This document shows, piece after piece, positions 1 to 64,000 of a DNA stretch of 64,000 bases. Positions within the stretch are counted from its first letter, which is position 1; the number at the start of each line of letters is the position of its first letter. Made by a program: the position numbers and the translations under genes. The notes beneath the pieces were generated by a model, which searched no databases, was not told the DNA's origin, and saw only the letters and a program-made list of their open reading frames with translations. Source of the DNA: Acidobacteriota bacterium. Its GTDB lineage: Bacteria; Acidobacteriota; UBA890; WLXD01. The DNA is taken from the NCBI GenBank assembly GCA_963666055.2, contig CAXWPH010000015.1, forward strand, positions 1,312,001-1,376,000, given 5' to 3'.

Positions 1-1
1 G

Positions 2-1858
2 CTCCACGACATCGCCGATGCACGGATCTGGATCATCAACGCGATCGATGATCCGGACAGAGGCATCCCGCGACCAACGACCTCGGCAACAGACGCGGCC
101 GGCGGTGGCGCCCGGCGCACGCCGCAGACGTGGATCGCCGCCGTCGCGCTGGCGGTGGCCACCCTTGCCGTCGCCTGGGGGCTTAGCCGCGGTGGTGAGG
201 CGCGGCCGGGATTGGAGTTCGGTCCCACCCACCGGGTCACCGTAATCCCGGGACTCGAGGTCCACCCGGCCATCTCGCCCGATGGATCGATGGTTGCCTA
301 CGCGGCGGGCGCTGCCGACGGGCGGATGCGCCTGTTCGTGCGCCAGCTCGCCGGCGGCAGGGCATTGGCCCTCACCGAGGGGCCGTGGGACGCTCAGCAG
401 GAGGCACCGGCCTGGTCGCCCGATGGTACCCAGATCGCGTTCAACTCGGGCGGCAGGGTGTTCGTCGTACCCGCTTTCGGCGGAGTACCCCGGGAGCTCG
501 TGGAGTCAGCGGATTGGGGAGGCGTGGCTTGGTCTCCGGACGGTGCCAGCATCGCCTTCGTACGCTCGGGTTCGTTGATGCGCCAGGAGATCGACGGCGG
601 CGAGCTCCAGGAGCTGGCCTCGCCGCCAGTATCCAATGCACCGGCGTGGTCGCCCGATGGAGTCTGGATCGCCGTCGTATCGCGAACCCTGGGCTACGCC
701 TTTGGCAACTTCGTGGGCAACATCGCGTCCAGCGCCATCTGGCTGATTTCGACGGAGGGAGGTGAGCCCGTTTTGGTGATTGATGACGGGCGGGTCAACG
801 CCAGCCCCCAGTGGCTCCCGAGCTCCCGGGAGCTGTTGTTCGTCTCCGACCGAGACGGCAAGCTCGACCTGTACGGGATCACCATCGCGCCTTCGGGCGA
901 GCCCACCGGGCCACCGCGGCGTCTCAGTACCGGGCTCGACGTTCATACCTTCACGCTCTCCGCTGACGGAAGCCGGTTGGCGTACGCGGAGTTGGAACAA
1001 CGTTCAAACATCTGGTCCATCGATATTCCGGGGAGCGACGCCCCCGTCTCGATCGTAGAGGCACAGCCCGTGACTGAGGGCAGCCAGGCTATCGAGGGGA
1101 TTGCGGTCTCCCCAGACCGGGAGTGGCTTGCCTTCGATTCGGATCGCTGGGGTGACTCGGACATATACCGCATGCCGCTGGCAGGGGGACCGCTGGAGCA
1201 GCTGACAGACGATCCCGCCGACGACTTCATGCCGGCTTTCTCGCCGGACGGATCGGAGATCGTCTTCTACTCGTTCCGCAATGGCAGCCGCGATCTCTAC
1301 GTCATGTCGGCGACCGGGACCCGCGAAAGACAGGTCACCGCTGGGCCGGCGCAGGACCGCTACCCCCACTGGTCCCCCGACGGCAACAGTCTGGTGTTCC
1401 ACTCGGATCGAACGGGTCGGCAAGAGATCTGGATGGTCGCCCGCGAAGAGCGCGACGGCGATTGGGCGGAACCGGTGCAGCTCACTACCGACGGTGGCGT
1501 TCACGCCCGGTGGTCGCCGCTCGGGGACACCGTCGCGTACGGCACACCTAGTGGCCTGTGGCTCATCCCCGTCGTGGGCGGGGCCGCCCGGCTGCTGGTT
1601 GGTGAGAGTTCGACCTTCCCCCCGTTCCCGAACTGGTCACGAGACGGGCAGACCATCTATTACACGGTGGTCGATGCTCGGTTGCGGGCGCAGTTCTGGG
1701 CGGTTCCCGCCGCTGGCGGTGAGCCACGCCTGTTGGTGTTCGACGACCCCTCAATGCCGTCGTACAGATCGCATTGGGCCACGGACGGCGAGCGCTTCTA
1801 CTTCACCATCGCCGAGATGGAGAGCGATATCTGGGTGATCGAGCTTGGCTCGCGCTGA
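2..1858 (+). CDS. Ser/Thr protein kinase with TolB-like (PD40) beta-propeller, 5'-truncated by the window edge
   Basis: The frame is open from base 2: LHDIADARI (end of kinase domain, cf. RLRDIGDVRV in 11235-13880), then a TM segment and many WSPDG repeats. Confidence 0.85.
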   Translation, partial: LHDIADARIWIINAIDDPDRGIPRPTTSATDAAGGGARRTPQTWIAAVALAVATLAVAWGLSRGGEARPGLEFGPTHRVTVIPGLEVHPAISPDGSMVAYAAGAADGRMRLFVRQLAGGRALALTEGPWDAQQEAPAWSPDGTQIAFNSGGRVFVVPAFGGVPRELVESADWGGVAWSPDGASIAFVRSGSLMRQEIDGGELQELASPPVSNAPAWSPDGVWIAVVSRTLGYAFGNFVGNIASSAIWLISTEGGEPVLVIDDGRVNASPQWLPSSRELLFVSDRDGKLDLYGITIAPSGEPTGPPRRLSTGLDVHTFTLSADGSRLAYAELEQRSNIWSIDIPGSDAPVSIVEAQPVTEGSQAIEGIAVSPDREWLAFDSDRWGDSDIYRMPLAGGPLEQLTDDPADDFMPAFSPDGSEIVFYSFRNGSRDLYVMSATGTRERQVTAGPAQDRYPHWSPDGNSLVFHSDRTGRQEIWMVAREERDGDWAEPVQLTTDGGVHARWSPLGDTVAYGTPSGLWLIPVVGGAARLLVGESSTFPPFPNWSRDGQTIYYTVVDARLRAQFWAVPAAGGEPRLLVFDDPSMPSYRSHWATDGERFYFTIAEMESDIWVIELGSR

Positions 1859-1904
1859 ATCCGGTTCCGAGGAGCTGAAGCGGCTCGTGCCGACGGATCA
1901 GTAG
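1855..1904 (+). pseudogene. Kinase-propeller C-terminal remnant (EELKRLVPTDQ*)
   Basis: Matches the WFDELKRLVPTEP* tail at 50558-50600; 34/36 nt identical to 2206-2241. Confidence 0.75.
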
Positions 1905-1922
1905 AGACGCGGGAGGTGTTTC

Positions 1923-2215
1923 ATGCACGAGCACACGAGCCTATCCAAGCTTCCTCCGTTGTGGTTCGGGAGGGTGAGCCGAGTGGTACTTGGGGTGGCG
2001 ACGCTTGTCGGGCCGTGGAACTTGGCGGCATCCCTTTCATCGCGTCGGTACTTCTCGGTTTGTCGTTCCTAGTTGGAGGGCTGATGGGCAATCCTGGCTG
2101 TGAGCTTTCAGCGCTTCCCAACTTGGTCTTGCCGTCAGACAAGCGTGTGCACTTTCCCTGAATAATCTGGACCCCCTTGGACAGGGTGGAGCATGCGTTG
2201 AGGAAGAGGAGCTGA
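1923..2215 (+). pseudogene. Small membrane protein (DUF6410-like), frameshifted, with in-frame TGA (possible Sec)
   Basis: GGAGGT RBS and ATG at 1923 (MHEHTSLSKLPPLWFGRVSRVVLG); shift near 2010-2030 into GNPGCELSALPNL...HFP-TGA-IIWTPLDRVE. Confidence 0.55.
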
Positions 2216-2241
2216 AGCAGCTCGTGCCGACGGAGCAGTAG
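2206..2241 (+). repeat. Second kinase C-terminal remnant (EELKQLVPTEQ*)
   Basis: Direct repeat of 1869-1904. Confidence 0.75.
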
Positions 2242-2355
2242 CGCGCTCAGGCGAGTCTCGGGGGAGCTAGCGTGCTCAGATTTCCTATTGGCGGGAGCGC
2301 GTATTCGCACGAGTACCGGCGTCCACCTGTGCGCCGTCCACCCTAAAACAGGTGT

Positions 2356-2453
2356 GGTGTCCAATAGGTGTCCATCAACAGGCGAAAAGCGGCGAAATCC
2401 GGCTACAAACGGCAAACTGCTGTCGCTACCTAATGCGCCGTAAGTTGTTGATA
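2356..2453. mobile_element. att-arm region on the 3' side of the tRNA (arm-type repeats plus IHF site)
   Basis: GGTGTCCA direct repeat at 2356 and 2367; TATCAACAACTTA (- strand, 2441-2453) fits the IHF consensus WATCAANNNNTTR. Confidence 0.5.
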
Positions 2454-2470
2454 ACACTGGGAATCAAAGG

Positions 2471-2544
2471 CGCGCCCGGGAGGATTCGAACCTCCGACCT
2501 GCGGATTAGAAGTCCGCTGCTCTATCCAGCTGAGCTACGGGCGC
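2471..2544 (-). tRNA. tRNA-Arg(TCT)
   Basis: Full cloverleaf: acceptor GCGCCCG/CGGGCGC, anticodon arm GCGGA-CTTCTAA-TCCGC, T arm GGAGG-TTCGAAT-CCTCC; followed by CCT rather than CCA. Confidence 0.97.
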
Positions 2545-2678
2545 CCTTTATTCATCGGCACTTACAAGCCGCACGGTGGTTTCGTGAGGCCGATTATGGC
2601 CAAACTGTGCCCGCAGTTTAGCAAGAAGTCGGGGTAGCTCCGGCGCAGGAGCTGACCTAGCTGGTCGTTCCGCCAACC

Positions 2679-2750
2679 TGGATCCCCAGCCGTCGCGGCG
2701 ATAGGCTTCAGGCGCCCACCCACTCCTCTGTGGTAGCGCCATGGGACCCA
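2679..2750 (+). promoter_or_regulatory. Kinase-type sigma70 promoter, leader and start remnant upstream of the SpdH-like gene
   Basis: TGGATC-N17-TAGGCT-N33-ATG; homologous to 11173-11237. Confidence 0.65.
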
Positions 2751-2854
2751 GCTCGCCAGAGACGCCGGGCGGTTGGCGCGAAACTAGCGCGACACGTGAT
2801 TCTTCCAGACGACGATCGTAGTCCCGTCAGGTTTCCAGGAAAGGCACAACAGCG

Positions 2855-4771
2855 ATGAGCAAGATTCTGAGAAGGGATTTCATCAACGGAGCTCTAATGG
2901 TGGCAGGAACATCCATGTTCCCGTTCGGAGGCAAGGAGGACTCTGTTCTGGCCGCCCTCCAAGCACCGTATTACCCGCCAGCGGAAACAGGACTAAGGGG
3001 TAGCCACCCAGGATCGAACACCCACGCCCATGCGCAAGCATTCCATGGCAAGTCCGATTGGGGACCAACCACCAGGCTCAAAGAAGAGTACGACCTGGTT
3101 GTCGTAGGAGGCGGGATCAGCGGACTGTCGGCTGCCTATTTCTATCAACAAGTTCACGGACGGAACAAGAAGGTACTTGTACTCGACAATCACGATGATT
3201 TCGGTGGCCACGCCAGAAGAAATGAACACACAGTTGGGGGTGACACGAGAATCATCCGCGGTGGATCGGAGAGCTTAGAGAGTCCACATGCATTCAGTGA
3301 CGTCGCGAAAGGACTGCTAGACGACCTAAGCGTAGCCCTGGATCGATTCAACACCGCCTATGACTTCGACTTCTTCAAGCGACACGATTTGGGGGCCGTC
3401 ACCTATTTCAACAAGAGAGTCTTTGGCGAAGACAAAGTCGTAAAGCATCCGTATTGTGGCTACCCATCGTTTATCCAAGGGCTCAAGCCGCCAGAACTGG
3501 CCCATGAAGAGGCGGTACAACAAGCTCCTTTGAGCGAGAAAGGCAAGGAGCAATTGCTCACCGTCCTCAACGGTGGTCTACACGTATTACCGGTGCCCCA
3601 AGAGGAATCACAGGACTACATCTCCACCCATTCCTACTTCGATTATCTCAAGAGCACCCTGGGTGTCGACGATCCCGGGGTCCTACGGATGGCCAGACAT
3701 TCCGTTGTCGATGTCGACGGGGCGGGTGGGGACGTCATGACCATATTGGAAGCGCTGGAATCTGGGGCCATGGGTCTGGATCCGTCGTCACTCGAAGATG
3801 TAATGGACGAAGAGGAATATAGAAACTACATAGAGAGCTATGGGTACCTATACGACGAGGGGGACCCATACATACATCACTTTCCCGATGGCAATGCAAC
3901 GATTGCACGCCTGCTGGTACGAAAGATGATTTCTGGCGTTGGAACAGGGAACAACGCTGACGACATCGTACTATCGAGATTCAACTATGACGAGCTAGAC
4001 AAAGCCAGCAACGCCGTACGAATCAGATTGAACAGTACGGTCGTCAATGCGGTCCATCGCGGCGATCCCGACAGCTCGAGTGAAGTAACCGTCACCTACA
4101 TCAATGACAACAAGTCCTATCAAGTAACAGGAAGAGCTGTCGTAATGGCCTGTTACAACATGATGATTCCCTATCTGGTCCCCGATCTTCCAGCCGATCA
4201 GGCAGCTGCCTTGAAGCGTCTCGTGAAGCTCCCCATACAGATCACTACCGTCGGGTTACGGAACTGGAGGGCAATGAAAGAGTTGGGGATCGGAATGGCC
4301 ATGTCGCCCGGGAACATGCACCAAGTGGTGGGGATGGACTATCCGATTAGCATGGGTGGCTATGAGTTCACCAGCACGCCGGACGACCCCTGTGCCATCT
4401 ACATGACGAGTTGTCCAGTAGGAGAAACCGTTGGCGCACCTCCCGTCGAACAATTCCGCGAAGCAAGACACAGAATGCTGGCGTTAGAGTTCAACGATTA
4501 CGAAACCGAAGTCAGGGAACACCTGAGTGGCATGCTCCCAAAGAACTTATTTGAGTTCGACAGAGATGTTGAAAGTATTTCGGTAAATCGTTGGGCGCAC
4601 GGTTACGCTCATAATGGCTATGCACTCTATGACCCGGAAATGCCAGAAATGGCACGAATGGGGCGGCAACCCTTTGGCCGAATTACCATTGCCAACATTG
4701 ACTCTGCGGTTAGTTCTTATGTGAACGTTGCAATAGATCAGGCATGGAGAGCAGTGAGGGAATTGGGATGA
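2855..4771 (+). CDS. FAD-dependent oxidoreductase, spermidine dehydrogenase-like, Tat motif
   Basis: LRRDFING, GLRGSH, VVGGGISG, DNHDDFGGHA, HFPDGNA, NRWAHGY. Confidence 0.85.
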   Translation: MSKILRRDFINGALMVAGTSMFPFGGKEDSVLAALQAPYYPPAETGLRGSHPGSNTHAHAQAFHGKSDWGPTTRLKEEYDLVVVGGGISGLSAAYFYQQVHGRNKKVLVLDNHDDFGGHARRNEHTVGGDTRIIRGGSESLESPHAFSDVAKGLLDDLSVALDRFNTAYDFDFFKRHDLGAVTYFNKRVFGEDKVVKHPYCGYPSFIQGLKPPELAHEEAVQQAPLSEKGKEQLLTVLNGGLHVLPVPQEESQDYISTHSYFDYLKSTLGVDDPGVLRMARHSVVDVDGAGGDVMTILEALESGAMGLDPSSLEDVMDEEEYRNYIESYGYLYDEGDPYIHHFPDGNATIARLLVRKMISGVGTGNNADDIVLSRFNYDELDKASNAVRIRLNSTVVNAVHRGDPDSSSEVTVTYINDNKSYQVTGRAVVMACYNMMIPYLVPDLPADQAAALKRLVKLPIQITTVGLRNWRAMKELGIGMAMSPGNMHQVVGMDYPISMGGYEFTSTPDDPCAIYMTSCPVGETVGAPPVEQFREARHRMLALEFNDYETEVREHLSGMLPKNLFEFDRDVESISVNRWAHGYAHNGYALYDPEMPEMARMGRQPFGRITIANIDSAVSSYVNVAIDQAWRAVRELG

Positions 4772-4954
4772 AACGCTTAGGCGGGCCGGGGAGAGCCAAC
4801 CTGTAGACCGGGCGCTGATCCGGTGCCGGCGATGTTGCTCCCGAATGTGCCCAGGATTGGTCCCGCGAGGAACCAACGAGCCCCGATTGGGCAGCACCAT
4901 GTTCATCGGCGAGCGTCACCTCCAGCGCATGGGGGTTGAAGCTGGCTGATGGTC

Positions 4955-4974
4955 TTGATGGGACGGCCTGCTAG
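4955..4974 (-). mobile_element. IS/MITE end fragment at CTAG
   Basis: CTAG|CAGGCCGTCCC on the - strand, overlapping the sulfatase stop; same terminus as the MITE at 39256. Confidence 0.5.
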
Positions 4975-6545
4975 TCCCTCTCTCTAAAGGCTGGTCTTAC
5001 TTCTGCCTGTTCCTCCCACCGGTCACCGTAAAGCGACTTGAAAGCCTGTGCGTAGTCCGTGGATCCCGTTACGGTTCCGCCTCGCCAAAGATCGTACTCA
5101 ACATCGGAATGGGCGTCGAAGAATGCCGTGAGTCTTCCATCCAGTTCCGAAACTACTTCGGCGTAGTCAGGACTCCCGTATAGATCGTGCATCTGCTCAG
5201 GATCGTCTTGTAGATCGTAGAGCTCGTGCTCACCCGTACCTTTCAGCCGTTTCCAATATGAATACCGATCGGTTCTGATTGCACGGGTCGCCTGTTGATC
5301 CATATACACGGCGTCGGCCCACGCCTCGAGCGTCCCACCTCGTAGGTGGTCAGCGAAACTCCTTCCAGGAGAGTCAGCTATTTCCACATCCGCAAACCCA
5401 GCCAGATCAAGCACTGTGGGCATGAGGTCGTATTGCCCAACGAGCAGATCACTCACTTGCCCTTTCTTGATGTGTCCTGGATAGCGAGCAATGAACGGTA
5501 TGTTCATCGGCGTATCGTACAGACCTGCCGGAAAAGCGTAGTCAGTATGACCCCAAAGTCCATGCTGTCCGAAGAAATTTCCCTGATCACTCGTGTAAAT
5601 CACTAACGTGTCGTCTTCGAGTTGATTTTCCTTCAGTGCTGCCAATAGACGGCCGACACCTTCGTCTACCATCGTGTTTTGTGACGCGACATTAGCCATT
5701 GTTGCTTGGTCGTTGTGCATGCGTGCCAAGCTGGCGTACCACCCGGAGTACGGTGGCCTTAACCGCTCGAGTATCCTGTCGTTGATCCTGTTTCTAGGAA
5801 ACGAAGGAAACTCTTTGTCCTTGTAGTACGCATAATGAGGGTTCTTGGCGGGACCGAGGTTTGTTGGTGGGTTCAGATAAGGACCGTTGAAGGTAACCAG
5901 CAGGAAGAAGGGCCTCTGGTGATCATAGTCCTCCAAGTATGCGACAGCTTTGTCGGCAAAGAACTCGACGCTGTGCTTATCCTCTAATCTGTACGTTCTG
6001 GTGTTGTCATTGATCTCATTGGACCAGAAATCGACGGTATGGCCCAGATTGAACGTCACCCAATAATCGAACCAGTCGTCCGGCGGACGTGGCTGACCTA
6101 GGTGCCATTTGCCGATCAATGATGTCTGATATCCTCGAGTTCTCAGCGTGTACGGTAATGTTCTGTACTCTCTGATCGCATTCCAATCGTCGGGCCAATT
6201 CTCCATCTTTGCGTCATCTAGCCAGTCGTGAACGCCATGTTGAGAAGGTAGGAGCCCGGTCAGCAGTGTTGCGCGTGTTGGGGAACACATACCGTGTACG
6301 GCAAAGGCACGGGTAAGACGCATTCCTTCGTTGGCTAGCCGATCAATATTGGGTGTCCTGACATCCGGGTTTCCATAAACGCCGAGGATCGAGGCGGGTT
6401 GGTTGTCGACGACTATGTAGAGGATATTCGGCTTGCCTTGGGCTTCGGCGAACATTGGAAGAGAGAAGAAGAGAAAAGAGACAAACAAAAATGGCGTCCG
6501 ACGAGTGCCGAAACGACGACTCGGCGCTGATATCTGATCGCTCAT
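4971..6545 (-). CDS. Sulfatase (Cys-type), secreted
   Basis: CSPTRATLLTG and GKWHLG motifs; signal peptide. Confidence 0.92.
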   Translation of the reverse strand: MSDQISAPSRRFGTRRTPFLFVSFLFFSLPMFAEAQGKPNILYIVVDNQPASILGVYGNPDVRTPNIDRLANEGMRLTRAFAVHGMCSPTRATLLTGLLPSQHGVHDWLDDAKMENWPDDWNAIREYRTLPYTLRTRGYQTSLIGKWHLGQPRPPDDWFDYWVTFNLGHTVDFWSNEINDNTRTYRLEDKHSVEFFADKAVAYLEDYDHQRPFFLLVTFNGPYLNPPTNLGPAKNPHYAYYKDKEFPSFPRNRINDRILERLRPPYSGWYASLARMHNDQATMANVASQNTMVDEGVGRLLAALKENQLEDDTLVIYTSDQGNFFGQHGLWGHTDYAFPAGLYDTPMNIPFIARYPGHIKKGQVSDLLVGQYDLMPTVLDLAGFADVEIADSPGRSFADHLRGGTLEAWADAVYMDQQATRAIRTDRYSYWKRLKGTGEHELYDLQDDPEQMHDLYGSPDYAEVVSELDGRLTAFFDAHSDVEYDLWRGGTVTGSTDYAQAFKSLYGDRWEEQAEVRPAFRERD

Positions 6546-7087
6546 GTTCAGTTCCTCCGCAATGCGTCAGCGGGAATGTCCCAGATAGACACCGCCGACG
6601 CAGCTACTCCCGTCGGTGAGGTGAAGATGCCTGGATGCAATCACAGGTGCACTGTCTTCTCCAGGGATCCTCTACCCGATCGCCGGCCGGCGGCCGGCAT
6701 CAGCGGTATGCAGAACTGCTAATTGCAGGCGGTGGACTGCGCCCCGCCGCGCAGCTCGGCCCCTTTCTGACGGATCCGTCGGCACGGCCTCCGGCTGCCC
6801 CCTCCCGACTGGACCGTCGTCAGTTCACAGGCGCGAAACTGATTCTCTGCGCCTCGGATAGCCGGGAGGACAGATCATCCGGCCCAGCTCGCCGCTCGCG
6901 CGCCCGCGGCATCTCCGCTGTGTGAACTGACCTATTGTGGGTAGTTTCGCGCACCGTGGACCGTCGCAAGCTCTGGCGATACGGGTACTGGGGACGGAAA
7001 GTGAAGTCGTATCGCTGTGCGGCGATCTGCTGGGGCGTCGCGTTCGTTGCGTTCCTTATCGGAGGCGGTGCCGGCCGACTCAGCAGG

Positions 7088-7333
7088 TTACAAGTCCAGG
7101 TCCCCGAGCTTCGTGCCCGTGCCTTGGGCAAGGCTACGTCGAGCCTTCTCGATCCGCGCCAAGAAGCGCGGATCATTCTCCAGCTGATAATCGAACCAGT
7201 CTTCCTCGGTCCCGAACCCGACCAATACCCCCGCGGGGCGGCCATGGCGTGTGATCACGACCTCTTCGTGCTCGGCAAGCCGCAGCACGCGCGATAGGTC
7301 GTCCTTCACTTTGGAAAGCGCGATCTTCTTCAT
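7088..7333 (-). CDS. Phd/YefM-family antitoxin
   Basis: MKKIALSKVKDDLSRVL...EEVVITRHGRP. Confidence 0.9.
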   Translation of the reverse strand: MKKIALSKVKDDLSRVLRLAEHEEVVITRHGRPAGVLVGFGTEEDWFDYQLENDPRFLARIEKARRSLAQGTGTKLGDLDL

Positions 7334-7623
7334 TGGGCTTCTCCGAGTCTGCTGAGCCAGTCAGCAGCATCACGCTTGGCAACTACCGCAAGCACGCGTA
7401 CTTGCTGGTCGACAACGTCATAGAACACCTGCACTTCGTCGATCCTCAGTCTGAACTGCGGCTTCCGCAACCCGCGAAGCCGTTTGATCCGACTCTTGCT
7501 CTGCTTCCGTGGCTCGTGGCGCAGGTGAGTCTCTATTGCGTCCCGTACCCGCGCTCGAACATTCGCCTTGAGCTGTCCGAGGTCATCGACAGCCTCCTGG
7601 GCCAGAATGATCTCGTGTCTCAT
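7330..7623 (-). CDS. RelE/ParE-family toxin
   Basis: 97 aa basic protein with FRLRIDEVQVFY; ATGA overlap with the antitoxin. Confidence 0.88.
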   Translation of the reverse strand: MRHEIILAQEAVDDLGQLKANVRARVRDAIETHLRHEPRKQSKSRIKRLRGLRKPQFRLRIDEVQVFYDVVDQQVRVLAVVAKRDAADWLSRLGEAQ

Positions 7624-7632
7624 TCTGGCTAT

Positions 7633-7646
7633 ATTCTAGCTAGAAT
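7633..7646. promoter_or_regulatory. Palindromic operator over the TA promoter
   Basis: Perfect palindrome ATTCTAGCTAGAAT containing a TAGAAT -10-like hexamer. Confidence 0.5.
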
Positions 7647-7884
7647 TTTCGAGTAACGGTAGTAGGCATTCTCGCTGCCGGTGTGTCTCGAGCGTTTACG
7701 AACCGCGGTAGGATCCCGACACTCCCATCGGCGCACTTCGCCTATTTCTTGCCTAACTCTGTGCAAAGAGCGTCGGATTCTGGTTGTTTCTCTTTGTATC
7801 TAATTGTACGCGTGCAGTCGGAACCCACTGCGAATACAAAGGAAACGAGCGAGATACAACCAGATACAAACGGGCGGCTTTGAC

Positions 7885-7923
7885 TTAGAAGTCCGCTGCT
7901 CTATCCAGCTGAGCTACGGGCGC
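7885..7923 (-). repeat. att site: 5' half of tRNA-Arg (copy 2)
   Basis: 39/39 identical to 2506-2544; AGATACAA repeats at 7852 and 7862; IHF-like GATCAATAACTTA at 7934. Confidence 0.92.
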
Positions 7924-8075
7924 GAGTGTCTAAGATCAATAACTTAGGCCGTTGTTGGCCTGGCAAGACGAGACGGATTCGGGACATTGCCTACGAGTTG
8001 ATCGCCCACGAACCCAGACATGTCGACCATTTGACCACCAGGACAGCGGCCCAACCATCTTCGGAGGTCTCACCG

Positions 8076-9395
8076 ATGACAAGGAGTGCAATCAACCGCC
8101 GGGCTTTCTTGGGCTCGTCCGCAGCAGCAGCGATGGCGGCCGGCTGTGGCGATTCGGGATCCGCCAGCAGGCTGGCCGCGGCCAGGCAATCACGCAACCC
8201 GGTGGCGGTCGATGAGCTGCAGCCTGCGTTCTCGGAAGCCGAGTATCAGGATCGCCTACGACGCGTGCGCGAGCGGATGGCACAGGACAACATCGATCTA
8301 CTTTGGGTCATGCTGCCGGAGGGAATGTGCTACCTGCACGGCCTGATCCTCGGCTGGTACCGGGCCAACTCGCCAAAGAGCTGGCTGCCAGTCTCCGGGA
8401 CTGCCGTACATGTAGACCACGACAAGCTGATTCACTTCGACGTCGGCCCTCATCAAGCCACGTTGGACGCCATTACAGTGGTTAAGGACTTCCGCGTTCT
8501 GCAAGGCGGTATGGAGTTCGTCATCGCTGAGCTGCAGGCGGAAGGATGGCTCGGTGGTACGGTCGGCATCGACCGGTGGAGCTATAGGCCTCCTCCCGTG
8601 CTTGCGGAGCGACTCGCGGCAGCCTTCACCGGCGCCGGCTGTACGGTCGTCGACAGCAGCGATGTGATGCGCGACGTTCGGATCGTCAAGTCGCCCGAGG
8701 AGATCGCCGTCATGGATGAGGCGGGTCGGATCGCGGATGCCGGCCATGAGGCCATCCGCGCAGCCCTGCACCCCGGGGTCACCGAGCTCGAGATGTACGG
8801 CGAGGCGTTGCGGGCGATGTTCGCCGCCGGCGGGGGGACTCCGGCGTTGATCTGCGAGGTCACGAACCCCAGAGGCTGGCATGCCTGTCCGTCCCGCAGG
8901 GTCCTCGAGCAGGGTGACGCGCTGTTCGCCGACCTCTGCGGGGTTGCGCACCGTTATCACGTCAACACGTCTCGGACTTATTGGCTGGGAGAACCGCCGG
9001 CCGAGGCAGTCGAGTCGTACGTGAAGAACGCCGGTTCGTTCGCGGTGCTCAGCGAACACGGCCGCGCCGGCACCCCCATTGCCGAGGTCTGCGACGCCCT
9101 CAGAGATTACTACGACGACGTCGGCTTGGACCCGGAGGGATTTGGCTACGACCTGGGCATCAGCTTCCCGCCAGATTGGGTCGGCCCCTTCGTCTGGTCG
9201 TTCGGCCGCTACGGCGACGCTCACACCGTCGAGGTCACCGGCCTGGGCGAGGACCAGGATCAGTGGATCTTCCAGGAGGGCATGGTCACCAACTACGAGA
9301 GCGTCATCGGCGAGGCGTTGATGCAGTCCGTTGTTTTCGAGCCGGACGGGGCGCGCTTGTTATCCAAGTTGCCGATCGAGATCGCGGTCGTGTGA
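8076..9395 (+). CDS. M24 (Xaa-Pro peptidase/creatinase-like) hydrolase, Tat signal
   Basis: INRRAFLG; creatinase-type N-terminal domain; RIVKSPEEI; GYDLG; RBS GGAGG. Confidence 0.85.
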   Translation: MTRSAINRRAFLGSSAAAAMAAGCGDSGSASRLAAARQSRNPVAVDELQPAFSEAEYQDRLRRVRERMAQDNIDLLWVMLPEGMCYLHGLILGWYRANSPKSWLPVSGTAVHVDHDKLIHFDVGPHQATLDAITVVKDFRVLQGGMEFVIAELQAEGWLGGTVGIDRWSYRPPPVLAERLAAAFTGAGCTVVDSSDVMRDVRIVKSPEEIAVMDEAGRIADAGHEAIRAALHPGVTELEMYGEALRAMFAAGGGTPALICEVTNPRGWHACPSRRVLEQGDALFADLCGVAHRYHVNTSRTYWLGEPPAEAVESYVKNAGSFAVLSEHGRAGTPIAEVCDALRDYYDDVGLDPEGFGYDLGISFPPDWVGPFVWSFGRYGDAHTVEVTGLGEDQDQWIFQEGMVTNYESVIGEALMQSVVFEPDGARLLSKLPIEIAVV

Positions 9396-9509
9396 CGGTC
9401 GGGTCCGGCGCCGTGCCGATCTGCCGCCTTCGTCCGGCTGCCGCGGCGCCAATGAGCCCGGCGTCCGGACCGCAGCCCACGACAAGGTCGCCTTCGGGCG
9501 TCTCGACGG

Positions 9510-11024
9510 CTAGCTTTGCGGCTGCGAACCTGGCTTAAGACCGGTGTATTCGAAGACGAACATGCCCGTTCCTACGCGATCCGACGCGTAGGCAAGACCG
9601 CGGTGGTCGAGCGTGACGTCATTGATCTGGATCGCCGTTTCTTGCCCGGCGGAAATAGGGTAGGAGTTCTCGTTCGTTTTGGGAATGTAGTAACCCAGTT
9701 CCGTCAAATGGTAGGGATCCGAGAGATCGACGACACGAACGCCAGCGTTGAAATAGGCAATCCAAGCAAGTCGGTCCTCGTGGCGGTTGATGCGGCCGTT
9801 CCGCTGCTCAGCGTGCTGGTGGGGACCAAAGCGCCCACCCTTGCTACAGAAATTACCGGTCGGCACCTGAAACGTCGAGACCGGCATCGGATGAGTCTCC
9901 ACGGTGACGTCGAACATGTAGGACTTCGCACGTACGCCATCCTCGCAGGGCGCCAGGTCGGCCGTGCCTGCTTCGTCGGTGACGAACAGGAAGTTGCGGG
10001 GTAGCGCGTTGCTCTTGAAATATTGGGTGAGATCGTCATAGACGACGGGCGTCAGGGTGTGAGGACCCCGCCCTGGTGGCGACGTGTCGTAGCTCCAGAC
10101 CATCCTTGGGTTCGAACGGTCGGAAATGTCCCACGCGCCCATCCAACCGGAGCCGCGGAAGCCGATGTACATCCTATTGTTGGCTTCGTCGACGATCGGA
10201 TGGTGCACGTACTGGCCCTCGTAAAGCGCTTCGTCTTCCGTCTCCTTCATGCCCGGAAGCCACGCCCGGCCTGCAAATTTCGGATTGCTCGGGTCCCTAA
10301 GGTCCCAAATCTGGAGTGAAGTGTTGCGGAAGCCGGGCTCCCCGGATGATGTGTAGTAGTAGCCCGAGTCCTGCGACCAATAGCCCTTGTGCGCTCGATA
10401 CTTGAAAGGGCCACCGCAACCAGGGCCGCACGATTCCGGGGGCGTACCGGTGATCTCGGCCACGAGAGTAATCTGCGTGGGGTCCGAGCCTCGGGTGGTG
10501 ATGTCGAAGATCTGGAACCTGAAGTCGTCACCTGTGTCTAGGCTGCGGGCGAGATAGTCCTTGCCTTCTCCGTCGTGCGTGTAGTCATAGACGACCGAAA
10601 CCGAGCGGTGATTCGCTTTCGAAACGCCAGGAATGTGCCACATCGTGGTTGGGCTGGATGGGTCCGAGATATCGATCAATGACGTCCCATTGATTTCCAG
10701 CTCCCCGGTGATGGGATTCAACAGCCCCTCTTCGTCGCCGCCGCGTGCATTCGGTTGGTGACCGACATAAAGCCAGTTTCCGTTCTCCCGGTCCGAGCGG
10801 GTCACCAATTGCAGTGATTCGCGGCCCTGCAGATCGTTGTAGCCCACAAGCCGCACGTTCTGTGCGCCGTCGGACATCGGGTCGTCTTCGGCCGCTCGCA
10901 TACTCTCGGAGCCTTCTTGGGCCGGCGGCGCGCAGGAGAAGAGTGCAAGGGATAGCCCCAAGCCCAGCGGCAACAACGTTGCGGATAGCAACGCCGTCCT
11001 ACTCGAATACTCTCTAGTCGTCAT
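9510..11024 (-). CDS. LVIVD-repeat lipoprotein
   Basis: Lipobox-like ALFSC; GGRFGPH; AYFNAGVRVVDLSDP. Confidence 0.8.
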   Translation of the reverse strand: MTTREYSSRTALLSATLLPLGLGLSLALFSCAPPAQEGSESMRAAEDDPMSDGAQNVRLVGYNDLQGRESLQLVTRSDRENGNWLYVGHQPNARGGDEEGLLNPITGELEINGTSLIDISDPSSPTTMWHIPGVSKANHRSVSVVYDYTHDGEGKDYLARSLDTGDDFRFQIFDITTRGSDPTQITLVAEITGTPPESCGPGCGGPFKYRAHKGYWSQDSGYYYTSSGEPGFRNTSLQIWDLRDPSNPKFAGRAWLPGMKETEDEALYEGQYVHHPIVDEANNRMYIGFRGSGWMGAWDISDRSNPRMVWSYDTSPPGRGPHTLTPVVYDDLTQYFKSNALPRNFLFVTDEAGTADLAPCEDGVRAKSYMFDVTVETHPMPVSTFQVPTGNFCSKGGRFGPHQHAEQRNGRINRHEDRLAWIAYFNAGVRVVDLSDPYHLTELGYYIPKTNENSYPISAGQETAIQINDVTLDHRGLAYASDRVGTGMFVFEYTGLKPGSQPQS

Positions 11025-11073
11025 GTGGCATGCAACGCTTTGGATCGAGCGTCATCTTGCGCTCACCGGACAG

Positions 11074-11100
11074 TGACCTGCCCCCAAGTCTTGGCCCACT
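11074..11100 (+). mobile_element. IS3-family terminal repeat remnant
   Basis: TGACCTGCCCCC, the same terminus as at 57388 next to an IS3 orfA. Confidence 0.55.
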
Positions 11101-11172
11101 TCGTAACTCATAAAATCGGTGCGGGCAAGAGCTTGTTGGAGCCGGCGGAGCGGAGCGTCCTGGCTTCTCCCG

Positions 11173-11234
11173 TAGACCCCCGCGAGCCTCAGCGATAGGC
11201 TTCACGCGCTCACCCACCCTGCCTCGGGAGCGCC
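11173..11234 (+). promoter_or_regulatory. Kinase promoter and leader
   Basis: TAGACC-N17-TAGGCT-N33-ATG. Confidence 0.7.
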
Positions 11235-13880
11235 ATGGAACCCGGCACCAAGCTCGGCCATTACGAGATCCTCTCCCCGCTCGGTGCAGGCGGCATGGGA
11301 GAGGTGTACCGCGCACGCGACACCAACCTTGATCGTGATGTCGCCATCAAGGTGCTGCCGGAAGACTTCGCCGACGACGCAGCGCGGCTCGCTCGATTCG
11401 AGCGCGAGGCGAAGCTCCTTGCCTCCTTGAACCATCCCAACATCGCGACGATCCACGGCTTCGACGAGTCGGACGGTGTGCGCTTCATCGCCATGGAGCT
11501 GGTCGAGGGTCAGAGCCTCGACCAGCGGATCGCTGCAACCAGTCGCATCGAGATCGATGAGGCACTGGAGATCGCTCGCCGGATCGCGCTGGCGCTCGAA
11601 GCCGCCCACGAAGCGGGCGTCATCCACCGGGACTTGAAGCCTGCCAACGTGCAGGTTGCACCCGATGGCACGGTCAAGGTACTCGACTTCGGGTTGGCCA
11701 AAGCCTACGAAGCCGGCGGCAATGCGCCGTCGCCCGACCTGAGCCAGTCACCCACCATGATGGCCGCCACGGGCACCGGCGTGATCATGGGAACGGCTGC
11801 CTACATGAGCCCCGAGCAGGCGCGCGGCAAGCCACTCGATCGGCGCGCCGATGTGTGGTCGTTTGCCTACGTGCTGTACGAGATGCTCAGCGGTAGCAAG
11901 GCCTTCGATGGGGACACCATGTCCGACGTGCTCGCCGCCATTCTCAAGGAGGAGCCCGACTGGTCGCGCCTGCCCGCCGATACACCGCCCGCCTTGCGCC
12001 GACTGCTCGAACGTTGCTTGCGCAAGGACCCGGCGCGGCGCCTGCGCGACATCGGTGACGTGCGGGTGGAGATGGAAGACGCCAGCTCGGAGGCGTTGTC
12101 GTCGCCGGAAAGCGCTCCGGCGCCGCTCCCATCCAGCGCCGCTGCACGGCTGGCGCCGTGGGTCGTAGCGGCGGTCGCCATGATGGTGGCCGCTTGGGTC
12201 GTGTTTGGCGCGCGCCCCGGCCCCGACACAACCGCTGCCCCGATGCAGCGGTTCAGCATCATCGTGCCCGAAGATCAGCTACTGCCGGTGCGGAACTTGA
12301 TGTTGGCGGTATCGCCATCCGGCACCGAGATCGTTTATTCGGCGGAGCGCGACGGTGCATCGATGTTGTACCGACGACGCATCGACAGCTTCACTGCTGA
12401 GCCGATAGACGGCACAGAAGGCGCAGACAAGCCGACCTTTGCCCCCGACGGTGAATCCGTGGCTTTTCGCCAGGGCAACGCCGTGCGCGCGGTGTCGATG
12501 GATGGCGGGGTCCTCCGCAGCCTGTGCGCACCATGCTTAGCGGAGTTCGGATTGGCGTGGGGGCCGGACGGTACGGTCATCGCGGCGCCGGTGTGGGCGG
12601 CGCCGCTCGAGATCATCGCCGGCCCGCGCGATCCTGGCCCGATCACCGAGCTCGACCCGACGCGCGGCGATCTCTCTCACCTGTGGCCGCAATTCTTGCC
12701 CGGTGGCGAGAGCGTTCTGTTTACCATCTGGGCTGGCACAACCACCTACGGCGCTGTCCTTTCCCTCGACGACGGTGCCGTTCGAACCGTCGGCGAAGGC
12801 GGCTCTAACTACCGCTACGTGGAGCCGGGATACCTGGTGTCGGGTCGAGAGGGTGCGCTGGTTGCCGAGGCCTTTGACCTCGCGTCGCTGCAATCCACCG
12901 GTTCGCAGATCGCCGTCGCCGACGGTGTCATGATGTCGGTAGACGCCTTCGCGTCGTACGGCGCATCGTCTTCCGGGATGCTCGCCTTCCGGCGCGGCAG
13001 TTGGCTGACCCGCATCGTGTGGGTGGATCGAGACGACGGAGAAACGACCGAGGCGTGGCCCCGGCCGGGCAGGTTCAGCTCGGTGGCGGTGTCGCGCGAC
13101 GACCGTTACATCGTCGGCGACGTAACAACAAACAGCAGTTCCTACGAAGTATGGTTGCTTGACCTCGGAGCCGGTACCCCTCAACTGCTCAGCAGCGGGA
13201 CCGACGATACGAAACCAGTCTTTTCCCCCGACGCCAGCACGGTAGCCTACACTTCCGTAACGGACGATGGTTACGCAATCCTCTCGGTCTCGGTAGAGGG
13301 ATCCCGGGAGCCTGAAGAGTTGATCCGCCGCAATGCCTTTATCGTTCCGAGCGACTGGTCAGCCGACGGCCGCTATATCACGTACTACGTCGAGGGTCCG
13401 GGAGGGGACGTTTGGCTGCTGCCCACGGATGGAAGCGAGCCGGTCCCCATCACCGACAGTGCCGCCGCCGAAAGTGACGGAACGATCTCACCGGAATCGA
13501 AGTGGATCGCCTTCGTCTCCGATCGTTCCGGGCGAAACGAGATCTGGGTCGATTCCATGGACGATCCTGGCCGCCCGCAGCAGATCACCTTCGAAGGTGG
13601 TCAGATGCCGCTCTGGAGCCCCTTGGGCAACGAGATTTTTCACCGCCGCGGCAGCGAGATCCGCGCGCAGCCGATAACCACCGAGCCGTCGTTCCGCCTG
13701 ACAGCCGATTACACATCGGTGGTCGACGATGCCCGACTGGTGGAGAACGGCCGGTACCACATATCGTCCGACGGCAAGCGTTTGCTCCTGGCGCGCTATG
13801 AGGACGCCGGCCTCGAAGACCACTACTTCAACGTCATCCCGGATCTGCGGGCGTTCTTGGAACGCCAGGGTGGCCAGTAG
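11235..13880 (+). CDS. Hanks-type Ser/Thr kinase with TM segment and TolB-like beta-propeller (intact)
   Basis: GAGGMG, VAIK, HRDLKPAN, DFG, YMSPE; PD40 repeats. Confidence 0.95.
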   Translation: MEPGTKLGHYEILSPLGAGGMGEVYRARDTNLDRDVAIKVLPEDFADDAARLARFEREAKLLASLNHPNIATIHGFDESDGVRFIAMELVEGQSLDQRIAATSRIEIDEALEIARRIALALEAAHEAGVIHRDLKPANVQVAPDGTVKVLDFGLAKAYEAGGNAPSPDLSQSPTMMAATGTGVIMGTAAYMSPEQARGKPLDRRADVWSFAYVLYEMLSGSKAFDGDTMSDVLAAILKEEPDWSRLPADTPPALRRLLERCLRKDPARRLRDIGDVRVEMEDASSEALSSPESAPAPLPSSAAARLAPWVVAAVAMMVAAWVVFGARPGPDTTAAPMQRFSIIVPEDQLLPVRNLMLAVSPSGTEIVYSAERDGASMLYRRRIDSFTAEPIDGTEGADKPTFAPDGESVAFRQGNAVRAVSMDGGVLRSLCAPCLAEFGLAWGPDGTVIAAPVWAAPLEIIAGPRDPGPITELDPTRGDLSHLWPQFLPGGESVLFTIWAGTTTYGAVLSLDDGAVRTVGEGGSNYRYVEPGYLVSGREGALVAEAFDLASLQSTGSQIAVADGVMMSVDAFASYGASSSGMLAFRRGSWLTRIVWVDRDDGETTEAWPRPGRFSSVAVSRDDRYIVGDVTTNSSSYEVWLLDLGAGTPQLLSSGTDDTKPVFSPDASTVAYTSVTDDGYAILSVSVEGSREPEELIRRNAFIVPSDWSADGRYITYYVEGPGGDVWLLPTDGSEPVPITDSAAAESDGTISPESKWIAFVSDRSGRNEIWVDSMDDPGRPQQITFEGGQMPLWSPLGNEIFHRRGSEIRAQPITTEPSFRLTADYTSVVDDARLVENGRYHISSDGKRLLLARYEDAGLEDHYFNVIPDLRAFLERQGGQ

Positions 13881-14094
13881 CGACCGTCGACCTGGTGAGA
13901 TCGCCATGAGACTCGCAACCACTCCGTCCACTGGAGGAAAGGTAGCGAGAACCCCGCTCGACTCGCTTCTTCGACTTAAACGCGTGCCACAGATCTGTCT
14001 CGAGGTTGATCCCTTCGGGAGCTGGCGTACCGAGGTGGTCGCACGAGCTGGTTGCCGGTCTGGTTGTGCTGGAGTATGGTAATATGGCATAACT

Positions 14095-14391
14095 ATGGGC
14101 ACACGTAAGGTCACCTACACCATTGACGCGGCGACGGTTGCTCGCCTCGAAGAAGCGGCTGAGCGACTGGGAAAGCCGAAGAGCCAGGTGGTTCGCGAGG
14201 CGATCAACGACTATGCCGAGCGCATCGGGCGGCTGAGCGAGGGCGAGCGGTTGCGCATGCTGAAGACCTTCGACGAGCTGGTCGGCAAGATCCCCGAGCG
14301 ACCGGTCCGCGAGGTGGATGACGAGCTCGTCGCGATCCGTGAATCGCGTCGCGTCGGCGGGCGGCGCTCCGGTGGTGGAAGCAAGCATTGA
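14095..14391 (+). CDS. Ribbon-helix-helix antitoxin (VapB-like)
   Basis: KVTYTID...KSQVVREAI; overlaps the PIN gene. Confidence 0.85.
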   Translation: MGTRKVTYTIDAATVARLEEAAERLGKPKSQVVREAINDYAERIGRLSEGERLRMLKTFDELVGKIPERPVREVDDELVAIRESRRVGGRRSGGGSKH

Positions 14392-14774
14392 TCGCGCTGG
14401 ACACCTCCGTCCTCGTCGACGCGCTCACCGGGCCGCGACGCTCGGCTGGCGCTTTGCGACGGTCGATCGCGGCCGGCGAGCGGATCATGATCCCCTCGCT
14501 CGTGCTTTTCGAGTGGCTGCGGGGGCCACGGACGATCCCCGAGCTCGAGGCGCAAGAGGCGCTGTTCCCGCGACGGCAGGCAGCGGCCTTCGGTGAACGC
14601 GAGGCCGGGCTCGCGGCCGAGCTCTACGCGCAGGTAGCGCGTCCTCGCGGCCGAGAGATCGATCTCGCCATCGCCGCATGTGCTCTCGTGCAGGCTGCAG
14701 CGCTGTGGACCTTGAACCGCGCCGACTTCAGCGACTTGCCCGGACTCGAGCTCTACGAGCCGCCCGGATCCTGA
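14388..14774 (+). CDS. PIN-domain toxin (VapC-like)
   Basis: LDTSVLV, E, DLAIAACA, LWTLN..DF. Confidence 0.9.
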   Translation: MIALDTSVLVDALTGPRRSAGALRRSIAAGERIMIPSLVLFEWLRGPRTIPELEAQEALFPRRQAAAFGEREAGLAAELYAQVARPRGREIDLAIAACALVQAAALWTLNRADFSDLPGLELYEPPGS

Positions 14775-14857
14775 GGCATCACTGCGCGAGACGGATCTCC
14801 ATCGCCGCGCCCGGGTGCGCCCGTAGCGTAGCGGCGGACGAATCAAATGGCCTACGA

Positions 14858-16207
14858 CTAACGTCCGGGGATCAACTCCAACGCGATCAGACTGTCCCTT
14901 CCCCTCAGGTAGAGGAGGCCGCGCGACAGTACCGGCGGGCTCCAGGAGGGCGTTCTCAGGAGTGCGGTCCCGTCGGCCCGGGCCGGCTTGACGGACGCTT
15001 TGGCACGGTAGGCCTCCGGTGTAGCCTCTACAAGGTGCAAGCGGCCGTCCTCGCCCAGGACTATGAGATGCCCGTCCACGTGGAGCAGAGTCGTCCATAG
15101 AAGGCCGGGCTCGCTCCACCGGATCTCGCCGGTGGCGTGGTCAACGGCGCGCAACTCCGCCGCGCCCGAGTGGCGGCCGTGCGATCCGTACAGGATCCCA
15201 TCCTGGGATACGACATTGCCGAAGTGGGTCGCCAGGCTCTGGTTCCGCCGCCCGTCCTGCCGGATGACTTCGTAGCCACCGGGCTTGACCCGCAGCAGCG
15301 CACTGCCGCGGCCGTAGGCTTCGGTGATGAACACCGTGTCGTCGACGACCACCGGGTTGGAGGCATTGACGCTCTGCAGCGGGCGTGCCCTCCACGGGAA
15401 GTGGAAGTCGATGGCCCCGTTGGTCGGGTCGAAGCCGACGAGGCCTCCGCGGGCGAACATGAAGCCCCAGCGCCTGTTGGCAATCGTCGTGATCACGGGG
15501 CTGGCGTAGCCGGCGAGCTCATCGCTGACCGCATAGCGGACTTCACCGGTCGCCTTGTCGAACGCAACGATCCCCGTGCCGTTGCCCGCAACCTGGCCCG
15601 AGTGGATCCGGCGGCTGCCTGGCGGGCTACCTCCCACCATCGCGATCAGCAGATCGCCCTCGACGACCGGCGAGCTGCCTGCACCGAAGAAGTTCTGCAC
15701 GACGCCGAAACGGTCGGCCGTAGCGACCTCCCACAGCACGCGGCCGTCGGTCACGTGGTGGGCGCGGAGCTTGCCCTCGACGCCAAAGGTGAACACTCGC
15801 TCGCCGTCCACCACCGGCGCGGTGCGTGGGCCGCGACTGTAGCCGTAGAAGTCCTCGTAAATGGAGGGGTGCTCACTCCTCCACACTTCGGCACCGGTTT
15901 CGGGATCCAGGCAAACCAGCCGAGCCTGGCCATCGTGGTGATCGAAAAAGAACAGCCGCCCCTCGGCCACGACCGCGCCGGCGTAGCCCTCTCCGGCGAC
16001 GTGCTCCCAAACCAACGGCGGACCTGACTCACCCCAGTCCGTGAGAATCCCGGTTTCCGGAGACTTGCCGTCGTCGGTCGGTCCGAGGAAGCGGGGCCAA
16101 TCGCTTCCCTCCGTGAGGGGGGTGACGTCAGCTTGATTGTGCGTCGCGCTGGGGACTGCAGCACTACCCGCGACCATGAGAAGGAGGAGAGCACAGACGG
16201 GAATCAT
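14858..16207 (-). CDS. PQQ-binding-like beta-propeller protein, secreted
   Basis: DWPRFLGP N-terminus and repeated TG..W motifs; start chosen at the signal peptide. Confidence 0.85.
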   Translation of the reverse strand: MIPVCALLLLMVAGSAAVPSATHNQADVTPLTEGSDWPRFLGPTDDGKSPETGILTDWGESGPPLVWEHVAGEGYAGAVVAEGRLFFFDHHDGQARLVCLDPETGAEVWRSEHPSIYEDFYGYSRGPRTAPVVDGERVFTFGVEGKLRAHHVTDGRVLWEVATADRFGVVQNFFGAGSSPVVEGDLLIAMVGGSPPGSRRIHSGQVAGNGTGIVAFDKATGEVRYAVSDELAGYASPVITTIANRRWGFMFARGGLVGFDPTNGAIDFHFPWRARPLQSVNASNPVVVDDTVFITEAYGRGSALLRVKPGGYEVIRQDGRRNQSLATHFGNVVSQDGILYGSHGRHSGAAELRAVDHATGEIRWSEPGLLWTTLLHVDGHLIVLGEDGRLHLVEATPEAYRAKASVKPARADGTALLRTPSWSPPVLSRGLLYLRGRDSLIALELIPGR

Positions 16208-16325
16208 GCACCGTGCTCCGCGGGGACTTCGCCGGGTTCGGAGTTTCATGGTGAGGAAGGCTATGCGAACAGGACTAGGTCACCAACACGTTGCCTGAGA
16301 GACTGACTTCTCGTTCGTGGGTCAT

Positions 16326-16345
16326 CTTTCACCACGGCCTGCTAG
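16326..16345 (-). mobile_element. MITE TIR fragment plus CTAG
   Basis: CTTTCACCACGGCCTG|CTAG is identical to the right end of the 39256-39423 element. Confidence 0.75.
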
Positions 16346-16458
16346 AGTCGACGCGTGGCGACTCGACGCCGGGCGGACAGAGTGGCACTGGCAACGCCAG
16401 GCTCGACGGCCTCACCGACATCGCTGTGCCCGTATCCGCCGCCAAGACGAGGTGAACG

Positions 16459-18852
16459 ATGAGCAAGCACGTCCCCGTGATCTGTCTCACCCTTCTGGCG
16501 CTCGCGCTGGCGAGCCCCGCCGAAGCGCAGCTCGGCTTCGGCCGGGCGGTCGCCGCCGTCGAGGGCGAGATCCTCATTGGCGAGCCGGCCAACCAGGTCG
16601 GCCCCGGCATCGTCTACGTGTACCGGCCGGGCTCCGGGGGCTGGGTGGAGTTCCAGCGCCTCACGCGCTCCGATTCCTTCGCCGGAGACGGGTTCGGCGC
16701 GTCGCTGGCGGTAGCCGGGGAGCGGGTGCTCGTCGGCGCGACGCAGGCGGGCGCGGGGGCCGCCTACGTCTTCGAGCGCCGAGGCAGGAGCTGGGTCGAG
16801 GTAGGACGGCTGGCGCCGGACGACGGTACCGACGGGGACCAGTTCGGCGGATCGATGGCGGCAGCGCGCGGCATCATGGCGGTGGGGGCGCCAGAGCACG
16901 AGGACGGGATCGGCGCCGTCTACCTCTACCGCCGCGGCGGTGCGGGCTGGGATCTCCTCTCCAAGCTGCGTCCCGAGGACGCCCCGGACGAGGGGGAGGA
17001 CGAGGGGGCGGCGCCGTCCAACTTCGGCAGCAGCGTGACCGTCTGGGGGGACTGGCTCCTCGCCGGGGCGCCGGGGGGGGAAACGAATCCGGGGCGCGTG
17101 CACCTGTTCCGGCGCCAGGGCAACGGCTGGCAACCTGCCGGCAGCCTGGCGGGCCCCGAGTCCGCCGCGGGAGACGCCTTCGGCTCCGCCATACGCTCCG
17201 GCGACGGTGAGGTGATGATCGGCTCGCCGGGTGCCAACGGTAGCGCCGGGGCCGTCTACGCCTACGGATTCGACGAGCCCGCCGGCGAGTGGGTCCAGCA
17301 CGGCACACTGGTGCCGTACGACGCTCCGGCCGGTAGCCGCTTCGGCACCGCGGTCGTCTTCGACAATAACGAGGCCTTCGTCGGCGCCCCCGGCGCCAAC
17401 GGCGGGACGGGAGACGTCTACCACTTCCGGCGGGACGGCACGGGCAACTGGACCACCGCGAGCAAGATCGGCGCGATGGGCCTCCTGGGTCGCACCCAGA
17501 TGGGAGCCTCCCTGGCGGCTTGGGGCGACGTCGTCGCGGCCGGCATTCCCGGGGACGATTACAGCGCCGGCACCGCCGTGATCATGAGCCGCGGCCTCGG
17601 CGGCTGGGACCGCGCCCGCGTGCTCAGCGAGGGCGCGCGGCTCGAGCCACTCATCGGCGAGACCGTCGAGTGCGTCGACGGCATGGCCGACATCTTCCCC
17701 TGCGACAACATCGACCTGGTGGCCTTCATGCCGATCCACGAGATCGGCGGCGGCCGCGGCGTCGGGGTCAACGACATGTGGGGGTGGGCCGACCCTGAGA
17801 CCGGCCGCGAGTACGCCATCGTCGGGATGAGCGACCGTACCTCCTTCGTCGACGTCACCGACCCGCACGCTCCCGTGTGGGTCGGCAGCCTCGAGCAGAC
17901 TGCGGGCGCGGCGCCGAGTCTGTGGCGCGACCTCAAGATCTACGGCGACCACGCGTTCATCGTCGCCGACGGCGCCGGCGAGCACGGCGTGCAGATCTTC
18001 GACCTGGCACACCTGCGCGAGTTCGAAGGTGAGCCGCTCGCCTTTTCGGAGGACGCGCACTACGACCGCATCCACAGCGCCCACAACATCGTCATCGACG
18101 AGGGCACTCCCTACGCCTACGTCGTCGGCGCCAGCGGCGGCGGCGAGACCTGCGGCGGCGGGCTCCACATGATCAACGTCGAGGATCCGCGGCAGCCGGT
18201 CTTCGAGGGCTGCTTCGCCGACACCAACACCGGGCGTGGCACCGGCTACACGCACGACGCCCAGTGCATCATCTACAGCGGCCCCGACGAGCGTTACGCG
18301 GGCCATGAGATCTGCATCGGGTCGAACGCGACGGCGGTCAGCATCGCCGACGTCACCGACAAGCGGAACCCGGTGGCGGTGTCGATCGCCACCTACCCGA
18401 ACGTCGGCTACACGCACCAGGGCGGGGTCTCCGACGACCACCGGTACTTCTACCTGACCGACGAGCTGGACGAGATCAACGGGCTCACCCCCGGCGCGCG
18501 CACGATGATCTTCGACATCTCCGAGCTCGACGACCCGATCCTCGTCGCCGAATACGTCGCCGAGACCACGGGTACCGACCACAACCTCTACATCCTCGGC
18601 GACGTGATGTATCAGTCCGTCCTCCGCAGCGGCCTGCGCGTGTACGACATCAGCGATCGCGAGCGCATGCGCCCGATCGGCTTCCTCGACACCGTTCCGT
18701 GGGGCGATGACGGCGGCTTCGGTGTGGCCGGCGTGACGTCCGTCGGCGCGTGGAGCAACTACCCCTATTTCAAGAGCGGGGTTGTCGCCGTCAGCAGCCA
18801 GCGCGAGGGCCTGTTCTTGCTCCGGCTGCAAGGAACCGATGACTCGCCGTGA
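16459..18852 (+). CDS. Choice-of-anchor B family protein with FG-GAP repeats
   Basis: FG..VA..GAP repeats; NDMWGW, WRDLK, HN, HD and GAWSNYPYFKSG motifs; very GC-rich. Confidence 0.88.
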   Translation: MSKHVPVICLTLLALALASPAEAQLGFGRAVAAVEGEILIGEPANQVGPGIVYVYRPGSGGWVEFQRLTRSDSFAGDGFGASLAVAGERVLVGATQAGAGAAYVFERRGRSWVEVGRLAPDDGTDGDQFGGSMAAARGIMAVGAPEHEDGIGAVYLYRRGGAGWDLLSKLRPEDAPDEGEDEGAAPSNFGSSVTVWGDWLLAGAPGGETNPGRVHLFRRQGNGWQPAGSLAGPESAAGDAFGSAIRSGDGEVMIGSPGANGSAGAVYAYGFDEPAGEWVQHGTLVPYDAPAGSRFGTAVVFDNNEAFVGAPGANGGTGDVYHFRRDGTGNWTTASKIGAMGLLGRTQMGASLAAWGDVVAAGIPGDDYSAGTAVIMSRGLGGWDRARVLSEGARLEPLIGETVECVDGMADIFPCDNIDLVAFMPIHEIGGGRGVGVNDMWGWADPETGREYAIVGMSDRTSFVDVTDPHAPVWVGSLEQTAGAAPSLWRDLKIYGDHAFIVADGAGEHGVQIFDLAHLREFEGEPLAFSEDAHYDRIHSAHNIVIDEGTPYAYVVGASGGGETCGGGLHMINVEDPRQPVFEGCFADTNTGRGTGYTHDAQCIIYSGPDERYAGHEICIGSNATAVSIADVTDKRNPVAVSIATYPNVGYTHQGGVSDDHRYFYLTDELDEINGLTPGARTMIFDISELDDPILVAEYVAETTGTDHNLYILGDVMYQSVLRSGLRVYDISDRERMRPIGFLDTVPWGDDGGFGVAGVTSVGAWSNYPYFKSGVVAVSSQREGLFLLRLQGTDDSP

Positions 18853-18993
18853 TCGACGCGAGGCGAGGGTGCACCCTCGCCTCGACCGCCAGCTGACGGC
18901 GCTACGGTTGTAATATCACCGGGTTCCTGACAGCGCTCGTCGTGGCAAGCGGAAGGGGCACTGCAGTTTCGGACTCGACGGATGGAGGGCGGC

Positions 18994-20460
18994 ATGAGCA
19001 AGCGAGAACCAGGCAAGACGAACGGCGCGGATGCCAAGCTCAGCCGCCGGACCTTCGCAAAGACCTCGGTCGCCGCCGGCACAGCGGCTGTCGCGCTGCC
19101 GAACACGTTGCTCGGCTCGACCCCGGCCAAGAGCGCCGCGACGAAGACGACCTATGGTCGTGCGGCTCGTGTCGAGATGCCAGACGAGCCCGGTGGCTAC
19201 GGTGGCGGGGATGCGGCTCCCTTGACCACGCCGGTCTCCCAGAGAGCCAGCGCGGACGTCTGGAAGGACGGCCTGACCCTTCCCGCCGAGTACTACCTCG
19301 ACCCAAAGCACTTCGACGCCGATGAAGCGTTCTTGGCGGAGAACATCTGGCAGTACACCGACCAGGCGAGCCGCATTCCGAACCCGGGTGACTTCTACGT
19401 GTTCGAGTTCGGTCGCTCCGAGTCCATCCTGATCGTTCGTGGTACGGATAACGAGATCCGAGGCTTCTACAACGTGTGCCGCCACCGCGGCTCGCGCCTG
19501 TGCCGCCACGACGCCGACGCGCCCCCGAGCGACCCGCGCCTGTCGGTTAAGCAGCTCGGCCAGTCCGGTAACTCACCGGTGTTCCGCTGCCCATACCATG
19601 CCTGGACCTATGACACCGAGGGCAGCCTGATCTACGCCTACGGCATGCAGGACGACTTCGACCCGGCCGACAACGGTTTGCTTCCCTGCCACACGCGGGT
19701 CGCCGAAGGCCAGGTCTTCGTCAACCTGTCCAAGTCGGACACGCCACCGGACTTCGAGTCGGCTGTGCGCTCGGTTACTGCTATCGGCGAGAAGTGGAGC
19801 CTCAAGGATCTGAAGGTCGCGGCACGCGAGTGCGTCCCGATCAACGCCAACTGGAAGCTGTTCATCGAGAACTTCAGGGAGTGCTATCACTGCGGCCCGT
19901 CGCACACGAATCTGGTGGCGACGCACAACTGGAACCTGGAGCTCACGCGCGAGCAGAGAGACGAAAGGGCTGCTGAGGTCGCGGCGTGGGTTCCGGAGGA
20001 GTCCCGACCGGGGCAGCTCACCGGGAGCATGGGCGGGTTGCTCAATAGCGGCTTCGTCACCGGGTCGGTCGACGGCAAGCCGGTCTCAATCCTCCTTCCC
20101 AACATCACCGGGTGGAACCACGAGACGGACCAAGCCGGGTCAGGCCAGACCACCGGCTTCTGGCAAGCCTACGACGATCACGTTGTGGTAGCACGGTTCA
20201 CGCCGCGGACGGAGAAGCTCACCGATTGCGAGACTGTCTGGCTGGTGCATCCCGACGCCGTCGAAGGTCGCGACTATGATCCGGACAACGTCAAGGCGCT
20301 GTGGTACATCACGCTCCTGGAAGACATCTGGATCACCGACAACAACCACGTGGGCATCGAGTCCGGCGCCTACGCTGCCAGTCGTTACTCCACCTTCGAG
20401 GGCGGCCCCAACGGCTTCGTCAACTGGTACATGAAAGAAGTCGTCAAGGCCGGGGACTAG
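18994..20460 (+). CDS. Rieske non-heme iron oxygenase alpha subunit with Tat-like signal
   Basis: LSRRTFAK; CRH...CPYH Rieske ligands; ECYHCGPSH plus a downstream Asp for mononuclear Fe. Confidence 0.88.
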   Translation: MSKREPGKTNGADAKLSRRTFAKTSVAAGTAAVALPNTLLGSTPAKSAATKTTYGRAARVEMPDEPGGYGGGDAAPLTTPVSQRASADVWKDGLTLPAEYYLDPKHFDADEAFLAENIWQYTDQASRIPNPGDFYVFEFGRSESILIVRGTDNEIRGFYNVCRHRGSRLCRHDADAPPSDPRLSVKQLGQSGNSPVFRCPYHAWTYDTEGSLIYAYGMQDDFDPADNGLLPCHTRVAEGQVFVNLSKSDTPPDFESAVRSVTAIGEKWSLKDLKVAARECVPINANWKLFIENFRECYHCGPSHTNLVATHNWNLELTREQRDERAAEVAAWVPEESRPGQLTGSMGGLLNSGFVTGSVDGKPVSILLPNITGWNHETDQAGSGQTTGFWQAYDDHVVVARFTPRTEKLTDCETVWLVHPDAVEGRDYDPDNVKALWYITLLEDIWITDNNHVGIESGAYAASRYSTFEGGPNGFVNWYMKEVVKAGD

Positions 20461-20539
20461 CAGGCCGTGGTGAAAGTGTGGTGGGTCTGGCGACAGGGTC
20501 TTGCGAAGTGGTGGCGAGAAGAAAGGAGGAGGCGATGGT
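20461..20539 (+). mobile_element. Left half of the CTAG-targeting MITE
   Basis: Near-identical to the left part of 39256-39423; starts right after the Rieske TAG stop within CTAG. Confidence 0.85.
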
Positions 20540-20683
20540 GAGGTCGGCAAGCTTGCCGACTTGATCGTCGTCGATCGCGATGTCTTCGCGATCGATCCGC
20601 GTGACATCTCGGATACCCAGGTACTCCTCACCCTCATGGAAGGTGTGCCGGTTCACGGCGACCTCGAGGACCTGGAGCAGTGA
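20540..20683 (+). pseudogene. Amidohydrolase C-terminal fragment
   Basis: EVGKLADLIVVDRD...VLLTLMEG. Confidence 0.75.
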
Positions 20684-20709
20684 GAAGCGCTACGCGCTAG
20701 CCGTACTCT

Positions 20710-20820
20710 CACCATGAAGTGGGTGCCATCCTCGGTGCCGATATCGTGAACGACCGCGATGTGCGGATGGTTCAGAGCGGCGGCAGCACGAGCCTCCCGC
20801 TCGAAGCGGGCGAGACGCGC
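20710..20820 (-). pseudogene. Kinase fragment (subdomains III-V)
   Basis: [37 protein letters not shown]. Confidence 0.85.
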
Positions 20821-21003
20821 TAGAGCACGGAGGGTTCCACGGAAGACGGCTTCTCTCGGGGTTCAGATTGTCCTTTAGATGGCACCCGTCGCCGGTGTGG
20901 CTCTCCGCCGTAGCCTCGACTATTTCCTGGAGGTCGAAGAATGACGACGGAAAGTGTGGATGTTAAAGGGAGGCAGACAGGCGACCGTGCTAGGGTCGTT
21001 CGG

Positions 21004-22395
21004 ATGAATCGCCTCGTGCTCGGCACCGTCGGGTCAGCCCTGCTGGCGATGATGGCCACATCCGCGGGCGGTCAGGAGCAGTGGCCACGGTTTCGCGGTG
21101 CAAGGGCGGGTGCCGTTGTCGACGATCCCGCCCTGCCCGACGCCTGGAGCGAGACCGACAACGTCGTCTGGAAGATCGACGTTCCCGGGCAGAGCTGGAG
21201 TTCGCCCGTGGTATGGGGCGATCACGTCTTCGTCACCTCCGCGGTCAGCGCCGGTGACGAGCCCGCTCCGGTACCTGGCCTCTACGAGGAGGGACACGAC
21301 TTCGGGGGGTTGAGATCATCGGCGCAGCATCGCTGGGTGGTGTACGACGTCGACTTCGCTACCGGAAACCTCAACTGGGAGCGCCAGCTGCACCGCGCCA
21401 ACCCGCCATTCGCCAGGCACATCAAGAACACCTACGCGACCGAAACGCCGGTCACGGACGGCCGATATCTGTACGTGTACTTCGGCAGTATCGGTCTCGT
21501 CGGCGCCTTGAACATGCGCGGCGAGACCGTCTGGACCACGAAGGTCGATGTGTTCGAGACGCGGTGGCAGTATGGCCCGGCTGCCTCGCCGGCCCTGCAC
21601 GACGACCGCCTGTACATCCTCAACGACAACGCCACCGGAACGTTCCTCGTTGCCTTCGACACGGAGACCGGCGAGGAGATCTGGAGGGTGCTTCGCGAAG
21701 CGCACGCCGGGGCGAACTGGTCGAGGAGCTGGTCAACGCCGTTCGTATGGGAGAACGAGCTGCGCACCGAGATCGTCACGACAGGAACCGCCGGCGTCCG
21801 CTCGTACGATCTCGATGGCAACCTGCTGTGGCAGATCGACGGTACGTCGTCGATGACCGTTCCCACACCTTTCGCCAAGCACGGGCTGGTCTATATCAGT
21901 GCGGGTTACCCAGGGGGAGCGCTGCGTCCGGTCTACGCTGTTCGCCCCGGCGCCTCCGGCGACATCACGCTCTGGGAAAAAGGTGGCCCGTCGACCGCTT
22001 TCCCCGGCCCGCTGAGATCGTCAGAACACATCGCCTGGTCGTACCCACTGCTCGGTCCTTACAGCGTGTCGACGCTGGTGTACGGGGACTACCACTACAC
22101 GTTGCTCGACCGGGGGTTCCTTCTCTGCCACGATGCTCGCACCGGAGAAGAGATCTACGGCCGCCAGCGCATCGAGATCGGCAACGGTTTCACCGCCTCG
22201 CCGTGGGGCTACAACGGCAAGATCTTCCTGCTGAGCGAGGACGGCGATACGTTCGTGGTGCAAGCGGGGCCGGAATTCAAGATTCTCGGCAAGAATACGC
22301 TCGATGAGATGTCGCTGGCAACGCCGGCCGTGGTGCGCGGAAGCGTGATTCTGCGGACACAATCGAAGCTCTACCGGATCGCCAGAGGCACGTAG
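21004..22395 (+). CDS. PQQ-binding-like beta-propeller protein
   Basis: QWPRFRG, WSSPVVWG, WSTP; paralog of 43431-44906. Confidence 0.87.
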   Translation: MNRLVLGTVGSALLAMMATSAGGQEQWPRFRGARAGAVVDDPALPDAWSETDNVVWKIDVPGQSWSSPVVWGDHVFVTSAVSAGDEPAPVPGLYEEGHDFGGLRSSAQHRWVVYDVDFATGNLNWERQLHRANPPFARHIKNTYATETPVTDGRYLYVYFGSIGLVGALNMRGETVWTTKVDVFETRWQYGPAASPALHDDRLYILNDNATGTFLVAFDTETGEEIWRVLREAHAGANWSRSWSTPFVWENELRTEIVTTGTAGVRSYDLDGNLLWQIDGTSSMTVPTPFAKHGLVYISAGYPGGALRPVYAVRPGASGDITLWEKGGPSTAFPGPLRSSEHIAWSYPLLGPYSVSTLVYGDYHYTLLDRGFLLCHDARTGEEIYGRQRIEIGNGFTASPWGYNGKIFLLSEDGDTFVVQAGPEFKILGKNTLDEMSLATPAVVRGSVILRTQSKLYRIARGT

Positions 22396-22405
22396 CGATG
22401 AGCCG

Positions 22406-23422
22406 ATGAGTCGCCGCTGGGCGCTGTCGGCCCGTTGCGCCGCGGTCTTCGTTGCGCTGATCTTCGTTGCCCCGGTGCCTGGTGCCGTGCCGGCAATCAC
22501 TCAAGGAGTGCACCTCGAACAGGTCGGCTCGATTCCCGTGCCGGCGGCGCCGCGGGCCGGGTATCTGGCGAGCCAGGTGACGGCACGCGATGGCTACGCC
22601 TACATCTCGCTAGGCAAGGCCTTCACGATCTACGAGGTCTCGGATCCAGCCGCACCGCAGCGCCTGGGATCGTACGAGTTCCCCGACGAGATCTGGAGGT
22701 TCAGGATCACCGGCTCGCGCGCGTACGTCGGCGCCAACTTCTTCGGGCTCGGCATCCTCGACATCTCGGATCCGACGGCGCCGAGGCTCGTAGGCACGCA
22801 CGACACACTCGGTCAGGCCTCGATCGCGGCGGCCTTCGAAACCAAGGTCGTGATCATCGACCACATGGAAGGCCTGGTGATGGTCGACGTATCTGACGAG
22901 GCCGAGCCAGTGCTGGTCGGTTCTTACTACATTGACGGCTACGCTCGCGATGTCGTCACGTTCGGGTCGCTGGCGTTTGCGACGGAATCGCCCAGCGGAC
23001 TCTATGTGTTCGACCTCTCGAAGCCGGGTCCACCAGAGCCGGTCAGCATACTCCACGCTGCCGGCGCGCCGCGGGCTATCGAGGTGTCGTCCGCGGGTGG
23101 CGGGTCGACGCTCCTGTGCGGTGCCAGCGGCGGCAATCTCCAGGTGTACGACGTGTCGGATCCGCTGGCGCCGGTCAGGGCGGCGACGTTCGAGACGCCA
23201 GGTCGTGCCGAGCACGTGGCGCTCGATGGTGCGGTCGCCTACGTTGCCGATGGCGAGGCGGGGATTCAGATCGTGGATCTGTCAACGCCCACGGAGCCGA
23301 GACTGCTCGGCTCCTACGAATTGGCAAAGCGGGCGCACTATGTGTCCGTCGCCGGCTCACACGTCTTCGTCGTCGCGGGCGACGAGGAAGACGCGGAAGT
23401 GGTGATCCTGAGACGGTCCTGA
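22406..23422 (+). CDS. LVIVD-repeat protein, secreted
   Basis: Repeated GL.I.D.SDP..P motifs; signal peptide. Confidence 0.85.
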   Translation: MSRRWALSARCAAVFVALIFVAPVPGAVPAITQGVHLEQVGSIPVPAAPRAGYLASQVTARDGYAYISLGKAFTIYEVSDPAAPQRLGSYEFPDEIWRFRITGSRAYVGANFFGLGILDISDPTAPRLVGTHDTLGQASIAAAFETKVVIIDHMEGLVMVDVSDEAEPVLVGSYYIDGYARDVVTFGSLAFATESPSGLYVFDLSKPGPPEPVSILHAAGAPRAIEVSSAGGGSTLLCGASGGNLQVYDVSDPLAPVRAATFETPGRAEHVALDGAVAYVADGEAGIQIVDLSTPTEPRLLGSYELAKRAHYVSVAGSHVFVVAGDEEDAEVVILRRS

Positions 23423-23538
23423 CGAGCGATTTCGAGTGCCACATCCACCGGGACGCGCCCGGAAGCCTTGATCCGCTCCGCCAGACTCTGACCCCCGACC
23501 AGCTCCATGGCGATGAAGCGCACGCCATGGAACCCGGC
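23419..23538 (-). pseudogene. Kinase fragment fused back-to-back with a kinase start
   Basis: - strand GVRFIAMELVGGQSLAERIKASGRVPVDVALEIARQ (23526-23419); + strand GCCATGGAACCCGGC (23524-23538). Confidence 0.8.
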
Positions 23539-23759
23539 TGCGCTCCGCTCCGCCGGCCTCAACAACCCCTTGTCAGCACCGAGTTGCTGAGATAACACGT
23601 GGAACTAACGTTGGGTCAGGTCACGTTTCCTGCCGGATTCGGTCATGAATCCGTACGGGAGCTATGGCGGTCAGCTGTTGACGTGGGAGAGGCGATCAGA
23701 GGGACCGCCGCGGGCTGGCTGATGTTCTCGTGAGCATCCAGCCGAAGGAGGGAGCATAT

Positions 23760-24974
23760 ATGCGCGCGATCGGTGGTGTCATTCTGCTAGTTGGCGCGAT
23801 TCAGGTGGCGACTCTGGGCCAGGGCGGCAAACGGGTCATCAAGATGACCGGCGAGGACCGCGATACGCCGGCAAGTGCGGCAGTCGTCGCCGGAGACTAT
23901 GTGTACGTATCCGGACAGTTCGGACGCGAACCTGACGGTAGGTTCGGCGACATCAAGACCCAAACGCGTCGGGCTCTCGACAACGTTTCCGCGATCCTGC
24001 ACGAAGCAGGCACCAGCCTTGAACAGGCGGTGTCCAGTTACGTGTACCTGCGGAGCAAGGGTGACTTTAGGGCCATGAACGACGAGTACAAGGCCTATCC
24101 AGGCTGGCCCAAGACCACACACAAAACTGCGCGAGGCGATGATTTGGACCTCCCCGTGCGGACGACGATGACCGGCGACCTATTGGCACCATCCGGAGCG
24201 CTGGTGGAAATTACGATCATCGCACTTCGCAAGGGAGCTGAGCGCACGATCGTCCAACCGGCGGAATGGGGGAAGTCGAATCTGCCCTACCCGTGGGCAA
24301 TCAAGTCAGGCGACACGCTGTGGATTTCGGGACTCGTCGCCAGCAACAAGCGAGGGGGCCAGTACATACGTGGCGACATGAGAAAGGATGTGACCCAAAC
24401 CCTGACTGATATCGGGGAGGCGTTGTCGACGGCTGGAATGTCACATGCCGACGTCGTCTTCTCGCGTGTCTATGTCCAGGATCAGGCGCTGGCGAACGAG
24501 ATGGACGAGGCCTATCGCACATTCTTCCCCGTAGACCCTCCGGCGCGAGCGACCCTCAGGGCCGGCATCATGAGCACCATCCTTGACGAAATCACCACGA
24601 TCGCCGTCGAGGCTCCGAAAACGATTGTCAGCATTCCGAATGCTGACGTCGCGCCCTCGGCGAGCCCCGTGGTCGTTGTGGGCAATCGTTTCTTCAGCAG
24701 CGGTATTCAGGGCGTGACCGACGCGACGGGAGGTGACGCGAACGCGCAGACGCGGGAAGTGCTGGCAAGGCTGGGTCATGGGTTGAAAACAGCCGGCTTC
24801 GAGTGGCGGCACGTCGTTGATGCGTGGGTTCTTCTGAGTGATACGCGCGATTACCCTGCGATGGTTGATGCGTACCGCGAGGTCTTCACAGGGGATTATC
24901 CGGCTTGGACCGTGGTCGGCGAACAGCCGCTTGGTCGTGGCGTCGTGCAAATTCAAATCATGGCGGTGAAGTAA
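23760..24974 (+). CDS. RidA/YjgF-family protein with three tandem domains and a signal peptide
   Basis: Three SG...P(V/A)xxx units: PVRTT, PARAT, PAWTV. Confidence 0.85.
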   Translation: MRAIGGVILLVGAIQVATLGQGGKRVIKMTGEDRDTPASAAVVAGDYVYVSGQFGREPDGRFGDIKTQTRRALDNVSAILHEAGTSLEQAVSSYVYLRSKGDFRAMNDEYKAYPGWPKTTHKTARGDDLDLPVRTTMTGDLLAPSGALVEITIIALRKGAERTIVQPAEWGKSNLPYPWAIKSGDTLWISGLVASNKRGGQYIRGDMRKDVTQTLTDIGEALSTAGMSHADVVFSRVYVQDQALANEMDEAYRTFFPVDPPARATLRAGIMSTILDEITTIAVEAPKTIVSIPNADVAPSASPVVVVGNRFFSSGIQGVTDATGGDANAQTREVLARLGHGLKTAGFEWRHVVDAWVLLSDTRDYPAMVDAYREVFTGDYPAWTVVGEQPLGRGVVQIQIMAVK

Positions 24975-25185
24975 CTAGCCCGCCGGACCGGACGGTCGTC
25001 GGTTCATGGGGTCAGAATTGCGTCTCCGTCCCACCGATGCCGGGATGGACAATCACTCCGACTACGTTACCCATTGCCCGTGCGGGGCGACTCCGACGGA
25101 TCAACCGACCTGAACGGCCAGCGCACGGTAATTCTCTGACGGTAGGTGCCGGCTTCAGGCGCTGCGCATCTTCCGGGCAGGGTCA

Positions 25186-26670
25186 CTACGTGCCGCAGAA
25201 AGTCTGTCGCACGACTTGCTCCGGTCGTGGCGGCAGGGCCAGGGGCGATTGGGACGGATCGTACTCAAAGGGCTTTGCCAGACGCTCCACCAGGGCGTGA
25301 AATGGCTTGAAATCACTGTCGGTGGTGGCCACCTCAATCGCTGCTTCCACCAGGTGATTGCGCGGAATAAAGGCCGGGTTGGCGGCGTACATGGATTCCT
25401 GTCGGCCGGCGGGCGTGGTCGGTTCCTTTTCCAGTCGCGCCCGCCAACGCTCCAGCCATGAATTGAATACTTGCGGGAATTCAAAAATCGCGCCGACTCC
25501 TTCGTCGCCCGCGTTCCCGTTGGCGAGGTCAGCCAGGCGCCGAAAACTGAGGGTGAAGTCCACACCGGTCTCTGCCATCACTGACAACAGGTCCTGTAGC
25601 AGGGATTCGTCCTCTTCACCCTCGAGCCGGAAGCCAAGCTTGCGAGCAATGCCCTGCTGGTGGGCATCCAGGAACAAATCGGGAAACGCATCGATGCTAT
25701 CCTGCGCCAGCGTTCCGGCTTGCTCCGGGACTTCATCCAGCAGCGGTAACAGGGTCTGCGCCAGACAGGCCAGGTTCCAATGGGCGATGCCGGGCTGGTT
25801 GCGGTAGGCATAACGGCCGCCGTGGTCAATGGAGCTGTAGACGGTGTCGGGGTTGAAATCATCCATGAAGGCACAGGGCCCGTAATCAATGGTTTCCCCG
25901 GAAAGCAGCGTATTGTCCGTATTCATCACCCCGTGGATAAACCCCACCAGTTGCCAGCGGGCCACCAGTTGTGCCTGTTGGCGTACGACTTCCTGCAGCA
26001 GCGCCTGCGCGGGATTGTCTGCCGCGGCCAGGTCCGGGTAGTGGCGAGCTATCACGTGGGCCACCAGCTTTTGTAGTGCCTCGGTATCCTGCTTTGAGGC
26101 GAAAAACTGGAAGGTGCCAATGCGGATATGGCTTTGGGCCACGCGGGCCAGGACTGCGCCCGGCAGGGCGGTCTCCCGGTATACCGGGTCGCCAGTGGTC
26201 ACGGCCGCCAGCGAGCGGGTGGAGGGAATGCCCAGGGACGCCATGGCCTCGCTGACAATGTATTCACGCAATACCGGGCCCAGGGGGGCGCGGCCATCGC
26301 CACCGCGCGAATACGGTGTGCGGCCCGAGCCCTTGAGTTGGATATCGTGGCGAATACCGTCCGCGGCGATGACTTCGCCGAGCAGTATGGCCCGACCGTC
26401 ACCCAGTTGCGGGTTCCAGCCACCGAATTGATGACCCGCGTAGACTGTGGCGATGGGATCGGCCCCATCGGGAATCCGATTGCCGGCGATGACCTCGGTA
26501 CCCTCCCGGGATGCCAACCAATCCGGATCGATGCCCAGGTATCGTGCCAGTGTCTTGTTGACCCGGATCGGGCCCGGTGTGGAGACGGGCTCTGGCAACT
26601 GGCGCGAGTAAAAGCGCTCTGGCAGGCGCGCGTAGCTGTTGTCGAAGATCGGGCTGGATTGCTGGCTCAT
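25186..26670 (-). CDS. selO: Protein adenylyltransferase SelO (YdiU)
   Basis: YAGHQFG, QLGDGRA, QLKGSG.TPYSR.GDGRA, HGVMNTDN, C-terminal TFCGT. Confidence 0.95.
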   Translation of the reverse strand: MSQQSSPIFDNSYARLPERFYSRQLPEPVSTPGPIRVNKTLARYLGIDPDWLASREGTEVIAGNRIPDGADPIATVYAGHQFGGWNPQLGDGRAILLGEVIAADGIRHDIQLKGSGRTPYSRGGDGRAPLGPVLREYIVSEAMASLGIPSTRSLAAVTTGDPVYRETALPGAVLARVAQSHIRIGTFQFFASKQDTEALQKLVAHVIARHYPDLAAADNPAQALLQEVVRQQAQLVARWQLVGFIHGVMNTDNTLLSGETIDYGPCAFMDDFNPDTVYSSIDHGGRYAYRNQPGIAHWNLACLAQTLLPLLDEVPEQAGTLAQDSIDAFPDLFLDAHQQGIARKLGFRLEGEEDESLLQDLLSVMAETGVDFTLSFRRLADLANGNAGDEGVGAIFEFPQVFNSWLERWRARLEKEPTTPAGRQESMYAANPAFIPRNHLVEAAIEVATTDSDFKPFHALVERLAKPFEYDPSQSPLALPPRPEQVVRQTFCGT

Positions 26671-26702
26671 GAAATGTCGGCCTGATACGCGGTTAGCGGC
26701 AC
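26667..26702 (-). pseudogene. 11-codon stub of the putative toxin partner (MPLTAYQADIS*)
   Basis: GTG overlaps the end of the upstream small gene; the stop overlaps the selO ATG (ATGA). Confidence 0.45.
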
Positions 26703-26959
26703 AGCCTGGCCGCGACCTGCCACGCTTCCCGACCGCCGTGCTTGCGTAGCTGCTCCGCCACCCAGGGCGCCTGGGTAGCCGTGATCTTCAGATCCGGAGC
26801 ATAGGGCCAGAAACACTGCGCGTGGAACCTGCGATAGGCGCGACCCGCCTCGCGCACTTTGATCATTGCCCGCGCGGTCTCGGGGCTCAGCTCGCGTCGA
26901 CTGGCCTGACCGCCGCGACGGCCGATCGTCGCCAGATAGTCGCGAATCGCGGGTTCCAT
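26693..26959 (-). CDS. Small basic protein, putative antitoxin
   Basis: YLATIGRRGG...FHAQCFW; resembles (from recall) small genes that precede AbiEii-like nucleotidyltransferases. Confidence 0.55.
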   Translation of the reverse strand: MEPAIRDYLATIGRRGGQASRRELSPETARAMIKVREAGRAYRRFHAQCFWPYAPDLKITATQAPWVAEQLRKHGGREAWQVAARLCR

Positions 26960-27258
26960 GCGCACGATCATAACCAGGTTACGATGAGAACCCAAACTCA
27001 TAGAGGCGGTAACCGAGGTACTCGTCAACATTCTCGAGTACGGCATGCATTCGAAGGCGCGATGAAGAGACGGGTCAGCTGCACGGTGTCTCTGATCCTC
27101 GGAGATTGGAATACGCCCAGGGATTTTCCACCCCTCTGCGGAGAGTCGGGACATTGACCAATGGTGCCCCCGCGTAAGAGCCTTCAGGTGGCCTCTGTTC
27201 GCAGGTAGCGCACGGGATTGCGGAAACCCTCGGGCGATGGCTCCTAGTCCACTTACTC

Positions 27259-27282
27259 AACCATCCTGAAAGTCGCCGGAGG
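27259..27282 (+). repeat. 24-bp direct repeat with 39221-39244
   Basis: AACCATCCTG(A/G)AAGTCGCCGGAGG, 23/24 identical. Confidence 0.7.
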
Positions 27283-27289
27283 GACCGAC

Positions 27290-27880
27290 ATGAGCAAGCT
27301 GTCCATTGATCGAAGACAGCTCTTGAAGCTGGGCCTCTCCTCGGGGGTGCTTGCCTCTCTGCCGTTCGCTTGCATCTCTTTGACGCAGGATGACTCCGCC
27401 GAGTTGCTCCAGTTCATTAGCGACTCCGACTTGCCCGTCGATGAGACGCGAACCGGCGTCCTGAGCCAGGATGAGTTCGACGCTCTGTCAACTTTGTGCC
27501 GGTACGTGAACCAGGCCTGGGAACTAGATGCCGACATGCCCCTCTATTTCGGCCGCCTAAGGGCGGACCTCCAATTCAAGACAGATGAGGCACCCAGCTA
27601 CTTGACGGAATACGAGAATGCAGTCGAATTGGTCAATCTGCTGGTAAGCAGCACCTCCGGTGTCGAGCAGGCATGGGCATCCCTTCTCTTTTCAGAATTC
27701 GACGTCGAGAATTTCTCGTCCACAAAACTCGGACGTGCCAGGCGCTTTGTCTTCGCCGAATTGATCACTCATCAGATTCCCATGTCGGGCGCCTTCAAGA
27801 GCTTCGGGCTATGGAACTACAGCGGATATTTTGGTGGTGCGTTCACTGCTCCCGAGAGCTACAGGAAAGGAGCCGCCTAG
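27290..27880 (+). CDS. Tat-signal small subunit of a GMC dehydrogenase (gluconate 2-DH subunit 3-like)
   Basis: IDRRQLLK; C-terminal FG..NY.GY; adjacent to the GMC gene. Confidence 0.65.
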   Translation: MSKLSIDRRQLLKLGLSSGVLASLPFACISLTQDDSAELLQFISDSDLPVDETRTGVLSQDEFDALSTLCRYVNQAWELDADMPLYFGRLRADLQFKTDEAPSYLTEYENAVELVNLLVSSTSGVEQAWASLLFSEFDVENFSSTKLGRARRFVFAELITHQIPMSGAFKSFGLWNYSGYFGGAFTAPESYRKGAA

Positions 27881-27881
27881 C

Positions 27882-29432
27882 ATGAAGTCCATCATCATCG
27901 TTGGCTCCGGCGTTGCCGGTGTGACATTGGCGAGGCAGCTTCTAAAAACTGAGAACGACTATCAGATCACTATTCTTGAGGCAGGTCCCGACTTCAAGCC
28001 TGGCGATTATCGATTATGGCTTGATCAGGTAATGGCCGACGTCGATCTCTACAGAGAGTTCGTTGATGACCCGAGAGCCGAGAATGAACACTTCGGACTA
28101 CGTGGCTCAAGGCTTTTTGTGAAAGGCGGCACGACCAATCACTGGGGCGGCCTGACGCCGCGCCTTAAACCTGAAGACTTTGAACTAAAGTCCCGTACTG
28201 GTTTCGGGGCCGACTGGCCAATCAATTACGACGATATGGCGCCCTATTATGCGGAAGCCGAGATTCTACTGGGCATTACGGGTGATTCAGAGAATGATGA
28301 TCCACCACGGTATGGTGCGAAATACCCATTCCCACCAACCGCTTTTACCTTAGGTGACGTGCTGATCATCGAGGCCCTCAAAAGCCATGACATATCCTAC
28401 GGGCATATGTCGATAGCCAGGGACGGCAATCGATGTATTACGACAGGAACCTGCAATTATTGCCCTGTGAATGCACGATATACGGCTCTCTACGATTTGG
28501 CGCAACTGCAAGATGAATATGACGACAAGCTGACCCTTAAAACAGAATCGCCAGTCACAACAATACTAATGGATGGGAAAAAGCGTACCCGAGGCGTCAG
28601 CTTTCTAAACCTCAAGACGGGTACTCCTGACTCAATGGAAGCTGATGTGGTTATCGTTTGCGGTGGCACGATCGAATCCGCGAAACTTCTGCTTTCCTCT
28701 GCCAACAAGGACTGGACCGACGGTATCGGCAACGACTCAGGGCATGTCGGCCGGCATTTGATAGGGCATCCAGTGATGGACGCCTCAGGCGTTCGGCCAG
28801 GAAACCCGGACAAACTCGATGGGGAACTCGGATTTTCCTCTCTGATCAGCCGACATTTTGATTCACCGGAATATCAGCACAAAGGCAAAATGTGGTTTTC
28901 TGGGGGTGTCGGTGCAAACTCCTCTCTAGAAAGGCAAATCCTTTCAAATGTTTCGCGGGCTGATATGGATGCAAGTTTGATTTCTGAGATGAGAATCTCT
29001 TTGGGCGGTGAAATGGAGCAATTCGAAAGCCCGGAGAATCGAGTCAGCTTGGGACGCGGTACAACGAGACACGGTCTTCCCACCACAGAAATCGAGGTAG
29101 GCGTTCACGAAATCAATATCAAGACCCGACAGGAACATATGCAGACGTTTGTTGAGATACTGAAAACCGCCGGGTGCAAGGAAGACGGTATCGAAGGTAA
29201 CGTTAGAGATCCTGACGGAGCCCATGCATCGTCAACCTGCCGCATGAGCAGCTCCGATGGAGACGGTGTCGTCAATCCTGATTTACAGGTTCACGGCACG
29301 GATAATCTCTATGTATGTTCGAATGCTGTGTTCCCCAGTATTGGAGCAGCTAACCCGACGTTGACGGTATCGGCGCTTGCCGCCAGATTGGCGGAACATA
29401 TTGGTGCCGGCGGCGCCGATGAGGGTGCCTGA
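27882..29432 (+). CDS. GMC family oxidoreductase
   Basis: IVGSGVAG, GGTTNHWGG, CxxxGxCxxCP, H..STCRM, NPTLT. Confidence 0.92.
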   Translation: MKSIIIVGSGVAGVTLARQLLKTENDYQITILEAGPDFKPGDYRLWLDQVMADVDLYREFVDDPRAENEHFGLRGSRLFVKGGTTNHWGGLTPRLKPEDFELKSRTGFGADWPINYDDMAPYYAEAEILLGITGDSENDDPPRYGAKYPFPPTAFTLGDVLIIEALKSHDISYGHMSIARDGNRCITTGTCNYCPVNARYTALYDLAQLQDEYDDKLTLKTESPVTTILMDGKKRTRGVSFLNLKTGTPDSMEADVVIVCGGTIESAKLLLSSANKDWTDGIGNDSGHVGRHLIGHPVMDASGVRPGNPDKLDGELGFSSLISRHFDSPEYQHKGKMWFSGGVGANSSLERQILSNVSRADMDASLISEMRISLGGEMEQFESPENRVSLGRGTTRHGLPTTEIEVGVHEINIKTRQEHMQTFVEILKTAGCKEDGIEGNVRDPDGAHASSTCRMSSSDGDGVVNPDLQVHGTDNLYVCSNAVFPSIGAANPTLTVSALAARLAEHIGAGGADEGA

Positions 29433-29526
29433 CCCGAACCGGGTGGCGAAGATCGTTAAGACACATAACCACAGCGAAAGCCTGCGGCCGGCAACGACGA
29501 AGTCAGTGCTGTCGCGGATGTTGCGG

Positions 29527-29554
29527 CTAGCAGGCCGTGGTGAAAGTGTGGTGG
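29527..29554 (+). mobile_element. CTAG plus MITE TIR fragment
   Basis: CTAG|CAGGCCGTGGTGAAAGTGTGGTGG. Confidence 0.8.
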
Positions 29555-29569
29555 TTCTCCGCGGCTCGG

Positions 29570-31312
29570 TCAGCGGGAAGGGCCGGCATCGCTTGGTGAA
29601 GCCGGGACAGGCGCCGTGTACACCAACTGTCCACCGACGACCGTCATGTCGACCTGCACGGTGTGGATCTCCAGGGGATCCCTTTCAAAGAGGTTGCTGT
29701 CCAGAACGACGAAGTCAGCCAGGTTGCCTGCCGAGAGCGATCCTCTCGTGCGGTCGGCGTGCATGAGATAAGCCCCGGCGCTGGTGTAGGCGACGATCGC
29801 TTGCTCCAGGCTGATTCTCTCCTCAGGAATCCAGGCGCTGTCCTCATTGCCGGCGAGATCTATGCCGCCGGGATAGCGGTGGGTGGTAGCGGTCTCGAGG
29901 CCGTCGAGGGGTGAAACTCCGGTGACGTCCCAGTCCGAGCCCCAGGCGATCATCACCCCCGAGCCCAGGAGCGTTCGAGTCTGGAAGATACGCTGGCTGC
30001 GCTCCGGCCCGAACAGACGTGGGGCAAACACCGTTTCCCAGGCGTCACCAAGGCTCCACAAGGGGGTCATGTTGGCGATCACACCGAGGGTCCTGAACCG
30101 CGGGATGTCGGCGGCGTCGATCAGACACAGGTGGGCGATTGTGTGCCGGTTGTCGCGAAAGCCGTTGTGCCGACGAGCCTCGGCAAAGGCATCGAGGGCG
30201 GCACGCACGGCGCCGTCGCCTTGAGCGTGTGCGTGCACCTGAAAACCCTCGGCGTCCAGGCGGGTGACAAGACGATCGAGTCGGCTCTGTTCGATAAAAA
30301 GCTCACCCTTACCGTACCTCTTCGGATCGTCGCTATACGGCTCGAGTAAGACCACCGTGTGAGACCCGTAGGCGCCGTCGAGAAAGAGCTTCACGCAGCT
30401 AGCCCGTAGCCGGCGACCGGCAAGCTCGGCGCGTTGGGTCAGGAACGACCGGATCTGAGCGTCATCGTCTTCGGCGGGGCTGTGGGGCAGACACAGGTTG
30501 GTGCGCTGTTTCAGTTCGCCGCGCTCGTCCAGCGTCTTGTAGGCGCGCGCGATCTCGGGAGTGGCCATGGCGTCTTCGAGCGCCGTAATGCCCAGTCGAC
30601 TCATTTCCTCCAGCGCCGCCGACAGATTCAGCACGCGCGCCTCGGCCGTCAGCGGCGGAATGGCGGCGTCGACCAGCGCCATTGCCGACTCCTCGTGCAG
30701 TGCGCCCGTGGGCTGACCGTCCGCGTCGCGCTCGATTCGTCCATTGGGCGGGTCAGGGGTATCGGCGTTGATGCCCGCGGCGGCCAGCGCCAGCGAATTG
30801 GCCCAGCCGCCGTGGCCGGAGTTGTTAACCAGATAGGCGGGGCGGTCCGGGACCACGCTATCGAGCATCTCCCGGGTGGGCAGGCCGCTGGGAAGAAACG
30901 CTGTCTCGTCCCAGCCGCCGCCCTCTATCCAGGGTTTCTCGGGACGCGCCTGGGCATACTGTCGGATTCTCTCGAGTACGTCCTGGCGACGAATCAGGCC
31001 GTCGAGCCTTACGTAGTTGGCCGGATTGGGAACCATCCCGGGGTGCACGTGGGAGTCCTGGAAGCCTGGCAGCAGCATGCGCCGCTCGAGGTCGACGACA
31101 CGTGTCGCCGGGCCGACGAAATCGCGCGCAGTGGCATCATCCCCGACATAAGTGATTCGATCACCGGTCACGACCACCGCGGACGCCCAGCTTCGCGCGG
31201 CATCAACCGTGTAAACGGCGCCATTCACGAAAACCATGTCCGCGGGCGAGCCTTCCGGTCCGATGGCCGCCTGGGCCAAGGCGAGCAACGCAACTATGCC
31301 GCGCAACCCCAT
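29570..31312 (-). CDS. Amidohydrolase 3 (YtcJ-like), secreted
   Basis: PGFQDSHVH, KLFLDG, HAQGD, GSDW. Confidence 0.92.
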   Translation of the reverse strand: MGLRGIVALLALAQAAIGPEGSPADMVFVNGAVYTVDAARSWASAVVVTGDRITYVGDDATARDFVGPATRVVDLERRMLLPGFQDSHVHPGMVPNPANYVRLDGLIRRQDVLERIRQYAQARPEKPWIEGGGWDETAFLPSGLPTREMLDSVVPDRPAYLVNNSGHGGWANSLALAAAGINADTPDPPNGRIERDADGQPTGALHEESAMALVDAAIPPLTAEARVLNLSAALEEMSRLGITALEDAMATPEIARAYKTLDERGELKQRTNLCLPHSPAEDDDAQIRSFLTQRAELAGRRLRASCVKLFLDGAYGSHTVVLLEPYSDDPKRYGKGELFIEQSRLDRLVTRLDAEGFQVHAHAQGDGAVRAALDAFAEARRHNGFRDNRHTIAHLCLIDAADIPRFRTLGVIANMTPLWSLGDAWETVFAPRLFGPERSQRIFQTRTLLGSGVMIAWGSDWDVTGVSPLDGLETATTHRYPGGIDLAGNEDSAWIPEERISLEQAIVAYTSAGAYLMHADRTRGSLSAGNLADFVVLDSNLFERDPLEIHTVQVDMTVVGGQLVYTAPVPASPSDAGPSR

Positions 31313-31408
31313 TTCGGGAGCCTCCAGTAGGCAAGTCCCGTGAGTACAGGACCGGTATTCGATCTCAAAGGGGCGATAGGCGGACCTGCGCACCAGCGCT
31401 GCGTCCAC

Positions 31409-31583
31409 TCAGGGCGAAGAAAACTCGTAGATCACATCCTTGAAAGACCCCGCCTGGGAAGACATAGAGTAGCCGAAACGAGTCCGATCCTGTGCTTCGC
31501 GCGCCATGCCACGCGCTGCCAGGAATGAAGACGGCGGATCCCGGTTTCACCGCGTGCTCCACTCCGGAGATCACGATGATTGC
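31409..31583 (-). pseudogene. Cupin C-terminal fragment
   Basis: GSAVFIPGSAWHG...LLYVFP; no N-terminus; frameshifted end. Confidence 0.65.
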
Positions 31584-31622
31584 TCGCGGGGATTGCGGTT
31601 CGATAGGAGAGCGCCGACCGGG

Positions 31623-32180
31623 CTACGAGCCGATTCTGCCCCGCACCAGGACCAGGTTGTCCAGCACGAGGCTATCCGACCAGATGAACACCGGGTCGAA
31701 TTCGGGGTCGTCCCAGATGTCGAGGAAGTTGGTGTAGGCGGGTTTATTGTCGACGCCGACCGTTTCGTTGGTGAACGTCCTGGCCCCCGGCCAGTCGTGG
31801 TCGTCGAAGCTCGTGATCACGTCGCCGTCGGCGTCGATCTCGGTGATCGGGATCGCCTCGAGATCGATCTCGGCGCTGCTGGCCAGCATCGTCCCGCCGC
31901 ACTCGTTGTACAGGTCCGCGGCCCTGGGGCCGGTCTCGAACACGGTCGACGCCGGAACAATCCATGTGGTGTCGTCGTGCGCAGTGACGGTGCCGACGGC
32001 GGCGACGCGGCCGCCCGGGCAGTCGAGAAGGTTGTCGGTGAGCGTGTGCGCGAGCCCTCGGGTGAACGACCCGGTCATCGGCAGATCGCCGATCTGCGCG
32101 GTGGGTGGCACGGTATCGGTGGGCTCGCCGCAGGCGGCGACGATCGCAGCGATGACCGTGATGCCAAGCAAACTGCGCAT
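31623..32180 (-). CDS. Hypothetical lipoprotein (possibly internally deleted)
   Basis: Lipobox VAAC; RBS AGGAG. Confidence 0.6.
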   Translation of the reverse strand: MRSLLGITVIAAIVAACGEPTDTVPPTAQIGDLPMTGSFTRGLAHTLTDNLLDCPGGRVAAVGTVTAHDDTTWIVPASTVFETGPRAADLYNECGGTMLASSAEIDLEAIPITEIDADGDVITSFDDHDWPGARTFTNETVGVDNKPAYTNFLDIWDDPEFDPVFIWSDSLVLDNLVLVRGRIGS

Positions 32181-32594
32181 CGTGGATCTCCTGTCGGGGT
32201 GCCATCCGGAGCGGATCGCGGCTACGTTCGCAGCCGCTACCCGACCTGGTTCGGTGGCGGAAGTCCGCCAGACGCAGGGTATCGATCTCCGCTGTCAAAG
32301 GAAACGGTGGGAACTGGCTCCCCGGGTCACATCCGGTGTGCCTGACGCGCCGCCTCCAATCAGCAGGGTGGAGGCAATGTGCCGGCGGGAAGATCCGTTG
32401 CCGCGCCCCCACGTGAGAGCTATCGTTGCCTCGTCGGAGCCGCGGGGCCGCACAGTTGCCACCGCCCGACGAGACATCGGAGAGCGTGGCGCTTGGTCGC
32501 GAACCGGCTTCGAAGCAGCGTAGCCGACCACACGGAACTGTCCACGGCCCCTCGTTTCGGTGTCATCCCTCCTTGTTGCAACGGAAGGTGTCCG

Positions 32595-34673
32595 ATGCGC
32601 CCCGTGTGCTGTCGAGCTCGCTGCCAGGTCCGCATTTTCTCGGTAGCAGTATTGTTTTCCCTCGTGGCGACTGTCGCCGATCACTCGGCGATTGCGGCAG
32701 GACAGCAATCCGCTCGGCTCCCCATGACCGTCGACGATGCGCTGCGCTTGAAGCGGCTCGGGAACGTGCTGCTGTCGCCTGACGGCGAACGAGTCTTCTA
32801 TTCGGTATCGGAGCTCGACTGGGACGAGAATAGGCGCCGAACCCGCTACTTCATGGTTCCTTTCTCAGGGGGCGAGGCGCGCCAGTACATCAGCGATGCT
32901 GGCGGCCGCTCGTTTCGCTTCTCGCCGGACGGCGACCACCTGACGTTTCTTCGCGACGTCGACGATGAAGCGCAGGTGTTCGGCTTGCCAACCGACGGCG
33001 GCGAAGCGCGCCAGCTCACGGCCCACAAGGGTGGGATCGAAGCATACAGATGGTCGCCTGATGGCAGCGCGATCTTCTTTTCCGCTGAAGAGATACGCAG
33101 CGACGACGAGCAACGCGAGCACGACCTCGGCCTCGATCCGGTGTTCGTTGACGAAGCCCCCAACGGCAAGCACGAGGCTCGCTTCAGCAACCTGTGGTTG
33201 CACGACATGGCCTCGGATACGGAGACACGCTTGACGAACGAGGAGCTCATCGTCGGCGCCTTCGACATTTCGCCTGACGGCGGACAGGTGGTGCTCACCG
33301 CACGACCCGACGATCGCACCAACTACCCCTTCCTGTCGGAGCTTTACCTCTACGAGCGGGCGAGCACCCGGCTCATGCGCCTGACCGACAACAACGCCCC
33401 CGAGGACGATCCGCAGTGGGCTCCCGACGGTGGCTCCATTCTGTATCGCGCTCCGTCCGATGCCGACTTCGACCTGAGCAACGGCTACTTCTGGATCATG
33501 GATGTGGCCTCACATCGAGCGCGTCGTCTCGACGGCCAGAACCAGGGCGAAGTCGACAACGTGGCCTGGGCCGCCGATGGCACCGGCATCCTGTTCAACG
33601 AGACCCGCGGCACCAACACGAACCTGTATCGGCTAGATTTCGGATCTGGCGACGTCACCACACTCACTCGTCGTCTCGGCACAATGCGATCGCGAGCCTT
33701 CTCGGCCGACCGGAAGCGAGCAATTTTCTCATACGAGAACTTCACCACTCCTATCGATCTATGGGCGGTGCACCTCGAAGGTGGCGACCCGGCTCGATTA
33801 ACCGATGTGAATCCCGCGATAGGCGACACCATCAGGGTTGTCGACGGCGAAGTGCTCACTTGGGGCGGCAAGAACGACATGAGCATCGAGGGGGTCTTCA
33901 TGAACTCCCTCGACCATCAACACGGCGACACCCAGCCATTGATCGTGCACATCCATGGTGGCCCGGCGGGTGTCGTCACCAACAGCTTCGATGCCGAGTT
34001 CCAGACGCTCGCCGGCCTCGGCTACGCCATTCTGGCCCCCAACGTTCGCGGCAGCAGCGGCTACGGCGATGAGGTGCTGGGCGGCCTCATCGGCGAGGTC
34101 GGCGACGGGGAGCTCTTCGACATGATGGCCGGTCTCGACTATGCGATTGCGAATCGCGACATCGACCCCGAACGTCTTGGTGTGCGCGGCTGGAGCTGGG
34201 GCGGCGTTGCAACCAGCTACACGATCACCCAGACCAACCGCTTCATGGCCGCCTCGGTCGGCGCGATGGTGGGCAACTGGGCCGCCGAAACCGGCCCAGG
34301 CTTCAACTTCGACGTGTCCCTTTGGTATATCGGTGACGCCCCCTGGAGCCACCCGGAAGAATGGGCGAAACGCTCGTCGATCACGCACGTGAGAAACGTA
34401 ACCACGCCGACGATCATCTTCCATGGTGCTCGCGACGAGACCTCGAGTGTCGGCCAGAGCTTGATGTTCTTCACGGCGCTGCGAGACCTCGGCAAGGCTC
34501 CGGTACGCTACATCAAATTCCCACGGCAGGGCCACGGCATCGAGGAGCCGCGGCTGGAGCGCGTGCACCTGGTGGAGGAGATCCGCTGGTTCAAGAAGCA
34601 CATCGAAGGCGTTAGCTGGGAGCCGTGGGAGTTGCCGAAGACAGTGGCAGCCGGAAGGAGAACAGGCCGATGA
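32595..34673 (+). CDS. S9 family peptidase (acylaminoacyl peptidase-like)
   Basis: Propeller domain plus HGGP, GWSWGG, D and H triad. Confidence 0.92.
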   Translation: MRPVCCRARCQVRIFSVAVLFSLVATVADHSAIAAGQQSARLPMTVDDALRLKRLGNVLLSPDGERVFYSVSELDWDENRRRTRYFMVPFSGGEARQYISDAGGRSFRFSPDGDHLTFLRDVDDEAQVFGLPTDGGEARQLTAHKGGIEAYRWSPDGSAIFFSAEEIRSDDEQREHDLGLDPVFVDEAPNGKHEARFSNLWLHDMASDTETRLTNEELIVGAFDISPDGGQVVLTARPDDRTNYPFLSELYLYERASTRLMRLTDNNAPEDDPQWAPDGGSILYRAPSDADFDLSNGYFWIMDVASHRARRLDGQNQGEVDNVAWAADGTGILFNETRGTNTNLYRLDFGSGDVTTLTRRLGTMRSRAFSADRKRAIFSYENFTTPIDLWAVHLEGGDPARLTDVNPAIGDTIRVVDGEVLTWGGKNDMSIEGVFMNSLDHQHGDTQPLIVHIHGGPAGVVTNSFDAEFQTLAGLGYAILAPNVRGSSGYGDEVLGGLIGEVGDGELFDMMAGLDYAIANRDIDPERLGVRGWSWGGVATSYTITQTNRFMAASVGAMVGNWAAETGPGFNFDVSLWYIGDAPWSHPEEWAKRSSITHVRNVTTPTIIFHGARDETSSVGQSLMFFTALRDLGKAPVRYIKFPRQGHGIEEPRLERVHLVEEIRWFKKHIEGVSWEPWELPKTVAAGRRTGR

Positions 34674-37600
34674 AGCAGCCTCAACTGTGTCGCCGATGCG
34701 TGGCCGCGGTGTTGGGAACGGCGTTGGTCGTGGTGGCACCAGGCCTCCTGGCCCAAGAGCTCGACCCGGCCATGTACGGGGCGCTTCGCTATCGACACAT
34801 CGGGCCAGAAGGCAACCGGGTCATCGCTATTGCCAGCCATCCCGGCAACCGGGACGTCATTTATGCCGGAGCTGCTTCGGGTGGCGTCTGGAAAACGACC
34901 GACGGCGGGCTCAACTGGGACCCGGTGTTCGATGATACCGATGTGGCTTCGGTAGGCGCATTGGCGGTTTCGATCTCCGACCCGAACGTGGTCTGGGCAG
35001 GCACCGGCGAGACCAACATCCGCAGCATGATCTCGAGCGGCAACGGGATCTACAAATCGACCGACGCTGGCAATACCTGGCAACACATGGGGCTGCGCGA
35101 GACGGGGAGAATTGGCCGCGTGGTCATCCATCCGGACAATCCTGACGTCGTCTTTGCCGCTGCCGTCGGGACCGCTTACGGTCCGCAGCAGGAGCGCGGC
35201 GTATTCCGCACCGTAGACGGCGGCGATTCCTGGCAACGTGTTCTCTTCGTGGGCGAGGACACGGGTGCCTCCGACATCGCCATGGATCCGTCCAACCCGC
35301 GCAACCTGGTCGCTGGCATGTGGCCGATCGACATCAAGACCTGGCAGAGAACCAGCGGCGGCCACAACGGCGGCATCTTCGTTACCCATGACGGCGGTGA
35401 CAGCTGGGAGCGCGCCACAGAGGGTTTGCCCGAGCCACCGACCGGAAAGATCGCCGTAGCTTATGCGCCGAGTAACCCCGAGCGCATCTATGCGCTTATC
35501 GAGACCGACCAGTACGAGTTCAAAGGCGTGCTGTGGCGCTCCGACGACGGCGGTGATTCCTGGCAGTTGATCAGTCGCGACCAGCAGTACCACACGCGTC
35601 CCCATTACTACACGCGGCTGGTGGTAGCACCCGACAACGATGAAGAAGTTTACTTCCTCGCGACGCGTCTGGCGCGCACGCTCGATGGCGGCGATACTGC
35701 CTCGATTCTGCGCAACGCGGGTGGCGATCATCACGACATGTGGATCGACCCGGCGATCCCCGACCGGATTCTGCTGGCTAACGACGGCGGGGTTCACATC
35801 AGCCTTAATCGAGCTGGTTCTTGGTACCACCCGGACCTTCCGATTGCTCAGATGTATCACGTCGCCGTCGATGACCAGGTGCCCTACTTCGTCTATGGCA
35901 ACAGGCAGGACGGGCCGACGCGTCGCGGACCGAGCAACAGCTTGGCAGGTGGCAACTGGCACTCGGTCGGCGGCGGCGAGGCTGGCTGGACGATACCGGA
36001 TCCGTTCGACAACAACATCGTCTGGGCCTCCAATGAGCAGGGCGTGCTGACTCGCTACGATCTACGCACCGGCCACACGACCAACGTGCAGGTGTGGCCC
36101 GAGACACCCGTGGGTAAATCGCCGCGCGACATCAAGTACCGCTGGGTATGGAGCTACCCGGTGGTGGTGTCGCGCCACACCCCTGGCACGCTGTACGTCG
36201 GCAGCCAATACGTCCACAAGACAGCGGACGGTGGGCAAACCTGGAACGAGATCAGCCCCGACCTGACCACCGACGACGAGACCAAACAGGTGGACTCGGG
36301 CGGACTCACCTTCGACAACGTTGGCGTTGACTACGGCACGACGTTGTTCGCCATCGGCGAGTCGCCGCTCGACCCCGACATCCTCTGGGCGGGTAGCAAC
36401 GACGGATTGGTTCACGTGACGCGCGATGGCGGCGACAGCTGGACAAACGTAACTCCGAATGGCGACAGCCTGCCACCCTGGGGCACGGTGAGCAGCATTG
36501 AGGCCTCACGCTTCGATGCGGGCAGCGCTTATATCGCAGTCGACCTGCACCAGGTCGACGATCGCGACCCCTACGTGTATCGAACCAAGGATTTCGGCGC
36601 CTCGTGGACGCGCATCACGAACGGTATTCCGCGCAGCATGCTCAGCTACGTGCATGTAGTGCGCGAGGATCCCCAACGCCCCGGCATGCTCTACCTGGGC
36701 ACCGAGAACACCGTCTACATCAGCGTCGACGACGGCGACATTTGGCTGCCGCTGCGCAACAACCTGCCGCCGGCGCCGATCCACTGGCTGACCGTTCAAG
36801 AGCGCTTCGGCGATCTGGTACTCGGCACCTACGGGCGCCGCTTCTGGATTCTCGACGATCTGTCGCCAATGCGGCAGCTCACGTCAGACGTGCTGTCGAA
36901 AGAGCTGCACCTGTTCGAGCCGCGGCCGGCCTACCGGCTTTTGCGCCGCAGCCTGCCGGGCGAGCGGGTTCGCGGCGCGCCCCCCGGGTACGTGGAAGAC
37001 CCTCCTTTTGGCGCCGCGATCAACCACTACCTCGCCAATTCCACCGACCAACCTGCGACGATCACGATTCGCGATCAGGCGGGCAACGTGGTGCGTACAC
37101 TGCGTGGAACGACGAACGCCGGGATCAATCGCTCCTACTGGGACCTCCGACACGAAGAATCGCCCGCAGTGAAGCTTCGTACCCCGCCCCTCGGACACCC
37201 GGGAATCGCCTTCGGGCCTGAGAGCATTCGCTACAACGCCGACGGTTGGCGCGAGCTCGACGTCGAGGGCAGCGGCGGCAACGGCCCGCTGGCGCTGCCT
37301 GGCACCTACACCGTTGAGCTCCAGATCGGCTCGAGGCAGCTCAGAACGAGCCTCGAGGTGCTCAAGGACCCCACTTCGGCGGCCAGTGGAGAGGACATTC
37401 GAGCGCAGCTCGACCTGGCGCTTCGTATTCGCGACGAGGTGAGCGCGTTGACGGCAATGGGCAATTCCATCGAGTGGATCCGCAAGCAAATCGACGACCT
37501 CGAGGATCTGGTGCGAGGCCGCGCCGATATGACCGAGGTCGAAGATGCCGCGACCGCGTTCGATCAGCAGTTGATCGCGCTCGAGCGTGAGTTCTACATC

Positions 37601-37861
37601 CTGCGAACCACCGGGGCATCGGAGAATCTACTGCGCTTTCCCGCCGGCTTGTTTTCGCACTTCCAGATGCTCGGTCGCTACGTGATGACCGGTGACGCGC
37701 GCCCTACACCTTCCAAATACGCGGTGTTTGATGAGTTGTCGGCCCGCCTGGAACAATACAGAGAAGTCTACGGCACACTGATTTCCCGGGACCTTGACGA
37801 ATTCAACGCGATCGTTCGAGCGCATGGGCTCGCCGGCATTGCCGTGCGACCACAGGACTGA
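34670..37861 (+). CDS. BNR/VPS10-repeat glycosyl hydrolase-like protein
   Basis: Multiple S/TxDxGxxW Asp-boxes; DHH motif; signal peptide. Confidence 0.88.
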   Translation: MKQPQLCRRCVAAVLGTALVVVAPGLLAQELDPAMYGALRYRHIGPEGNRVIAIASHPGNRDVIYAGAASGGVWKTTDGGLNWDPVFDDTDVASVGALAVSISDPNVVWAGTGETNIRSMISSGNGIYKSTDAGNTWQHMGLRETGRIGRVVIHPDNPDVVFAAAVGTAYGPQQERGVFRTVDGGDSWQRVLFVGEDTGASDIAMDPSNPRNLVAGMWPIDIKTWQRTSGGHNGGIFVTHDGGDSWERATEGLPEPPTGKIAVAYAPSNPERIYALIETDQYEFKGVLWRSDDGGDSWQLISRDQQYHTRPHYYTRLVVAPDNDEEVYFLATRLARTLDGGDTASILRNAGGDHHDMWIDPAIPDRILLANDGGVHISLNRAGSWYHPDLPIAQMYHVAVDDQVPYFVYGNRQDGPTRRGPSNSLAGGNWHSVGGGEAGWTIPDPFDNNIVWASNEQGVLTRYDLRTGHTTNVQVWPETPVGKSPRDIKYRWVWSYPVVVSRHTPGTLYVGSQYVHKTADGGQTWNEISPDLTTDDETKQVDSGGLTFDNVGVDYGTTLFAIGESPLDPDILWAGSNDGLVHVTRDGGDSWTNVTPNGDSLPPWGTVSSIEASRFDAGSAYIAVDLHQVDDRDPYVYRTKDFGASWTRITNGIPRSMLSYVHVVREDPQRPGMLYLGTENTVYISVDDGDIWLPLRNNLPPAPIHWLTVQERFGDLVLGTYGRRFWILDDLSPMRQLTSDVLSKELHLFEPRPAYRLLRRSLPGERVRGAPPGYVEDPPFGAAINHYLANSTDQPATITIRDQAGNVVRTLRGTTNAGINRSYWDLRHEESPAVKLRTPPLGHPGIAFGPESIRYNADGWRELDVEGSGGNGPLALPGTYTVELQIGSRQLRTSLEVLKDPTSAASGEDIRAQLDLALRIRDEVSALTAMGNSIEWIRKQIDDLEDLVRGRADMTEVEDAATAFDQQLIALEREFYILRTTGASENLLRFPAGLFSHFQMLGRYVMTGDARPTPSKYAVFDELSARLEQYREVYGTLISRDLDEFNAIVRAHGLAGIAVRPQD

Positions 37862-37937
37862 TCGCCGAGCTCAGCGTTCGCGGCCAACAACCAGACGATT
37901 GGTACCGCACCCATAGTGACAACGAAGGGAGTTAGCG

Positions 37938-39218
37938 ATGAAGCAACGGTTGATTGTGCTGGTTGCGACGATGGTTGTCGCCTCGACGGTCCTGGCTCAG
38001 GAAGGACCCGATCCGAATCGTCCCGGGGCGAGGGAGGTGATCGAATACGATGTGCCTGACGAGGTCGATATCGACTACGAGGTGCTCGACAACATCGACA
38101 CTTCGTCGTCGGAGTTCGGCGTCGTGCCGCTACCAGACGAGGTTGGCAAGACCCTGACGGGCCTGTTCAGCAAGTACACGAAGCACGTTGCTCCCAACGG
38201 TAAGCCGATCCACATCCTCGGCCAATCGCGGGTGAGTGATCTACAGATGGCGCGCGCCCGGGAGATTCTCAAATACCACCTCGCGGATGCGCCCGGCACC
38301 CGGTACGGCAGTGACAAGGCTGCCATCGCCAACCGGATGGGGGACGTGCGAGCGACGCTCATCTACACAGACACCCAGGCCAGGGCGTTCGCGATGTACG
38401 ACATCATCGGAGAGTCGGAACTCGCGCTCCAGGACCTGTATGCCACCGAATCTCCCGTGGAGGGCGGCTACGTCTACCTTCACAACGAGGCCGAGGCGGG
38501 AGGCTTCTTCACGCGTGATGCCTCGTACGAGGAAATCCTGCATCTCGTGCATGCCAAAGGCATAGAGGAGGTGCTCCCCGAGTACCATGCGGCGATCGTG
38601 GAAGCCGAGCGGCGCGCCACAGACGCCGGGATCTACAAGTACGGCAGGCTGGCCCCCCACGAGTACATCATCAGCGGCTTCGACATCTACTTTGGCCTGT
38701 GGGACCACGATCCCCAGGGCGACGGGGCCTCGTACGGCGGCGAGTATCCCTACCACACAAGCGAGGAAATGAAGGCAGGCGACCGGCCCCTCTTCGATCT
38801 CATCGACGAGTTCTGGCCCGAGTACCTGACCTACAACGCCTACATCGACCCGTCTTTCGAGGGCACCTTCTTGATAGCCCACGACGAAGGTGTCGAATAC
38901 ACCAACAAGTCTCGGTTCCTGGTTGAGGTCTCGTTGACCGGCTCGAATGATTCGGGGGTCGTGGGGAACGACCAGGACAACGTGCTCACCGGCAATGCAG
39001 GTAACAACGATTTCACCGGGGCTGCGGGAGACGATTTCATCACCGGCGCGGCCGGAACCGATCGGGCCACCTTCGTTGGGGTCGCATCCGAGTATCGAAT
39101 CGACACGAGTGGGTCGACAACGACAGTGGCCGATACGGTGGAAGGTCGCGACGGGACGGACCGATTGACCGGCGTCGAGATCCTCGTCTTTCGCGACAAA
39201 GAGATGGATATCGAGTAA
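37938..39218 (+). CDS. Secreted protein with EExxH metal motif and C-terminal RTX-like Ca-binding repeats
   Basis: YEEILHLVH, PHEY; GNAGND/GAAGDD nonapeptides; DGTDRLTGVE. Confidence 0.75.
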   Translation: MKQRLIVLVATMVVASTVLAQEGPDPNRPGAREVIEYDVPDEVDIDYEVLDNIDTSSSEFGVVPLPDEVGKTLTGLFSKYTKHVAPNGKPIHILGQSRVSDLQMARAREILKYHLADAPGTRYGSDKAAIANRMGDVRATLIYTDTQARAFAMYDIIGESELALQDLYATESPVEGGYVYLHNEAEAGGFFTRDASYEEILHLVHAKGIEEVLPEYHAAIVEAERRATDAGIYKYGRLAPHEYIISGFDIYFGLWDHDPQGDGASYGGEYPYHTSEEMKAGDRPLFDLIDEFWPEYLTYNAYIDPSFEGTFLIAHDEGVEYTNKSRFLVEVSLTGSNDSGVVGNDQDNVLTGNAGNNDFTGAAGDDFITGAAGTDRATFVGVASEYRIDTSGSTTTVADTVEGRDGTDRLTGVEILVFRDKEMDIE

Positions 39219-39255
39219 GTAACCATCCTGGAAGTCGCCGGAGGAGGAGGGCTAG

Positions 39256-39423
39256 CAGGCCGTGGTGAAAGTGTGGTGGGTCTGGCGACAGGGTCTTGCG
39301 AAGTGGAGGCAAGGAGAGAGGAGGAGGCGATGGTTACCCCATCGTTGACGAGGAACGACGCAGCATGCGCGCGCAACCCCCTGTCGCCCGAAGGGTTACC
39401 CACCACACTTTCACCACGGCCTG
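39256..39423. mobile_element. Complete 168-bp MITE with 26-bp TIRs and CTAG target duplication
   Basis: CTAG(39252)-CAGGCCGTGGTGAAAGTGTGGTGGGT...ACCCACCACACTTTCACCACGGCCTG-CTAG(39424). Confidence 0.92.
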
Positions 39424-39427
39424 CTAG

Positions 39428-40093
39428 CATTCCTCCTCCGAACCGAGCGCAGGCCTCCGCCAGGCTCTCCAGGCTGCCGATGTCGTACCAAGATCCGGTA
39501 AACCGGCTCGCATAGCACGGGACGCGCTCCACCAGCCACGCCAGAAAGTGGCCTGGGGCGTCGTGGCTTCCGTGCTCCAGGTACTCGTCGAGGCGCTTCA
39601 GGTCCTCCGACTGGAAGAAGTAGAGGGCGATCGCGGCGAGGTCGGTGCGGGGCTCCGCGGGCTTCTCGCGAAACTGCTCGATGCGCCCGTCATCCGCCAG
39701 CGTCACCTCGTTATAGCGCGACGGTCCGCTATCGGGCTGCACACGGCGGACGACCAGGGTGGTTCGGGCGCTGGCGCGGAACTCCCGCTGTACCGGCCGC
39801 AGGTCCATGTCGAAGAGGTTGTCGCTGGCGAGAACGACCGCCCCATCTTCGTCTGGGGGCTCGTGCTCGAGCGCCAGGCGGAGGTCACCGAGGGCACCGA
39901 GACGTCCATCGTTCGAGGTCGTTCCGTCGTTGAGGAGCGTGAAGCGAGCCCACGGCTCCAGCATCTCCGACCATTGCTGGAAGTGACCGTAGAAGCGATC
40001 GTTTGTCACGATGACGACGTCGGTCAGGCCGTCGAGGACCCGCAGGCTGGTCCGGGTCGTCATTGGCAATCGCGACGAGACCCAGTCGAGCAT
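39428..40093 (-). pseudogene. Sugar-phosphate nucleotidyltransferase, N-terminally truncated
   Basis: VVLASDNLF, FREKP, WYDIGS; lacks the GxGxR start; runs into the MITE. Confidence 0.75.
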
Positions 40094-40167
40094 TCGTGAG
40101 TTAGAGTTCACCGAACAACCTCCGCGACCACGACGGCAACCGGTACAACCGAAGGCCGCGAAATAGC

Positions 40168-41700
40168 ATGGATCATTCACGAAAGCGAGCGGAGGACTAC
40201 ATCGACTTGATCGACGCGGCGGTCGTATATGAAGTGGCGACGAGGACCCCGCTCGAACTCGCCGGCAGCCTGTCCGCGCGACTCGGCAACCGGATTCTAC
40301 TGAAACGAGAGGACCTGCAGCCGATCTTCTCGTTCAAGCTCCGCGGTGCGTACAACAAGATCGCATCACTCTCGCAGCGGGCGCTGGGCGCAGGGGTCGT
40401 ATGCAGCTCGGCCGGGAACCACGCGCAGGGCGTGGCACTCGCCGCGCGACGGAAAGACGCGCGGGCGGTAATCGTCATGCCGGTCACGACACCTGACATC
40501 AAGGTCGATGCCGTGATGGCGTTGGGGGGCGAGGTCGTATTGCATGGCGACACCTACGACGATGCCTACATCAGGGCGCGGGAGCTCGAGAAGGCCGACG
40601 GCCTGACGTTCATCCACCCTTTCGACGATCCCGCGGTCATCGCCGGCCAGGGCACGATCGGCAAGGAGATCCTCGAGCAAGCGGACGAAGCCGTGAGCGC
40701 CGTCTTCGTTCCCATTGGTGGCGGTGGGCTTATCTCGGGAATCGCAGCCTATATCAAGGCGAAGCGGCCAGGAATCCGCATCATCGGCGTCGAGCCGGAG
40801 GATTCGGCGGTGATGCGGGACTCGGTCGCCGCCGGAGAGCGCGTCATCCTGGAGCATGTCGGCATCTTTGCCGATGGGGTCGCCGTCAAGCAGGTGGGCG
40901 AGGAGACCTTTCGGCTCTGCCGGGAGCTGGTCGACGATTTCGTCACCGTCGATACGGATCAGATCTGCGCCGCCGTTCGCGACATATTCGAGGACACGCG
41001 CTCGATCGTCGAGCCCGCCGGCGCGCTAGCGGTCGCCGGCGCCAAGCAGTATCTCGCTGAACACGCAGCGCGGGACGAGACGTTCGTGGTGATCAACTGC
41101 GGCGCCAACGTCAACTTCGACCGGCTACGTCATATCGCCGAGCGTGCCGCTGTCGGTGACCAACAGGAGATGTTGCTAGCGGTCGAGATTCCCGAGAAGC
41201 CCGGTAGTTTTCAGAAGTTCTCGGAAGCCGTCGGCCGGCGCGGCGTCACCGAGTTCAATTACCGCTACAGCGACCCGAAGAACGCGCACATCTTCGTCGG
41301 CATCCAACTGCGCCGTGGAGCGCAGGAACGAGCGGAGCTGATCGAGGCGCTGAAGGGGCTCGGCTATCCACTGGTCGACCTGAGCGATGACGAGATGGCC
41401 AAGCTCCACATCCGGCATATGGTCGGTGGCAGGACAGCGAACCTAGAGAACGAACGGCTGTTCCGCTTCGAGTTTCCGGAACGTCCCGGTGCGCTGCTCG
41501 ACTTCCTCACCGCGATCGGCGCGAACTGGAACATCAGCCTGTTCCACTACAGGAATCACGGCTCCGACCACGGCCGGATCCTTGCCGGCATCCAGGTACC
41601 CGAGGAGGAGTCGGACGAACTCGAGGCATACCTTTCCGAGCTCGGCTATCCGCACTGGGAGGAGAGCGACAATCCGGCGTACGCGATGTTCCTGGCCTGA
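40168..41700 (+). CDS. ilvA: Biosynthetic threonine ammonia-lyase
   Basis: KREDLQPIFSFKLRGAYN, SAGNHAQG, two ACT-like regulatory domains. Confidence 0.96.
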   Translation: MDHSRKRAEDYIDLIDAAVVYEVATRTPLELAGSLSARLGNRILLKREDLQPIFSFKLRGAYNKIASLSQRALGAGVVCSSAGNHAQGVALAARRKDARAVIVMPVTTPDIKVDAVMALGGEVVLHGDTYDDAYIRARELEKADGLTFIHPFDDPAVIAGQGTIGKEILEQADEAVSAVFVPIGGGGLISGIAAYIKAKRPGIRIIGVEPEDSAVMRDSVAAGERVILEHVGIFADGVAVKQVGEETFRLCRELVDDFVTVDTDQICAAVRDIFEDTRSIVEPAGALAVAGAKQYLAEHAARDETFVVINCGANVNFDRLRHIAERAAVGDQQEMLLAVEIPEKPGSFQKFSEAVGRRGVTEFNYRYSDPKNAHIFVGIQLRRGAQERAELIEALKGLGYPLVDLSDDEMAKLHIRHMVGGRTANLENERLFRFEFPERPGALLDFLTAIGANWNISLFHYRNHGSDHGRILAGIQVPEEESDELEAYLSELGYPHWEESDNPAYAMFLA

Positions 41701-41769
41701 TGCCGAACCCGTGCTTTTTCGGAGAGTTACAGGCCACTAGTTGCCAGCGCAACTGATCGGGTCGCTGCC

Positions 41770-41826
41770 ACGGAGTCCTTCACCGGTACCCGACTGGGCC
41801 GTTACGAGATCCTCGACCGCCTCGGC
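41770..41826 (+). pseudogene. Kinase N-terminal remnant
   Basis: (ACG)ESFTGTRLGRYEILDRLG. Confidence 0.7.
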
Positions 41827-41922
41827 TTTGTTGCGTCGGCCTCTCGCCGCGGGGCCATGCTAGTCGAGAGCCGGCACCACATCTAAGGGGTTTCCGGTGA
41901 CCGCTTGATACTCCCCAACCCG

Positions 41923-43310
41923 CTACTGCCGCCACGCGGGGATATCGAGTTGTGTCGGCGCCGGCACGAGACCCGCCCGGTGCTCCTCGACGATCGACAC
42001 CAAGTCCGCGATCAGCTCGGGGTGATCGGCGGCGACGTCGAACCGCTCGGCGGGATCCTCCTCGACGTTGTAGAGGGCCGGCGGGTCGCGGGCCACCGGC
42101 TGGTCGCCGACGTACGCTGATTGGGTGATGAAGTGCAGCTTCCAGGGGCCCCTGCGCACGGCGAAGAGGCGTGTCCCTCGATAGTAGTAAACGACGTCCC
42201 GCACTTGTTCGCGCTCGCCTCTCATCACCGGCGTCAGATCCACACCGTCGACGATGCGGTCGGCGGGGAGGGGGACGCCGGCGAGAGCCAACGCGGTGGC
42301 ATAAAGATCCATGGTCGTAGCCAGCGCCGTGGAGGTGAGCCCCGCCTCGATGGTGCCCGGCCACCAGGCCAGCGCGGGCACCCGCATGCCGCCCTCCCAG
42401 GTCGTACCCTTGCCGTCGTGCAGCAACCCGGCGGAGCCGCCTTCGAGCTTCTGCGTGATCCACGGGCCGTTGTCGCTGGTGAAGACCACGAGCGTGTTTT
42501 CGTCCAGGCCCGACTCCCGCAGTGTCGCCAGAATCTCGCCGGTGCTCCAGTCAAGCTCCTCGACCACGTCGCCGTACAGGCCGCGCGGGCTGTTGCCCGC
42601 GAAATCCTCGCCGGCAAACAACGGCACATGAGGGAAAGTGTGGGGTAGGTAGAGGAAGAATGGCCGCCCGCGGTTCCTACGGATGAACGCGATCGCTTCT
42701 TCCGTGTAGCGGCGGGTGAGCGTGCGCTGATCAGGTTCCTTCTCGATGGTCTGGACGCCACGCACGAGCGGTAGCGCCGTGTACCCGCGTTCCGCCAGCT
42801 GCGGGTACATCACGGCGCTCATGTCGTTGGAGTAGGGCACGCCGAAGTACTCGTCGAAACCGTGGTTCGGCGGCAGGTGTTCGGGTCGGTGGCCGAGATG
42901 CCACTTGCCGAAGATGCCGGTCGCGTAGCCCGCGGTCTTGAGCGCCTCCGCGATCGTCAGCTCGGAAGCCGGTAAGCTTCCCTGGGAGGGGGAAAGATCA
43001 CCCGGAAGCGGTCGTTGGCCATCCCGCTTCGGATCGGCAGGCGCCCTGTCATCAACGCCGCGCGGCTCGGCGTGCATACCGAGGCGCCGACGTAGAACTG
43101 CGTGAACTTCATGCCCTCGGCCGCCATGCGATCGAGGTTGGGGGTGCGGATCGTCGGGTTGCCGTAAATGCCGAGGTCGCCGTAGCCGAGGTCGTCGGCG
43201 AACAGAATGACGATGTTCGGGAGGTCGGACGGCGAGATTTCGGGCGCTGATGCGCACCCGGGAAGCATGGCCGCGCCGACGACGATCGCGGCAAGCACGG
43301 ATCTGGACAT
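41923..43310 (-). pseudogene. Arylsulfatase A-like sulfatase, frameshift near 42970-43000
   Basis: DDLGYGD and [12 protein letters not shown] in one frame; GKWHLG onward in another; shift near a G/C run. Confidence 0.85.
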
Positions 43311-43397
43311 GACGCGGGGATTCTAGTCGCTCGATGGGGCTTTCCGAGCATCACGTGCACGCCTTTTCGCCAACCATGGAGCCGATTGCCATGGCGG

Positions 43398-43416
43398 TTC
43401 TTCAGCACCCTGCTAG
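43398..43416 (-). mobile_element. IS/MITE end plus CTAG (variant family)
   Basis: CTAG|CAGGGTGCTGAA on the - strand; same terminus as at 62739. Confidence 0.6.
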
Positions 43417-43430
43417 TGGACGGACGACCC

Positions 43431-44906
43431 CTAATCTTGATTACGGATCGAGTACAGGCGGCTCTGAGTCCGCAGAAGCAGTCGATCACCGACGATGGCG
43501 GGCGAGGCTAGCGTCCACTCGTTCAGGTCGTTGATATGGGACAGCCGGTACTCCCGGCCGGCCTCGATCACGAAGGTATCGCCCTCCTCGCCCATCGCGA
43601 AGATCTTGCCGTTGTAAGCCCACGGCGTGGTCGTGAACGCCGAGGCGCCCGGTGCAACGCGGGAGCGATAGACTCGCTCACCGGTCTCGACTTCGTAGCG
43701 GGCGAAGATGCCTCTCGAGGTGAGCACGTACAGCGCGCTGTCGTAGATGATCGGCGTCGGCAGATACGTGCCCCCTGCGACAGGGTTGTACCAGACGACA
43801 TGCTCGTTCTTGTCCGCCTGGGCTTTCGGCGTGATGTCTCCCGACGCGCCCGGACGGATCGAAGCGATGGCCCTGTCTTGCTGTCCGGAGGACCCGGAGG
43901 TCACGAACAGGTGGCCGCCCCAGACGAACGGACTCTGGATGGTGGTGGTCGCCATGCCGTGCATCCGCCACAGCTCCTCGCCCTCCAGGCTATAGCTGAT
44001 GACAGCGCGGGGTCCGACCGTGACGATCTCGGTGCGCAGCTCGTGCTCCCAAACGAAGGGCGTCGACCAGCCGGTCTTTCGCCCTTCGCCCATGTCCCGC
44101 AGCGTGCGCCACAGCTCCTTGCCGGTTCGTTTGTCGAACGCGGCGACGAACCCCTGCTCTTCGTTGTCGTTCAAGACGATCACACGGTCACCATGAAGTG
44201 CGGGAGATGCGCCGGTGCCGAAATCCCGGACCTTCTGAAACAGCTTTAGCGGCGTCGCCCACACCGGGTTCCCGTCCAAGTCGAAGGCGAAGAGCCCAAG
44301 GTGTCCTAAGTAGACGTAGACGCGCTCACCGTCGGTCACTGGTGTCTCGGACGCGAAGCTGTTTTTTCGGTGCCGCCCGCCCGGCGGGTTGCCGTGGTAG
44401 ACCTGGCGCTCCCAGAGGGGCGCACCGCTCTCGAGATCGAAGCAGTAGAGCATCAGGTCGATCACGACCTCGTGTGGCATCTCGCGATCGCGCGCATAGA
44501 GCCGGTCGTTGGCCTCCTCGCTCGACAAACCCTCGGCCCGCATCTCCGCAAGGTACTCATTGCTGAAGTCGGTCCCCAACGAGGGCTGCTTCATCGGCCG
44601 ATCGCTGACGGCTGAAGTCAGGAAGACCTTGCCGTCCCAGACGATCGGCGAAGACCATCCGATGCCGGGCACCTCGATCACCCACTCGACGTTTTCGGTC
44701 GTCGACCACCGCTCCGGCAGCCTCGGGTTGTCGGCGATGGGGAGGGAATCGGGCCCCAGGAAGCGAGGCCAATTGTGCGTCGGCTTGTCTTCATCAACGG
44801 CCTGGAGAGGCGGCGCCCCGGTCGGTGCGGGAGGTTCCTGTCGGGCTGCGGCGGCAACGCAGCCCATCGCGACCAGCACAGCTACGATCGCCCGGCTAGT
44901 GCTCAT
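43431..44906 (-). CDS. PQQ-binding-like beta-propeller protein
   Basis: NWPRFLGP, WSSPIVW, WSTP. Confidence 0.87.
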   Translation of the reverse strand: MSTSRAIVAVLVAMGCVAAAARQEPPAPTGAPPLQAVDEDKPTHNWPRFLGPDSLPIADNPRLPERWSTTENVEWVIEVPGIGWSSPIVWDGKVFLTSAVSDRPMKQPSLGTDFSNEYLAEMRAEGLSSEEANDRLYARDREMPHEVVIDLMLYCFDLESGAPLWERQVYHGNPPGGRHRKNSFASETPVTDGERVYVYLGHLGLFAFDLDGNPVWATPLKLFQKVRDFGTGASPALHGDRVIVLNDNEEQGFVAAFDKRTGKELWRTLRDMGEGRKTGWSTPFVWEHELRTEIVTVGPRAVISYSLEGEELWRMHGMATTTIQSPFVWGGHLFVTSGSSGQQDRAIASIRPGASGDITPKAQADKNEHVVWYNPVAGGTYLPTPIIYDSALYVLTSRGIFARYEVETGERVYRSRVAPGASAFTTTPWAYNGKIFAMGEEGDTFVIEAGREYRLSHINDLNEWTLASPAIVGDRLLLRTQSRLYSIRNQD

Positions 44907-45071
44907 CGATCAGTCCTCCACGAATTCGGCGACAATCCGATTGCTGTTCATGGGCCGCGGAGCCGCAGATCCGCGCCGCACGCGACCATCACGTATTCAG
45001 TGCTGCAGTCCGAACTGTGCCCACGATTGTGCCCGCGGGAACTAACCAGCGCCAACTGGGCCCGTTTGGTC

Positions 45072-45110
45072 TTAGAAGTCCGCTGCTCTATCCAGCTGAG
45101 CTACGGGCGC
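45072..45110 (-). repeat. att site: 5' half of tRNA-Arg (copy 3)
   Basis: 39/39 identical to 2506-2544; TGTGCCC repeats at 45016 and 45028. Confidence 0.92.
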
Positions 45111-45125
45111 GTGAGAGTTAAGTAT

Positions 45126-45683
45126 CTATTTCACAGCAAGTTGAGACGTATCAGAGAAATCGACAATACGACCAAATCGGCCTGATTGTCCCTTTTCTGT
45201 CCCCTTTCCGCCGGCGAGCCGCCCGAGTGCGCTCCTCAGATCGGCCTCATCGACGATGTCGTAGCGGTCGAAAACGGAGCGCGTCTTGTGACCGGTGATC
45301 GCCATTGCCGTCTTCTCGGGTACGCCGGCGCGGACCAGGTTGCGGACTGCTGTCCGGCGAAAGTCATGCAGCAGCTTGCCCGGGCACCCGGCGGCTTTGC
45401 AAGCTGACGCCCAAGCCTTGCGGAACCCCTTGATCGCCTTTCCATCTCTGTGGAACACGTAGGGACAGATAGTGTCGTCAGCCGTCAGGCGCTGGTGCTC
45501 TTGCCACTGCCGCTCGATGACCTGGACCAGTTCCGGGAGTAGATCGTAGGGAAGTGTTCGCCCCTCAGAGTTCTTCGTGGTTCCGGGTTCGAGCCGCACC
45601 GTTCGCGACGCCCTGTCCACGTGTGCCCAGGTGAGCAGGAGGATTTCTGAGGGGACTCGCCAGCCGGTGTAGTAAGCGAACGT
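45126..45683 (-). pseudogene. Tyrosine integrase, catalytic domain only
   Basis: YYTGWR, TTKN, HDFRR, TGHKT, DRY; N-terminal domains missing; reads toward the tRNA half. Confidence 0.9.
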
Positions 45684-45753
45684 TCCGCCGTCTCAACACG
45701 AGCCCTCCTACCGGGCGGTCGGCCGCCGTGCGGAAGACGTAGCCCAACGACCG

Positions 45754-46479
45754 CTAGAAGAGGGATCGGATGAGGTCCTCGCGGAAGTCCGATCCCGGCG
45801 CCAGGTAGCCACCCAGCACGGCACGACGATGCTCGGACCCCTCCTGCCTGCGGTCGATGAGGACGCTCCCGTCCAGCGCCTGAAAAGCCACGTGGAGGGT
45901 GTCGCCCCGGATCCGGTACCAAATAGTCTCGCCGTCCCGGATACCTCGATCGCGGATCGGCTCGTACTGGGCCTCGATCTCGGGAAGCAGGGTCCGAACC
46001 TCCTCCGACGACAGGAAACCGGCGTCCCGGGCGTGTTCCATGTTCTCGCGAATCCCGTCCAGGAACTGCTCGAGGCTGACGTCGCGGAGGAAGCGGCTCC
46101 GAACCAGCAGGTCCTGGGATTCGACGGCGGCTCGCACGACCGACTCGGCCAGCTCGTCGGTGTACTGCCGGCCGTCAACAAGGTGCTCCAGCTCGGCGGC
46201 AGTCTGCGCTCCGAACCGCAGCGTCAGGCGCAGGACGTCCACCCGGAAGATCGTTCGCTCGTAGACCATTTCCAGGGAGGCGTACGGACCCGAGGCCAGT
46301 CCGGTGGCGTCTACGGGAATCGCGGCGGCGGCGCCTTCGTCCTGGTCCCGGACCGCCGGCGCGCGCCCCGGCACGGCGAGGACGAGCGCCAGCGCCGGGA
46401 CTGCGATCCCGAGGGGTTCCCTCGCGGTTCGCGGGGTGCGGCCGCGGTCGTCGACACCCACCCTCGCCATCGTCAACAT
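45754..46479 (-). CDS. Hypothetical exported protein
   Basis: Coherent GC-rich ORF coupled to the methyltransferase; hydrophobic N-terminus. Confidence 0.6.
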   Translation of the reverse strand: MLTMARVGVDDRGRTPRTAREPLGIAVPALALVLAVPGRAPAVRDQDEGAAAAIPVDATGLASGPYASLEMVYERTIFRVDVLRLTLRFGAQTAAELEHLVDGRQYTDELAESVVRAAVESQDLLVRSRFLRDVSLEQFLDGIRENMEHARDAGFLSSEEVRTLLPEIEAQYEPIRDRGIRDGETIWYRIRGDTLHVAFQALDGSVLIDRRQEGSEHRRAVLGGYLAPGSDFREDLIRSLF

Positions 46480-47381
46480 CGTTCCCGGGGCCCCGGGTCA
46501 TCCTCCCGAGGGCGGCGGGCGGTGAGCATCGCGTACCGCATCGCCCCGACCCGATACGCCAGCCAGATGCGCACCATCGTCCGAGCGAAGACCCGTTCCT
46601 CCCGGCTCCGGTCCAGGATGAAGCGTCGATAGTCGGAACGTCGGAGGAGCGCTCCAGCGAGCCGGCGGAGACAGATCGTCCACGTCCTCCGGACCTTTCG
46701 GGTGAGGTCCTCGACCTCCACGACCCGGAGGCCGGCCGCCTCCACCGCTGCCCGCAGGCTCGATCCGGTGGGGAGCCACGCCAGCCGGCCCTCCCGGCGG
46801 ATGGGTTCGAGGAGATGCCGCCGCGCCCATCCCGACGGCGCTTCGGCCGCGAGCCAGGCACAGACCACCAGCCGTCCCTCCGGTCTGAGGACCCGTCGCG
46901 CCTCGCGGAACGCTCGACGCGGATCCGCCATGTGCTCGGTGCTCTCGATGGCCAGGACCGCATCGAAGGCTTCCGCCGGCAGCCCGTTGTCGAGCCAATC
47001 CCGAAGCAGATGGCATGGATTCGGGCCCGGCGCAGCACGGACGGCGTACCGGTGCTGCGCCGGCGAGATGGTGAGGGCCGTCACCCGGGCGTCCCTCTCC
47101 CCGGCCAGGAGACGGGCGGTGCCGCCGTACCCCGAGCCGGCGTCGCAGACTTGGTCGCGAGGCCCGATCCCCGCCCGGTCCGCGGCGCTGCGCACCAGTG
47201 CTTCCACCGCCTCCTGCTGCGTCTCCCGGCCGGTGATCCACAGGCCGTGATGCACGTGTTCCCCCCAGAACTCCCGGTAGAAGCGGTCGAGCTGATCGTA
47301 ATGGCGGGCCACCGCCAGTGGTAAGTCAAACACTCGCCCCCCGCATTCACTCGAACTCACACGGCCGACCTTCGCCTTCAT
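46473..47381 (-). CDS. SAM-dependent methyltransferase (tocopherol/sterol MT-like); start uncertain
   Basis: WGEHVHHGLW, DAGSGYGG, IESTEH. Confidence 0.88.
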   Translation of the reverse strand: MKAKVGRVSSSECGGRVFDLPLAVARHYDQLDRFYREFWGEHVHHGLWITGRETQQEAVEALVRSAADRAGIGPRDQVCDAGSGYGGTARLLAGERDARVTALTISPAQHRYAVRAAPGPNPCHLLRDWLDNGLPAEAFDAVLAIESTEHMADPRRAFREARRVLRPEGRLVVCAWLAAEAPSGWARRHLLEPIRREGRLAWLPTGSSLRAAVEAAGLRVVEVEDLTRKVRRTWTICLRRLAGALLRRSDYRRFILDRSREERVFARTMVRIWLAYRVGAMRYAMLTARRPREDDPGPRERC

Positions 47382-47466
47382 GAGGTTGATCCTCCCGGGA
47401 TCCCTTACGCGAGCATCTCTCCAACTTTCAGGTTCTGATCAGCTCAAGAGACGGGCTGCCTGCTTG

Positions 47467-47576
47467 ACGCCCCGACCGCAGCCTGTCGACTCCAGTCGAG
47501 CGCATACAGCACGTAGGCTGGGTAGATCCCGGTGCCCTGTGGCCCGGAGATCCTGTAGGTGCCGTCTTCGGTGCCG
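47467..47576. repeat. Putative element end (ACGCCCCGA..GTCGACTCCAGTCGA plus arm-like repeat)
   Basis: Homologous to 50430-50512; GGTGCCG direct repeat at 47558 and 47570. Confidence 0.5.
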
Positions 47577-47594
47577 ACATCAAAGACCGAGGCT

Positions 47595-47866
47595 AATGTG
47601 CGGGTGGTTCAGGGCGGCAGCAGCGCGGGCCTCCTGCTCGAAGCGGGCCAGGCGCTCGGGGTCAGAGGCGAACTCGGCGGGTAGCACCTTGATGGCCACC
47701 TTGCGGCCCAGGCGTGTGTCCTCAGCTAGCCACACTTCGCCCATACCGCCAGCACCGAGCTGCTCGGTGATCTCGTAGTGGCCTAGTTTGGTGCCGGGTT
47801 CCATGGCGCTACCGGAGGATGGTGGATGAGCGCCTGAAGCCTATCGCCGGAGTCTACGCGGGTCCA
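47595..47866 (-). pseudogene. Kinase promoter plus first 70 codons
   Basis: TGGACC-N17-TAGGCT-N33-ATG(47804); [12 protein letters not shown]...LNHPHI. Confidence 0.88.
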
Positions 47867-47991
47867 CGGAAGACGTCGTCACGGGCTTTTACTAGCGCCG
47901 AATGGCCCATACGCGAGCGTATCGGGAGACCTATATATACGGACGTGGCTCCGCCACCCACACATCGTTGGCAGCCTAGTTCACCCTGGAC

Positions 47992-48093
47992 GGGGACAAA
48001 ATAGGGACAATCAGTCGATCGGAGCGATCCGTTTGATTATCGTGATCCCGATAAGTCCTTTGTTTTCAAGTACCGAGGGAGGGACTCGAACCC
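47992..48093. mobile_element. att remnant: integrase tail/arm repeat plus 3' fragment of a tRNA (probably Leu)
   Basis: 47992-48014 is a 21/23 inverted match to 45182-45204; the - strand of 48070-48093 reads GGGTTCGAGTCCCTCCCTCGGTAC (T arm plus acceptor strand). Confidence 0.7.
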
Positions 48094-48172
48094 GATCTAG
48101 CGGATTCTGCTAAGTGGTTGATGGCGCACGGCTTTCGCCGTTTCTCGTTGGCAGGGACTCGCTCACGAGGGC

Positions 48173-50086
48173 TCACGTTGTCGACAACAAGTCCGTCACC
48201 GCCCGATGCGCCTCACCAATGGCAACCTCGGTCATGGCCCACGCGCCCGCGTCGGAGTTGGCGATGGCGATCCGGCCAAAAGGTTGGCGGGCGACGAGCC
48301 ACGGACGACGCTCGGGCGGTAGATCATCGGGTCTCCACGCGACCTCACCCGTCTTCGGATCCTGGCCGTATGCATAGCCGTGTGGCCAGCGATTCACGGT
48401 TATCGCCGCGATGTCGCGCGCCGGGTCGAAGCCTCCGGCTGACAGTATCCGGCCGAGCTGATCCCTGATCTTGCGCTCGAAGGTCGCGAACGTCGTCGCC
48501 AGCAGACGCCGGCGCGCGGCCTTCCACTGCTCAGGCACGGACCGCCCGCGGGCCTCCGGCACCAGGGGAATGCGGAACATACGCACGACGATGGGCTCGT
48601 CAGGCGTGCTCGCGTGTCGGTAGCTCCCAATGCTGAGCGGTCGCTGCACATTAACGTTCTCGAAGTAGCTGCCTGGGCAGCGCACCCTGCTCACACCGAG
48701 CTTGGCGAAGGCGGTCCAGTTGCGGATCAGGACGTTGGTGTAGATAAGGGGCGCCTTGAGTGCGATCGATAGCGCGTGTTTTTGCGGATCCGGCAGTTCC
48801 TCGCAAATCAAAGGGATCACGGCGTTGTAGCAGGCGAGCACGCAACGACCGGCGCGAACTCGCCGGGCGTGGCCGTGGCGGACGTAGGTGACCTCGACTT
48901 CCTTGGCGATTCGCCGATCGCCACGGTGAGCTACCTGCACCGCTGTGCTCTCCAGCCGCACGCGGACAGCCGAGCCCTCCCGATCGAGCTTGCCATAGTC
49001 GAACGGAGCGTCGACAACGTCCTCCATCGTGCTGCCGGAAGCGACCTCTGGGATCAGCGACCGGACGATCAGACGCGCGATTGACGCGTTGCCATCCGGA
49101 AACTGGAAGAAAGCACGCTCCTCGACGGGTTCGGCATCGTCGTCGCCGAGCCCCAGCCCGGTGGTCCCAGGCCAGCTGCCGGCGACGAGCCAGGCGGGGA
49201 CGCCATCGAGGCCGATAGTCCAACCGCCGGAGGTCTCGAGGAAGGAGATTGCCTCGCGACCGACCTTGGCCACCTTCAAGAGAAAGTCCTCGTAGCTCGT
49301 GCGCCGAAGAAACGCGGCCTTCTCCTCCAAGCTGAGGTGGGCCAAGTAATCGATGCTCGAGTCGTGGAGTCGTAGGATGTCATCACGTGCCCCTTCGGAC
49401 AGGGGCGCGCGCGCCAGGAACTCGCGCCAAGAGGGCTCGCCTTCGCCTACTAGCAGGCGATCGGTGCCGAACGTTTCGCGGTCGAAGAAAACCGATCTGC
49501 GCAGGCCGAGCGAGCTGTACAGGTCGCTATCGACGAATTCGGAGTAACGGCTTACGTCGATGCCAATCCCGCGGATCAGGCGCTGGGCTCCTTCACCGTA
49601 CTCGTTCAGGTTGGAGATAAAGACCGTGCCGCCATGCGACAGGAACACCCGACCGTCGAGCCGGAACTCGTTGCGCTTGGCATGACCGCCGAAGTCGTCG
49701 TGGTTGTCGAGAATCAAGATGCGGGCGCCGGGAACAGCTTCTTGATAGAACCACGCCGCCGCGAGGCCGCTGAGGCCACCGCCAACCACGACCAGATCAT
49801 AGAGCTCACCCGTCTCCTCCGCGTTGTCCCAGCGCATGCCTTCGACAAGCTGGTGGGCAACCTCGTAGGAGCCGTCGTGGCTGCCGCGCATACCAGTGCG
49901 GATGGGTGGATACGTGTCGGCGAGGGCCTGTGAGACTCTTCCCGGAGCCTCAGGGCTCGCCAGGGCGTTCGTCTGCGCCCATGGGAGCGTGAGACTGCCG
50001 CTCAGCGCAACGCTGATACCGGAGACAAAGTCGCGACGGTTAATCTCCCGGTGCATCCCGAGATCACGATCATCACTGCTGGACAT
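48173..50086 (-). CDS. Spermidine dehydrogenase-like FAD oxidoreductase, Tat motif
   Basis: INRRDF, GMRGSH, DNHDDFGGHAKRNE, FPDGNA, NRWPHGY. Confidence 0.88.
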   Translation of the reverse strand: MSSSDDRDLGMHREINRRDFVSGISVALSGSLTLPWAQTNALASPEAPGRVSQALADTYPPIRTGMRGSHDGSYEVAHQLVEGMRWDNAEETGELYDLVVVGGGLSGLAAAWFYQEAVPGARILILDNHDDFGGHAKRNEFRLDGRVFLSHGGTVFISNLNEYGEGAQRLIRGIGIDVSRYSEFVDSDLYSSLGLRRSVFFDRETFGTDRLLVGEGEPSWREFLARAPLSEGARDDILRLHDSSIDYLAHLSLEEKAAFLRRTSYEDFLLKVAKVGREAISFLETSGGWTIGLDGVPAWLVAGSWPGTTGLGLGDDDAEPVEERAFFQFPDGNASIARLIVRSLIPEVASGSTMEDVVDAPFDYGKLDREGSAVRVRLESTAVQVAHRGDRRIAKEVEVTYVRHGHARRVRAGRCVLACYNAVIPLICEELPDPQKHALSIALKAPLIYTNVLIRNWTAFAKLGVSRVRCPGSYFENVNVQRPLSIGSYRHASTPDEPIVVRMFRIPLVPEARGRSVPEQWKAARRRLLATTFATFERKIRDQLGRILSAGGFDPARDIAAITVNRWPHGYAYGQDPKTGEVAWRPDDLPPERRPWLVARQPFGRIAIANSDAGAWAMTEVAIGEAHRAVTDLLSTT

Positions 50087-50238
50087 AGGTCGTCCTCCAG
50101 CTTCTCTGACGCCGTAGCTGCGCGGATCGTCGGTTCTCGAGTCCCTACCGATTCCCCTCGTGTCCAAACTCTACCGTTCCGGAGCCTAATGCCCAGCTGC
50201 GCTGAGCGCCACGGCACGTCGGAGGGGAATCCGCCGAT

Positions 50239-50390
50239 CGTGTCGCGTGCTCGACACACCTGCCCCATACCGCTTTCACCGAGCGGGGCGAGGGTCTCGT
50301 AGTGGCCTAATCGCGTGCCAGGTTCCATAGCGCTGCCAGCCGGGGTTGGGTGGGCGCGTGAAGCCTATCGTCGGGGCACGCGGGGGTCTA
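50239..50390 (-). pseudogene. Kinase promoter plus first 30 codons
   Basis: TAGACC-N17-TAGGCT-N33-ATG(50328); MEPGTRLGHYETLAPLGESGMGQVCRARDT. Confidence 0.88.
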
Positions 50391-50557
50391 CGGGCGGGCA
50401 CCGCCGTGGCCCCAGCTTCGCGTGCCGGAACGCCCCGATACCTCAAGTAGTCGACTCCAGTCGACTGGCGTCTACTGGAGTGAACCCCAGTCGTGGAGAC
50501 GTTTTGGAGACGGCAAGTCAGCGACGCGGCGGATCTTGGTGGTCTGCGCTGGGTAGG

Positions 50558-50990
50558 CTACGGCTCCGTCGGCACGAGCCGCTTCAGCTCGTCGAACCAT
50601 TTGAGCACAACTTCGATCTGGGTAACCGGCTCCGCCGGCTCGGAGAATTTGATCATCACAAGATCGCCGTCGGGAGTGATGTCGTAGGCTCGGACGGGGC
50701 TCGTCCAGACCACCCCCGGCGCCTCAAACAACACGCTCGGCGTTCCGAGATCGAGTGTTTCACCGCCGGTGACTGTGACCTCGACGATCATCATCCGCTC
50801 ATACAGCTCTCCTGCTCGATACAAGAGCGCTTGCCCGTCCCTCCCCCACACCGGGCTGGTGCCACCGTTCGTCGAGATCCGTATCTCTGGGTCTGGTCCC
50901 GGGAAAGGCCGCACGTAAATCTCGTGCTGCCCCGTGTGATCGGAGGCATAGGCTAACCACGTCCCAACTGGCGAGAACGTCGGGGGATAC
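50558..50990 (-). pseudogene. Kinase-propeller C-terminal remnant
   Basis: FSPVGTWLAYASDHTGQHEIYVRPFPG...WFDELKRLVPTEP*. Confidence 0.85.
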
Positions 50991-51043
50991 GCCCCCGAGG
51001 ACCCCAAGGGGTGTAAGCTCGGGAAAATCGCCGTGAGGGAATT

Positions 51044-51259
51044 ATGTTCGGCTCGATCGGGGGCACTGAGCTCCTCATTATCCTGGTGATCGCGCTCGTG
51101 GCGTTCGGCCCGAAGCGTCTGCCGGAGCTGGGGCGCACGATTGGCAAGGGCCTGCGTGAGTTCCGACGAGCCTCGAACGACCTGAAACGCTCGCTTGAAG
51201 ATGAGATCATGCTCGATGAGCACCGTAGCGAGCGGACGGGTTCTCGCGATACTGACTGA
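51044..51259 (+). CDS. tatA: Twin-arginine translocase TatA/TatB-family subunit
   Basis: MFGSIGGTELLIILVIALVAFGPKRLPELGR. Confidence 0.88.
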   Translation: MFGSIGGTELLIILVIALVAFGPKRLPELGRTIGKGLREFRRASNDLKRSLEDEIMLDEHRSERTGSRDTD

Positions 51260-51371
51260 GCGAGTGAACCGACTGGACGAGTGGTCGGAGTAACCGCGCG
51301 GTGAGCGAGTCTGAAGGCGCGACGATGGCCGAGGACCAGCCGGGAGCTGGCCGGACGAGACGCTACCGGAA

Positions 51372-51484
51372 ATGACGTTGCTCGGTCACCTGACCGAGCT
51401 CCGCCGACGCCTCATCGTCAGCTTGGTGACGTTCGTCATCGGGATGGTGGTGTGCTGGGCGTTCGCGGCGGACATCTACAGGCG
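51372..51484 (+). pseudogene. tatC: TatC N-terminal fragment
   Basis: MTLLGHLTELRRRLIVS; homology ends after the first TM. Confidence 0.8.
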
Positions 51485-51613
51485 GATGTCCCAGCTCGTC
51501 CCAGGACGCTGTTCCTGGAAGACCAAGTTCCCGTCGAACGACCAGGCCCATGGGGATTGGATGTTCGGGCTCTTGGTGAGCTGCTCGACCTCCCCGCTGC
51601 CGTCGGCCCTCTG
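51485..51613 (-). pseudogene. Kinase-propeller internal remnant
   Basis: QRADGSGEVEQLTKSPNIQSPWAWSFDGNLVFQEQRPGTSWDI aligns to SVEGSREPEELI..PSDWSADG..GGDV of the intact kinase. Confidence 0.75.
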
Positions 51614-51786
51614 GATCAGTTTGGACCTCGTCTGGACCCTGGCGTTGGGCGTTACCGGCGTGCTGCCCCTGTTGTTGGGGAGTGGGTAACGGCGGGGGAA
51701 CGTGAGCCCCCCGTGATCGCTACGGCGCTATGTCGCTTCGATGAGCGCCTCGATCGCCAGATGCGCCGCGCCGATCGCACCTTCGG

Positions 51787-51981
51787 TCATCGCTCGTGCA
51801 CGCTCCACAGAGTCATCGGATCGCTCCAGAGGTCGTAGAGCAGCAGTGGGGAGGTGCGCGTATCCGGATCGTTGATCTCCAACGAAGCGCCCCAGTGACC
51901 GTCCACCACCTCGATGACGCCCTCCAGCTCGCCGCCATCGGCATCGAACCCCTGGCGCTCCTCGTTGCTCAGACAAAGCAT
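51787..51981 (-). CDS. Hypothetical protein
   Basis: Short acidic ORF; no recognised motif. Confidence 0.35.
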   Translation of the reverse strand: MLCLSNEERQGFDADGGELEGVIEVVDGHWGASLEINDPDTRTSPLLLYDLWSDPMTLWSVHER

Positions 51982-52049
51982 CCGATCACTACCTCACGGC
52001 CAGACGGGGCAGCGGCACCGTGGGCCTCGACTTTCGGGCGGGCGGGCTT

Positions 52050-53957
52050 CTACGCCAGCAGATCGCGGATCGCCCGGTGTCCTTGGTCGATGGCACAATC
52101 GACGTAGGCTTCGCCACCGGCATCCGAGTTGGCAACTGCCACCCTTCCGAACGGCTTACGGCCGATGACACAGGGCATGTCCTCGTCGGTCCAGTCCGGC
52201 TCGCCGAGGTAGGCGTACTCGTAGGCGTAGCCGTGCGGCCAACGGTTGACGGTAATGGCCTCGATATCGGAGGCTGGATCAAAGCCTCCGGCACCGAGGA
52301 TGCGGCCGAGTTGGTCCCGAATGTTGTGCTCGAAGACCCTGAAGGGGGTCGTCAACAGCTCATAGCGTCCCGCCCGGAACTGCTCTTTGGGCGGCAAGCC
52401 GGGCTTCGTCGAGCTGCGAGAGAGGTGCAACGCCGTCGGCTCATCCGGAGAGCTCGGGTAGCGATAGTCGCCGAGGCTGACAGGGAAGTCCAGGCTGACT
52501 CCGGCGAAATAACTACCCGGACAGGAGACACCGCTAATCCCCAGCTTGTGGAAGCAGCGCCAGTTGCGGATCACGACGTTCGTATAGGTTAGCGGCAGCT
52601 TCACTGCATAGGAGAGGGCTTGCTTTTGTTGCTCCGGCATCTCCGGGCAAAGATACGGAATGACGCTGTTCCAACAGGCCAGTACCGCGTAACTACCCCT
52701 CACCCGCTCTGCTTTGCCGGCTCGCACGTAGGTTAGCTCGACATCGGCGGCACTCTCGGGCGCCCCCCGATGGAGCACCCGGACCACCGTGCTGTCGAGA
52801 CGCACTCGCGCCGGCGCACCGGGCTCGTCGAGCCGACCGTAATCGAAGCGCGCGGTCACCACATCGTCCATCGTGTTGCCTGCTGCGACGGCCGGGATCA
52901 ACGCCCGTACGATCAGCCGTGGGATCGAGGCGTTGCCGTCGGGAAAATGGAAGATATAGGGGTCGTCTTGCTGGTTGGCTTTCGCCGGCGCCCCCATTCT
53001 GCTCACCATGCTGCGTTCCAACCCGATTCCGTCGAATCCAGGGTACTCCAGCCTCCAGCCACGGATCGCAGCAACCCCATCGATGCCGATGCCGAACAGA
53101 CCGTTGCTGCGGGTCTGGAGATAGGTGGCGACCATAGGGTCGACCTTGGCATATTGCCGCAAGTAATCCCGGTAGCTTATGGCGCTCAGTCGACGGAGCT
53201 TCTGCTCGGGCGTGAGGTCCGGCATATAGTCGATGGACGCCGTGTAGAGTCGCACCAGATCCTTGCGCGCCGTCTCGGGAAGTGGTGTCAGCGCTGCGAA
53301 CTCCTCCCATGACATGCCGTCACGGACGATCAGCCGATCGTCGCCAAAGGTTTCGCGGTCGAAGAAGACGGCGCGCTTGAGACCGAGGGAGGCGAACAAC
53401 TCGGTGTCGAATGCCTCCTGAAAGCGCTCGAGATCGACCCCCAGATCGCTGAGCAACCGATGGCTCTCGGCGCTGAAGCCGGACGGTGTATCGATCGATT
53501 GGCTGCCTCCATAACCGATTAGCGGTCGTCCGCCAGCCTCGAACTCGTTGCGCTTGGCGTGACCGCCAAAGTCGTCGTGGTTGTCGAGCACCAGAATCTT
53601 GGCTTCCGGCCCAACCGCCTGACGGAAGAAATATGCGGCCGCCAGACCGCTGATACCGGCCCCCACGACGACCAGATCGTAGCGCTCACCCGTATCGGTA
53701 GCTTCGTCCTCCCAGGACCTGCCGTCCTTGAGCTCGTGGGAGGCCTCCCAGGAGCCATCGTGGCTTCCCCGCATGCCCGTGAGCATCGGTGGGTAGGCTG
53801 CGGCTGCCCCGTCGCCTGTGATCTCCAACGGTGTTGCCGACGCCAATCCGCCCAGACCCGGTACCCCGAGCAACGAACCAGCGACGGAGATCCGCACTCC
53901 GTCGAGAAAATCCCGCCGACTGATCGGCCGATTCATGCCGAGATCCCGATCACTCAC
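52050..53957 (-). CDS. Spermidine dehydrogenase-like FAD oxidoreductase, Tat motif
   Basis: ISRRDFL, GMRGSH, DNHDDFGGHAKRNE, HFPDGNA, NRWPHGY. Confidence 0.9.
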   Translation of the reverse strand: MSDRDLGMNRPISRRDFLDGVRISVAGSLLGVPGLGGLASATPLEITGDGAAAAYPPMLTGMRGSHDGSWEASHELKDGRSWEDEATDTGERYDLVVVGAGISGLAAAYFFRQAVGPEAKILVLDNHDDFGGHAKRNEFEAGGRPLIGYGGSQSIDTPSGFSAESHRLLSDLGVDLERFQEAFDTELFASLGLKRAVFFDRETFGDDRLIVRDGMSWEEFAALTPLPETARKDLVRLYTASIDYMPDLTPEQKLRRLSAISYRDYLRQYAKVDPMVATYLQTRSNGLFGIGIDGVAAIRGWRLEYPGFDGIGLERSMVSRMGAPAKANQQDDPYIFHFPDGNASIPRLIVRALIPAVAAGNTMDDVVTARFDYGRLDEPGAPARVRLDSTVVRVLHRGAPESAADVELTYVRAGKAERVRGSYAVLACWNSVIPYLCPEMPEQQKQALSYAVKLPLTYTNVVIRNWRCFHKLGISGVSCPGSYFAGVSLDFPVSLGDYRYPSSPDEPTALHLSRSSTKPGLPPKEQFRAGRYELLTTPFRVFEHNIRDQLGRILGAGGFDPASDIEAITVNRWPHGYAYEYAYLGEPDWTDEDMPCVIGRKPFGRVAVANSDAGGEAYVDCAIDQGHRAIRDLLA

Positions 53958-54124
53958 CGCCGTCTTCCACCTCGTGGATCGAGCCGACCATCGCTCGCAG
54001 ACTCACGGAAACAACACCGCCCCGGAAGGCTCAGGCGGTGATCAAAACACAAAGCCCGCAATCAGAAAAGCGAACCGCAGAAAGACCGGCGGCCAAGAAT
54101 CCGAAGGGCTCGGCGATCACCACC

Positions 54125-54220
54125 CATGGCGATGAAGCGCACGCCGTCCGACTCATCGAACCCGTGGATGGTGGCGATGTTGGGGTGGTTCAGCGAGGCG
54201 AGCAGCTTGGCTTCGCGCTC
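54125..54220 (-). pseudogene. Kinase fragment (subdomains III-V)
   Basis: EREAKLLASLNHPNIATIHGFDESDGVRFIAM, identical in protein to the intact kinase. Confidence 0.9.
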
Positions 54221-54813
54221 CGCCCTTCTTCTTCAGCGAACTTTCCTGGTGCTCACGATAAGCTCAGCGCATCCCGACGAAGCCTGCTATCGACCGCGCC
54301 CTCGCCGCCAGACAAGAGAACGGTACTAAGTGACCGATCCGAAGAGCGACAAACTGTGGACGGCCCAGGACACAGGGAAATATCCGGAGCCTCCTCCTCC
54401 TCCTCGTCCTCCTCTTCCTCCTCCACCTCCGCCGGCGCCGCCCGATCGGCGATGGCCCGCGACTACTTCGCCCCACTATCAGAAATAGGGAAAGTCGCGG
54501 GCAGAACTTAGCTCCCCGACATCATGTAGCCGTGTCCGAGTTGCTCCGTGCTCCCCGCGCTGTAGCCGAGTCGCCCCCGTTGCGACTAGGATGAGGTTTA
54601 CCTCTCGGCGCGGGACAAGGTTGGTCCTCAACCCGACCGCCGCTAGCGGGCAACGCTGGGACCTGCCGGTGAGGGGACCCCTAACGGCGAGAGTCCCGCG
54701 TTGAGGGGTCTCGCATCTAGCCGCGCTTGATCCGGTGCCCCTTCACGGCTGCGGCGCGTCCCGTCCCATGACCCCGACCACCTACCGAGCCCTCCAGTGA
54801 GAGGCCGCCGAGC

Positions 54814-55140
54814 ATGAGCAAGCTGGGCTTCGTCGACGGACGGCACTACTCGGCCTACGTGGTGGAGGTTCGTCACCTCAAGCGGGTGGGCGACTTCGAT
54901 GGCGCGAAGGAGCTTCTCCTGCGCCTGGTGGACGCCTCCGAGGCCGAGGCCGAGGGCGGAGGCTGGTGGGTTGATCCGTGGTACTACGAACACCTGGCTA
55001 TTATCTACCGGAAGAAGAAGCAGCCGGCCGACGAGCTCGCGATCCTCGAGCGGTACGAACGGCAAGCGAAGGCCCTTGGGGCCGTTCCAGAGAGGCTGGC
55101 TAAGCGCCTGGCCGGCTTGCGGGCCGAGGCGGCCCGATGA
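54814..55140 (+). CDS. Hypothetical helical (TPR-like) protein
   Basis: PWYYEHLAIIYRK...ELAILERY. Confidence 0.65.
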   Translation: MSKLGFVDGRHYSAYVVEVRHLKRVGDFDGAKELLLRLVDASEAEAEGGGWWVDPWYYEHLAIIYRKKKQPADELAILERYERQAKALGAVPERLAKRLAGLRAEAAR

Positions 55141-55349
55141 GAAGCCAGCTCATCGCCCTAAAGATGGACCTTCTGTCAGGGCAGGTCAGCTATCGGTGCA
55201 AGTGCAGGCGTATCGTCCGGGTTCACGCCTCGAACCTATCTACCGGAGCGGTCGACTACTGCGGCTGCGGTCATTTGCGGATCAACCTCAGCCAGGCTCA
55301 AGTCAACGGACACCGACAGATGGCCGGTCTCCCCGACCTCGAGGAGTAG
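55137..55349 (+). CDS. Small Cys-rich protein
   Basis: YRCKC...G..DYCGC; ATGA coupling to the previous gene. Confidence 0.5.
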   Translation: MRSQLIALKMDLLSGQVSYRCKCRRIVRVHASNLSTGAVDYCGCGHLRINLSQAQVNGHRQMAGLPDLEE

Positions 55350-55476
55350 GGGCCCATGAATACGCTCGAGATCATCGACGGCGCCACCCTCGTCGTTCGA
55401 GACGAGGACGGGGCCGAACTCGGCCGGGTTCCAACGACAGCTCCCAATAGCACGAGTACCGACCAGGAGGGAAACC

Positions 55477-55887
55477 ATGCTGTATTCAGAAGCCTTTGCA
55501 CCACTCGGGGACCACGTGCGGGCGGTGGAAGAGGCCGTTCGCACGCGAGACTGGGAAGCCTGGGCCGCATGCTTCATCGAGGAAGGCGTTTTCGTACCGC
55601 CCAACCAGCCCAGTGTCCACGGCCGCTCAGCGCTTGTTGAATACGGGAACGGTTTACCCGCGCTATCTGCCGTCGCGTTCTCCGATGTGCACTTTGACGG
55701 CAGCGGCGAGGTGGCCGTCGGCTGGTCGGCTTATGAGATGACGCTGCTGATCGACGGACAGGAGGTCAAGGACTCGGGATCGCAGCTGTTCTACTGCGTG
55801 GGGCAAACCGATGGAAGCTGGCTGGTCGTGCGCTGGATGTACAACTCGGACTTCCGGCGGTGGGCTGAGGAGCGAAGTCCTGCATAA
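55477..55887 (+). CDS. SnoaL/NTF2-like (DUF4440) protein
   Basis: PPNQPSVHGR...DGSWLV. Confidence 0.75.
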   Translation: MLYSEAFAPLGDHVRAVEEAVRTRDWEAWAACFIEEGVFVPPNQPSVHGRSALVEYGNGLPALSAVAFSDVHFDGSGEVAVGWSAYEMTLLIDGQEVKDSGSQLFYCVGQTDGSWLVVRWMYNSDFRRWAEERSPA

Positions 55888-56440
55888 CGACAGGCCCGCG
55901 CTGGTCGTCGGTCTATCGGACTTCCGGCTGTGGGCGTGTCTCGCTGATCGACTTCGGCGTGGCGAACAACATCATGTCGATCAGGACGATCTCGCCGATC
56001 GACTTCTTCGCCGTGGTCGTAGGTGGATTCTTTTAGGCGGCAGTCTGGTCGCGCCGGGGTACAGACAACGCGAGCAGCCATCGCGCTTGATGATGTCGCG
56101 GACGTCCTCGAGCGTGTACCAGAGCCGGCCACAGTTCTCACAAACCGTCCACACGTAGACGCGGCCGCGGCACTGGTTCTGCTTGTAGACGATTCGGCCG
56201 GGAGCCAGGCGCATTATCGGCGCTGCCTTCGGATCTCTCGCAAGCTCCCACTTCCTACCCACAACCCCTAATCGTCGCACACCCGCCACGCCGACACGCG
56301 AGAGCCGCTTCGAAGGGGTCGTGTTCGTCCCACGTGTGGGCGAGCCGGACATCGGCTCTACGCTTCTGCACGCCCCTTGTAGTCGCCCAAGCCCCGGATC
56401 ACAGTTGCGCCCAGGATCAGCACAACGGACGAGGTGAGTG

Positions 56441-56848
56441 ATGAGTCTGGAGCAGCGAGTCGAGCGACTAGAGCGGGAGAACAGGCGGCTGAAGCTCGCC
56501 GGCGGTGCCGTGGTGGCGGTGCTGTTGATCGTTGCGCTGGTGGGTGCAGTGATGCCGCAGGGGATTCCCGAAGTAATAGATGCGCGGATGTTCCGGGTGG
56601 TTGACGAAAGCGGCACTGTACGCGCCACGCTGGGTGCAAGTGCCATCCGCTACTTCGACGAGAACAGCCACCAGCACGTCAGGATGAGCGACGAGGGCAT
56701 CACCTACTTCGACGAGGACCACAACATGCGGGCAACGCTTGGCCGCACCGAGATCGTCACGCCATCAACCGGAGCGACGACGACCTACCCGGCAGCCGTC
56801 GTCCTATACGACGCCGAGGGCAACGTCATCTGGCAAGCGCCACGGTAG
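56441..56848 (+). CDS. Hypothetical membrane-anchored beta-rich protein
   Basis: LEQRVERLERENRRLK, TM segment, D..G..RA.LG repeats, G.VIWQAP. Confidence 0.7.
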   Translation: MSLEQRVERLERENRRLKLAGGAVVAVLLIVALVGAVMPQGIPEVIDARMFRVVDESGTVRATLGASAIRYFDENSHQHVRMSDEGITYFDEDHNMRATLGRTEIVTPSTGATTTYPAAVVLYDAEGNVIWQAPR

Positions 56849-57155
56849 GGTGCCCAGCCCCGACGCTATGTGTTCTCAAAGCCCCCTTATCGAACTCATA
56901 AGTGATCGCGGGCCCGCCATTTGCGGACCTGCCAAGCCCCGCCCGTTCGAGGCAGCTGTCGGCGACGATGCTGCAACGCCGACCGGCCTGGTAGGCTGCA
57001 AAAGCGGTTGAGCAAGTCGCCCTGCGGCAACGTCCATCTGTTGGTACGGCCGAGCAGATGAGCCGCAAACGGAGGCGACTTGGCCGGCTAGAGCTGCTGA
57101 TGCGACAGTCAGAGAGACCTTCTGGAAAAGACTGGTATCAAAGGTACTGTCAAGT

Positions 57156-57388
57156 TTAACTGAACATACCCTTGCGCCACCGGTAGTACGTGTTCTCGCT
57201 GATACCCAGCTTCCGGCATGCCTCCGGTGTCTTGGCTCCCTGCGCCAGCTCGATCTCTGCCTCCCTGAGCTTGGCGATGATCTGCCCTACTGTGTACCGC
57301 TTCCGCGCCATTGTTCCCCCTTCCCGAGCCTTCCTGAGAGCCTCAAATCCTAATTCTCAATCCGGCCCGATTATTGGGGGGCAGGTCA
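57156..57388 (-). mobile_element. IS3-family left end with truncated orfA
   Basis: TGACCTGCCCCCC terminus at 57388; ATG 57311 MARKRYT..QIIAKLREAE...CRKLGISENTYYRWRK. Confidence 0.88.
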
Positions 57389-57444
57389 TCTCTGACAGCA
57401 GCAACCGTTTGCTAGGCGACGATCCGGCGGGGCGTGGCTGTGAT

Positions 57445-57819
57445 CTAGTCGCTGTCCTCGCCCGCTGGCGTAGCAGGGTCTCTCAGCCGTGCGCCTATCA
57501 ACCCCCCGAGACACGCGGCTACAAGCCCGGAACCGAGGAAGGGCAAGTCGTCCCCAAAGAAGGTTCCGAATTGTCCAGAGGAAATCAGGCCGATCGTGAC
57601 GAGTAGCAGACCGGGCGCCACCACCCACAACCCCCATCTCCAAGTACCACCCGGCCACAGGGTGCCGAGGAGTAGCCCCGCAGCACCGAAAATGGCTGTT
57701 GAAATGAGGATGGCTGTGGCGAAAGACGGCGACTCCAATGGCAGATTGGCTGGCGCGAACGCCGCGAGGAGACCGAAGAAGACGGCGATCGCGTTGGCGT
57801 AGCGTGGCTGCTGGCTCAT
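57445..57819 (-). CDS. Four-TM hypothetical membrane protein
   Basis: Hydrophobic ORF with RBS. Confidence 0.65.
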   Translation of the reverse strand: MSQQPRYANAIAVFFGLLAAFAPANLPLESPSFATAILISTAIFGAAGLLLGTLWPGGTWRWGLWVVAPGLLLVTIGLISSGQFGTFFGDDLPFLGSGLVAACLGGLIGARLRDPATPAGEDSD

Positions 57820-58448
57820 TGGGACTTCCTCTGAGATGGTGATCGCCGTGTAATGAGGGATCGTATTGTGCCGTTTAACCAGAAACTAGTCCGTCCTGGT
57901 TAGCGCCCGGCGGGGTGAACCACCTAACAAGGGCTTGAAGCTGTCCCGAATAAACTGCGATAGGTCGGCCGGGGGCCGAGTCCCCGGCGGCCCCCTGGGG
58001 GGCAGGTCAGGAACCGATGTGAAACTCCGCTCGGGTCGCACGCCGACGGCCTCAGAGACTATCGGTGGAGGCGAGCGTCGAAGTGAAACACTACGCCTGG
58101 TCGCCCAGTTGCGAGCGCTGGGAGCCTGAGCGTCGCCATTGTCGCCGTCGCCGGGGAGGGATAGCTGACGCTGGGACGATTGGATGACATTCACCCTGAG
58201 CGGGGGTGTGTTCGTCCCCGGGTCAGTCCTCGATCTCGAAATAGTCCCGTAGCGCTCGCTGCACGTGCGCCGAACGATCGCCGAGCCGTGAACTTCACGG
58301 TGAGACCCCGTACAGTCCCGACTGCGCCGGGGTGTCGCTCAACACTGCAGGCGGCGTTACTCGATCACGTAGGCGGTGCCCGCGTTCAACAAGTTCGGGA
58401 TGTGCTGCAACGTTCATTCCGAGGCGCAACACGACAGGGGGTATGAGC

Positions 58449-58748
58449 ATGAGGATGATGTTGAAGGTCGCGATTCCGGTCGAGGCGGGGAATGCCGCCA
58501 TCGCCGATGGCTCGCTGCAGGGTACGGTGATGCAGTTCGTGGAGAAGATGCAGCCGGAGGCGTCGTACTTCCTCCCCGAGGATGGTATGCGCACGGCCCT
58601 GTTCTTCCTGAATATGGAGGATCCGTCCGACATACCGTCGGTCGCCGAGCCGTTCTTTATGAAGCTCAAGGCTAGTGTCACCCTGACGCCGGCGATGGAC
58701 CTGGCGGACATGCAGGCCGGTGTCCAGAAAGCGATGGCGGCAAGCTGA
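58449..58748 (+). CDS. Conserved small protein (DUF3303/GYD-like)
   Basis: MRMMLKV...GN.AI.DG...PEASYF...AEPFF...TPAM. Confidence 0.7.
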   Translation: MRMMLKVAIPVEAGNAAIADGSLQGTVMQFVEKMQPEASYFLPEDGMRTALFFLNMEDPSDIPSVAEPFFMKLKASVTLTPAMDLADMQAGVQKAMAAS

Positions 58749-58831
58749 GGGAATCGGGCGCGCCCGTGAACCGCAGCAGGCGAGGCGGGCCGATCGGCGT
58801 CACACAAAGAGCTCGGCAGGATCGGTGCTGT

Positions 58832-59267
58832 TTAGGGAAGTGCCATCGTGTAGCAGAGCGCCTCGCCATCGAGCACCAGCGTGCCGTCGTCCCGCACGAC
58901 GGTCGTGGCGAGCTTGGTGATCGGCTTGTCGTCGCGTACTGACAGCACTTCGACGTAGCCGGTGATCGCGTCCCCGGGCCTCACTGGGGCTTTGAAGTTC
59001 CAGTCACAGTGTAGGAAGACTGTCCCCGGGCCGGGAAGGTCCTCGGCGACGACGGCATTCAGGATGGCGCTGGTCACGCCGCCCTGGACGACTATCTCGC
59101 CGAACCGTGTCGCCTTTGCCGCCTCCTCATCGTAGTGGAGTGGGTTGCGGTCGCCGCTGATCTCGGTAAACAGCTCGATGTCTCGCGGCTGTACGAGGCG
59201 TGATCGCTCGGCCTTCTGCCCGACTTCGGGCTTCCCATGGGGGCCAGACTTCGGTCTTCGGGGTCAT
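58832..59267 (-). CDS. MaoC-like dehydratase (apparent +1 frameshift in a C5 run near 59240)
   Basis: ISGDRNPLHYD, VVQGG, LPGPG, FKAPVRPGD. Confidence 0.85.
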
Positions 59268-59361
59268 CGGTGCACGCTCCACGCCACTGTTCGGGATTAC
59301 ACGTAGGAGCAATCTCCGCCGAGCCCCGGAACAGCGCATATTTTGCTCTGATCTGGGCTGT

Positions 59362-59925
59362 CTACCTCGCGTCGATCGGCACCATCAGGTGTGCATACGG
59401 AGTATCCGGCCACATGACCCACGGGCCACCGTTGAGGTGATCGGTCGAAAAGCTGTCCAGCATCGAGCGATCCGGCAACAGGAACATCATGTGAGCGTGT
59501 AGATCGGTTACCCAATCTTCGGGGCCGGTCGCTTCGGTCGCGAACGGGTCGCTGTTGCTGACCGCCGTATCGCCCTGGAGCATGTAGGCGATTCCGAATT
59601 CTGAGTACGTGGGCTCAGTCCCGCTAACGTAAGCCTGCAGGAAGTTGAGCCACGGGCCGTTCACGCACCATGGATCCGTGCCGGGAGTATCGCGATCCGG
59701 CAGACAGGTCCAGCCGTTGGTACCCTCACGGACGACATTCAGATCCCAGTCCATGATTGTCGCGTCAGCTGCGATCGTTGCTGGCCCGGCGCTCTCGGCA
59801 CTGCGGATCAAGTCGTCTTGGGGCATTCCGGTCGGCTGGATCGACGGTTGGGCAGCGTCTTGGTCGCCGGAGCAGGCACTCGCTATGACCAGTGCGACTA
59901 GCACTCCGATCGTCTTCACATTCAT
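59362..59925 (-). CDS. Hypothetical lipoprotein
   Basis: RBS GAGGTG; lipobox ASAC; REGTNGWTC, YMLQGD, PYAHLMVP. Confidence 0.75.
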   Translation of the reverse strand: MNVKTIGVLVALVIASACSGDQDAAQPSIQPTGMPQDDLIRSAESAGPATIAADATIMDWDLNVVREGTNGWTCLPDRDTPGTDPWCVNGPWLNFLQAYVSGTEPTYSEFGIAYMLQGDTAVSNSDPFATEATGPEDWVTDLHAHMMFLLPDRSMLDSFSTDHLNGGPWVMWPDTPYAHLMVPIDAR

Positions 59926-60011
59926 ATTCACCTCTATGGAAAGGGTGTGTTCGAGAAGCCGGCTCCTCCTGGTCGATTGGGATGAAGTGGAGGCCAGAGC
60001 GGTGAGACGGG

Positions 60012-61468
60012 TCAGTGAATACTCTGAATCCCAGCGACAGGTGGCGCGGCGAATTCGACACCTCGCTCCGTGACGACGCCACGCTCGTGCAGACTGCAAT
60101 AGTAAATATGTCTCCCTGCACCCCATTTCGGGACGGGCATATGGACCATGTATTCGATGCCCAAGGTGAGCAGGAGCGGGATCTTCTTGTCCGCGTGCCA
60201 TCTTGCACCCATAGGTGAAACCCGGGGCGCCAGCATGCCCTTGCCAACCTGATGAAGGTCTAGGTGCACTTGGGTCTTTTCGGGGTCCAGGCTCGGGTCG
60301 AATCTGTCTCTGTCGATGTAGGCAAACCCGGCTTCTTCCAACTTGCCGATGATCCGCGCAAGGGCTTGGCGTCCTGTATCGCCGACCCTGATGTTCTTGC
60401 TAATGAGCTTGCGGACTCTCACGACTTCATCCCAGCTCCTTTGGACTTCTGGAGGCGGGCCGGTCTCGCCCTCACGGAGTACGTAGTAGGGGACCATGCC
60501 GCTCTGGAACATGTCGCCGTGCTGGAGGGGGAAATCTTCGAAGGCGCTTTCATCATGATCCCATTCGCGCGTCGAGAACCAGCTGCCCCCTACATCGCGC
60601 AAGGTGGTGACGCCGGGTACGATCTCTTGAAATGTCCTAGTCCGGCGCGGTAGGCCGGAGCCACCAAAGAGAACGATTTCGCCGGCGACACTGCTCGTGA
60701 GGTAGTCCAAGATCATGTTCTCAGCGGAGACCATTCGCTTGGCGTACTTGTCGCCCAACGCGCGAGACAAATGGAGGTGGTCCGCATAGGAAATACCGTC
60801 GGTGAGGGCGAGGGTATATGTCTCGGAGCCCTCGGCGAGTGACAGTTTCTCCGCGTAATTCACACCGATTCGCTTCGGGTCACGTTCGGCGACGAAATCT
60901 CCGAGCCCCATGAACCGGTAGCCCATCTCTGAGTGGGGAACGTCGTTCGGGTTCTCCCTGACGTAGTCCATAATCTCGTAATTCTCTTGATTAATGAACT
61001 TCGACTGGCCGCGGACGATGTCGAAGGCGCCGTCGTCATCAACCTCACCTTCAAAGACGACCCGCTCAATTCTGTCGCCGCCACGATCGGTAAAGACGAG
61101 GACGGCGGCATTGCTGCCGAATTCATAGCGAAGGGGGTCGGTGGAATCGATGTTGCTGTAATTGAGATCGAGGCTCTCTAGTCTTCTGAGCTCGTTTCCG
61201 CTAAAGGTCCAGGGCCGAATAATGTGAATCCACATGTCGACGCGTTCATCACGCATGACGCGGGGTAAAACCAAGTCGAATTTCTCCCGGCGAATGTGGT
61301 TCAGCATTTCTTTGGTCGCATAGGGGTTATCGTCGTCGAAGGCCCCGTAGTAGGTGTCGCTGATGCCGGGCAGGGCTTCAGGATTACGAGCTCGCGTTTG
61401 TGCGGTTGACACGTGTGCGAGGCACAGCAAAGAAAGAGGCTGCCAGCACAAGTCGTAATTCGGTCACC
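60012..61468 (-). CDS. Divergent M24 (Xaa-Pro aminopeptidase-like) protein, paralog 1
   Basis: LPRVMR...DMWI, DPKRIGVN, DLH, IEY..H.PVP.WG; the probable GTG start at 61468 needs an indel in the signal region. Confidence 0.7.
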
Positions 61469-61479
61469 GGCAATCTCCT

Positions 61480-62717
61480 GCTAGCGGATAATCAGAATCT
61501 CTTGTGTGGGTCGCGCCGGAAAGCTCGACGCCACGTTCGGTGACCATTGCTCCGTCGTGGAGGCAAATGTATAGGTGTTTTCCCTTGCCCCATTCCGGCA
61601 CGGGCATGTGGATCATGTATTCGAGGGCGAAGGTATGGTAGAGGGGAATCTTCAGATCGCGGCCCCAACCGGTTGGAGAAATCCTCGGCGCTTCCTCCTG
61701 TGAAACCATTCTTCCGAGCGCATGGAAGTCGATATGGACCTGCGTTTTCTCCGGGTCCGCGCTCGTGTCATATTGATCCTGATCGATGTAGTGGTATCCG
61801 GCTTGCTCGAGTTGCTCGATGAGGATGTCGAGTGTTTCGGCCCCTGTCCGACCTGCGACGATGTTTCTACGGAACAGTTCACGGGCTCGTAGGGCATGTC
61901 CCCATATACGCTGGATCTCCGGAGGGAGCCCCGTCTCGCCCTGGCGAAGGACGTAGCCGATGCCGCCGTTGTGCTCACTGAATTCCCGCATGTTCGCGTC
62001 GTGCAGTATCCCGACGAGATCGCCGGGTTGGACGACGTAATCGGTATTGTTTTCTTCGTTGCCGTCGAGGTCCCTGACGAATACATTACCGGCAATATCG
62101 CTCAATCGAGTTTCGCCGGGGACGATGCTTGCCAATGCGCTCTCTATGATGTTGGTGCTGTTTATGAGAAGGCGACCATAGAGGGCTACTTCGCTCATCA
62201 CCCTGCCGGCCAAGAAATCCGCTATCAAGTGGTCGGCTGGGACGACTCGATTACTGTATTCGCCGCCCAGTGCTTCAAGGACCCGTGTGCGATCCTCGGT
62301 CGAGATGGTGTCGAAACCGGAACCCTCTTCGGCGTAATTGAGGGCGATACGCCTGGGGTCACGGTCGGCGACGAATCGTCCCAAGTCACTTTCAGGGCCG
62401 AACACGTCATAGAGTTCACGGTCGGCTTGGCCGCCGAGGACAGCCCGCTCGATGCGCGCCTCACCGCGGTCGGTAAAGATATAGACGCCGGAATTGTCGC
62501 CGAGCTCGTAATTGAGGGGGTTCTTTCCTCTGATCACGTGGATCCACATGTCGATGCCGTTGCTCTTCATCGCTTGCGGGAGGACCAAGGCGAATTTCTC
62601 GCCACGAATGAGATTCATCAGGGCCGGAAACGCCTCGAGCTCTTGACGCTGGGCGTGGACTTCTTGGGCAACCAGAAGCATGCACAAGAGTGTGAGGACG
62701 TTCCGTACTCCATACAT
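61480..62717 (-). CDS. Divergent M24-like protein, paralog 2
   Basis: Same motifs; a +1 shift near the end hides the natural tail PTQEILIIR*. Confidence 0.72.
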
Positions 62718-62738
62718 GGTTGGCCTCTGTGCCTTAAA

Positions 62739-62883
62739 CAGGGTGCTGAAAAACTCTGGCGGGTCTGGCGCGTGGGTCTTGCTGGCGAGATCAAGGAAGA
62801 GCGACGATGGCGATGCCAGGGTGCATCGTCGAGGAGCTGTAACGCTGAGATCGCCAGCAACCCTCACGCGCCCGAAGGGTTAC
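62739..62883 (+). mobile_element. Variant structured MITE lacking the right TIR
   Basis: CAGGGTGCTGAAAAA start; shares GGGTCTGGCG..GGGTCTTGC..CAAGG..GCGATG..CATCGT..GAGGA..GCAACCC..CGCCCGAAGGGTTAC with the 39256 element. Confidence 0.7.
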
Positions 62884-62895
62884 GGCGTCGTGAAT

Positions 62896-64000
62896 CTATT
62901 GAATGATCTGAATCTTGGTGGATTGGTCGGGGTATGGAATCTCCATGCCACGGCTGGTGACGATGCCGCCATCGTGAAAAGCGGCAGACATCTGTTGCCC
63001 AGTGAAATTATTTCCACGAGACCATTCCGGCACGGGCATATAGATCATGTATTCGACGGCGAAGGTGTGAAACAGGCGGATTGTCGTGTTCCAGTGCCAT
63101 TTTGGTCCCATCGGCGAAATCCTGGGCGCGAGAATTCCCTTCCCTTCCGCATGCAAGTCGAGATGGACCTGGGTTCTGTCGGGGTGCGCGACGTATTTGT
63201 TGTATTCCTGGTAGTCCGTATACACGAACCCTGCGTCTTCCAGCTTTCGGGCGAGGAGATCGAGAGTCTCGCCACCCCGGTGCGGCCAACCTCGATGTTG
63301 TGCCGCAGGATGTCACGGACCCTTTTGTTATCCTCCCAGAAGTTCCGTATGTGCTGCGGTAAGTCGGTCTCGCCCTTCCGGAGCACGTAGGCTTGTCCCT
63401 CCCAATCACCAATGAGATCGCCGCGCTGAATCACATAGTCGTCGCCTCTTCGTTCATCTCCATCCTTGTTGATTACCGAGCCAACATCGATATCGCCGAG
63501 CGTGGTGACGCCGGGCACAATATTGGCGAATCTTCTGCCGCTCTCGCGTCGAAGGCCCGAAGTGCCGTAGAGAACTACTTCGCTGGCGACCCTTCTTGAT
63601 AAGTAGTCGAGGATGAGGTGTTCTGCTGAGACCATTCTCTTGGAGTAGATGTCGCCTAACGATTTGGATATCTGGACGTAGTCGGTGTATGAAATACCGT
63701 CACCGAGCGCCATGGTAAAAGTCTCGGAGCCCTCGGCAAACGAGAGTGTTTCGAGGTAGTTCACGGCGATGCGCTTTGGGTTCCGTTCAGCAACGAACCC
63801 GTAGAGGCCCTCGAATCTGAAGTCCAATTCCGACGCGTACTCGTCGCCGGGATTGTCGACGGCGTAATTCATGAACTCATAGTCTTGCTGACTGAGATAC
63901 TTGTATTTCTCGCCGACGATGTCGTAGGCGTCCGGATCTTGGACCTCACCCTGGAAAACGACCCGCTCGATCTGATCGCTGCCGCGATCGGTAAATATGA
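62896..64000 (-). CDS. Divergent M24-like protein, paralog 3 (5' end outside window; frameshift near 63240-63280)
   Basis: Two overlapping ORFs each align to paralog 1. Confidence 0.7.

Follow-up and report, generated by a model that had tools for sequence, protein, structure and literature searches.

Background

Integrase-less units stacked at tRNA genes are common, and the route by which they take up cargo or change their target is usually unknown. The closest described systems are the CIMEs, as defined in PMC5704250, and the Dehalococcoides ssrA islands, which have been described as tandem accretion (PMC3146451). The units reported here, from one genus of uncultured Acidobacteriota, resemble both in being att-bounded, integrase-less, stacked at tRNA/tmRNA genes and exchangeable in cargo. 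Unlike CIMEs as presented in that source, they are only 2.5-8 kb long, have at least eight target specificities in one genus, and carry, beside their arms, end pieces of a single signalling gene of the host, a Ser/Thr kinase. The Prochlorococcus tycheposons and tRNA-anchored islands (bioRxiv 10.1101/2020.12.28.424599) show a similar picture, in which repeated site-specific integration has left tRNA fragments, disrupted integrases and cargo of mixed kinds. However, tycheposons are described as encoding an integrase of their own together with hallmark genes of replication, whereas the annotated units here are without an integrase and have the kinase or its ends as their common feature.

Conserved homologous flanks around alternative cassettes, thought to promote exchange, are also known from the Neisseria minimal mobile elements and dRS3/NIME arrays (PMC1797815), although the anchors reported there stay at fixed loci, being either core genes or non-coding repeats; here they belong to a mobile multigene family, whose ends are linked with att arms. 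The C-terminal displacement of Rhs/T6SS effectors (PMC5361080) shares with this locus a constant anchor, variable inserts and orphan 3' ends (here 1858-1904). Unlike in the arrays of that report, the cargo here consists of unrelated metabolic genes in either orientation, joined mostly bluntly and without toxin-immunity logic. Large families of expanded Hanks-type kinase paralogs are known from Solibacter, also of the Acidobacteriota (PMC3174227); those paralogs are old and less than 50% identical, and the relevant passages of that paper mention neither remnants nor att linkage. A search of the open-access literature by title and abstract gave no system that matches kinase ends with tRNA-stacked integrase-less units.

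Integrons have one- to three-gene cassette arrays and a portable promoter upstream of cargo, as do the loci described here, with a putative promoter. In integrons, each cassette is followed by attC boxes of the form RYYYAAC...GTTRRRY. Here, in contrast, such boxes occur at 1 of 118 sites of kinase 3' ends, cargo orientation is not fixed and breakpoints are scattered. The initial annotation of this locus had proposed an integron-like platform without attC sites. The kinase ends are instead tied to tRNA-derived tyrosine-integrase att sites, which that annotation had not seen.

Results and discussion

Kinase remnants in the window

We denote by L the promoter-plus-start piece of the kinase gene and by R its last codons. 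The family has the features of Hanks-type receptor Ser/Thr kinases, with one membrane segment and a PD40 propeller (Pfam), and the GxGGMG, AxK, HRDxKPxN and DFG motifs together with a hydrophobic segment at about aa 305-330 were present in 4/4 kinase genes checked. Matches of anti-phage kinases in PADLOC (PD-T4-6, PglW) span the kinase domain only in 3/3 proteins and are generic. Most of the remnants in the window, i.e. the whole stretch of 64,000 nucleotides that was analysed, were located by blastn with 26 kinase-family genes as queries, at identities of 81-98%; internal pieces are under-detected because the middle of the gene has diverged. All of the about 12 remnants that the initial annotation had listed were located, one of them weak (51470-51613) and one a 15-mer (23524-23538), and both of the paralog types that it had distinguished exist.

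The window opens inside a kinase/TM/PD40-propeller gene, intact and coding for 887 aa, of which it contains the 3' part (1..1858, + strand, start before the window). This gene has a non-standard C-terminus and is followed by an R remnant with the last codons ELKRLVPTDQ* (1863..1904, +, blastn) left behind the replaced C-terminus. The stop codon at 1858, initially read as that of a cargo gene, belongs to the intact kinase, and the one at 2215, taken for a cargo stop at or inside a remnant, closes a 17-codon frame only. A second R remnant (2206..2262, +, blastn) faces tRNA-Arg(TCT) (2469..2544, -) with its stop 228 bp from the tRNA. This tRNA gene is the integration target; crossing over takes place in its anticodon loop, at base 39 of the tRNA (window position 2506), and beside it lies the att arm carried by the newest unit (2545..2640, unstranded, TGTGCCC-type repeat at 2606), homologous arms coming after displaced tRNA halves in genomes G002 and G004. 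An L remnant with promoter-like boxes, a leader hairpin and a start codon (2679..2752, +, blastn) stands 134 bp from tRNA-Arg, upstream of co-oriented cargo, an NAD_binding_8 oxidoreductase (2855..4771, +, Pfam). G002 has the block 2506-4965 at 94% identity; it begins exactly at the att crossover and has a different stack position there. A displaced tRNA-Arg 5' half, bases 1-39 (7885..7923, -), forms the right border of this 5.4-kb first unit.

Further along lies an L with an intact 881-aa Hanks kinase/TM/PD40 gene (11172..13880, +), whose 94% copy in G003 has an Arg att arm and tRNA half directly after it. Internal remnants follow at 20710..20833 (-, aa 50-87, of a type named by an 11-residue motif, blastn and profile) and at 23419..23528 (-, aa 80-115), the latter joined to the end of an LVIVD gene by 9 bases of microhomology, and next to it is a 15-base kinase start (23524..23538, +), a 15-mer only, with 34 exact genome copies. 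The stop at 23422 is the cargo's own, is found also in three relatives without the remnant, and overlaps the microhomology. A MITE-like inverted-repeat element (39252..39427, unstranded) represents another frequent junction sequence, and a short 5' kinase remnant lies at 41783..41826 (+, blastn).

An att arm with a second displaced tRNA-Arg 5' half (45016..45110, -; TGTGCCC at 45016 and 45028, half at 45072-45110) precedes the C-terminal half of a tyrosine integrase (45144..45683, -) that has its own arm (TGTCCC at 45187 and 45198) and is 77% identical to an intact 363-aa integrase adjoining tRNA-Arg in G002. An L with 71 kinase codons (47555..47878, -, blastn and profile) and a tRNA-Leu(CAA) 3' half (48070-48093) are 192 bp apart; this half and an att arm (TGTCCC twice) make up the feature at 47993..48093 (-). 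A paralog of the oxidoreductase at 2855-4771 is cargo downstream of L (48173..50167, -), and another L with 30 kinase codons lies at 50238..50397 (-, profile; blastn to 50399), beside an att arm of tmRNA type (GTCTCCA twice) that runs directly into an att-L spacer (50398..50547, -). By comparison with L028 of G002, the att core between this arm and spacer appears to have been deleted. The remaining pieces are an R remnant with about 140 propeller codons (50548..50986, -; blastn 50548-50611, protein profile to 50986), a weak internal propeller remnant (51470..51613, -; profile iE 0.009; blastx 51% over 43 aa, E 4e-6), the third of the oxidoreductase paralogs (52050..53957, -), which has a kinase piece upstream of it, and an internal remnant of the EAKLLASLNHP type (54124..54221, -, aa 54-87, blastn and profile).

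That these junctions are assembly chimeras at repeats we regard as extremely improbable. The assembly does contain frameshifts and a large inverted duplication on contig C8, which would favour chimeras, but three remnants are bridged exactly by public contigs, which span 1-2415 and 2523-3023 with zero differences (the bridging covered 1-14500 only, and one sequencing run may be the source sample), and sister genomes that were assembled separately show the same joints again.

Genome-wide, the kinase/beta-propeller family has 149 short pieces, mostly L or R. When MITEs were masked, 152 remnant loci were matched by at least two members of this family, whereas each of the 19 other largest families had 0-9 such loci; the kinase count takes in some frameshift pieces and a family whose paralogs are more alike in DNA than those of the others. 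The remnants are thus more numerous than by chance, although two small IS families have as many of them per kb as the kinase family.

Kinase ends at tRNA-derived att sites

The outer sides of L and R are turned towards tRNA-derived att sites, among which at least eight tyrosine-integrase specificities are represented. An att core was found on the outer side of 17/118 R and 16/140 L sites (one spurious tRNA match being taken out of each count) and on the inner side of none, mostly at 130-265 bp from the kinase end. In G000 alone, 8/76 L and 7/64 R sites had an outer att, with 0 and 0 on the opposite side and 1.1 and 1.2 in shift controls. Conversely, a kinase end accompanied 10 of 40 tRNA halves in G000 (shift mean 2.1, maximum 8 in 2000 shifts), an integrase neighbour being found at 6 of the 40, and 12 of 33 in relatives (shift mean 2.4, maximum 8), whose loci were picked partly for their kinase matches. 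For Met, tmRNA and Leu(CAA), the arm repeats next to R match the ones that accompany integrases in G000. An att core is missing within 450 bp at about 85% of the L and R sites; in our reading, most remnants lost theirs later and are now common island debris.

At tRNA genes there are stacks of 2.5-8 kb units, bordered by tRNA halves whose break falls at one base; some of these units contain a kinase only. The tRNA-Arg 5' halves repeat, end at base 38-42 and have paired arm repeats, as expected of attL/attR-flanked units; there are seven displaced halves in the G004 stack (within 27 kb of the gene), three in G002 and two in the window. With members of a single host gene family at both ends, the sequence allows the steps to be followed: intact founder, interior replaced, arms swapped. 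The sister-genome stack in G004 has att-bounded units of 2.5-6.4 kb without an integrase, in which an intact-kinase unit (att-L-intact 931-aa kinase-att) stands with siblings that have the same left end and other cargo, namely att-L-amidohydrolase (antisense)-R-att and att-L(41 nt)-PQQ gene, and with two units of the form Calx-beta-R-att. The 13 integrase matches of that genome all lie outside this region, PF00589 is absent from 2.34-2.52 Mb, and neither integrase nor replication genes were seen by Pfam in the 10 ORFs of loci L006-L007. One Met arm with L stands upstream of long kinases in G004 and, in G000, of three different cargos, one Thr-type arm with L lies upstream of four cargos, and the same two R cores enclose alternative cargo in three genomes. 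No circle junction was found among the contig joints listed.

In an alternative reading, L and R would be recombination sites or element ends in themselves. The left edge of L is sharp, R contains a 6-base inverted repeat with a 7-base spacer, and in orphan R copies first and second codon positions differ from the consensus in only some 2% of cases. However, the sharp L edge coincides with the position of the -35-like box, the inner breakpoints of R are scattered over positions 9-32, its repeat arms have no special conservation, and attC core boxes are nearly absent as given above; R as attC or another recombinase core was rejected on these grounds. An IntI above cut-off was present in G002 only (1/4 genomes), and its attC-like array is free of kinase ends. 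Four comparisons with empty sites showed duplications that were either CTAG (of the MITE) or 6-base repeats and none that went with L or R, which speaks against L and R as transposon ends. This reading is largely refuted and we give it very little credence. A dif-like core in a 190-bp R-L spacer was also rejected: the E. coli dif pattern gave nothing there at 8 mismatches, and the motif of this spacer, with 16 occurrences, had no crossover placed in it.

Probable exchange of cargo and arms at the kinase ends

The duplicated arm of C8 was excluded from the silent-site, in-register-partner and joint analyses, and one distant kinase was also dropped from the silent-site set. At fourfold sites, B-type kinases share an identity of 0.90 over the last 15 codons, as against 0.57 over the first 30 codons and 0.32-0.33 for the body. 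A 4.9-kb block that is 99.4% identical between G000 and G002 terminates in R, with different att arms beyond it. Partners in register on the downstream side only were found for 24/78 R sites compared to 38/1046 cargo stops, although sites are not independent. Different L subtypes are found on the same cargo, and mosaicism of L between cargo flanks is little (1/77).

Homology-facilitated illegitimate recombination leaves microhomologies of 3-10 bases at the joint. The initial annotation took the kinase paralogs for general anchors of this process, acting on transformed DNA independently of att sites. ComEC is present in 5/5 genus genomes, shared anchors have alternative cargo, the window has its one 9-base microhomology, neighbouring kinase pieces are co-oriented in 111 cases vs 20, and a similar proposal exists for Vibrio T6SS arrays (PMC5361080). 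Nevertheless, 66/80 joints share at most 2 bases and only 9/80 share 4 or more, the donors being other loci or species. The mostly blunt joints are a poor fit to this process as the main route, and microhomology as a rule is ruled out. The polarity of the att sites is unpredicted by this model, and only 75/624 synteny breaks (12%) have a kinase remnant; we therefore hold it to be improbable. At non-coding breaks remnants account for 53/513 while making up 8.2% of non-coding DNA (p=0.047), and per base the rate is 6.2 vs 4.9 breaks per kb (24 observed vs an expectation of 18.9, p=0.15), i.e. a general enrichment of synteny breaks at remnants is weak or absent. Of the proposed role as reusable anchors, what stands is the alternative cargo or intact kinase at the same anchors in relatives, the in-register flank switches and the homogenised ends; a general stitching of cargo does not.

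The break rates near background and the blunt joints also agree with passive decay, in which the kinase would be the commonest passenger of ordinary tRNA islands, trimmed by random deletion, with ends that have no role in exchange and persist beside retained arms or as captured promoters. The random orientation of genes before R (26 on the same strand vs 25 opposite) and the order-wide expansion of the kinase (28-72 matches in 5/5 other genomes) point in the same direction, and tandem accretion including integrase-less units is already known (PMC3146451, PMC5704250). Passive decay would, however, leave unexplained the in-register flank switches at R, the different L subtypes on the same cargo, the silent-site identity limited to the last 15 codons, and one family at at least eight att specificities. 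We consider it unlikely.

The explanation that we prefer, and hold to be probable, is that the remnants are outward-facing kinase-gene ends of small integrase-less integrative units, whose middle was replaced or deleted and whose ends are reused as homologous connectors. The units are likely kinase-bearing CIME-like mini-islands, with kinase ends that persist beside the att arms and serve in this connection. The layout would be att-promoter-kinase-end-att. Units stacked between single-base-broken halves may be moved in trans, or by cis-accretion, by tyrosine integrases encoded elsewhere on the chromosome with matching arm repeats. The kinase interior would be swapped for foreign DNA through the mostly blunt joints observed, as end joining would give, and Ku is present in 5/5 genus genomes. 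The ends may be retained since they lie next to arms required for mobility, and L in addition as a source of promoter and start codon for cargo. The many near-identical copies of L and R would then recombine, presumably by RecA, and exchange inner and outer sequence; such recombination would swap arms and so account for one gene family at at least eight att specificities. Against this preferred reading, selection on the C-terminal peptide with gene conversion among intact kinases could homogenise the ends without involving cargo, roughly 85% of the sites lie away from any att core, breaks are not clearly enriched at remnants, and L mosaicism is rare.

A broader version is possible but tentative: a genus-wide plug-and-socket exchange, in which circles of attP and kinase are moved by many tRNA-targeting integrases and the kinase ends are universal connectors that couple any sensor or cargo to at least eight addresses, with immediate expression from the kinase promoter. 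Should the ends indeed act as connectors, one signalling gene would be both recombination scaffold and portable promoter, the kinase expansion of uncultured Acidobacteriota would be linked to accessory-gene turnover, and the genus would have a modular, apparently undescribed means of swapping accessory genes. The att-L, R-att and circle junctions would be exact PCR targets in environmental DNA.

L as a putative promoter

The label of promoter for L is based on spacing, position and conservation; a sigma-70 scan of 11100-11260 gave none under the scan thresholds. Genes after L are co-oriented with it in 36 cases vs 10 (78%), only a modest excess over an island background of about 62%. Long in-frame fusions number 7 among 56 short L pieces, and the leader hairpins of L have modest z-scores of -1.3 to -2.0.

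Kinase remnants in the window and in the genome

Sulfatases, PQQ propellers, oxidoreductases and peptidases populate the window, an accessory island that adjoins a tRNA-Arg(TCT) (2469-2544) and spans C15:1312001-1376000 of a source assembly (G000) of 5.73 Mb and 64% GC. The family that leaves remnants in it has the domain order kinase, membrane segment and PD40 propeller, and the closest named relatives of the window kinase, titled Acidobacteriota, are 94% and 79% identical. The kinase catalytic motif occurs in 66 ORFs of G000, in which many kinase genes are frameshifted, and the family is large in 5/5 other genomes tested. For the paralog at 11235-13880, DNA matches of 78-84% cover most of the gene in three genomes from another family, which points to possible transfer beyond the genus.

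The kinase-remnant feature is real. All 12 pieces listed in the initial annotation were located, one being weak and one only a 15-mer. The claim that cargo stops lie at or inside remnants mostly fails: 1858 is the stop of the intact kinase, the stop at 2215 closes merely a 17-codon frame, and that at 23422 belongs to the cargo gene itself. Within window 1-14500, public contigs (one sequencing run may be the source sample) bridged 1-2415 and 2523-3023 with zero differences.

Across G000 we found 199 kinase-family clusters, namely 27 of at least 2.4 kb, 23 intermediate and 149 short, the last comprising 65 5' ends, 59 3' ends and 25 internal pieces. Neighbouring pieces at most 6 kb apart lie on the same strand in 111 cases and on opposite strands in 20. 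Counting loci matched by at least two kinase genes gave 152 remnants compared to 0-9 for each of the other 19 largest families (MITEs masked), a count that takes in frameshift pieces and a method that favours families alike in DNA. Two small IS families have as many remnants per kb as the kinase family. A large exact inverted duplication at C8:28546-40816 and 55683-66961 (C-numbers denote contigs) is possibly an assembly artefact.

Structure and spread of the kinase ends

The 5' piece, L, has a sharp edge about 65 bases 5' of the start codon. Within it, a -35-like and a -10-like box stand 17 bases apart and are followed by a leader hairpin and the start. L may function as a promoter; a consensus promoter scan of it scored none. 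The 3' piece, R, is the final 15 codons and a short tail. Fewer than 300 bases are kept at 93/140 L sites and fewer than 200 at 96/118 R sites. The L motif is present in 5/5 genomes of the genus vs 0/13 other genomes of the order searched, and R motif copies number 57, 28, 15, 10 and 2 within the genus vs no more than 2 elsewhere (31 genomes). The ends are homogenised: silent-site identity among intact B-type kinases reaches 0.90 over the last 15 codons and 0.57 over the first 30, compared to 0.44 for the kinase core and 0.32-0.33 for the propeller. This suggests that sensor domains, too, are exchanged between constant ends, and the ends themselves might recombine through RecA.

At G000 C6:266050, C6:291807, C10:13339, C15:790951 and others, R and L follow one another head to tail across a conserved spacer of about 190 bp, whose central motif has 16 occurrences and is spaced in a way that resembles a tyrosine-recombinase core. 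Several copies of a short ORF (some 70 codons) converge on R (G000 C14:289276, C15:535059, C15:1061071, C15:1287788), and its sequence may resemble the C-terminal domain of RNA polymerase alpha.

tRNA-derived att sites beside the kinase ends

The initial annotation overlooked integration sites (att) at the kinase ends, seen as partial tRNAs, or halves, onto which L and R face outward. Halves lie on the outer side of 17/118 R sites and 16/140 L sites (one spurious match removed from each count) and on the inner side of none, mostly 130-265 bases from the kinase end. An outward-facing kinase end accompanies 10/40 halves in G000 (shift mean 2.1, maximum 8 in 2000) vs 6/40 with an integrase neighbour, and 12/33 in relatives (shift mean 2.4, maximum 8), where the 80 stretches (1.5 Mb) were picked partly by kinase matches and the shift control was within-locus. 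Among the targets are Met, Thr, Arg(TCT), Arg(TCG), Leu(CAA), Leu(CAG), Leu(TAA) and tmRNA and, less certainly, SeC and Asp. Arg halves break at base 38-42, in the anticodon loop, a known crossover position for tyrosine integrases.

Paired direct repeats, presumably like arm-type sites, lie between att core and kinase end, and those of Met, tmRNA and Leu(CAA) recur near integrases elsewhere in G000, which has 29 PF00589 matches. The window integrase is a C-terminal half, 77% identical to an intact integrase adjoining tRNA-Arg in the sister genome G002; its arms read TGTCCC vs TGTGCCC in most kinase-linked Arg units. The units would be mobilised in trans.

Halves of different tRNAs (Met by Thr, Leu by Thr) are stacked at a spacing of about 200 bp, separated by arm repeats, at G000 C15:481222-481474, C10:20102-20401, C14:492902-493156 and C6:286767-287244, which would fit some elements having several att addresses. 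ARAGORN reports some halves as whole tRNAs, e.g. 'Pyl' at C5:65608.

Founder unit and derivatives

At the tRNA-Arg of sister genome G004, att-bounded units measuring 2.5-6.4 kb are stacked, and no integrase match was found in that region. One unit reads att, L, an intact 931-aa kinase, att. Two neighbours share its att-L spacer; the first continues with an antisense amidohydrolase and R, the second with 41 bases of L and a PQQ gene. Two further units carry Calx-beta genes followed by R. These are a founder and derivatives in which cargo has likely replaced the kinase middle. In G000 and G002 alike the window's first unit begins at the crossover base, though its position in the stack differs; a ParE-like toxin-antitoxin gene (7330-7623) lies inside it. 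In G003 an Arg arm and half come after a copy of the window's intact kinase. A single Met arm with L is found ahead of long kinases in G004 and of three different cargos in G000; four cargos share one Thr-type arm with L upstream of them.

The proposal of alternative cargo between the same anchors was borne out at G000 C15:1078593-1079625, where one cargo lies between two short R cores; its counterpart is the window's RidA gene in G004, and RidA plus more in G003. That gene (window 23730-24974) has three RidA/YjgF domains, and in G004 a GTG within an R core takes the place of its start.

Comparison with known systems

An integron was rejected as an explanation, with breakpoints in R scattered and attC boxes at 1/118 R sites; no kinase ends were found in the attC-like array by the G002 integron integrase. 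That locus (G002:C8:1205001-1225000) has an integron integrase and at least five attC-like sites, and G000 has only a broken copy (C10:50422). In the features tested, the kinase-ended units agree with CIMEs and with tandem accretion (PMC5704250, PMC3146451), and they resemble tycheposon-built islands (10.1101/2020.12.28.424599). Neisseria minimal mobile elements and repeat arrays (PMC1797815) and Rhs/T6SS displacement (PMC5361080) work in a partly similar way. In the consulted part of the Solibacter paper, kinase paralogs are divergent and nothing further is said of them (PMC3174227). Among titles and abstracts of the open-access literature we found no paper matching kinase ends bound to att sites.

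Entry and orientation of cargo

The donor was found in its native context for 80 of the 353 inner joints. Junction microhomology, which the initial annotation asked to have measured, was scarce: 66/80 share at most 2 bases with the kinase and 9/80 at least 4. For such blunt joints end joining would fit better than microhomology-guided capture, and may be the route by which cargo enters. Ku and ComEC are present in 5/5 genus genomes, which makes end joining and uptake only possible.

The gene after L is co-oriented in 36 cases and opposite in 10, and 7/56 short L pieces continue without a frame change into ORFs of at least 390 aa, whereas the gene before R is randomly oriented (26 vs 25). L therefore likely lends expression to the cargo, to judge from orientation and fusions, and R is unlike a cassette end.

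Members of one cargo family begin with an in-frame fusion to the first 20-25 kinase codons, at differing junctions and with differing kinase types, and R or the start of the second kinase follows directly (G000 C15:414881-417403, C10:8305-10836, C15:525456). Three paralogous NAD_binding_8 oxidoreductases (window 2855-4771, 48173-50167, 52050-53957), of a family with 35 members in G000, each lie just 3' of a co-oriented kinase 5' piece. A TatC N-terminal fragment is at 51372-51689.

Kinase ends as possible connectors

Several observations favour kinase ends acting as connectors. A 4.9-kb block, 99.4% identical between G000 and G002, ends in R and is followed by a Met arm in one genome, a Leu arm in the other; other blocks switch flank at R to a sequence that also follows a third R, and different L subtypes are found on the same cargo. 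An in-register, downstream-only partner was found at 24/78 R sites vs 38/1046 cargo stops, and a mosaic at 6/78 vs 18/1046, comparisons whose p-values are overstated by non-independent sites. Against connectors, L is mosaic between cargo flanks in 1/77, and the break rate in shared remnants is 6.2 vs 4.9 per kb (p=0.15). Enrichment at synteny breaks, weak at best, also speaks against connectors: a remnant in either genome lies at only 75/624 breaks, and non-coding breaks fall on remnants in 53/513 cases, on 8.2% of that DNA (p=0.047). Shuffling in these islands goes gene by gene and involves almost every spacer; MITEs and tRNA halves are further junction types.

Copies of an abundant MITE-like element, which has long terminal inverted repeats and inserts at CTAG, are at window 39252-39427, 20457-20539 and 29527-29558, and in G002 single MITE ends flank inserted cargo where the G000 sites are empty. 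Four more dispersed non-coding repeats (window 57170-57388, 23530-23629, 47407-47561, 62737-62892) have many copies in the sister genomes.

Follow-up and report, generated by a model that had tools for sequence, protein, structure and literature searches.

Displaced 5′ halves of tRNA-Arg(TCT) in an Acidobacteriota island as probable scars of serial integration at the anticodon loop

Genomic islands in tRNA genes that carry a displaced 5′ fragment of the gene were reportedly described by Zhao and Williams in 2002. In the accessible part of the Islander survey (PMC4383910), 159 of 3919 islands have a 5′ fragment, so that 5′ duplication is less unusual than an earlier sequence-only reading of the locus described here had implied. 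The Islander islands of this type share with our locus a tyrosine integrase, a 5′ fragment that precedes the regenerated gene and, probably, the anticodon-loop subsite. The survey, as accessible, demands an integrase in every island and has only four tandems of three or more; here, unlike in those islands, most units are without an integrase, as many as seven units form an array, and a single gene is flanked by halves of both kinds, 5′ and 3′. Our locus also resembles cis-mobilizable elements that accrete in tandem at one target, many without integration genes and with att ends (PMC5704250), and the 15 integration-gene-less islands with att ends and metabolic cargo at ssrA of Dehalococcoides (PMC3146451). 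As far as the accessible text of these two papers goes, however, both sets of islands, unlike the 5′ type seen here, sit downstream of their target gene and duplicate either its 3′ end or a short repeat, and therefore need no promoter supplied; the ssrA islands also use serine recombinases rather than a tyrosine integrase. Tycheposon islands of Prochlorococcus (10.1101/2020.12.28.424599) are similar to ours in that tRNA-Arg(TCT) is among their targets and that newcomers displace older elements inward while partial tRNAs and broken integrases build up. By the accessible part of that report, tycheposons mostly have their own integrase plus replication or packaging genes, whereas no such replication/packaging module was detected among the 53 ORFs of our window scanned with Pfam. 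The pTN3-like archaeal integrases, in the accessible account (PMC8371274), are split by integration, whereas the integrase family found here (family C) remains in one piece and has its arms within the final codons, and another class of ends (family A) carries a promoter-like motif and no integrase. The likeness to an integron is functional only, being that of a polarised array of integrase-free cassettes. The exact combination of features was not found in the largely non-subscription literature searched. The basic mode is already known, and the tRNA-Arg(TCT) array is a well-documented case of it, not a new kind of system.

The window, that is, the whole 64,000-nt stretch analyzed, contains three copies of a tRNA half (2506-2544, 7885-7923, and 45072-45110) that are identical across exactly 39 bp and differ from each other in both flanks; the chance expectation for these matches in the whole genome is about 6e-17. 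On the minus strand, each copy equals positions 1-39 of tRNA-Arg(TCT) and extends to the final base of the loop CTTCTAA, exactly as the sequence-only reading had described. The coordinates and strand also bore out its statement that both spare copies share the orientation of the intact gene and are located upstream of it, and codon counts agreed with its view of AGA as rare (1508 of 59,586 Arg codons, 2.5%). The window thus holds what Islander looks for at the target, namely a tRNA end fragment in the orientation of the intact gene, with the 5′ fragment upstream; as for a crossover in the anticodon loop, the repeat identity of the copies ends there. ARAGORN detected a single intact TCT tRNA in this genome (G000), the target gene itself, and in the Rfam search the tRNA was the sole match. 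The exact 5′-half pattern had no match in the viral contigs searched.

Table 1. Features of the tRNA-Arg(TCT) island in the window
Feature	Position	Strand	Evidence
Element end, tRNA 3′ side	2367..2468	-	91% identity over 102 nt to flank behind displaced 3′ half
Intact tRNA-Arg(TCT), putative integration target	2469..2544	-	ARAGORN; Rfam RF00005
Family-A right end	2545..2624	-	Alignment with 8 homologous ends from G001, G002, G004
Cargo: FAD/NAD-binding oxidoreductase, in the cassette nearest the tRNA (about 2545-4892)	2855..4771	+	Pfam
Degenerate family-A left arm without tRNA half	4841..4892	-	81% over 53 nt to end behind copy 3; HMM match
Cargo: sulfatase	4971-6545	-	Pfam
Cargo: ParE-family gene	7330-7623	-	Pfam
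Family-X left end, TTGTATC repeats and TAGGCAAG-type arms	7721..7884	-	Sequence comparison
Displaced 5′ half, copy 2 (tRNA positions 1-39)	7885..7923	-	Sequence match
Right end of a further family, TGGTCA-like repeat pair and A+T-rich spacer	7924..8040	-	Sequence
Cargo, apparently fused: peptidases, beta-propeller proteins, kinase, oxidoreductases, amidohydrolase, sulfatase	8045..44927	.	Pfam
Family-A left end, internally shortened, with GGGCACA arm pair	45010..45071	-	Sequence comparison
Displaced 5′ half, copy 3	45072..45110	-	Sequence match
Tyrosine integrase C-terminal remnant, family C	45126..45683	-	PF00589
Last 24 nt of tRNA-Leu(CAA), then family-C-type arms, inverted (3′-type)	47992..48093	-	Sequence match

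We consider it probable that the spare halves are junction scars of serial tyrosine-integrase insertion at the anticodon loop of tRNA-Arg(TCT), with a new front half arriving each time. In the proposed mechanism, the integrase would insert DNA units one after another, each supplying its own front half and probably a transcription signal, while older units would be shoved upstream and then decay. Crossover would occur in the 7-nt loop between the palindromic stem arms CGGA/TCCG, and the GGGCACA/GGGACA pairs would act as arm-type sites. We infer that the 5′ half and the upstream DNA of the intact tRNA-Arg(TCT) derive from the last-arriving unit.

Arrays in related genomes uphold the earlier proposal of tandem integration at the anticodon loop with an incoming 5′ half. 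Each of the four other genomes of the genus has at least two matches. An empty/filled pair is provided by G002, in which C7:583315-580852 corresponds to window 2506-4965 at 93.9% and two more units lie between that 2.5-kb segment and the intact gene; the integrase-bearing unit of G002 has mismatched ends. In G004, seven halves and an intact gene delimit units of 2506-6355 nt whose cargo differs from unit to unit. Six of the seven have matched left and right ends (four of family A and two of family B), the cognate ends, judged by sequence, that a CIME keeps, and none of the 13 PF00589 and two PF07508 matches in G004 lies inside the array. Decay shows in the halves lying farthest out (36/39 in G004, 34/39 in G002).

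The window itself is less orderly. Its 5.4- and 37-kb intervals contain no tyrosine recombinase (PF00589; tblastn of all integrases of the genome against the window) and no large serine recombinase (PF07508), so that neither between copies 1 and 2 nor between copies 2 and 3 is there the tyrosine integrase that Islander expects of each island. Like a CIME, both intervals are without integration genes, and no transfer genes came up among the 53 ORFs, out of 213 listed, that were scanned with Pfam; unlike a CIME, they have not kept cognate attL and attR. The sequence-only reading was therefore right about the missing integrase but not about intact units, as the ends are mismatched and the genes are shuffled in relatives. 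Since the left end and the right end of each interval come from different end families, we rejected the reading of either as a single element; both are fused remnants of several units. The degenerate arm at 4841 may mark a relic boundary within the 5.4-kb interval, and the cargo of the 37-kb interval appears to consist of many older cassettes, 10 segments of which recur in the island of G004 and four in that of G002 in differing order. No homologue of the right end at 7924 was present among the other ends compared. The tRNA-Leu(CAA) junction probably comes from another tRNA island.

As had been noticed from the sequence, an integrase remnant adjoins copy 3, lying outside it. Against a full-length homologue, the remnant matches residues 183-362 alone, at 77% identity; it is 73-82% identical to the full-length integrases of G002 and G005, and carries a GGGACA arm pair (45182-45204) within its last codons; a search for its N-terminal half found none. 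The full-length integrases of G002 and G005 stop 16-31 nt before the 5′ ends of tRNA-Arg, which supplies the association of a related integrase with 5′ tRNA-Arg halves on which the earlier reading had staked its proposal, and some units of these two genomes do have an integrase each, as in Islander. In G002, a further family-C element, of 6.5 kb, separates the intact Lys gene from a Lys(CTT) 5′ half that sits in its native His-Arg operon. Units may, as was also suggested, be mobilized in trans, but the only full-length family member in G000 has its ATG out of frame and G004, like G003, has no family-C match at E<=1e-40. An SeC-linked integrase of G000 was rejected as a proven helper. When arm patterns were compared with PF00589 matches in G000-G004, no integrase stood beside a family-A, B, or X end, and arm-pattern searches of the same genomes for a family-A/B integrase matched only tRNA-Arg arrays or unassigned contig ends. 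Among eight integrase loci of G004 and one of G003, family-C likeness amounted to one weak match, with no arms seen by eye. A wider search added nothing because the class has only 26 genomes, and a scan of genome contigs yielded only five distant loci, all 3′-type at tRNA-Phe. Integrase-free units would have been moved by a visiting or since-lost family member.

The family-A right end next to the intact gene consists of TTGCTAAACT, an extended -10-like motif at 2615-2624, followed by paired GGGCACA-type arm repeats (the second degenerate), an A+T-rich spacer, and the 5′ half; promoter and arm functions are those that we infer from this arrangement. TTGCTA[AC]ACT is present in all nine family-A right ends, and the right-end pattern occurs in four of 11 family genomes. 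Of 61 tRNA/tmRNA genes, 11 are preceded by a TGnTAnnnT-type motif, as compared to 0.87% of random windows. In family C, integrase codons occupy the place of the motif, and none of the 11 family-C rows of the window's clade has an extended -10; the family-A motif could be partly a relic of the integrase's last codons. With a family-A end, the tRNA would be transcribed from the TG-TAAACT promoter in the element end, and with a family-C end by read-through from the integrase. Of the claim that each incoming unit supplies a 5′ half and a promoter, the first part stands, and the second agrees with the sequence of one end family only. Among 107 homologous integrase genes, GGGCAC pairs follow 17 and GGGACA pairs follow 14.

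Whether the cassettes move alone is a separate matter. Tentatively, and with rather less conviction than we attach to serial insertion itself, we suggest a tRNA-based, integron-like system of integrase-free cassettes (attachment module, 5′ half, and tRNA promoter) served by visiting helpers, in which flips of the core would be routine and a promoter would be gained on a flip to the 5′ type; core flips at the palindromic anticodon stem would number about a dozen in 71 proteins and would also have occurred within one end family of one genome. CIME decay, in which all units arrived with their own integrase and lost it later, small units travelling only in cis with a neighbor, shares the integration mechanism and differs solely on this point. 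It is a published route to tandem integrase-less islands (PMC5704250; PMC3146451, in their accessible parts), and it accords with the remnant state of the window integrase, the fusion of the window units, and the remnant family-C ends upstream of Lys(CTT) in G000. We nonetheless regard it as unlikely, given that the six G004 units with complete matched ends have perfect halves and no integrase match, and that family-A right ends only 78-90% alike in most pairs have retained their arms and promoter-like motif. An origin of the repeats without site-specific integration, whether by assembly error or because an unstable island underwent ordinary duplication or homologous recombination, is highly improbable: the island does hold many other repeats, and duplicated segments sit on separate contigs in this genome, but in most copies across six other genomes the identity of the halves goes no further than the anticodon loop, unrelated cargo separates the copies, the halves are bordered by conserved end modules, and contigs from four public runs, overlapping within the repeat, cover both flanks of copy 3. 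Of 24 public runs listed, seven contain at least half of the sequence words, with no RNA run containing them among those listed; run contigs on 1-14000 (four runs) and 44600-48400 (four runs) break at the repeat.

Serial insertion at the loop can also be placed within the wider integrase family. A tree of 71 proteins with 26 5′-type and 45 3′-type rows, in which most of the distant 5′-type loci were labelled by gene orientation alone, needs 12 changes, suggesting some 12 switches of the family from one geometry to the other. A single origin of the 5′ type was rejected, with p-AU of 4e-71 for one 5′-type clade (22 vs 44 rows). At none of the 5′-type loci with an intact tRNA did the fetched flanks contain a displaced 5′ half. 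The 7-nt overlap direction on the element alone would set which half is duplicated, because the stem is symmetric, and this would explain the repeated flips. A rare, known integration mode thus appears to have been adopted many times by one integrase family.

Further halves do occur beyond the window, where the sequence-only reading had proposed to look for them. A displaced 3′ half of tRNA-Arg(TCT) lies 26 kb downstream, outside the window (C15:1288259-1288216), and a 29/39 half lies 10.5 kb downstream of the tRNA; the latter is on the wrong side, and therefore rearrangement also shapes the island. The element end on the tRNA 3′ side would belong to an ordinary 3′-duplicating island reaching the displaced 3′ half, and the island at tRNA-Arg(TCT) thus appears to grow on both sides of the gene. 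A homologue of the family-X end is joined in opposite orientation to the 3′ half at C15:1288259; the two ends are 72.5% identical over 120 nt (E 3e-17) and in register at the 7-nt loop, so that one end family meets the anticodon loop in both orientations.

The two orientations of one end family offer a direct handle on the evolution of reverse-orientation integration. Island finders that presuppose one integrase per unit overlook such arrays. With every insertion, the one intact AGA-reading tRNA found in the genome has its upstream DNA replaced, and selection on tRNA expression would therefore filter which units stay. If the cassettes move in trans, the array would provide an uncultured lineage with a route for collecting metabolic genes, with arrivals recorded in order.

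As the sequence-only reading had held, the three copies of 39 bp do not differ from one another, and each stops at the final base of the tRNA-Arg(TCT) anticodon loop; both spare copies correspond to tRNA positions 1-39 and lie upstream of the intact gene. The codon served, AGA, had been called rare and makes up 1508 of the 59,586 Arg codons in ORFs of more than 500 codons from G000, the genome in which the window occupies C15:1312001-1376000; the window gene is the sole intact TCT tRNA that ARAGORN found there (genome 95.7% complete). Also borne out were the lack of an integrase in the 5.4-kb and 37-kb intervals between copies, where tyrosine and large serine recombinases are both absent, and the integrase remnant abutting copy 3, which covers the C-terminal 180 residues of a tyrosine integrase and stops 16 nt before that copy.

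Features of the window and of other G000 loci (A and X, families of element ends; C, integrase family of the window remnant, with its ends)
Feature	Position	Strand	Remark
Intact tRNA-Arg(TCT)	window 2469-2544	minus	integration target; carries copy 1
Family-A right end	before intact tRNA-Arg gene		
Relic family-A left end	window 4841-4892		
Right end without assigned family	before copy 2		
Family-X left end	after copy 2		
Shortened family-A left end	directly after copy 3		
Orphan kinase-beta-propeller starts/ends	window 2206-2241, 2681-2753, 47750-47877, 50275-50394, 50558-50605		one Ser/Thr kinase gene family
Short element	window 39239-39440, 20452-20495, 29525-29558, 16326-16345		30-43-bp terminal inverted repeats
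Tandem paralogous ORFs	window 59362-63872		three or more, ~470 codons
His-Arg-Lys-Leu tRNA operon	C15:1870602-1870976		family-C right-end scar ahead of Lys(CTT)
tRNA-SeC	C13:66090-67313		integrase each side
Second tRNA-SeC copy	C6:7932-8029		same 3'-side integrase as C13 copy
Decayed 5' half (29/39)	C15:1303883-1303921		downstream of intact tRNA, the unexpected side
tRNA-Arg-like gene L004	C5:65608-65685		labelled Pyl by ARAGORN in error
Two Lys(TTT) 5'-half junctions	C6:241244-243281		separated by 2 kb, immediately behind tRNA-Leu(CAG)
Leu(TAA) 5'-half junction	C7:45767-45805		adjoins integrase remnant

The array is clear in relatives. Allowing up to three mismatches, the 5' half was matched in 18 of 61 genomes, mostly as lone tRNA genes, and each of the other four congeneric genomes had at least two matches. 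In one of these, G004, seven halves spaced 2.5-6.4 kb apart precede the intact gene; four units are bounded left and right by family-A ends and two by family-B ends, and the seventh no longer has its right end. The units carry different cargo, and tyrosine and large serine recombinase profile searches returned no match within them. Window 2506-4965 matches the relative G002 at 93.9%, 5' half included; this shared half runs into the 3' half in G000, and in G002 two extra units separate it from the intact gene. The two genomes form an empty/filled pair, and its polarity is the one predicted for entry of new units at the intact gene. Decay is seen in the most distant halves (36/39 in G004, 34/39 in G002).

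The proposal of tandem integration therefore stands for the array, but not for the 5.4-kb and 37-kb intervals as intact units, whose ends are mismatched and whose segments are shuffled. The G004 island shares ten segments with the 37-kb interval, and the G002 island four, in different order; one adjoins a decayed half in G004, with no such half beside it in the window. Both intervals are fused remnants.

Orphan kinase-beta-propeller pieces often lie just inside cassette ends. Genome-wide there are 50 starts, of which only 14 lead into a complete kinase domain, and 53 ends, of which only seven are on long ORFs; one G004 unit holds a whole 931-aa copy, as though this were the standard cargo, swapped out by other genes. 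The short element, presumably a miniature insertion element, has one end with 295 BLAST matches genome-wide, and is present in G002 and missing from the window near 4965. The tandem ORFs have lower G+C, are 97% conserved in G002 and had no Pfam match.

The suggested search for an intact integrase homologue was productive: full-length genes with 73-82% identity to the remnant terminate a short way upstream of tRNA-Arg 5' ends in G002 and, at two loci, in the further related genome G005. Another in G002 occupies a 6.5-kb element with a Lys(CTT) 5' half, still within the native His-Arg operon, on one side and the intact Lys gene on the other; the operon in G000 bears the scar of such an element. 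The clade's targets (Arg TCT, SeC and Lys CTT) share a stem CGGA...TCCG around the loop. G003 and G004 gave no family-C integrase match at E<=1e-40, the ATG of the full-length G000 member, at tRNA-SeC, is out of frame, and neither an arm-pattern search of G000-G004 nor eight integrase loci of G004 and one of G003 revealed an integrase beside family-A, B or X ends, which together argue against a simple helper story. By sequence, the family-A arms do belong to the wider integrase family, in which 17 of 107 homologous genes have GGGCAC pairs behind them. We take the repeats in element ends to be arm sites and the A+T-rich spacers to be host-factor sites, by analogy with lambda-type att sites. The C13 tRNA-SeC lies between the 5'-type family-C gene with the out-of-frame start and a 3'-type integrase gene.

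The 107 homologous loci comprised 11 from this lineage, five from other genomes, 11 from viral contigs and the best 80 of 524 metagenome matches. With that metagenome share, a tRNA piece follows the integrase in 75: 46 are convergent (3'-type), 27 co-directional (5'-type), and two have sense 3' fragments. At most distant loci the 5'-type label reflects gene orientation alone. After the two sense-fragment rows and two short rows were dropped and three loci relabelled to the nearest tRNA, Lys(CTT), a 71-row tree from a quick search required 12 geometry changes, 11 forced by well-supported branches (shuffled labels, 21); all ten rows of the window's clade are 5'-type. A single 5'-type clade was rejected (p-AU 4e-71, 22 vs 44 rows, quick tree search) after removal of five further short or long-branched rows. 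Within the window's own surroundings, an inverted alignment with the loop in register pairs the element end that follows copy 2 with the one ahead of the displaced 3' half (72.5% over 120 nt).

The motif TTGCTA[AC]ACT is kept in all nine family-A right ends and, in the window, ends 70 nt before the tRNA. Motifs of this type precede 11 of 61 tRNA/tmRNA genes, tRNA-Arg included, and occur in 0.87% of 20,000 random windows. Promoter-likeness was higher at 27 5'-type than at 44 3'-type ends (p 3e-4), by a score devised after seeing examples and among non-independent kin; an extended -10 occurred in 5/27 and 0/44, respectively, again among kin. The motif is missing from all 11 family-C rows of the window's clade, where the tRNA is likely transcribed by read-through out of the integrase gene, a route reported for pTN3.

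Comparison of all tRNAs with the genome, which also covered the halves sought beyond the window, located a 44-nt 3' half of tRNA-Arg(TCT) 26 kb downstream, many 3' halves of Met, Thr and Leu tRNAs, and 5' halves of Lys(TTT) and Leu(TAA). On the downstream side, extended collinearity with relatives restarts only near C15:1.26 Mb; this and the 3' half place tRNA-Arg within a large island that receives DNA on both flanks. Elsewhere, L004, an aberrant second tRNA-Arg-like gene, has a near-identical 5' half and a different 3' half, two bases longer; ahead of it lie its own 5' end, copied in inverted orientation, and a junction with a tRNA-Met 3' half.

In the parts of the literature available to us, mostly outside subscription journals, we found no publication that treats repeated flipping or tRNA cassette arrays lacking integrases. 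Published accounts describe 5' fragments in 159 of 3919 Islander islands (PMC4383910), pTN3-like integrases that use the 5' half, the tRNA then being driven by the integrase's own promoter, a mode seldom seen in bacteria (PMC8371274; also PMC6563490), tandem integrase-less islands as CIMEs (PMC5704250) and in Dehalococcoides (PMC3146451), and polarised island growth in Prochlorococcus (10.1101/2020.12.28.424599). The window array resembles 5'-fragment tRNA islands with CIME-like accretion; however, the former are defined by an integrase per island and CIMEs by matched ends, and the window intervals have no integrase and mismatched ends. Some phages are reported to make good a broken tRNA by bringing a copy of their own (PMC10865867), and we suggest such phages as a possible intermediate for the orientation flip. 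The array itself is real, probably built by reverse-orientation integration, degraded in the window and clear in relatives.

Follow-up and report, generated by a model that had tools for sequence, protein, structure and literature searches.

Internally deleted transposons of the Ds and Pack-MULE type are known to keep their ends while the middle is replaced by captured gene scraps. In the T6SS effector-immunity arrays of Vibrio cholerae, arrays of displaced genes are built by homology-facilitated illegitimate recombination, and the Rhs/CDI orphans cited there are a comparable case of displaced genes (PMC5361080). In the tandem paralog cluster lpl of Staphylococcus aureus, conserved stretches of DNA serve as crossover sites and the variable parts are shuffled (PMC2568036).

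The locus analyzed here, positions 50558..54220 of a 64,000-nucleotide window from an Acidobacteriota bacterium, lies in a region of the kinase-array type, as an earlier note on this DNA had proposed, and is a mosaic in which eight or more segments have been joined. The kinase pieces in it derive from a Hanks-type Ser/Thr kinase with a membrane span and a PD40/TolB-like propeller, an architecture common in Acidobacteriota and shared, together with the catalytic motifs, by the intact paralogs of this genome (HRDxKP and DFG-type motifs in 24/24, a hydrophobic span in 23/24, and a match to the TolB propeller); the pieces themselves are non-functional relics. No curated NCBIfam family cut-off was reached. 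The account that we consider slightly better than evenly probable is that the rear of one such kinase, split by tat DNA, has survived in this patchwork, the tat DNA having been imported and illegitimately joined, that the kinase scrap further upstream was left by another copy, and that the patchwork arose by homology-anchored replacement.

Read along the minus strand, a flank (54285..55668) common to this genome and the sister genome G002 at 94%, next to which G002 has another kinase stub and cargo, is followed by a 64-bp segment (54221..54284) that matches nothing else in the genome and none of the fetched loci and by a kinase N-lobe scrap (about 54124/54125..54220, minus strand; 54220-54125 reads EREAKLLASLNHPNIATIHGFDESDGVRFIAM), which corresponds to model positions 54-87 and carries neither promoter nor start codon. 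After an unmatched segment of about 165 bp (53958..54123) comes an intact SpdH-like flavoprotein gene (52050..53957, minus strand) with the twin-arginine motif SRRDFL, which matches PDB 7d9i (E 7e-159) and belongs to a family with 35 matches in the genome; no close ortholog of it was found among the genome contigs searched, the best match reaching 60%. The small ORF that had been reported behind this gene is present, but it is a sulfatase-like C-terminal scrap (about 51790/51794..51981, minus strand). At 51793 it adjoins the end of another SpdH-like gene, of which ~20 final codons and the 3' flank are left (51670..51793, minus strand; 84% to C12:16447-16562).

The propeller follows in two pieces. 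P1 (about 51479..51669/51670, minus strand), clear from ~51610 and degenerate upstream, ends in SWDIRL-stop. It is separated from P2 by an inverted insert (51022..51481, plus strand) with the whole of tatA (51044-51259) and the start of tatC (tatC', 51372-51481), both recognized by Pfam on the plus strand, and by ~40 bp of decayed propeller or filler at the tat/P2 join (50984..51021). P2 (50558..50983, minus strand) is a PD40 match comprising the last blades, the conserved tail and the stop at 50558. The pieces described in the earlier note, from the kinase scrap through the SpdH-like gene, the propeller piece ending SWDI and the inverted tatA-tatC' insert to the next blade with its stop, were thus all recovered. 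Two open reading frames, 50558-51223 (minus strand) and 51372-51689 (plus strand), were rejected as genes because they are chimeras extending into antisense sequence. Taken by itself, the locus is a layered pseudogene.

Between the P2 stop and the next promoter-like motif lies a 71-bp relic of the SpdH 3'-flank repeat (about 50442..50514; 98.6% to C13:40671-40741). The motif (50329..50392, minus strand) is conserved in the kinase family, and a promoter function is suggested by its position and conservation; a sigma-70 consensus scan of it gave no sites. It stands where the earlier note had placed the next kinase promoter, ~170 bp past the stop, but the kinase announced behind it is only a 30-codon stub (50239..50328, minus strand), fused to DNA that lies upstream of a second intact SpdH-like gene (48173..50089, minus strand). 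This gene is likely driven by the captured kinase promoter, and a related stub-plus-SpdH block is found also on contig C13 of this genome and in G002.

The joins were compared with Logan contigs. The join at 51022 is bridged in runs X16, X17 and X18 with no differences and in X20 with three, and that at 51481 in X18, X20 and X21 with no differences, the X16 and X17 contigs across it differing only near 51850-51870; the joins at 51670, 51793 and 51933 are likewise bridged. The runs come from two studies, and the assembly itself may have been built from one of them. Each of the two joins of the kinase scrap is crossed by a contig that reaches only 29-30 letters into the scrap (threshold 31). Run X1, with a small share, gave only two short tail matches, too little for a claim of habitat. 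No junction skipping the tat insert was listed for four runs, which does not show that such a junction is missing, since rare variants are lost from contigs. It is extremely improbable that the mosaic is an assembly chimera created through repeats. The genome is rich in repeats, frameshifts in it are numerous, the whole stretch is not covered by any one record, and X16 and X17 each have a contig departing near 51850-51915; against this, the inner joins fall in unique sequence and are crossed by contigs from runs of two studies, mostly without a difference.

P1 and P2 are in register and, as judged from their homologs, were very likely once parts of one gene that was interrupted in place. In 91 of 106 homologs the best match of P1 is the blade that immediately precedes P2, and the projected ends lie a median of 7 residues apart; within the set of 24 intact kinases the adjacent blade was the best match in only 14, the other 10 matches being weak (at most 23 bits) and elsewhere. 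The scores of the two pieces across homologs are uncorrelated (rho 0.09 for the 106 homologs, 0.11 for the 24 kinases). The insert between them measures 460 bp, and about 9-22 codons were lost at its insertion, rather than the ~20-30 given previously. At the assignable joins the overlaps are 3 bp (51479-51481, between the tat insert and P1) and 1 bp (51793); these overlaps and the codon loss were estimated without the parent sequence.

The inserted tat DNA is a third allele, in which tatA is still an open reading frame. It differs at 23-24 sites from the two copies of this genome, which are only 3 sites apart from each other, and at 19 sites from a copy in G002. Import from a sister lineage is likely; the tat tree places the window allele with a support of only 61, so that a lost third copy within this genome is also possible. 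The insert has no homologous anchor of its own and was likely joined at both ends by illegitimate recombination. It resembles SPDIR events, in which ectopic DNA replaces a short stretch with microhomology joins at both ends; SPDIR was rejected for this insert because the patches described for it measure 3 to about 100 bp. The locus offers a clear example of foreign DNA, 460 bp long, that was captured within a gene and bears no transposase signature.

The kinase scrap is probably a leftover of another copy. Its 32 codons are identical to those of seven ORFs in the genome, and it shares 94/96 nucleotides with the best intact paralog; since seven of the nine paralog pairs that are at least 95% identical in nucleotides over the scrap have propellers at most 42% identical, it cannot be assigned to a parent. 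At least five unrelated segments lie between it and the propeller. The earlier note had taken all three pieces as remains of one kinase gene, 54220-50558, gutted in place by successive replacements, a reading that we regard as unlikely. It is true that all pieces share one strand and follow the model order, and that the 3.7 kb from the scrap through the stop come close to the size of the gene. However, this order is no commoner than the reverse genome-wide and carries little weight: of 54 orphan tails, 16 have kinase pieces upstream and 15 have them downstream, and adjacent motifs are on the same strand anyway in 94/102 cases. The proposed comparison with intact kinases gave three different best matches among the 24 for the three pieces, which leaves the membership of the scrap in the same gene unsupported, although the test has little power because the parent gene is absent. 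Several of the closer paralogs of P2 in this genome do share the N-lobe subtype of the scrap, but the intact kinase that P2 matches best has the other one (43% to the scrap), and when the 24 are ordered by their match to P2, those identical to the scrap take ranks 5, 6, 10 and 23.

The orthologous position in G002 speaks in part for the single-gene reading, as there too a kinase stub adjoins the orthologous flank; behind it come cargo unlike that seen here, a tail and then an intact kinase. Against the reading, this stub is of the other kinase subtype. Furthermore, the sulfatase scrap and SpdH tail of this locus mirror a sulfatase-kinase stub-SpdH block in G002, which suggests that another kinase head once stood between them, and stub-plus-SpdH blocks recur as units. 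An intact parent allele was found neither among the proteins of G001-G005 (best P2 match 51-52%), nor by DNA search in the genus, nor in JGI contigs (seven metagenome loci, P2 match at most 41%), nor among 85 matches in the protein database (P2 identity at most 52%).

Genome-wide, 73 promoter-like motifs (heads) and 76 tail motifs were detected, with none in reversed controls, and both occur throughout the genus. Short orphans are in excess: 43/73 heads and 50/76 tails keep at most 71 codons. Short model matches number 55 at positions 0-99, 2 at positions 100-199 and 35 at positions 800-902, where test fragments were detected in 56/56, 55/56 and 7/29 cases, respectively. The promoter/N-lobe region and the last ~45 bp are the only near-identical parts among some 20-25 full-length paralogs ("full-length" counts in the motif census chain matches across frameshifts), and conservation breaks off abruptly right before the promoter motif and shortly past the stop codon. 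Neither motif showed replication-strand bias (29/73 heads, 33/76 tails). Of 42 genes that follow an orphan head, 32 share its orientation (eight more heads have no gene), against 247/418 locally (p = 0.016), genes having been called with a rough purpose-made hexamer caller; four of the 32 are fused in frame with the start of the kinase, and one is itself a kinase. In the same gene calls, co-orientation after tails (29/49) equals the baseline.

Comparison with G002 placed 31 of 282 synteny breaks at kinase ends, against 8.9 +/- 2.9 expected (maximum 20 in 2000 draws), a 3.5-fold enrichment; none of nine SpdH-motif controls lay at a break. The G002 loci, however, had been picked because they carry these motifs. 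Five blocks common to both genomes at 95.5-99.4% contain a tail and end 25-63 bp past its motif start, one of them being 4.9 kb long, 99.4% identical and situated at different places in the two genomes. Plain deletion, too, leaves breaks beside remnants, an observation that speaks against anchored exchange. No crossover inside an anchor was mapped.

In ordinary erosion, kinases standing among other genes would be lost by repeated deletions; heads would persist through promoter capture, tails through adjacency, and neither end would serve as a landing site. We judge this improbable. Two simple deletions in G002 (L142 and L146) did leave only tails, the co-orientation bias after heads exists, the remaining 251/282 breaks lie away from kinase ends, and IS-end-like motifs are plentiful and border some indels. 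But tails have no orientation bias that could explain their retention, and divergence is not higher in the orphan tails than in those still attached (5.2% vs 6.0%, in a search that itself caps divergence). Moreover, shared blocks end at the outer edge of tails, and the inverted tat insert cannot arise by deletion alone.

It is very unlikely that promoter and tail form the two ends of a mobile element or are the targets of a site-specific recombinase, with head-cargo-tail units as internally deleted, gene-capturing derivatives. The sharp limits of conservation, the short hairpin that the tail core can form, and an insertion in G002 with a 4-bp duplication that ends 15 bp past a tail's stop would fit such an element. 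Heads and tails do not alternate, however (head-tail 29, tail-tail 23, tail-head 21, head-head 17), their inner breakpoints are scattered, the tail gave no signal of a structured site (median z -0.8 for RNA, -0.4 for DNA), and most tail differences fall at third codon positions. None of eight indels inspected combined a promoter end, a tail end and a duplication. A transposon derivative or integron-like cassette was rejected on the lack of alternation, of fixed breaks and of such a promoter-to-tail unit.

Genes swapped in from elsewhere likely land at the conserved kinase ends, of which the genome has about seventy of each kind. According to the anchored-replacement account, the promoter/N-lobe region and the last ~45 bp would pair with DNA of close relatives as RecA anchors, because these ends are the only parts near-identical among paralogs, and the other end of the incoming DNA would be joined at overlaps of 0-3 bp with deletion of recipient DNA. 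The latter join may proceed by homology-facilitated illegitimate recombination or by Ku-LigD end-joining; the required Ku and LigD genes are adjacent at C3:31.7-35 kb, and a role at the tat join is putative. ComEC and DprA are also encoded, but say little, since among 14 control genomes ComEC was detected in 10 and DprA in 11. Repeated rounds would trim kinases to their ends with changing cargo between them, and selection likely retains many heads because they supply a promoter and start codon to cargo.

More tentatively, the kinase ends of this uncultured genus could constitute a dispersed, recombinase-free system of cassette exchange, in which ~70 heads and ~70 tails let sister lineages trade sensor domains and kilobase-sized cargo, and genes are activated by a kinase promoter and start codon. 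If so, the conserved ends would double as recombination anchors and portable promoters, the variable sensor propellers would be swappable between fixed ends, and paralog expansion would itself create hotspots of gene gain. The genome-wide pattern of heads and tails outweighs the single locus in importance; a record-level search of the openly available Acidobacteria literature found no account of the family expansion or of orphan ends.

Unlike Ds or Pack-MULE derivatives, the promoter-tail units described here were found without paired ends, terminal repeats or target duplications. With the V. cholerae T6SS arrays they have in common a conserved stretch as the proposed anchor, displacement of the old sequence and accumulation of orphans; the proposed anchors here are both ends of a kinase family at ~70 dispersed sites each, the cargo consists of unrelated enzymes along with secreted proteins, and none of the orphans is an immunity gene (PMC5361080). 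The lpl cluster is similar in that a unit of 3' end, intergenic region and 5' end persists, but its conserved stretch is central and parts of paralogs are shuffled, whereas the conserved stretches of the kinase family are terminal and mostly joined to foreign genes (PMC2568036).

On the minus strand, the first element is a kinase scrap (54220-54124, 97 bp) at model positions 54-87 of a family that joins a Hanks-type Ser/Thr kinase, a membrane span and a PD40/TolB-like propeller. After approximately 165 bp without any match come an intact SpdH-like gene, a sulfatase C-terminal scrap (51981-51794) and another SpdH-like gene's tail with 3' flank (51793-51670). Propeller piece P1 is next; a tatA-tatC' copy in inverted orientation (51481-51022) separates it from propeller piece P2, which runs to a stop at 50558. 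Beyond this stop lie, in order, a 71-bp relic of an SpdH flank, a promoter-like motif, a kinase stub of 30 codons and a second SpdH-like gene. The earlier note described one kinase gene gutted in place; its pieces and layout were largely right, and a promoter-like motif does follow the P2 stop, but it leads only into the stub, not into the next kinase, and the single-gene claim is unproven. Contigs of public sequencing runs from two studies bridge the inner joins, mostly with 0 differences; those crossing the scrap's two joins reach just 29-30 letters into the scrap, and no public-run contig spans the entire stretch. That the arrangement is an assembly artefact is scarcely credible. A contig in runs X16 and X17 tracks the window to approximately 51850 and then turns into sulfatase-paralog-like sequence (51850-51915), whereas X18 and X20 agree with the window; the departure may reflect a variant strain or a chimeric path.

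If all pieces were remains of one gene, a common best match could be expected, but the scrap, P1 and P2 have three different kinases as top matches. The scrap-to-tail order is not distinctive either, since, of the 54 orphan tails (conserved kinase 3' ends), 16 have a truncated N-lobe piece within 4 kb on the upstream side and 15 have one on the downstream side. The scrap's protein is identical to 7 ORFs, and 94 of 96 nt agree with an intact paralog that shares 34% identity with P2 in its propeller. Sixteen intact paralogs were compared in 120 pairs: 9 pairs are at least 95% identical over the scrap stretch (8 of these in the N-lobe subtype other than the scrap's), and in 7 of the 9 the propellers are at most 42% identical. 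Because near-identical N-lobes carry divergent propellers, the N-lobe is homogenised and cannot name its partner propeller. A single gutted gene is improbable; a patchwork from several sources is the likelier reading.

P1 had the blade just before that of P2 as its top match in 91 of 106 homologs (no qualifying match in the other 15), with a median projected gap of 7 residues; among 24 intact kinases, a smaller set, this blade ranked first for 14, and the other 10 gave weak matches elsewhere. Given this gap and approximately 13 further codons of unclear origin at the tat/P2 join, 9-22 codons were lost at the tat insert, which does lie between propeller pieces, rather than the 20-30 replaced in the earlier claim. 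P1 and P2 scores were uncorrelated in both homolog sets, and searches of relatives, contigs and a protein database found no parent, hence no intact allele in a relative, the closest match to P2 reaching 51-52%. It is therefore likely, though not proven, that P1 and P2 are one interrupted gene.

The tat insert is 94.6% identical to the housekeeping tatA-tatC (contig C14) and a second copy (C2), differing at 24 and 23 sites, respectively, whereas these two differ at 3. One copy in the sister genome, G002, differs at 19 sites, with 0 codon differences in the tatC part compared; the tatA frame is still open. Import from a sister lineage is likely, and a lost third in-genome copy is possible; the tat tree places the window allele with a support of 61, which is not firm. 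At the P1/tat join the two sides overlap by 3 bp, and a perfect 7-bp inverted repeat straddles it (51467-51488), which may be the trace of a fold-back step or chance. Spare tat copies occur close to SpdH-like genes or kinase arrays in the genome under study, in the sister genome G002 and in a further genome, G004. SpdH-like genes (35 matches genome-wide, 31 aligning over >500 residues) often have kinase remnants and a spare tatA-tatC copy in their vicinity.

The orthologous 1.4-kb flank in G002 (94%) leads into an other-subtype stub, different cargo (unrelated genes), a tail and an intact kinase, so in both genomes the site is kinase-array territory, though its contents differ. G002 also has a sulfatase-stub-SpdH block, its order mirroring the window's sulfatase and SpdH scraps. 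A further promoter and 71-codon kinase stub occur upstream of a methyltransferase (47580-47870 and 46473-47381), and the block at 45754-46989 is 99% identical to G002 DNA directly after a 28-codon stub. A 220-bp IS-like fragment (57170-57390) has many copies at 91-93% in G002 and G004. Copies of a 39-41-bp stretch matching the tRNA-Arg(TCT) gene (2469-2544) lie at approximately 7884-7924 and 45071-45111, the last beside a truncated tyrosine integrase (45126-45620); an att-bounded island of approximately 42 kb is likely.

More interesting than the locus itself is that, across the genus, kinase ends are in excess at the borders of cargo. The genome, probably acidobacterial to judge from its named matches, measures 5.7 Mb at 64% GC, and the window covers C15:1312001-1376000. 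It holds 73 copies of the promoter-like motif and 76 of the tail motif; reversed controls gave 0. Near-full kinases own 23 heads (promoter-like motif plus kinase start) and 18 tails, and at most 71 codons are kept at 43 heads and 50 tails. Short kinase-model matches numbered 55 in positions 0-99, 2 in 100-199 and 35 in 800-902; test fragments were detected in 56/56, 55/56 and 7/29 cases, rates that these counts do not follow, so differences in detection do not account for the bias towards the ends. Among 41 genomes searched, the promoter motif occurs only in the five of this genus (61, 4, 31, 12 and 8 copies) and the tail motif in 11 (64, 1, 28, 13 and 17 in the genus; 1-2 in each of six others). 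In 39 G002 loci picked for carrying head or tail motifs, kinase ends coincide with 31 of 282 synteny breaks where chance would give 8.9 ± 2.9; the other 251 fell elsewhere. Five shared blocks contain a tail and stop 25-63 bp past its start, and one of the five (4.9 kb, 99.4%) occurs in different places. Two cases are plain deletions. Plain erosion of kinases is, as an overall account, unlikely.

Of 42 genes that follow an orphan head, 32 share its orientation, compared with 59% locally (p = 0.016), and four are in-frame fusions to the kinase start; tails show no orientation bias (29/49). Long ORFs at C10:8305-10836, C12:27896-29077, C15:1302138-1303820 and C3:2102-3454 begin with the kinase's first 24-38 codons, joined in frame to proteins that are unrelated and apparently secreted. 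In tandem kinase pairs at C8:28666-34079, C13:45843-51259, C14:416431-419916 and other places, the stop of the leading gene overlaps the start of the next one; such a junction often survives by itself as a tail-plus-head fragment. A region of approximately 12 kb is present twice, inverted, with identical match scores (C8:31344-43085 and C8:53236-65155); it was either duplicated recently or doubled by the assembly.

A mobile element with head and tail as its ends is very unlikely, and recombinase sites are likewise disfavoured, because heads and tails do not alternate, inner breaks are scattered and the fold of the tail is unremarkable. A CTAG-flanked IS-end-like motif lies at window positions 4974, 16345, 20457, 29527, 39252 and 39427 (599 matches against 173 in the reversed control, at 2 mismatches), and a 3.3-kb G002 insertion (L123:9826-13172) carries a CTAG duplication and is bounded on one side by this motif and on the opposite side by a kinase tail. 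The best fit, held at slightly better than even confidence, is repeated replacement, in which incoming DNA would be anchored by homology at conserved kinase ends, the other side would be closed by illegitimate joins, and cargo genes would capture the kinase promoter. The genome encodes Ku-LigD, ComEC and DprA, which are compatible with this mechanism and do not demonstrate it.

Among the open-access literature listed, nothing was found on orphan ends of this kinase family. Of the known systems, double illegitimate events are what the tat insert looks like, although it is longer than the patches of SPDIR (10.1101/2023.11.22.568220). The replacement proposed here would work in the same way as the anchored displacement that has been suggested for T6SS arrays in Vibrio (PMC5361080), and the shuffling at conserved sites in S. 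aureus lpl clusters (PMC2568036) is likewise similar.
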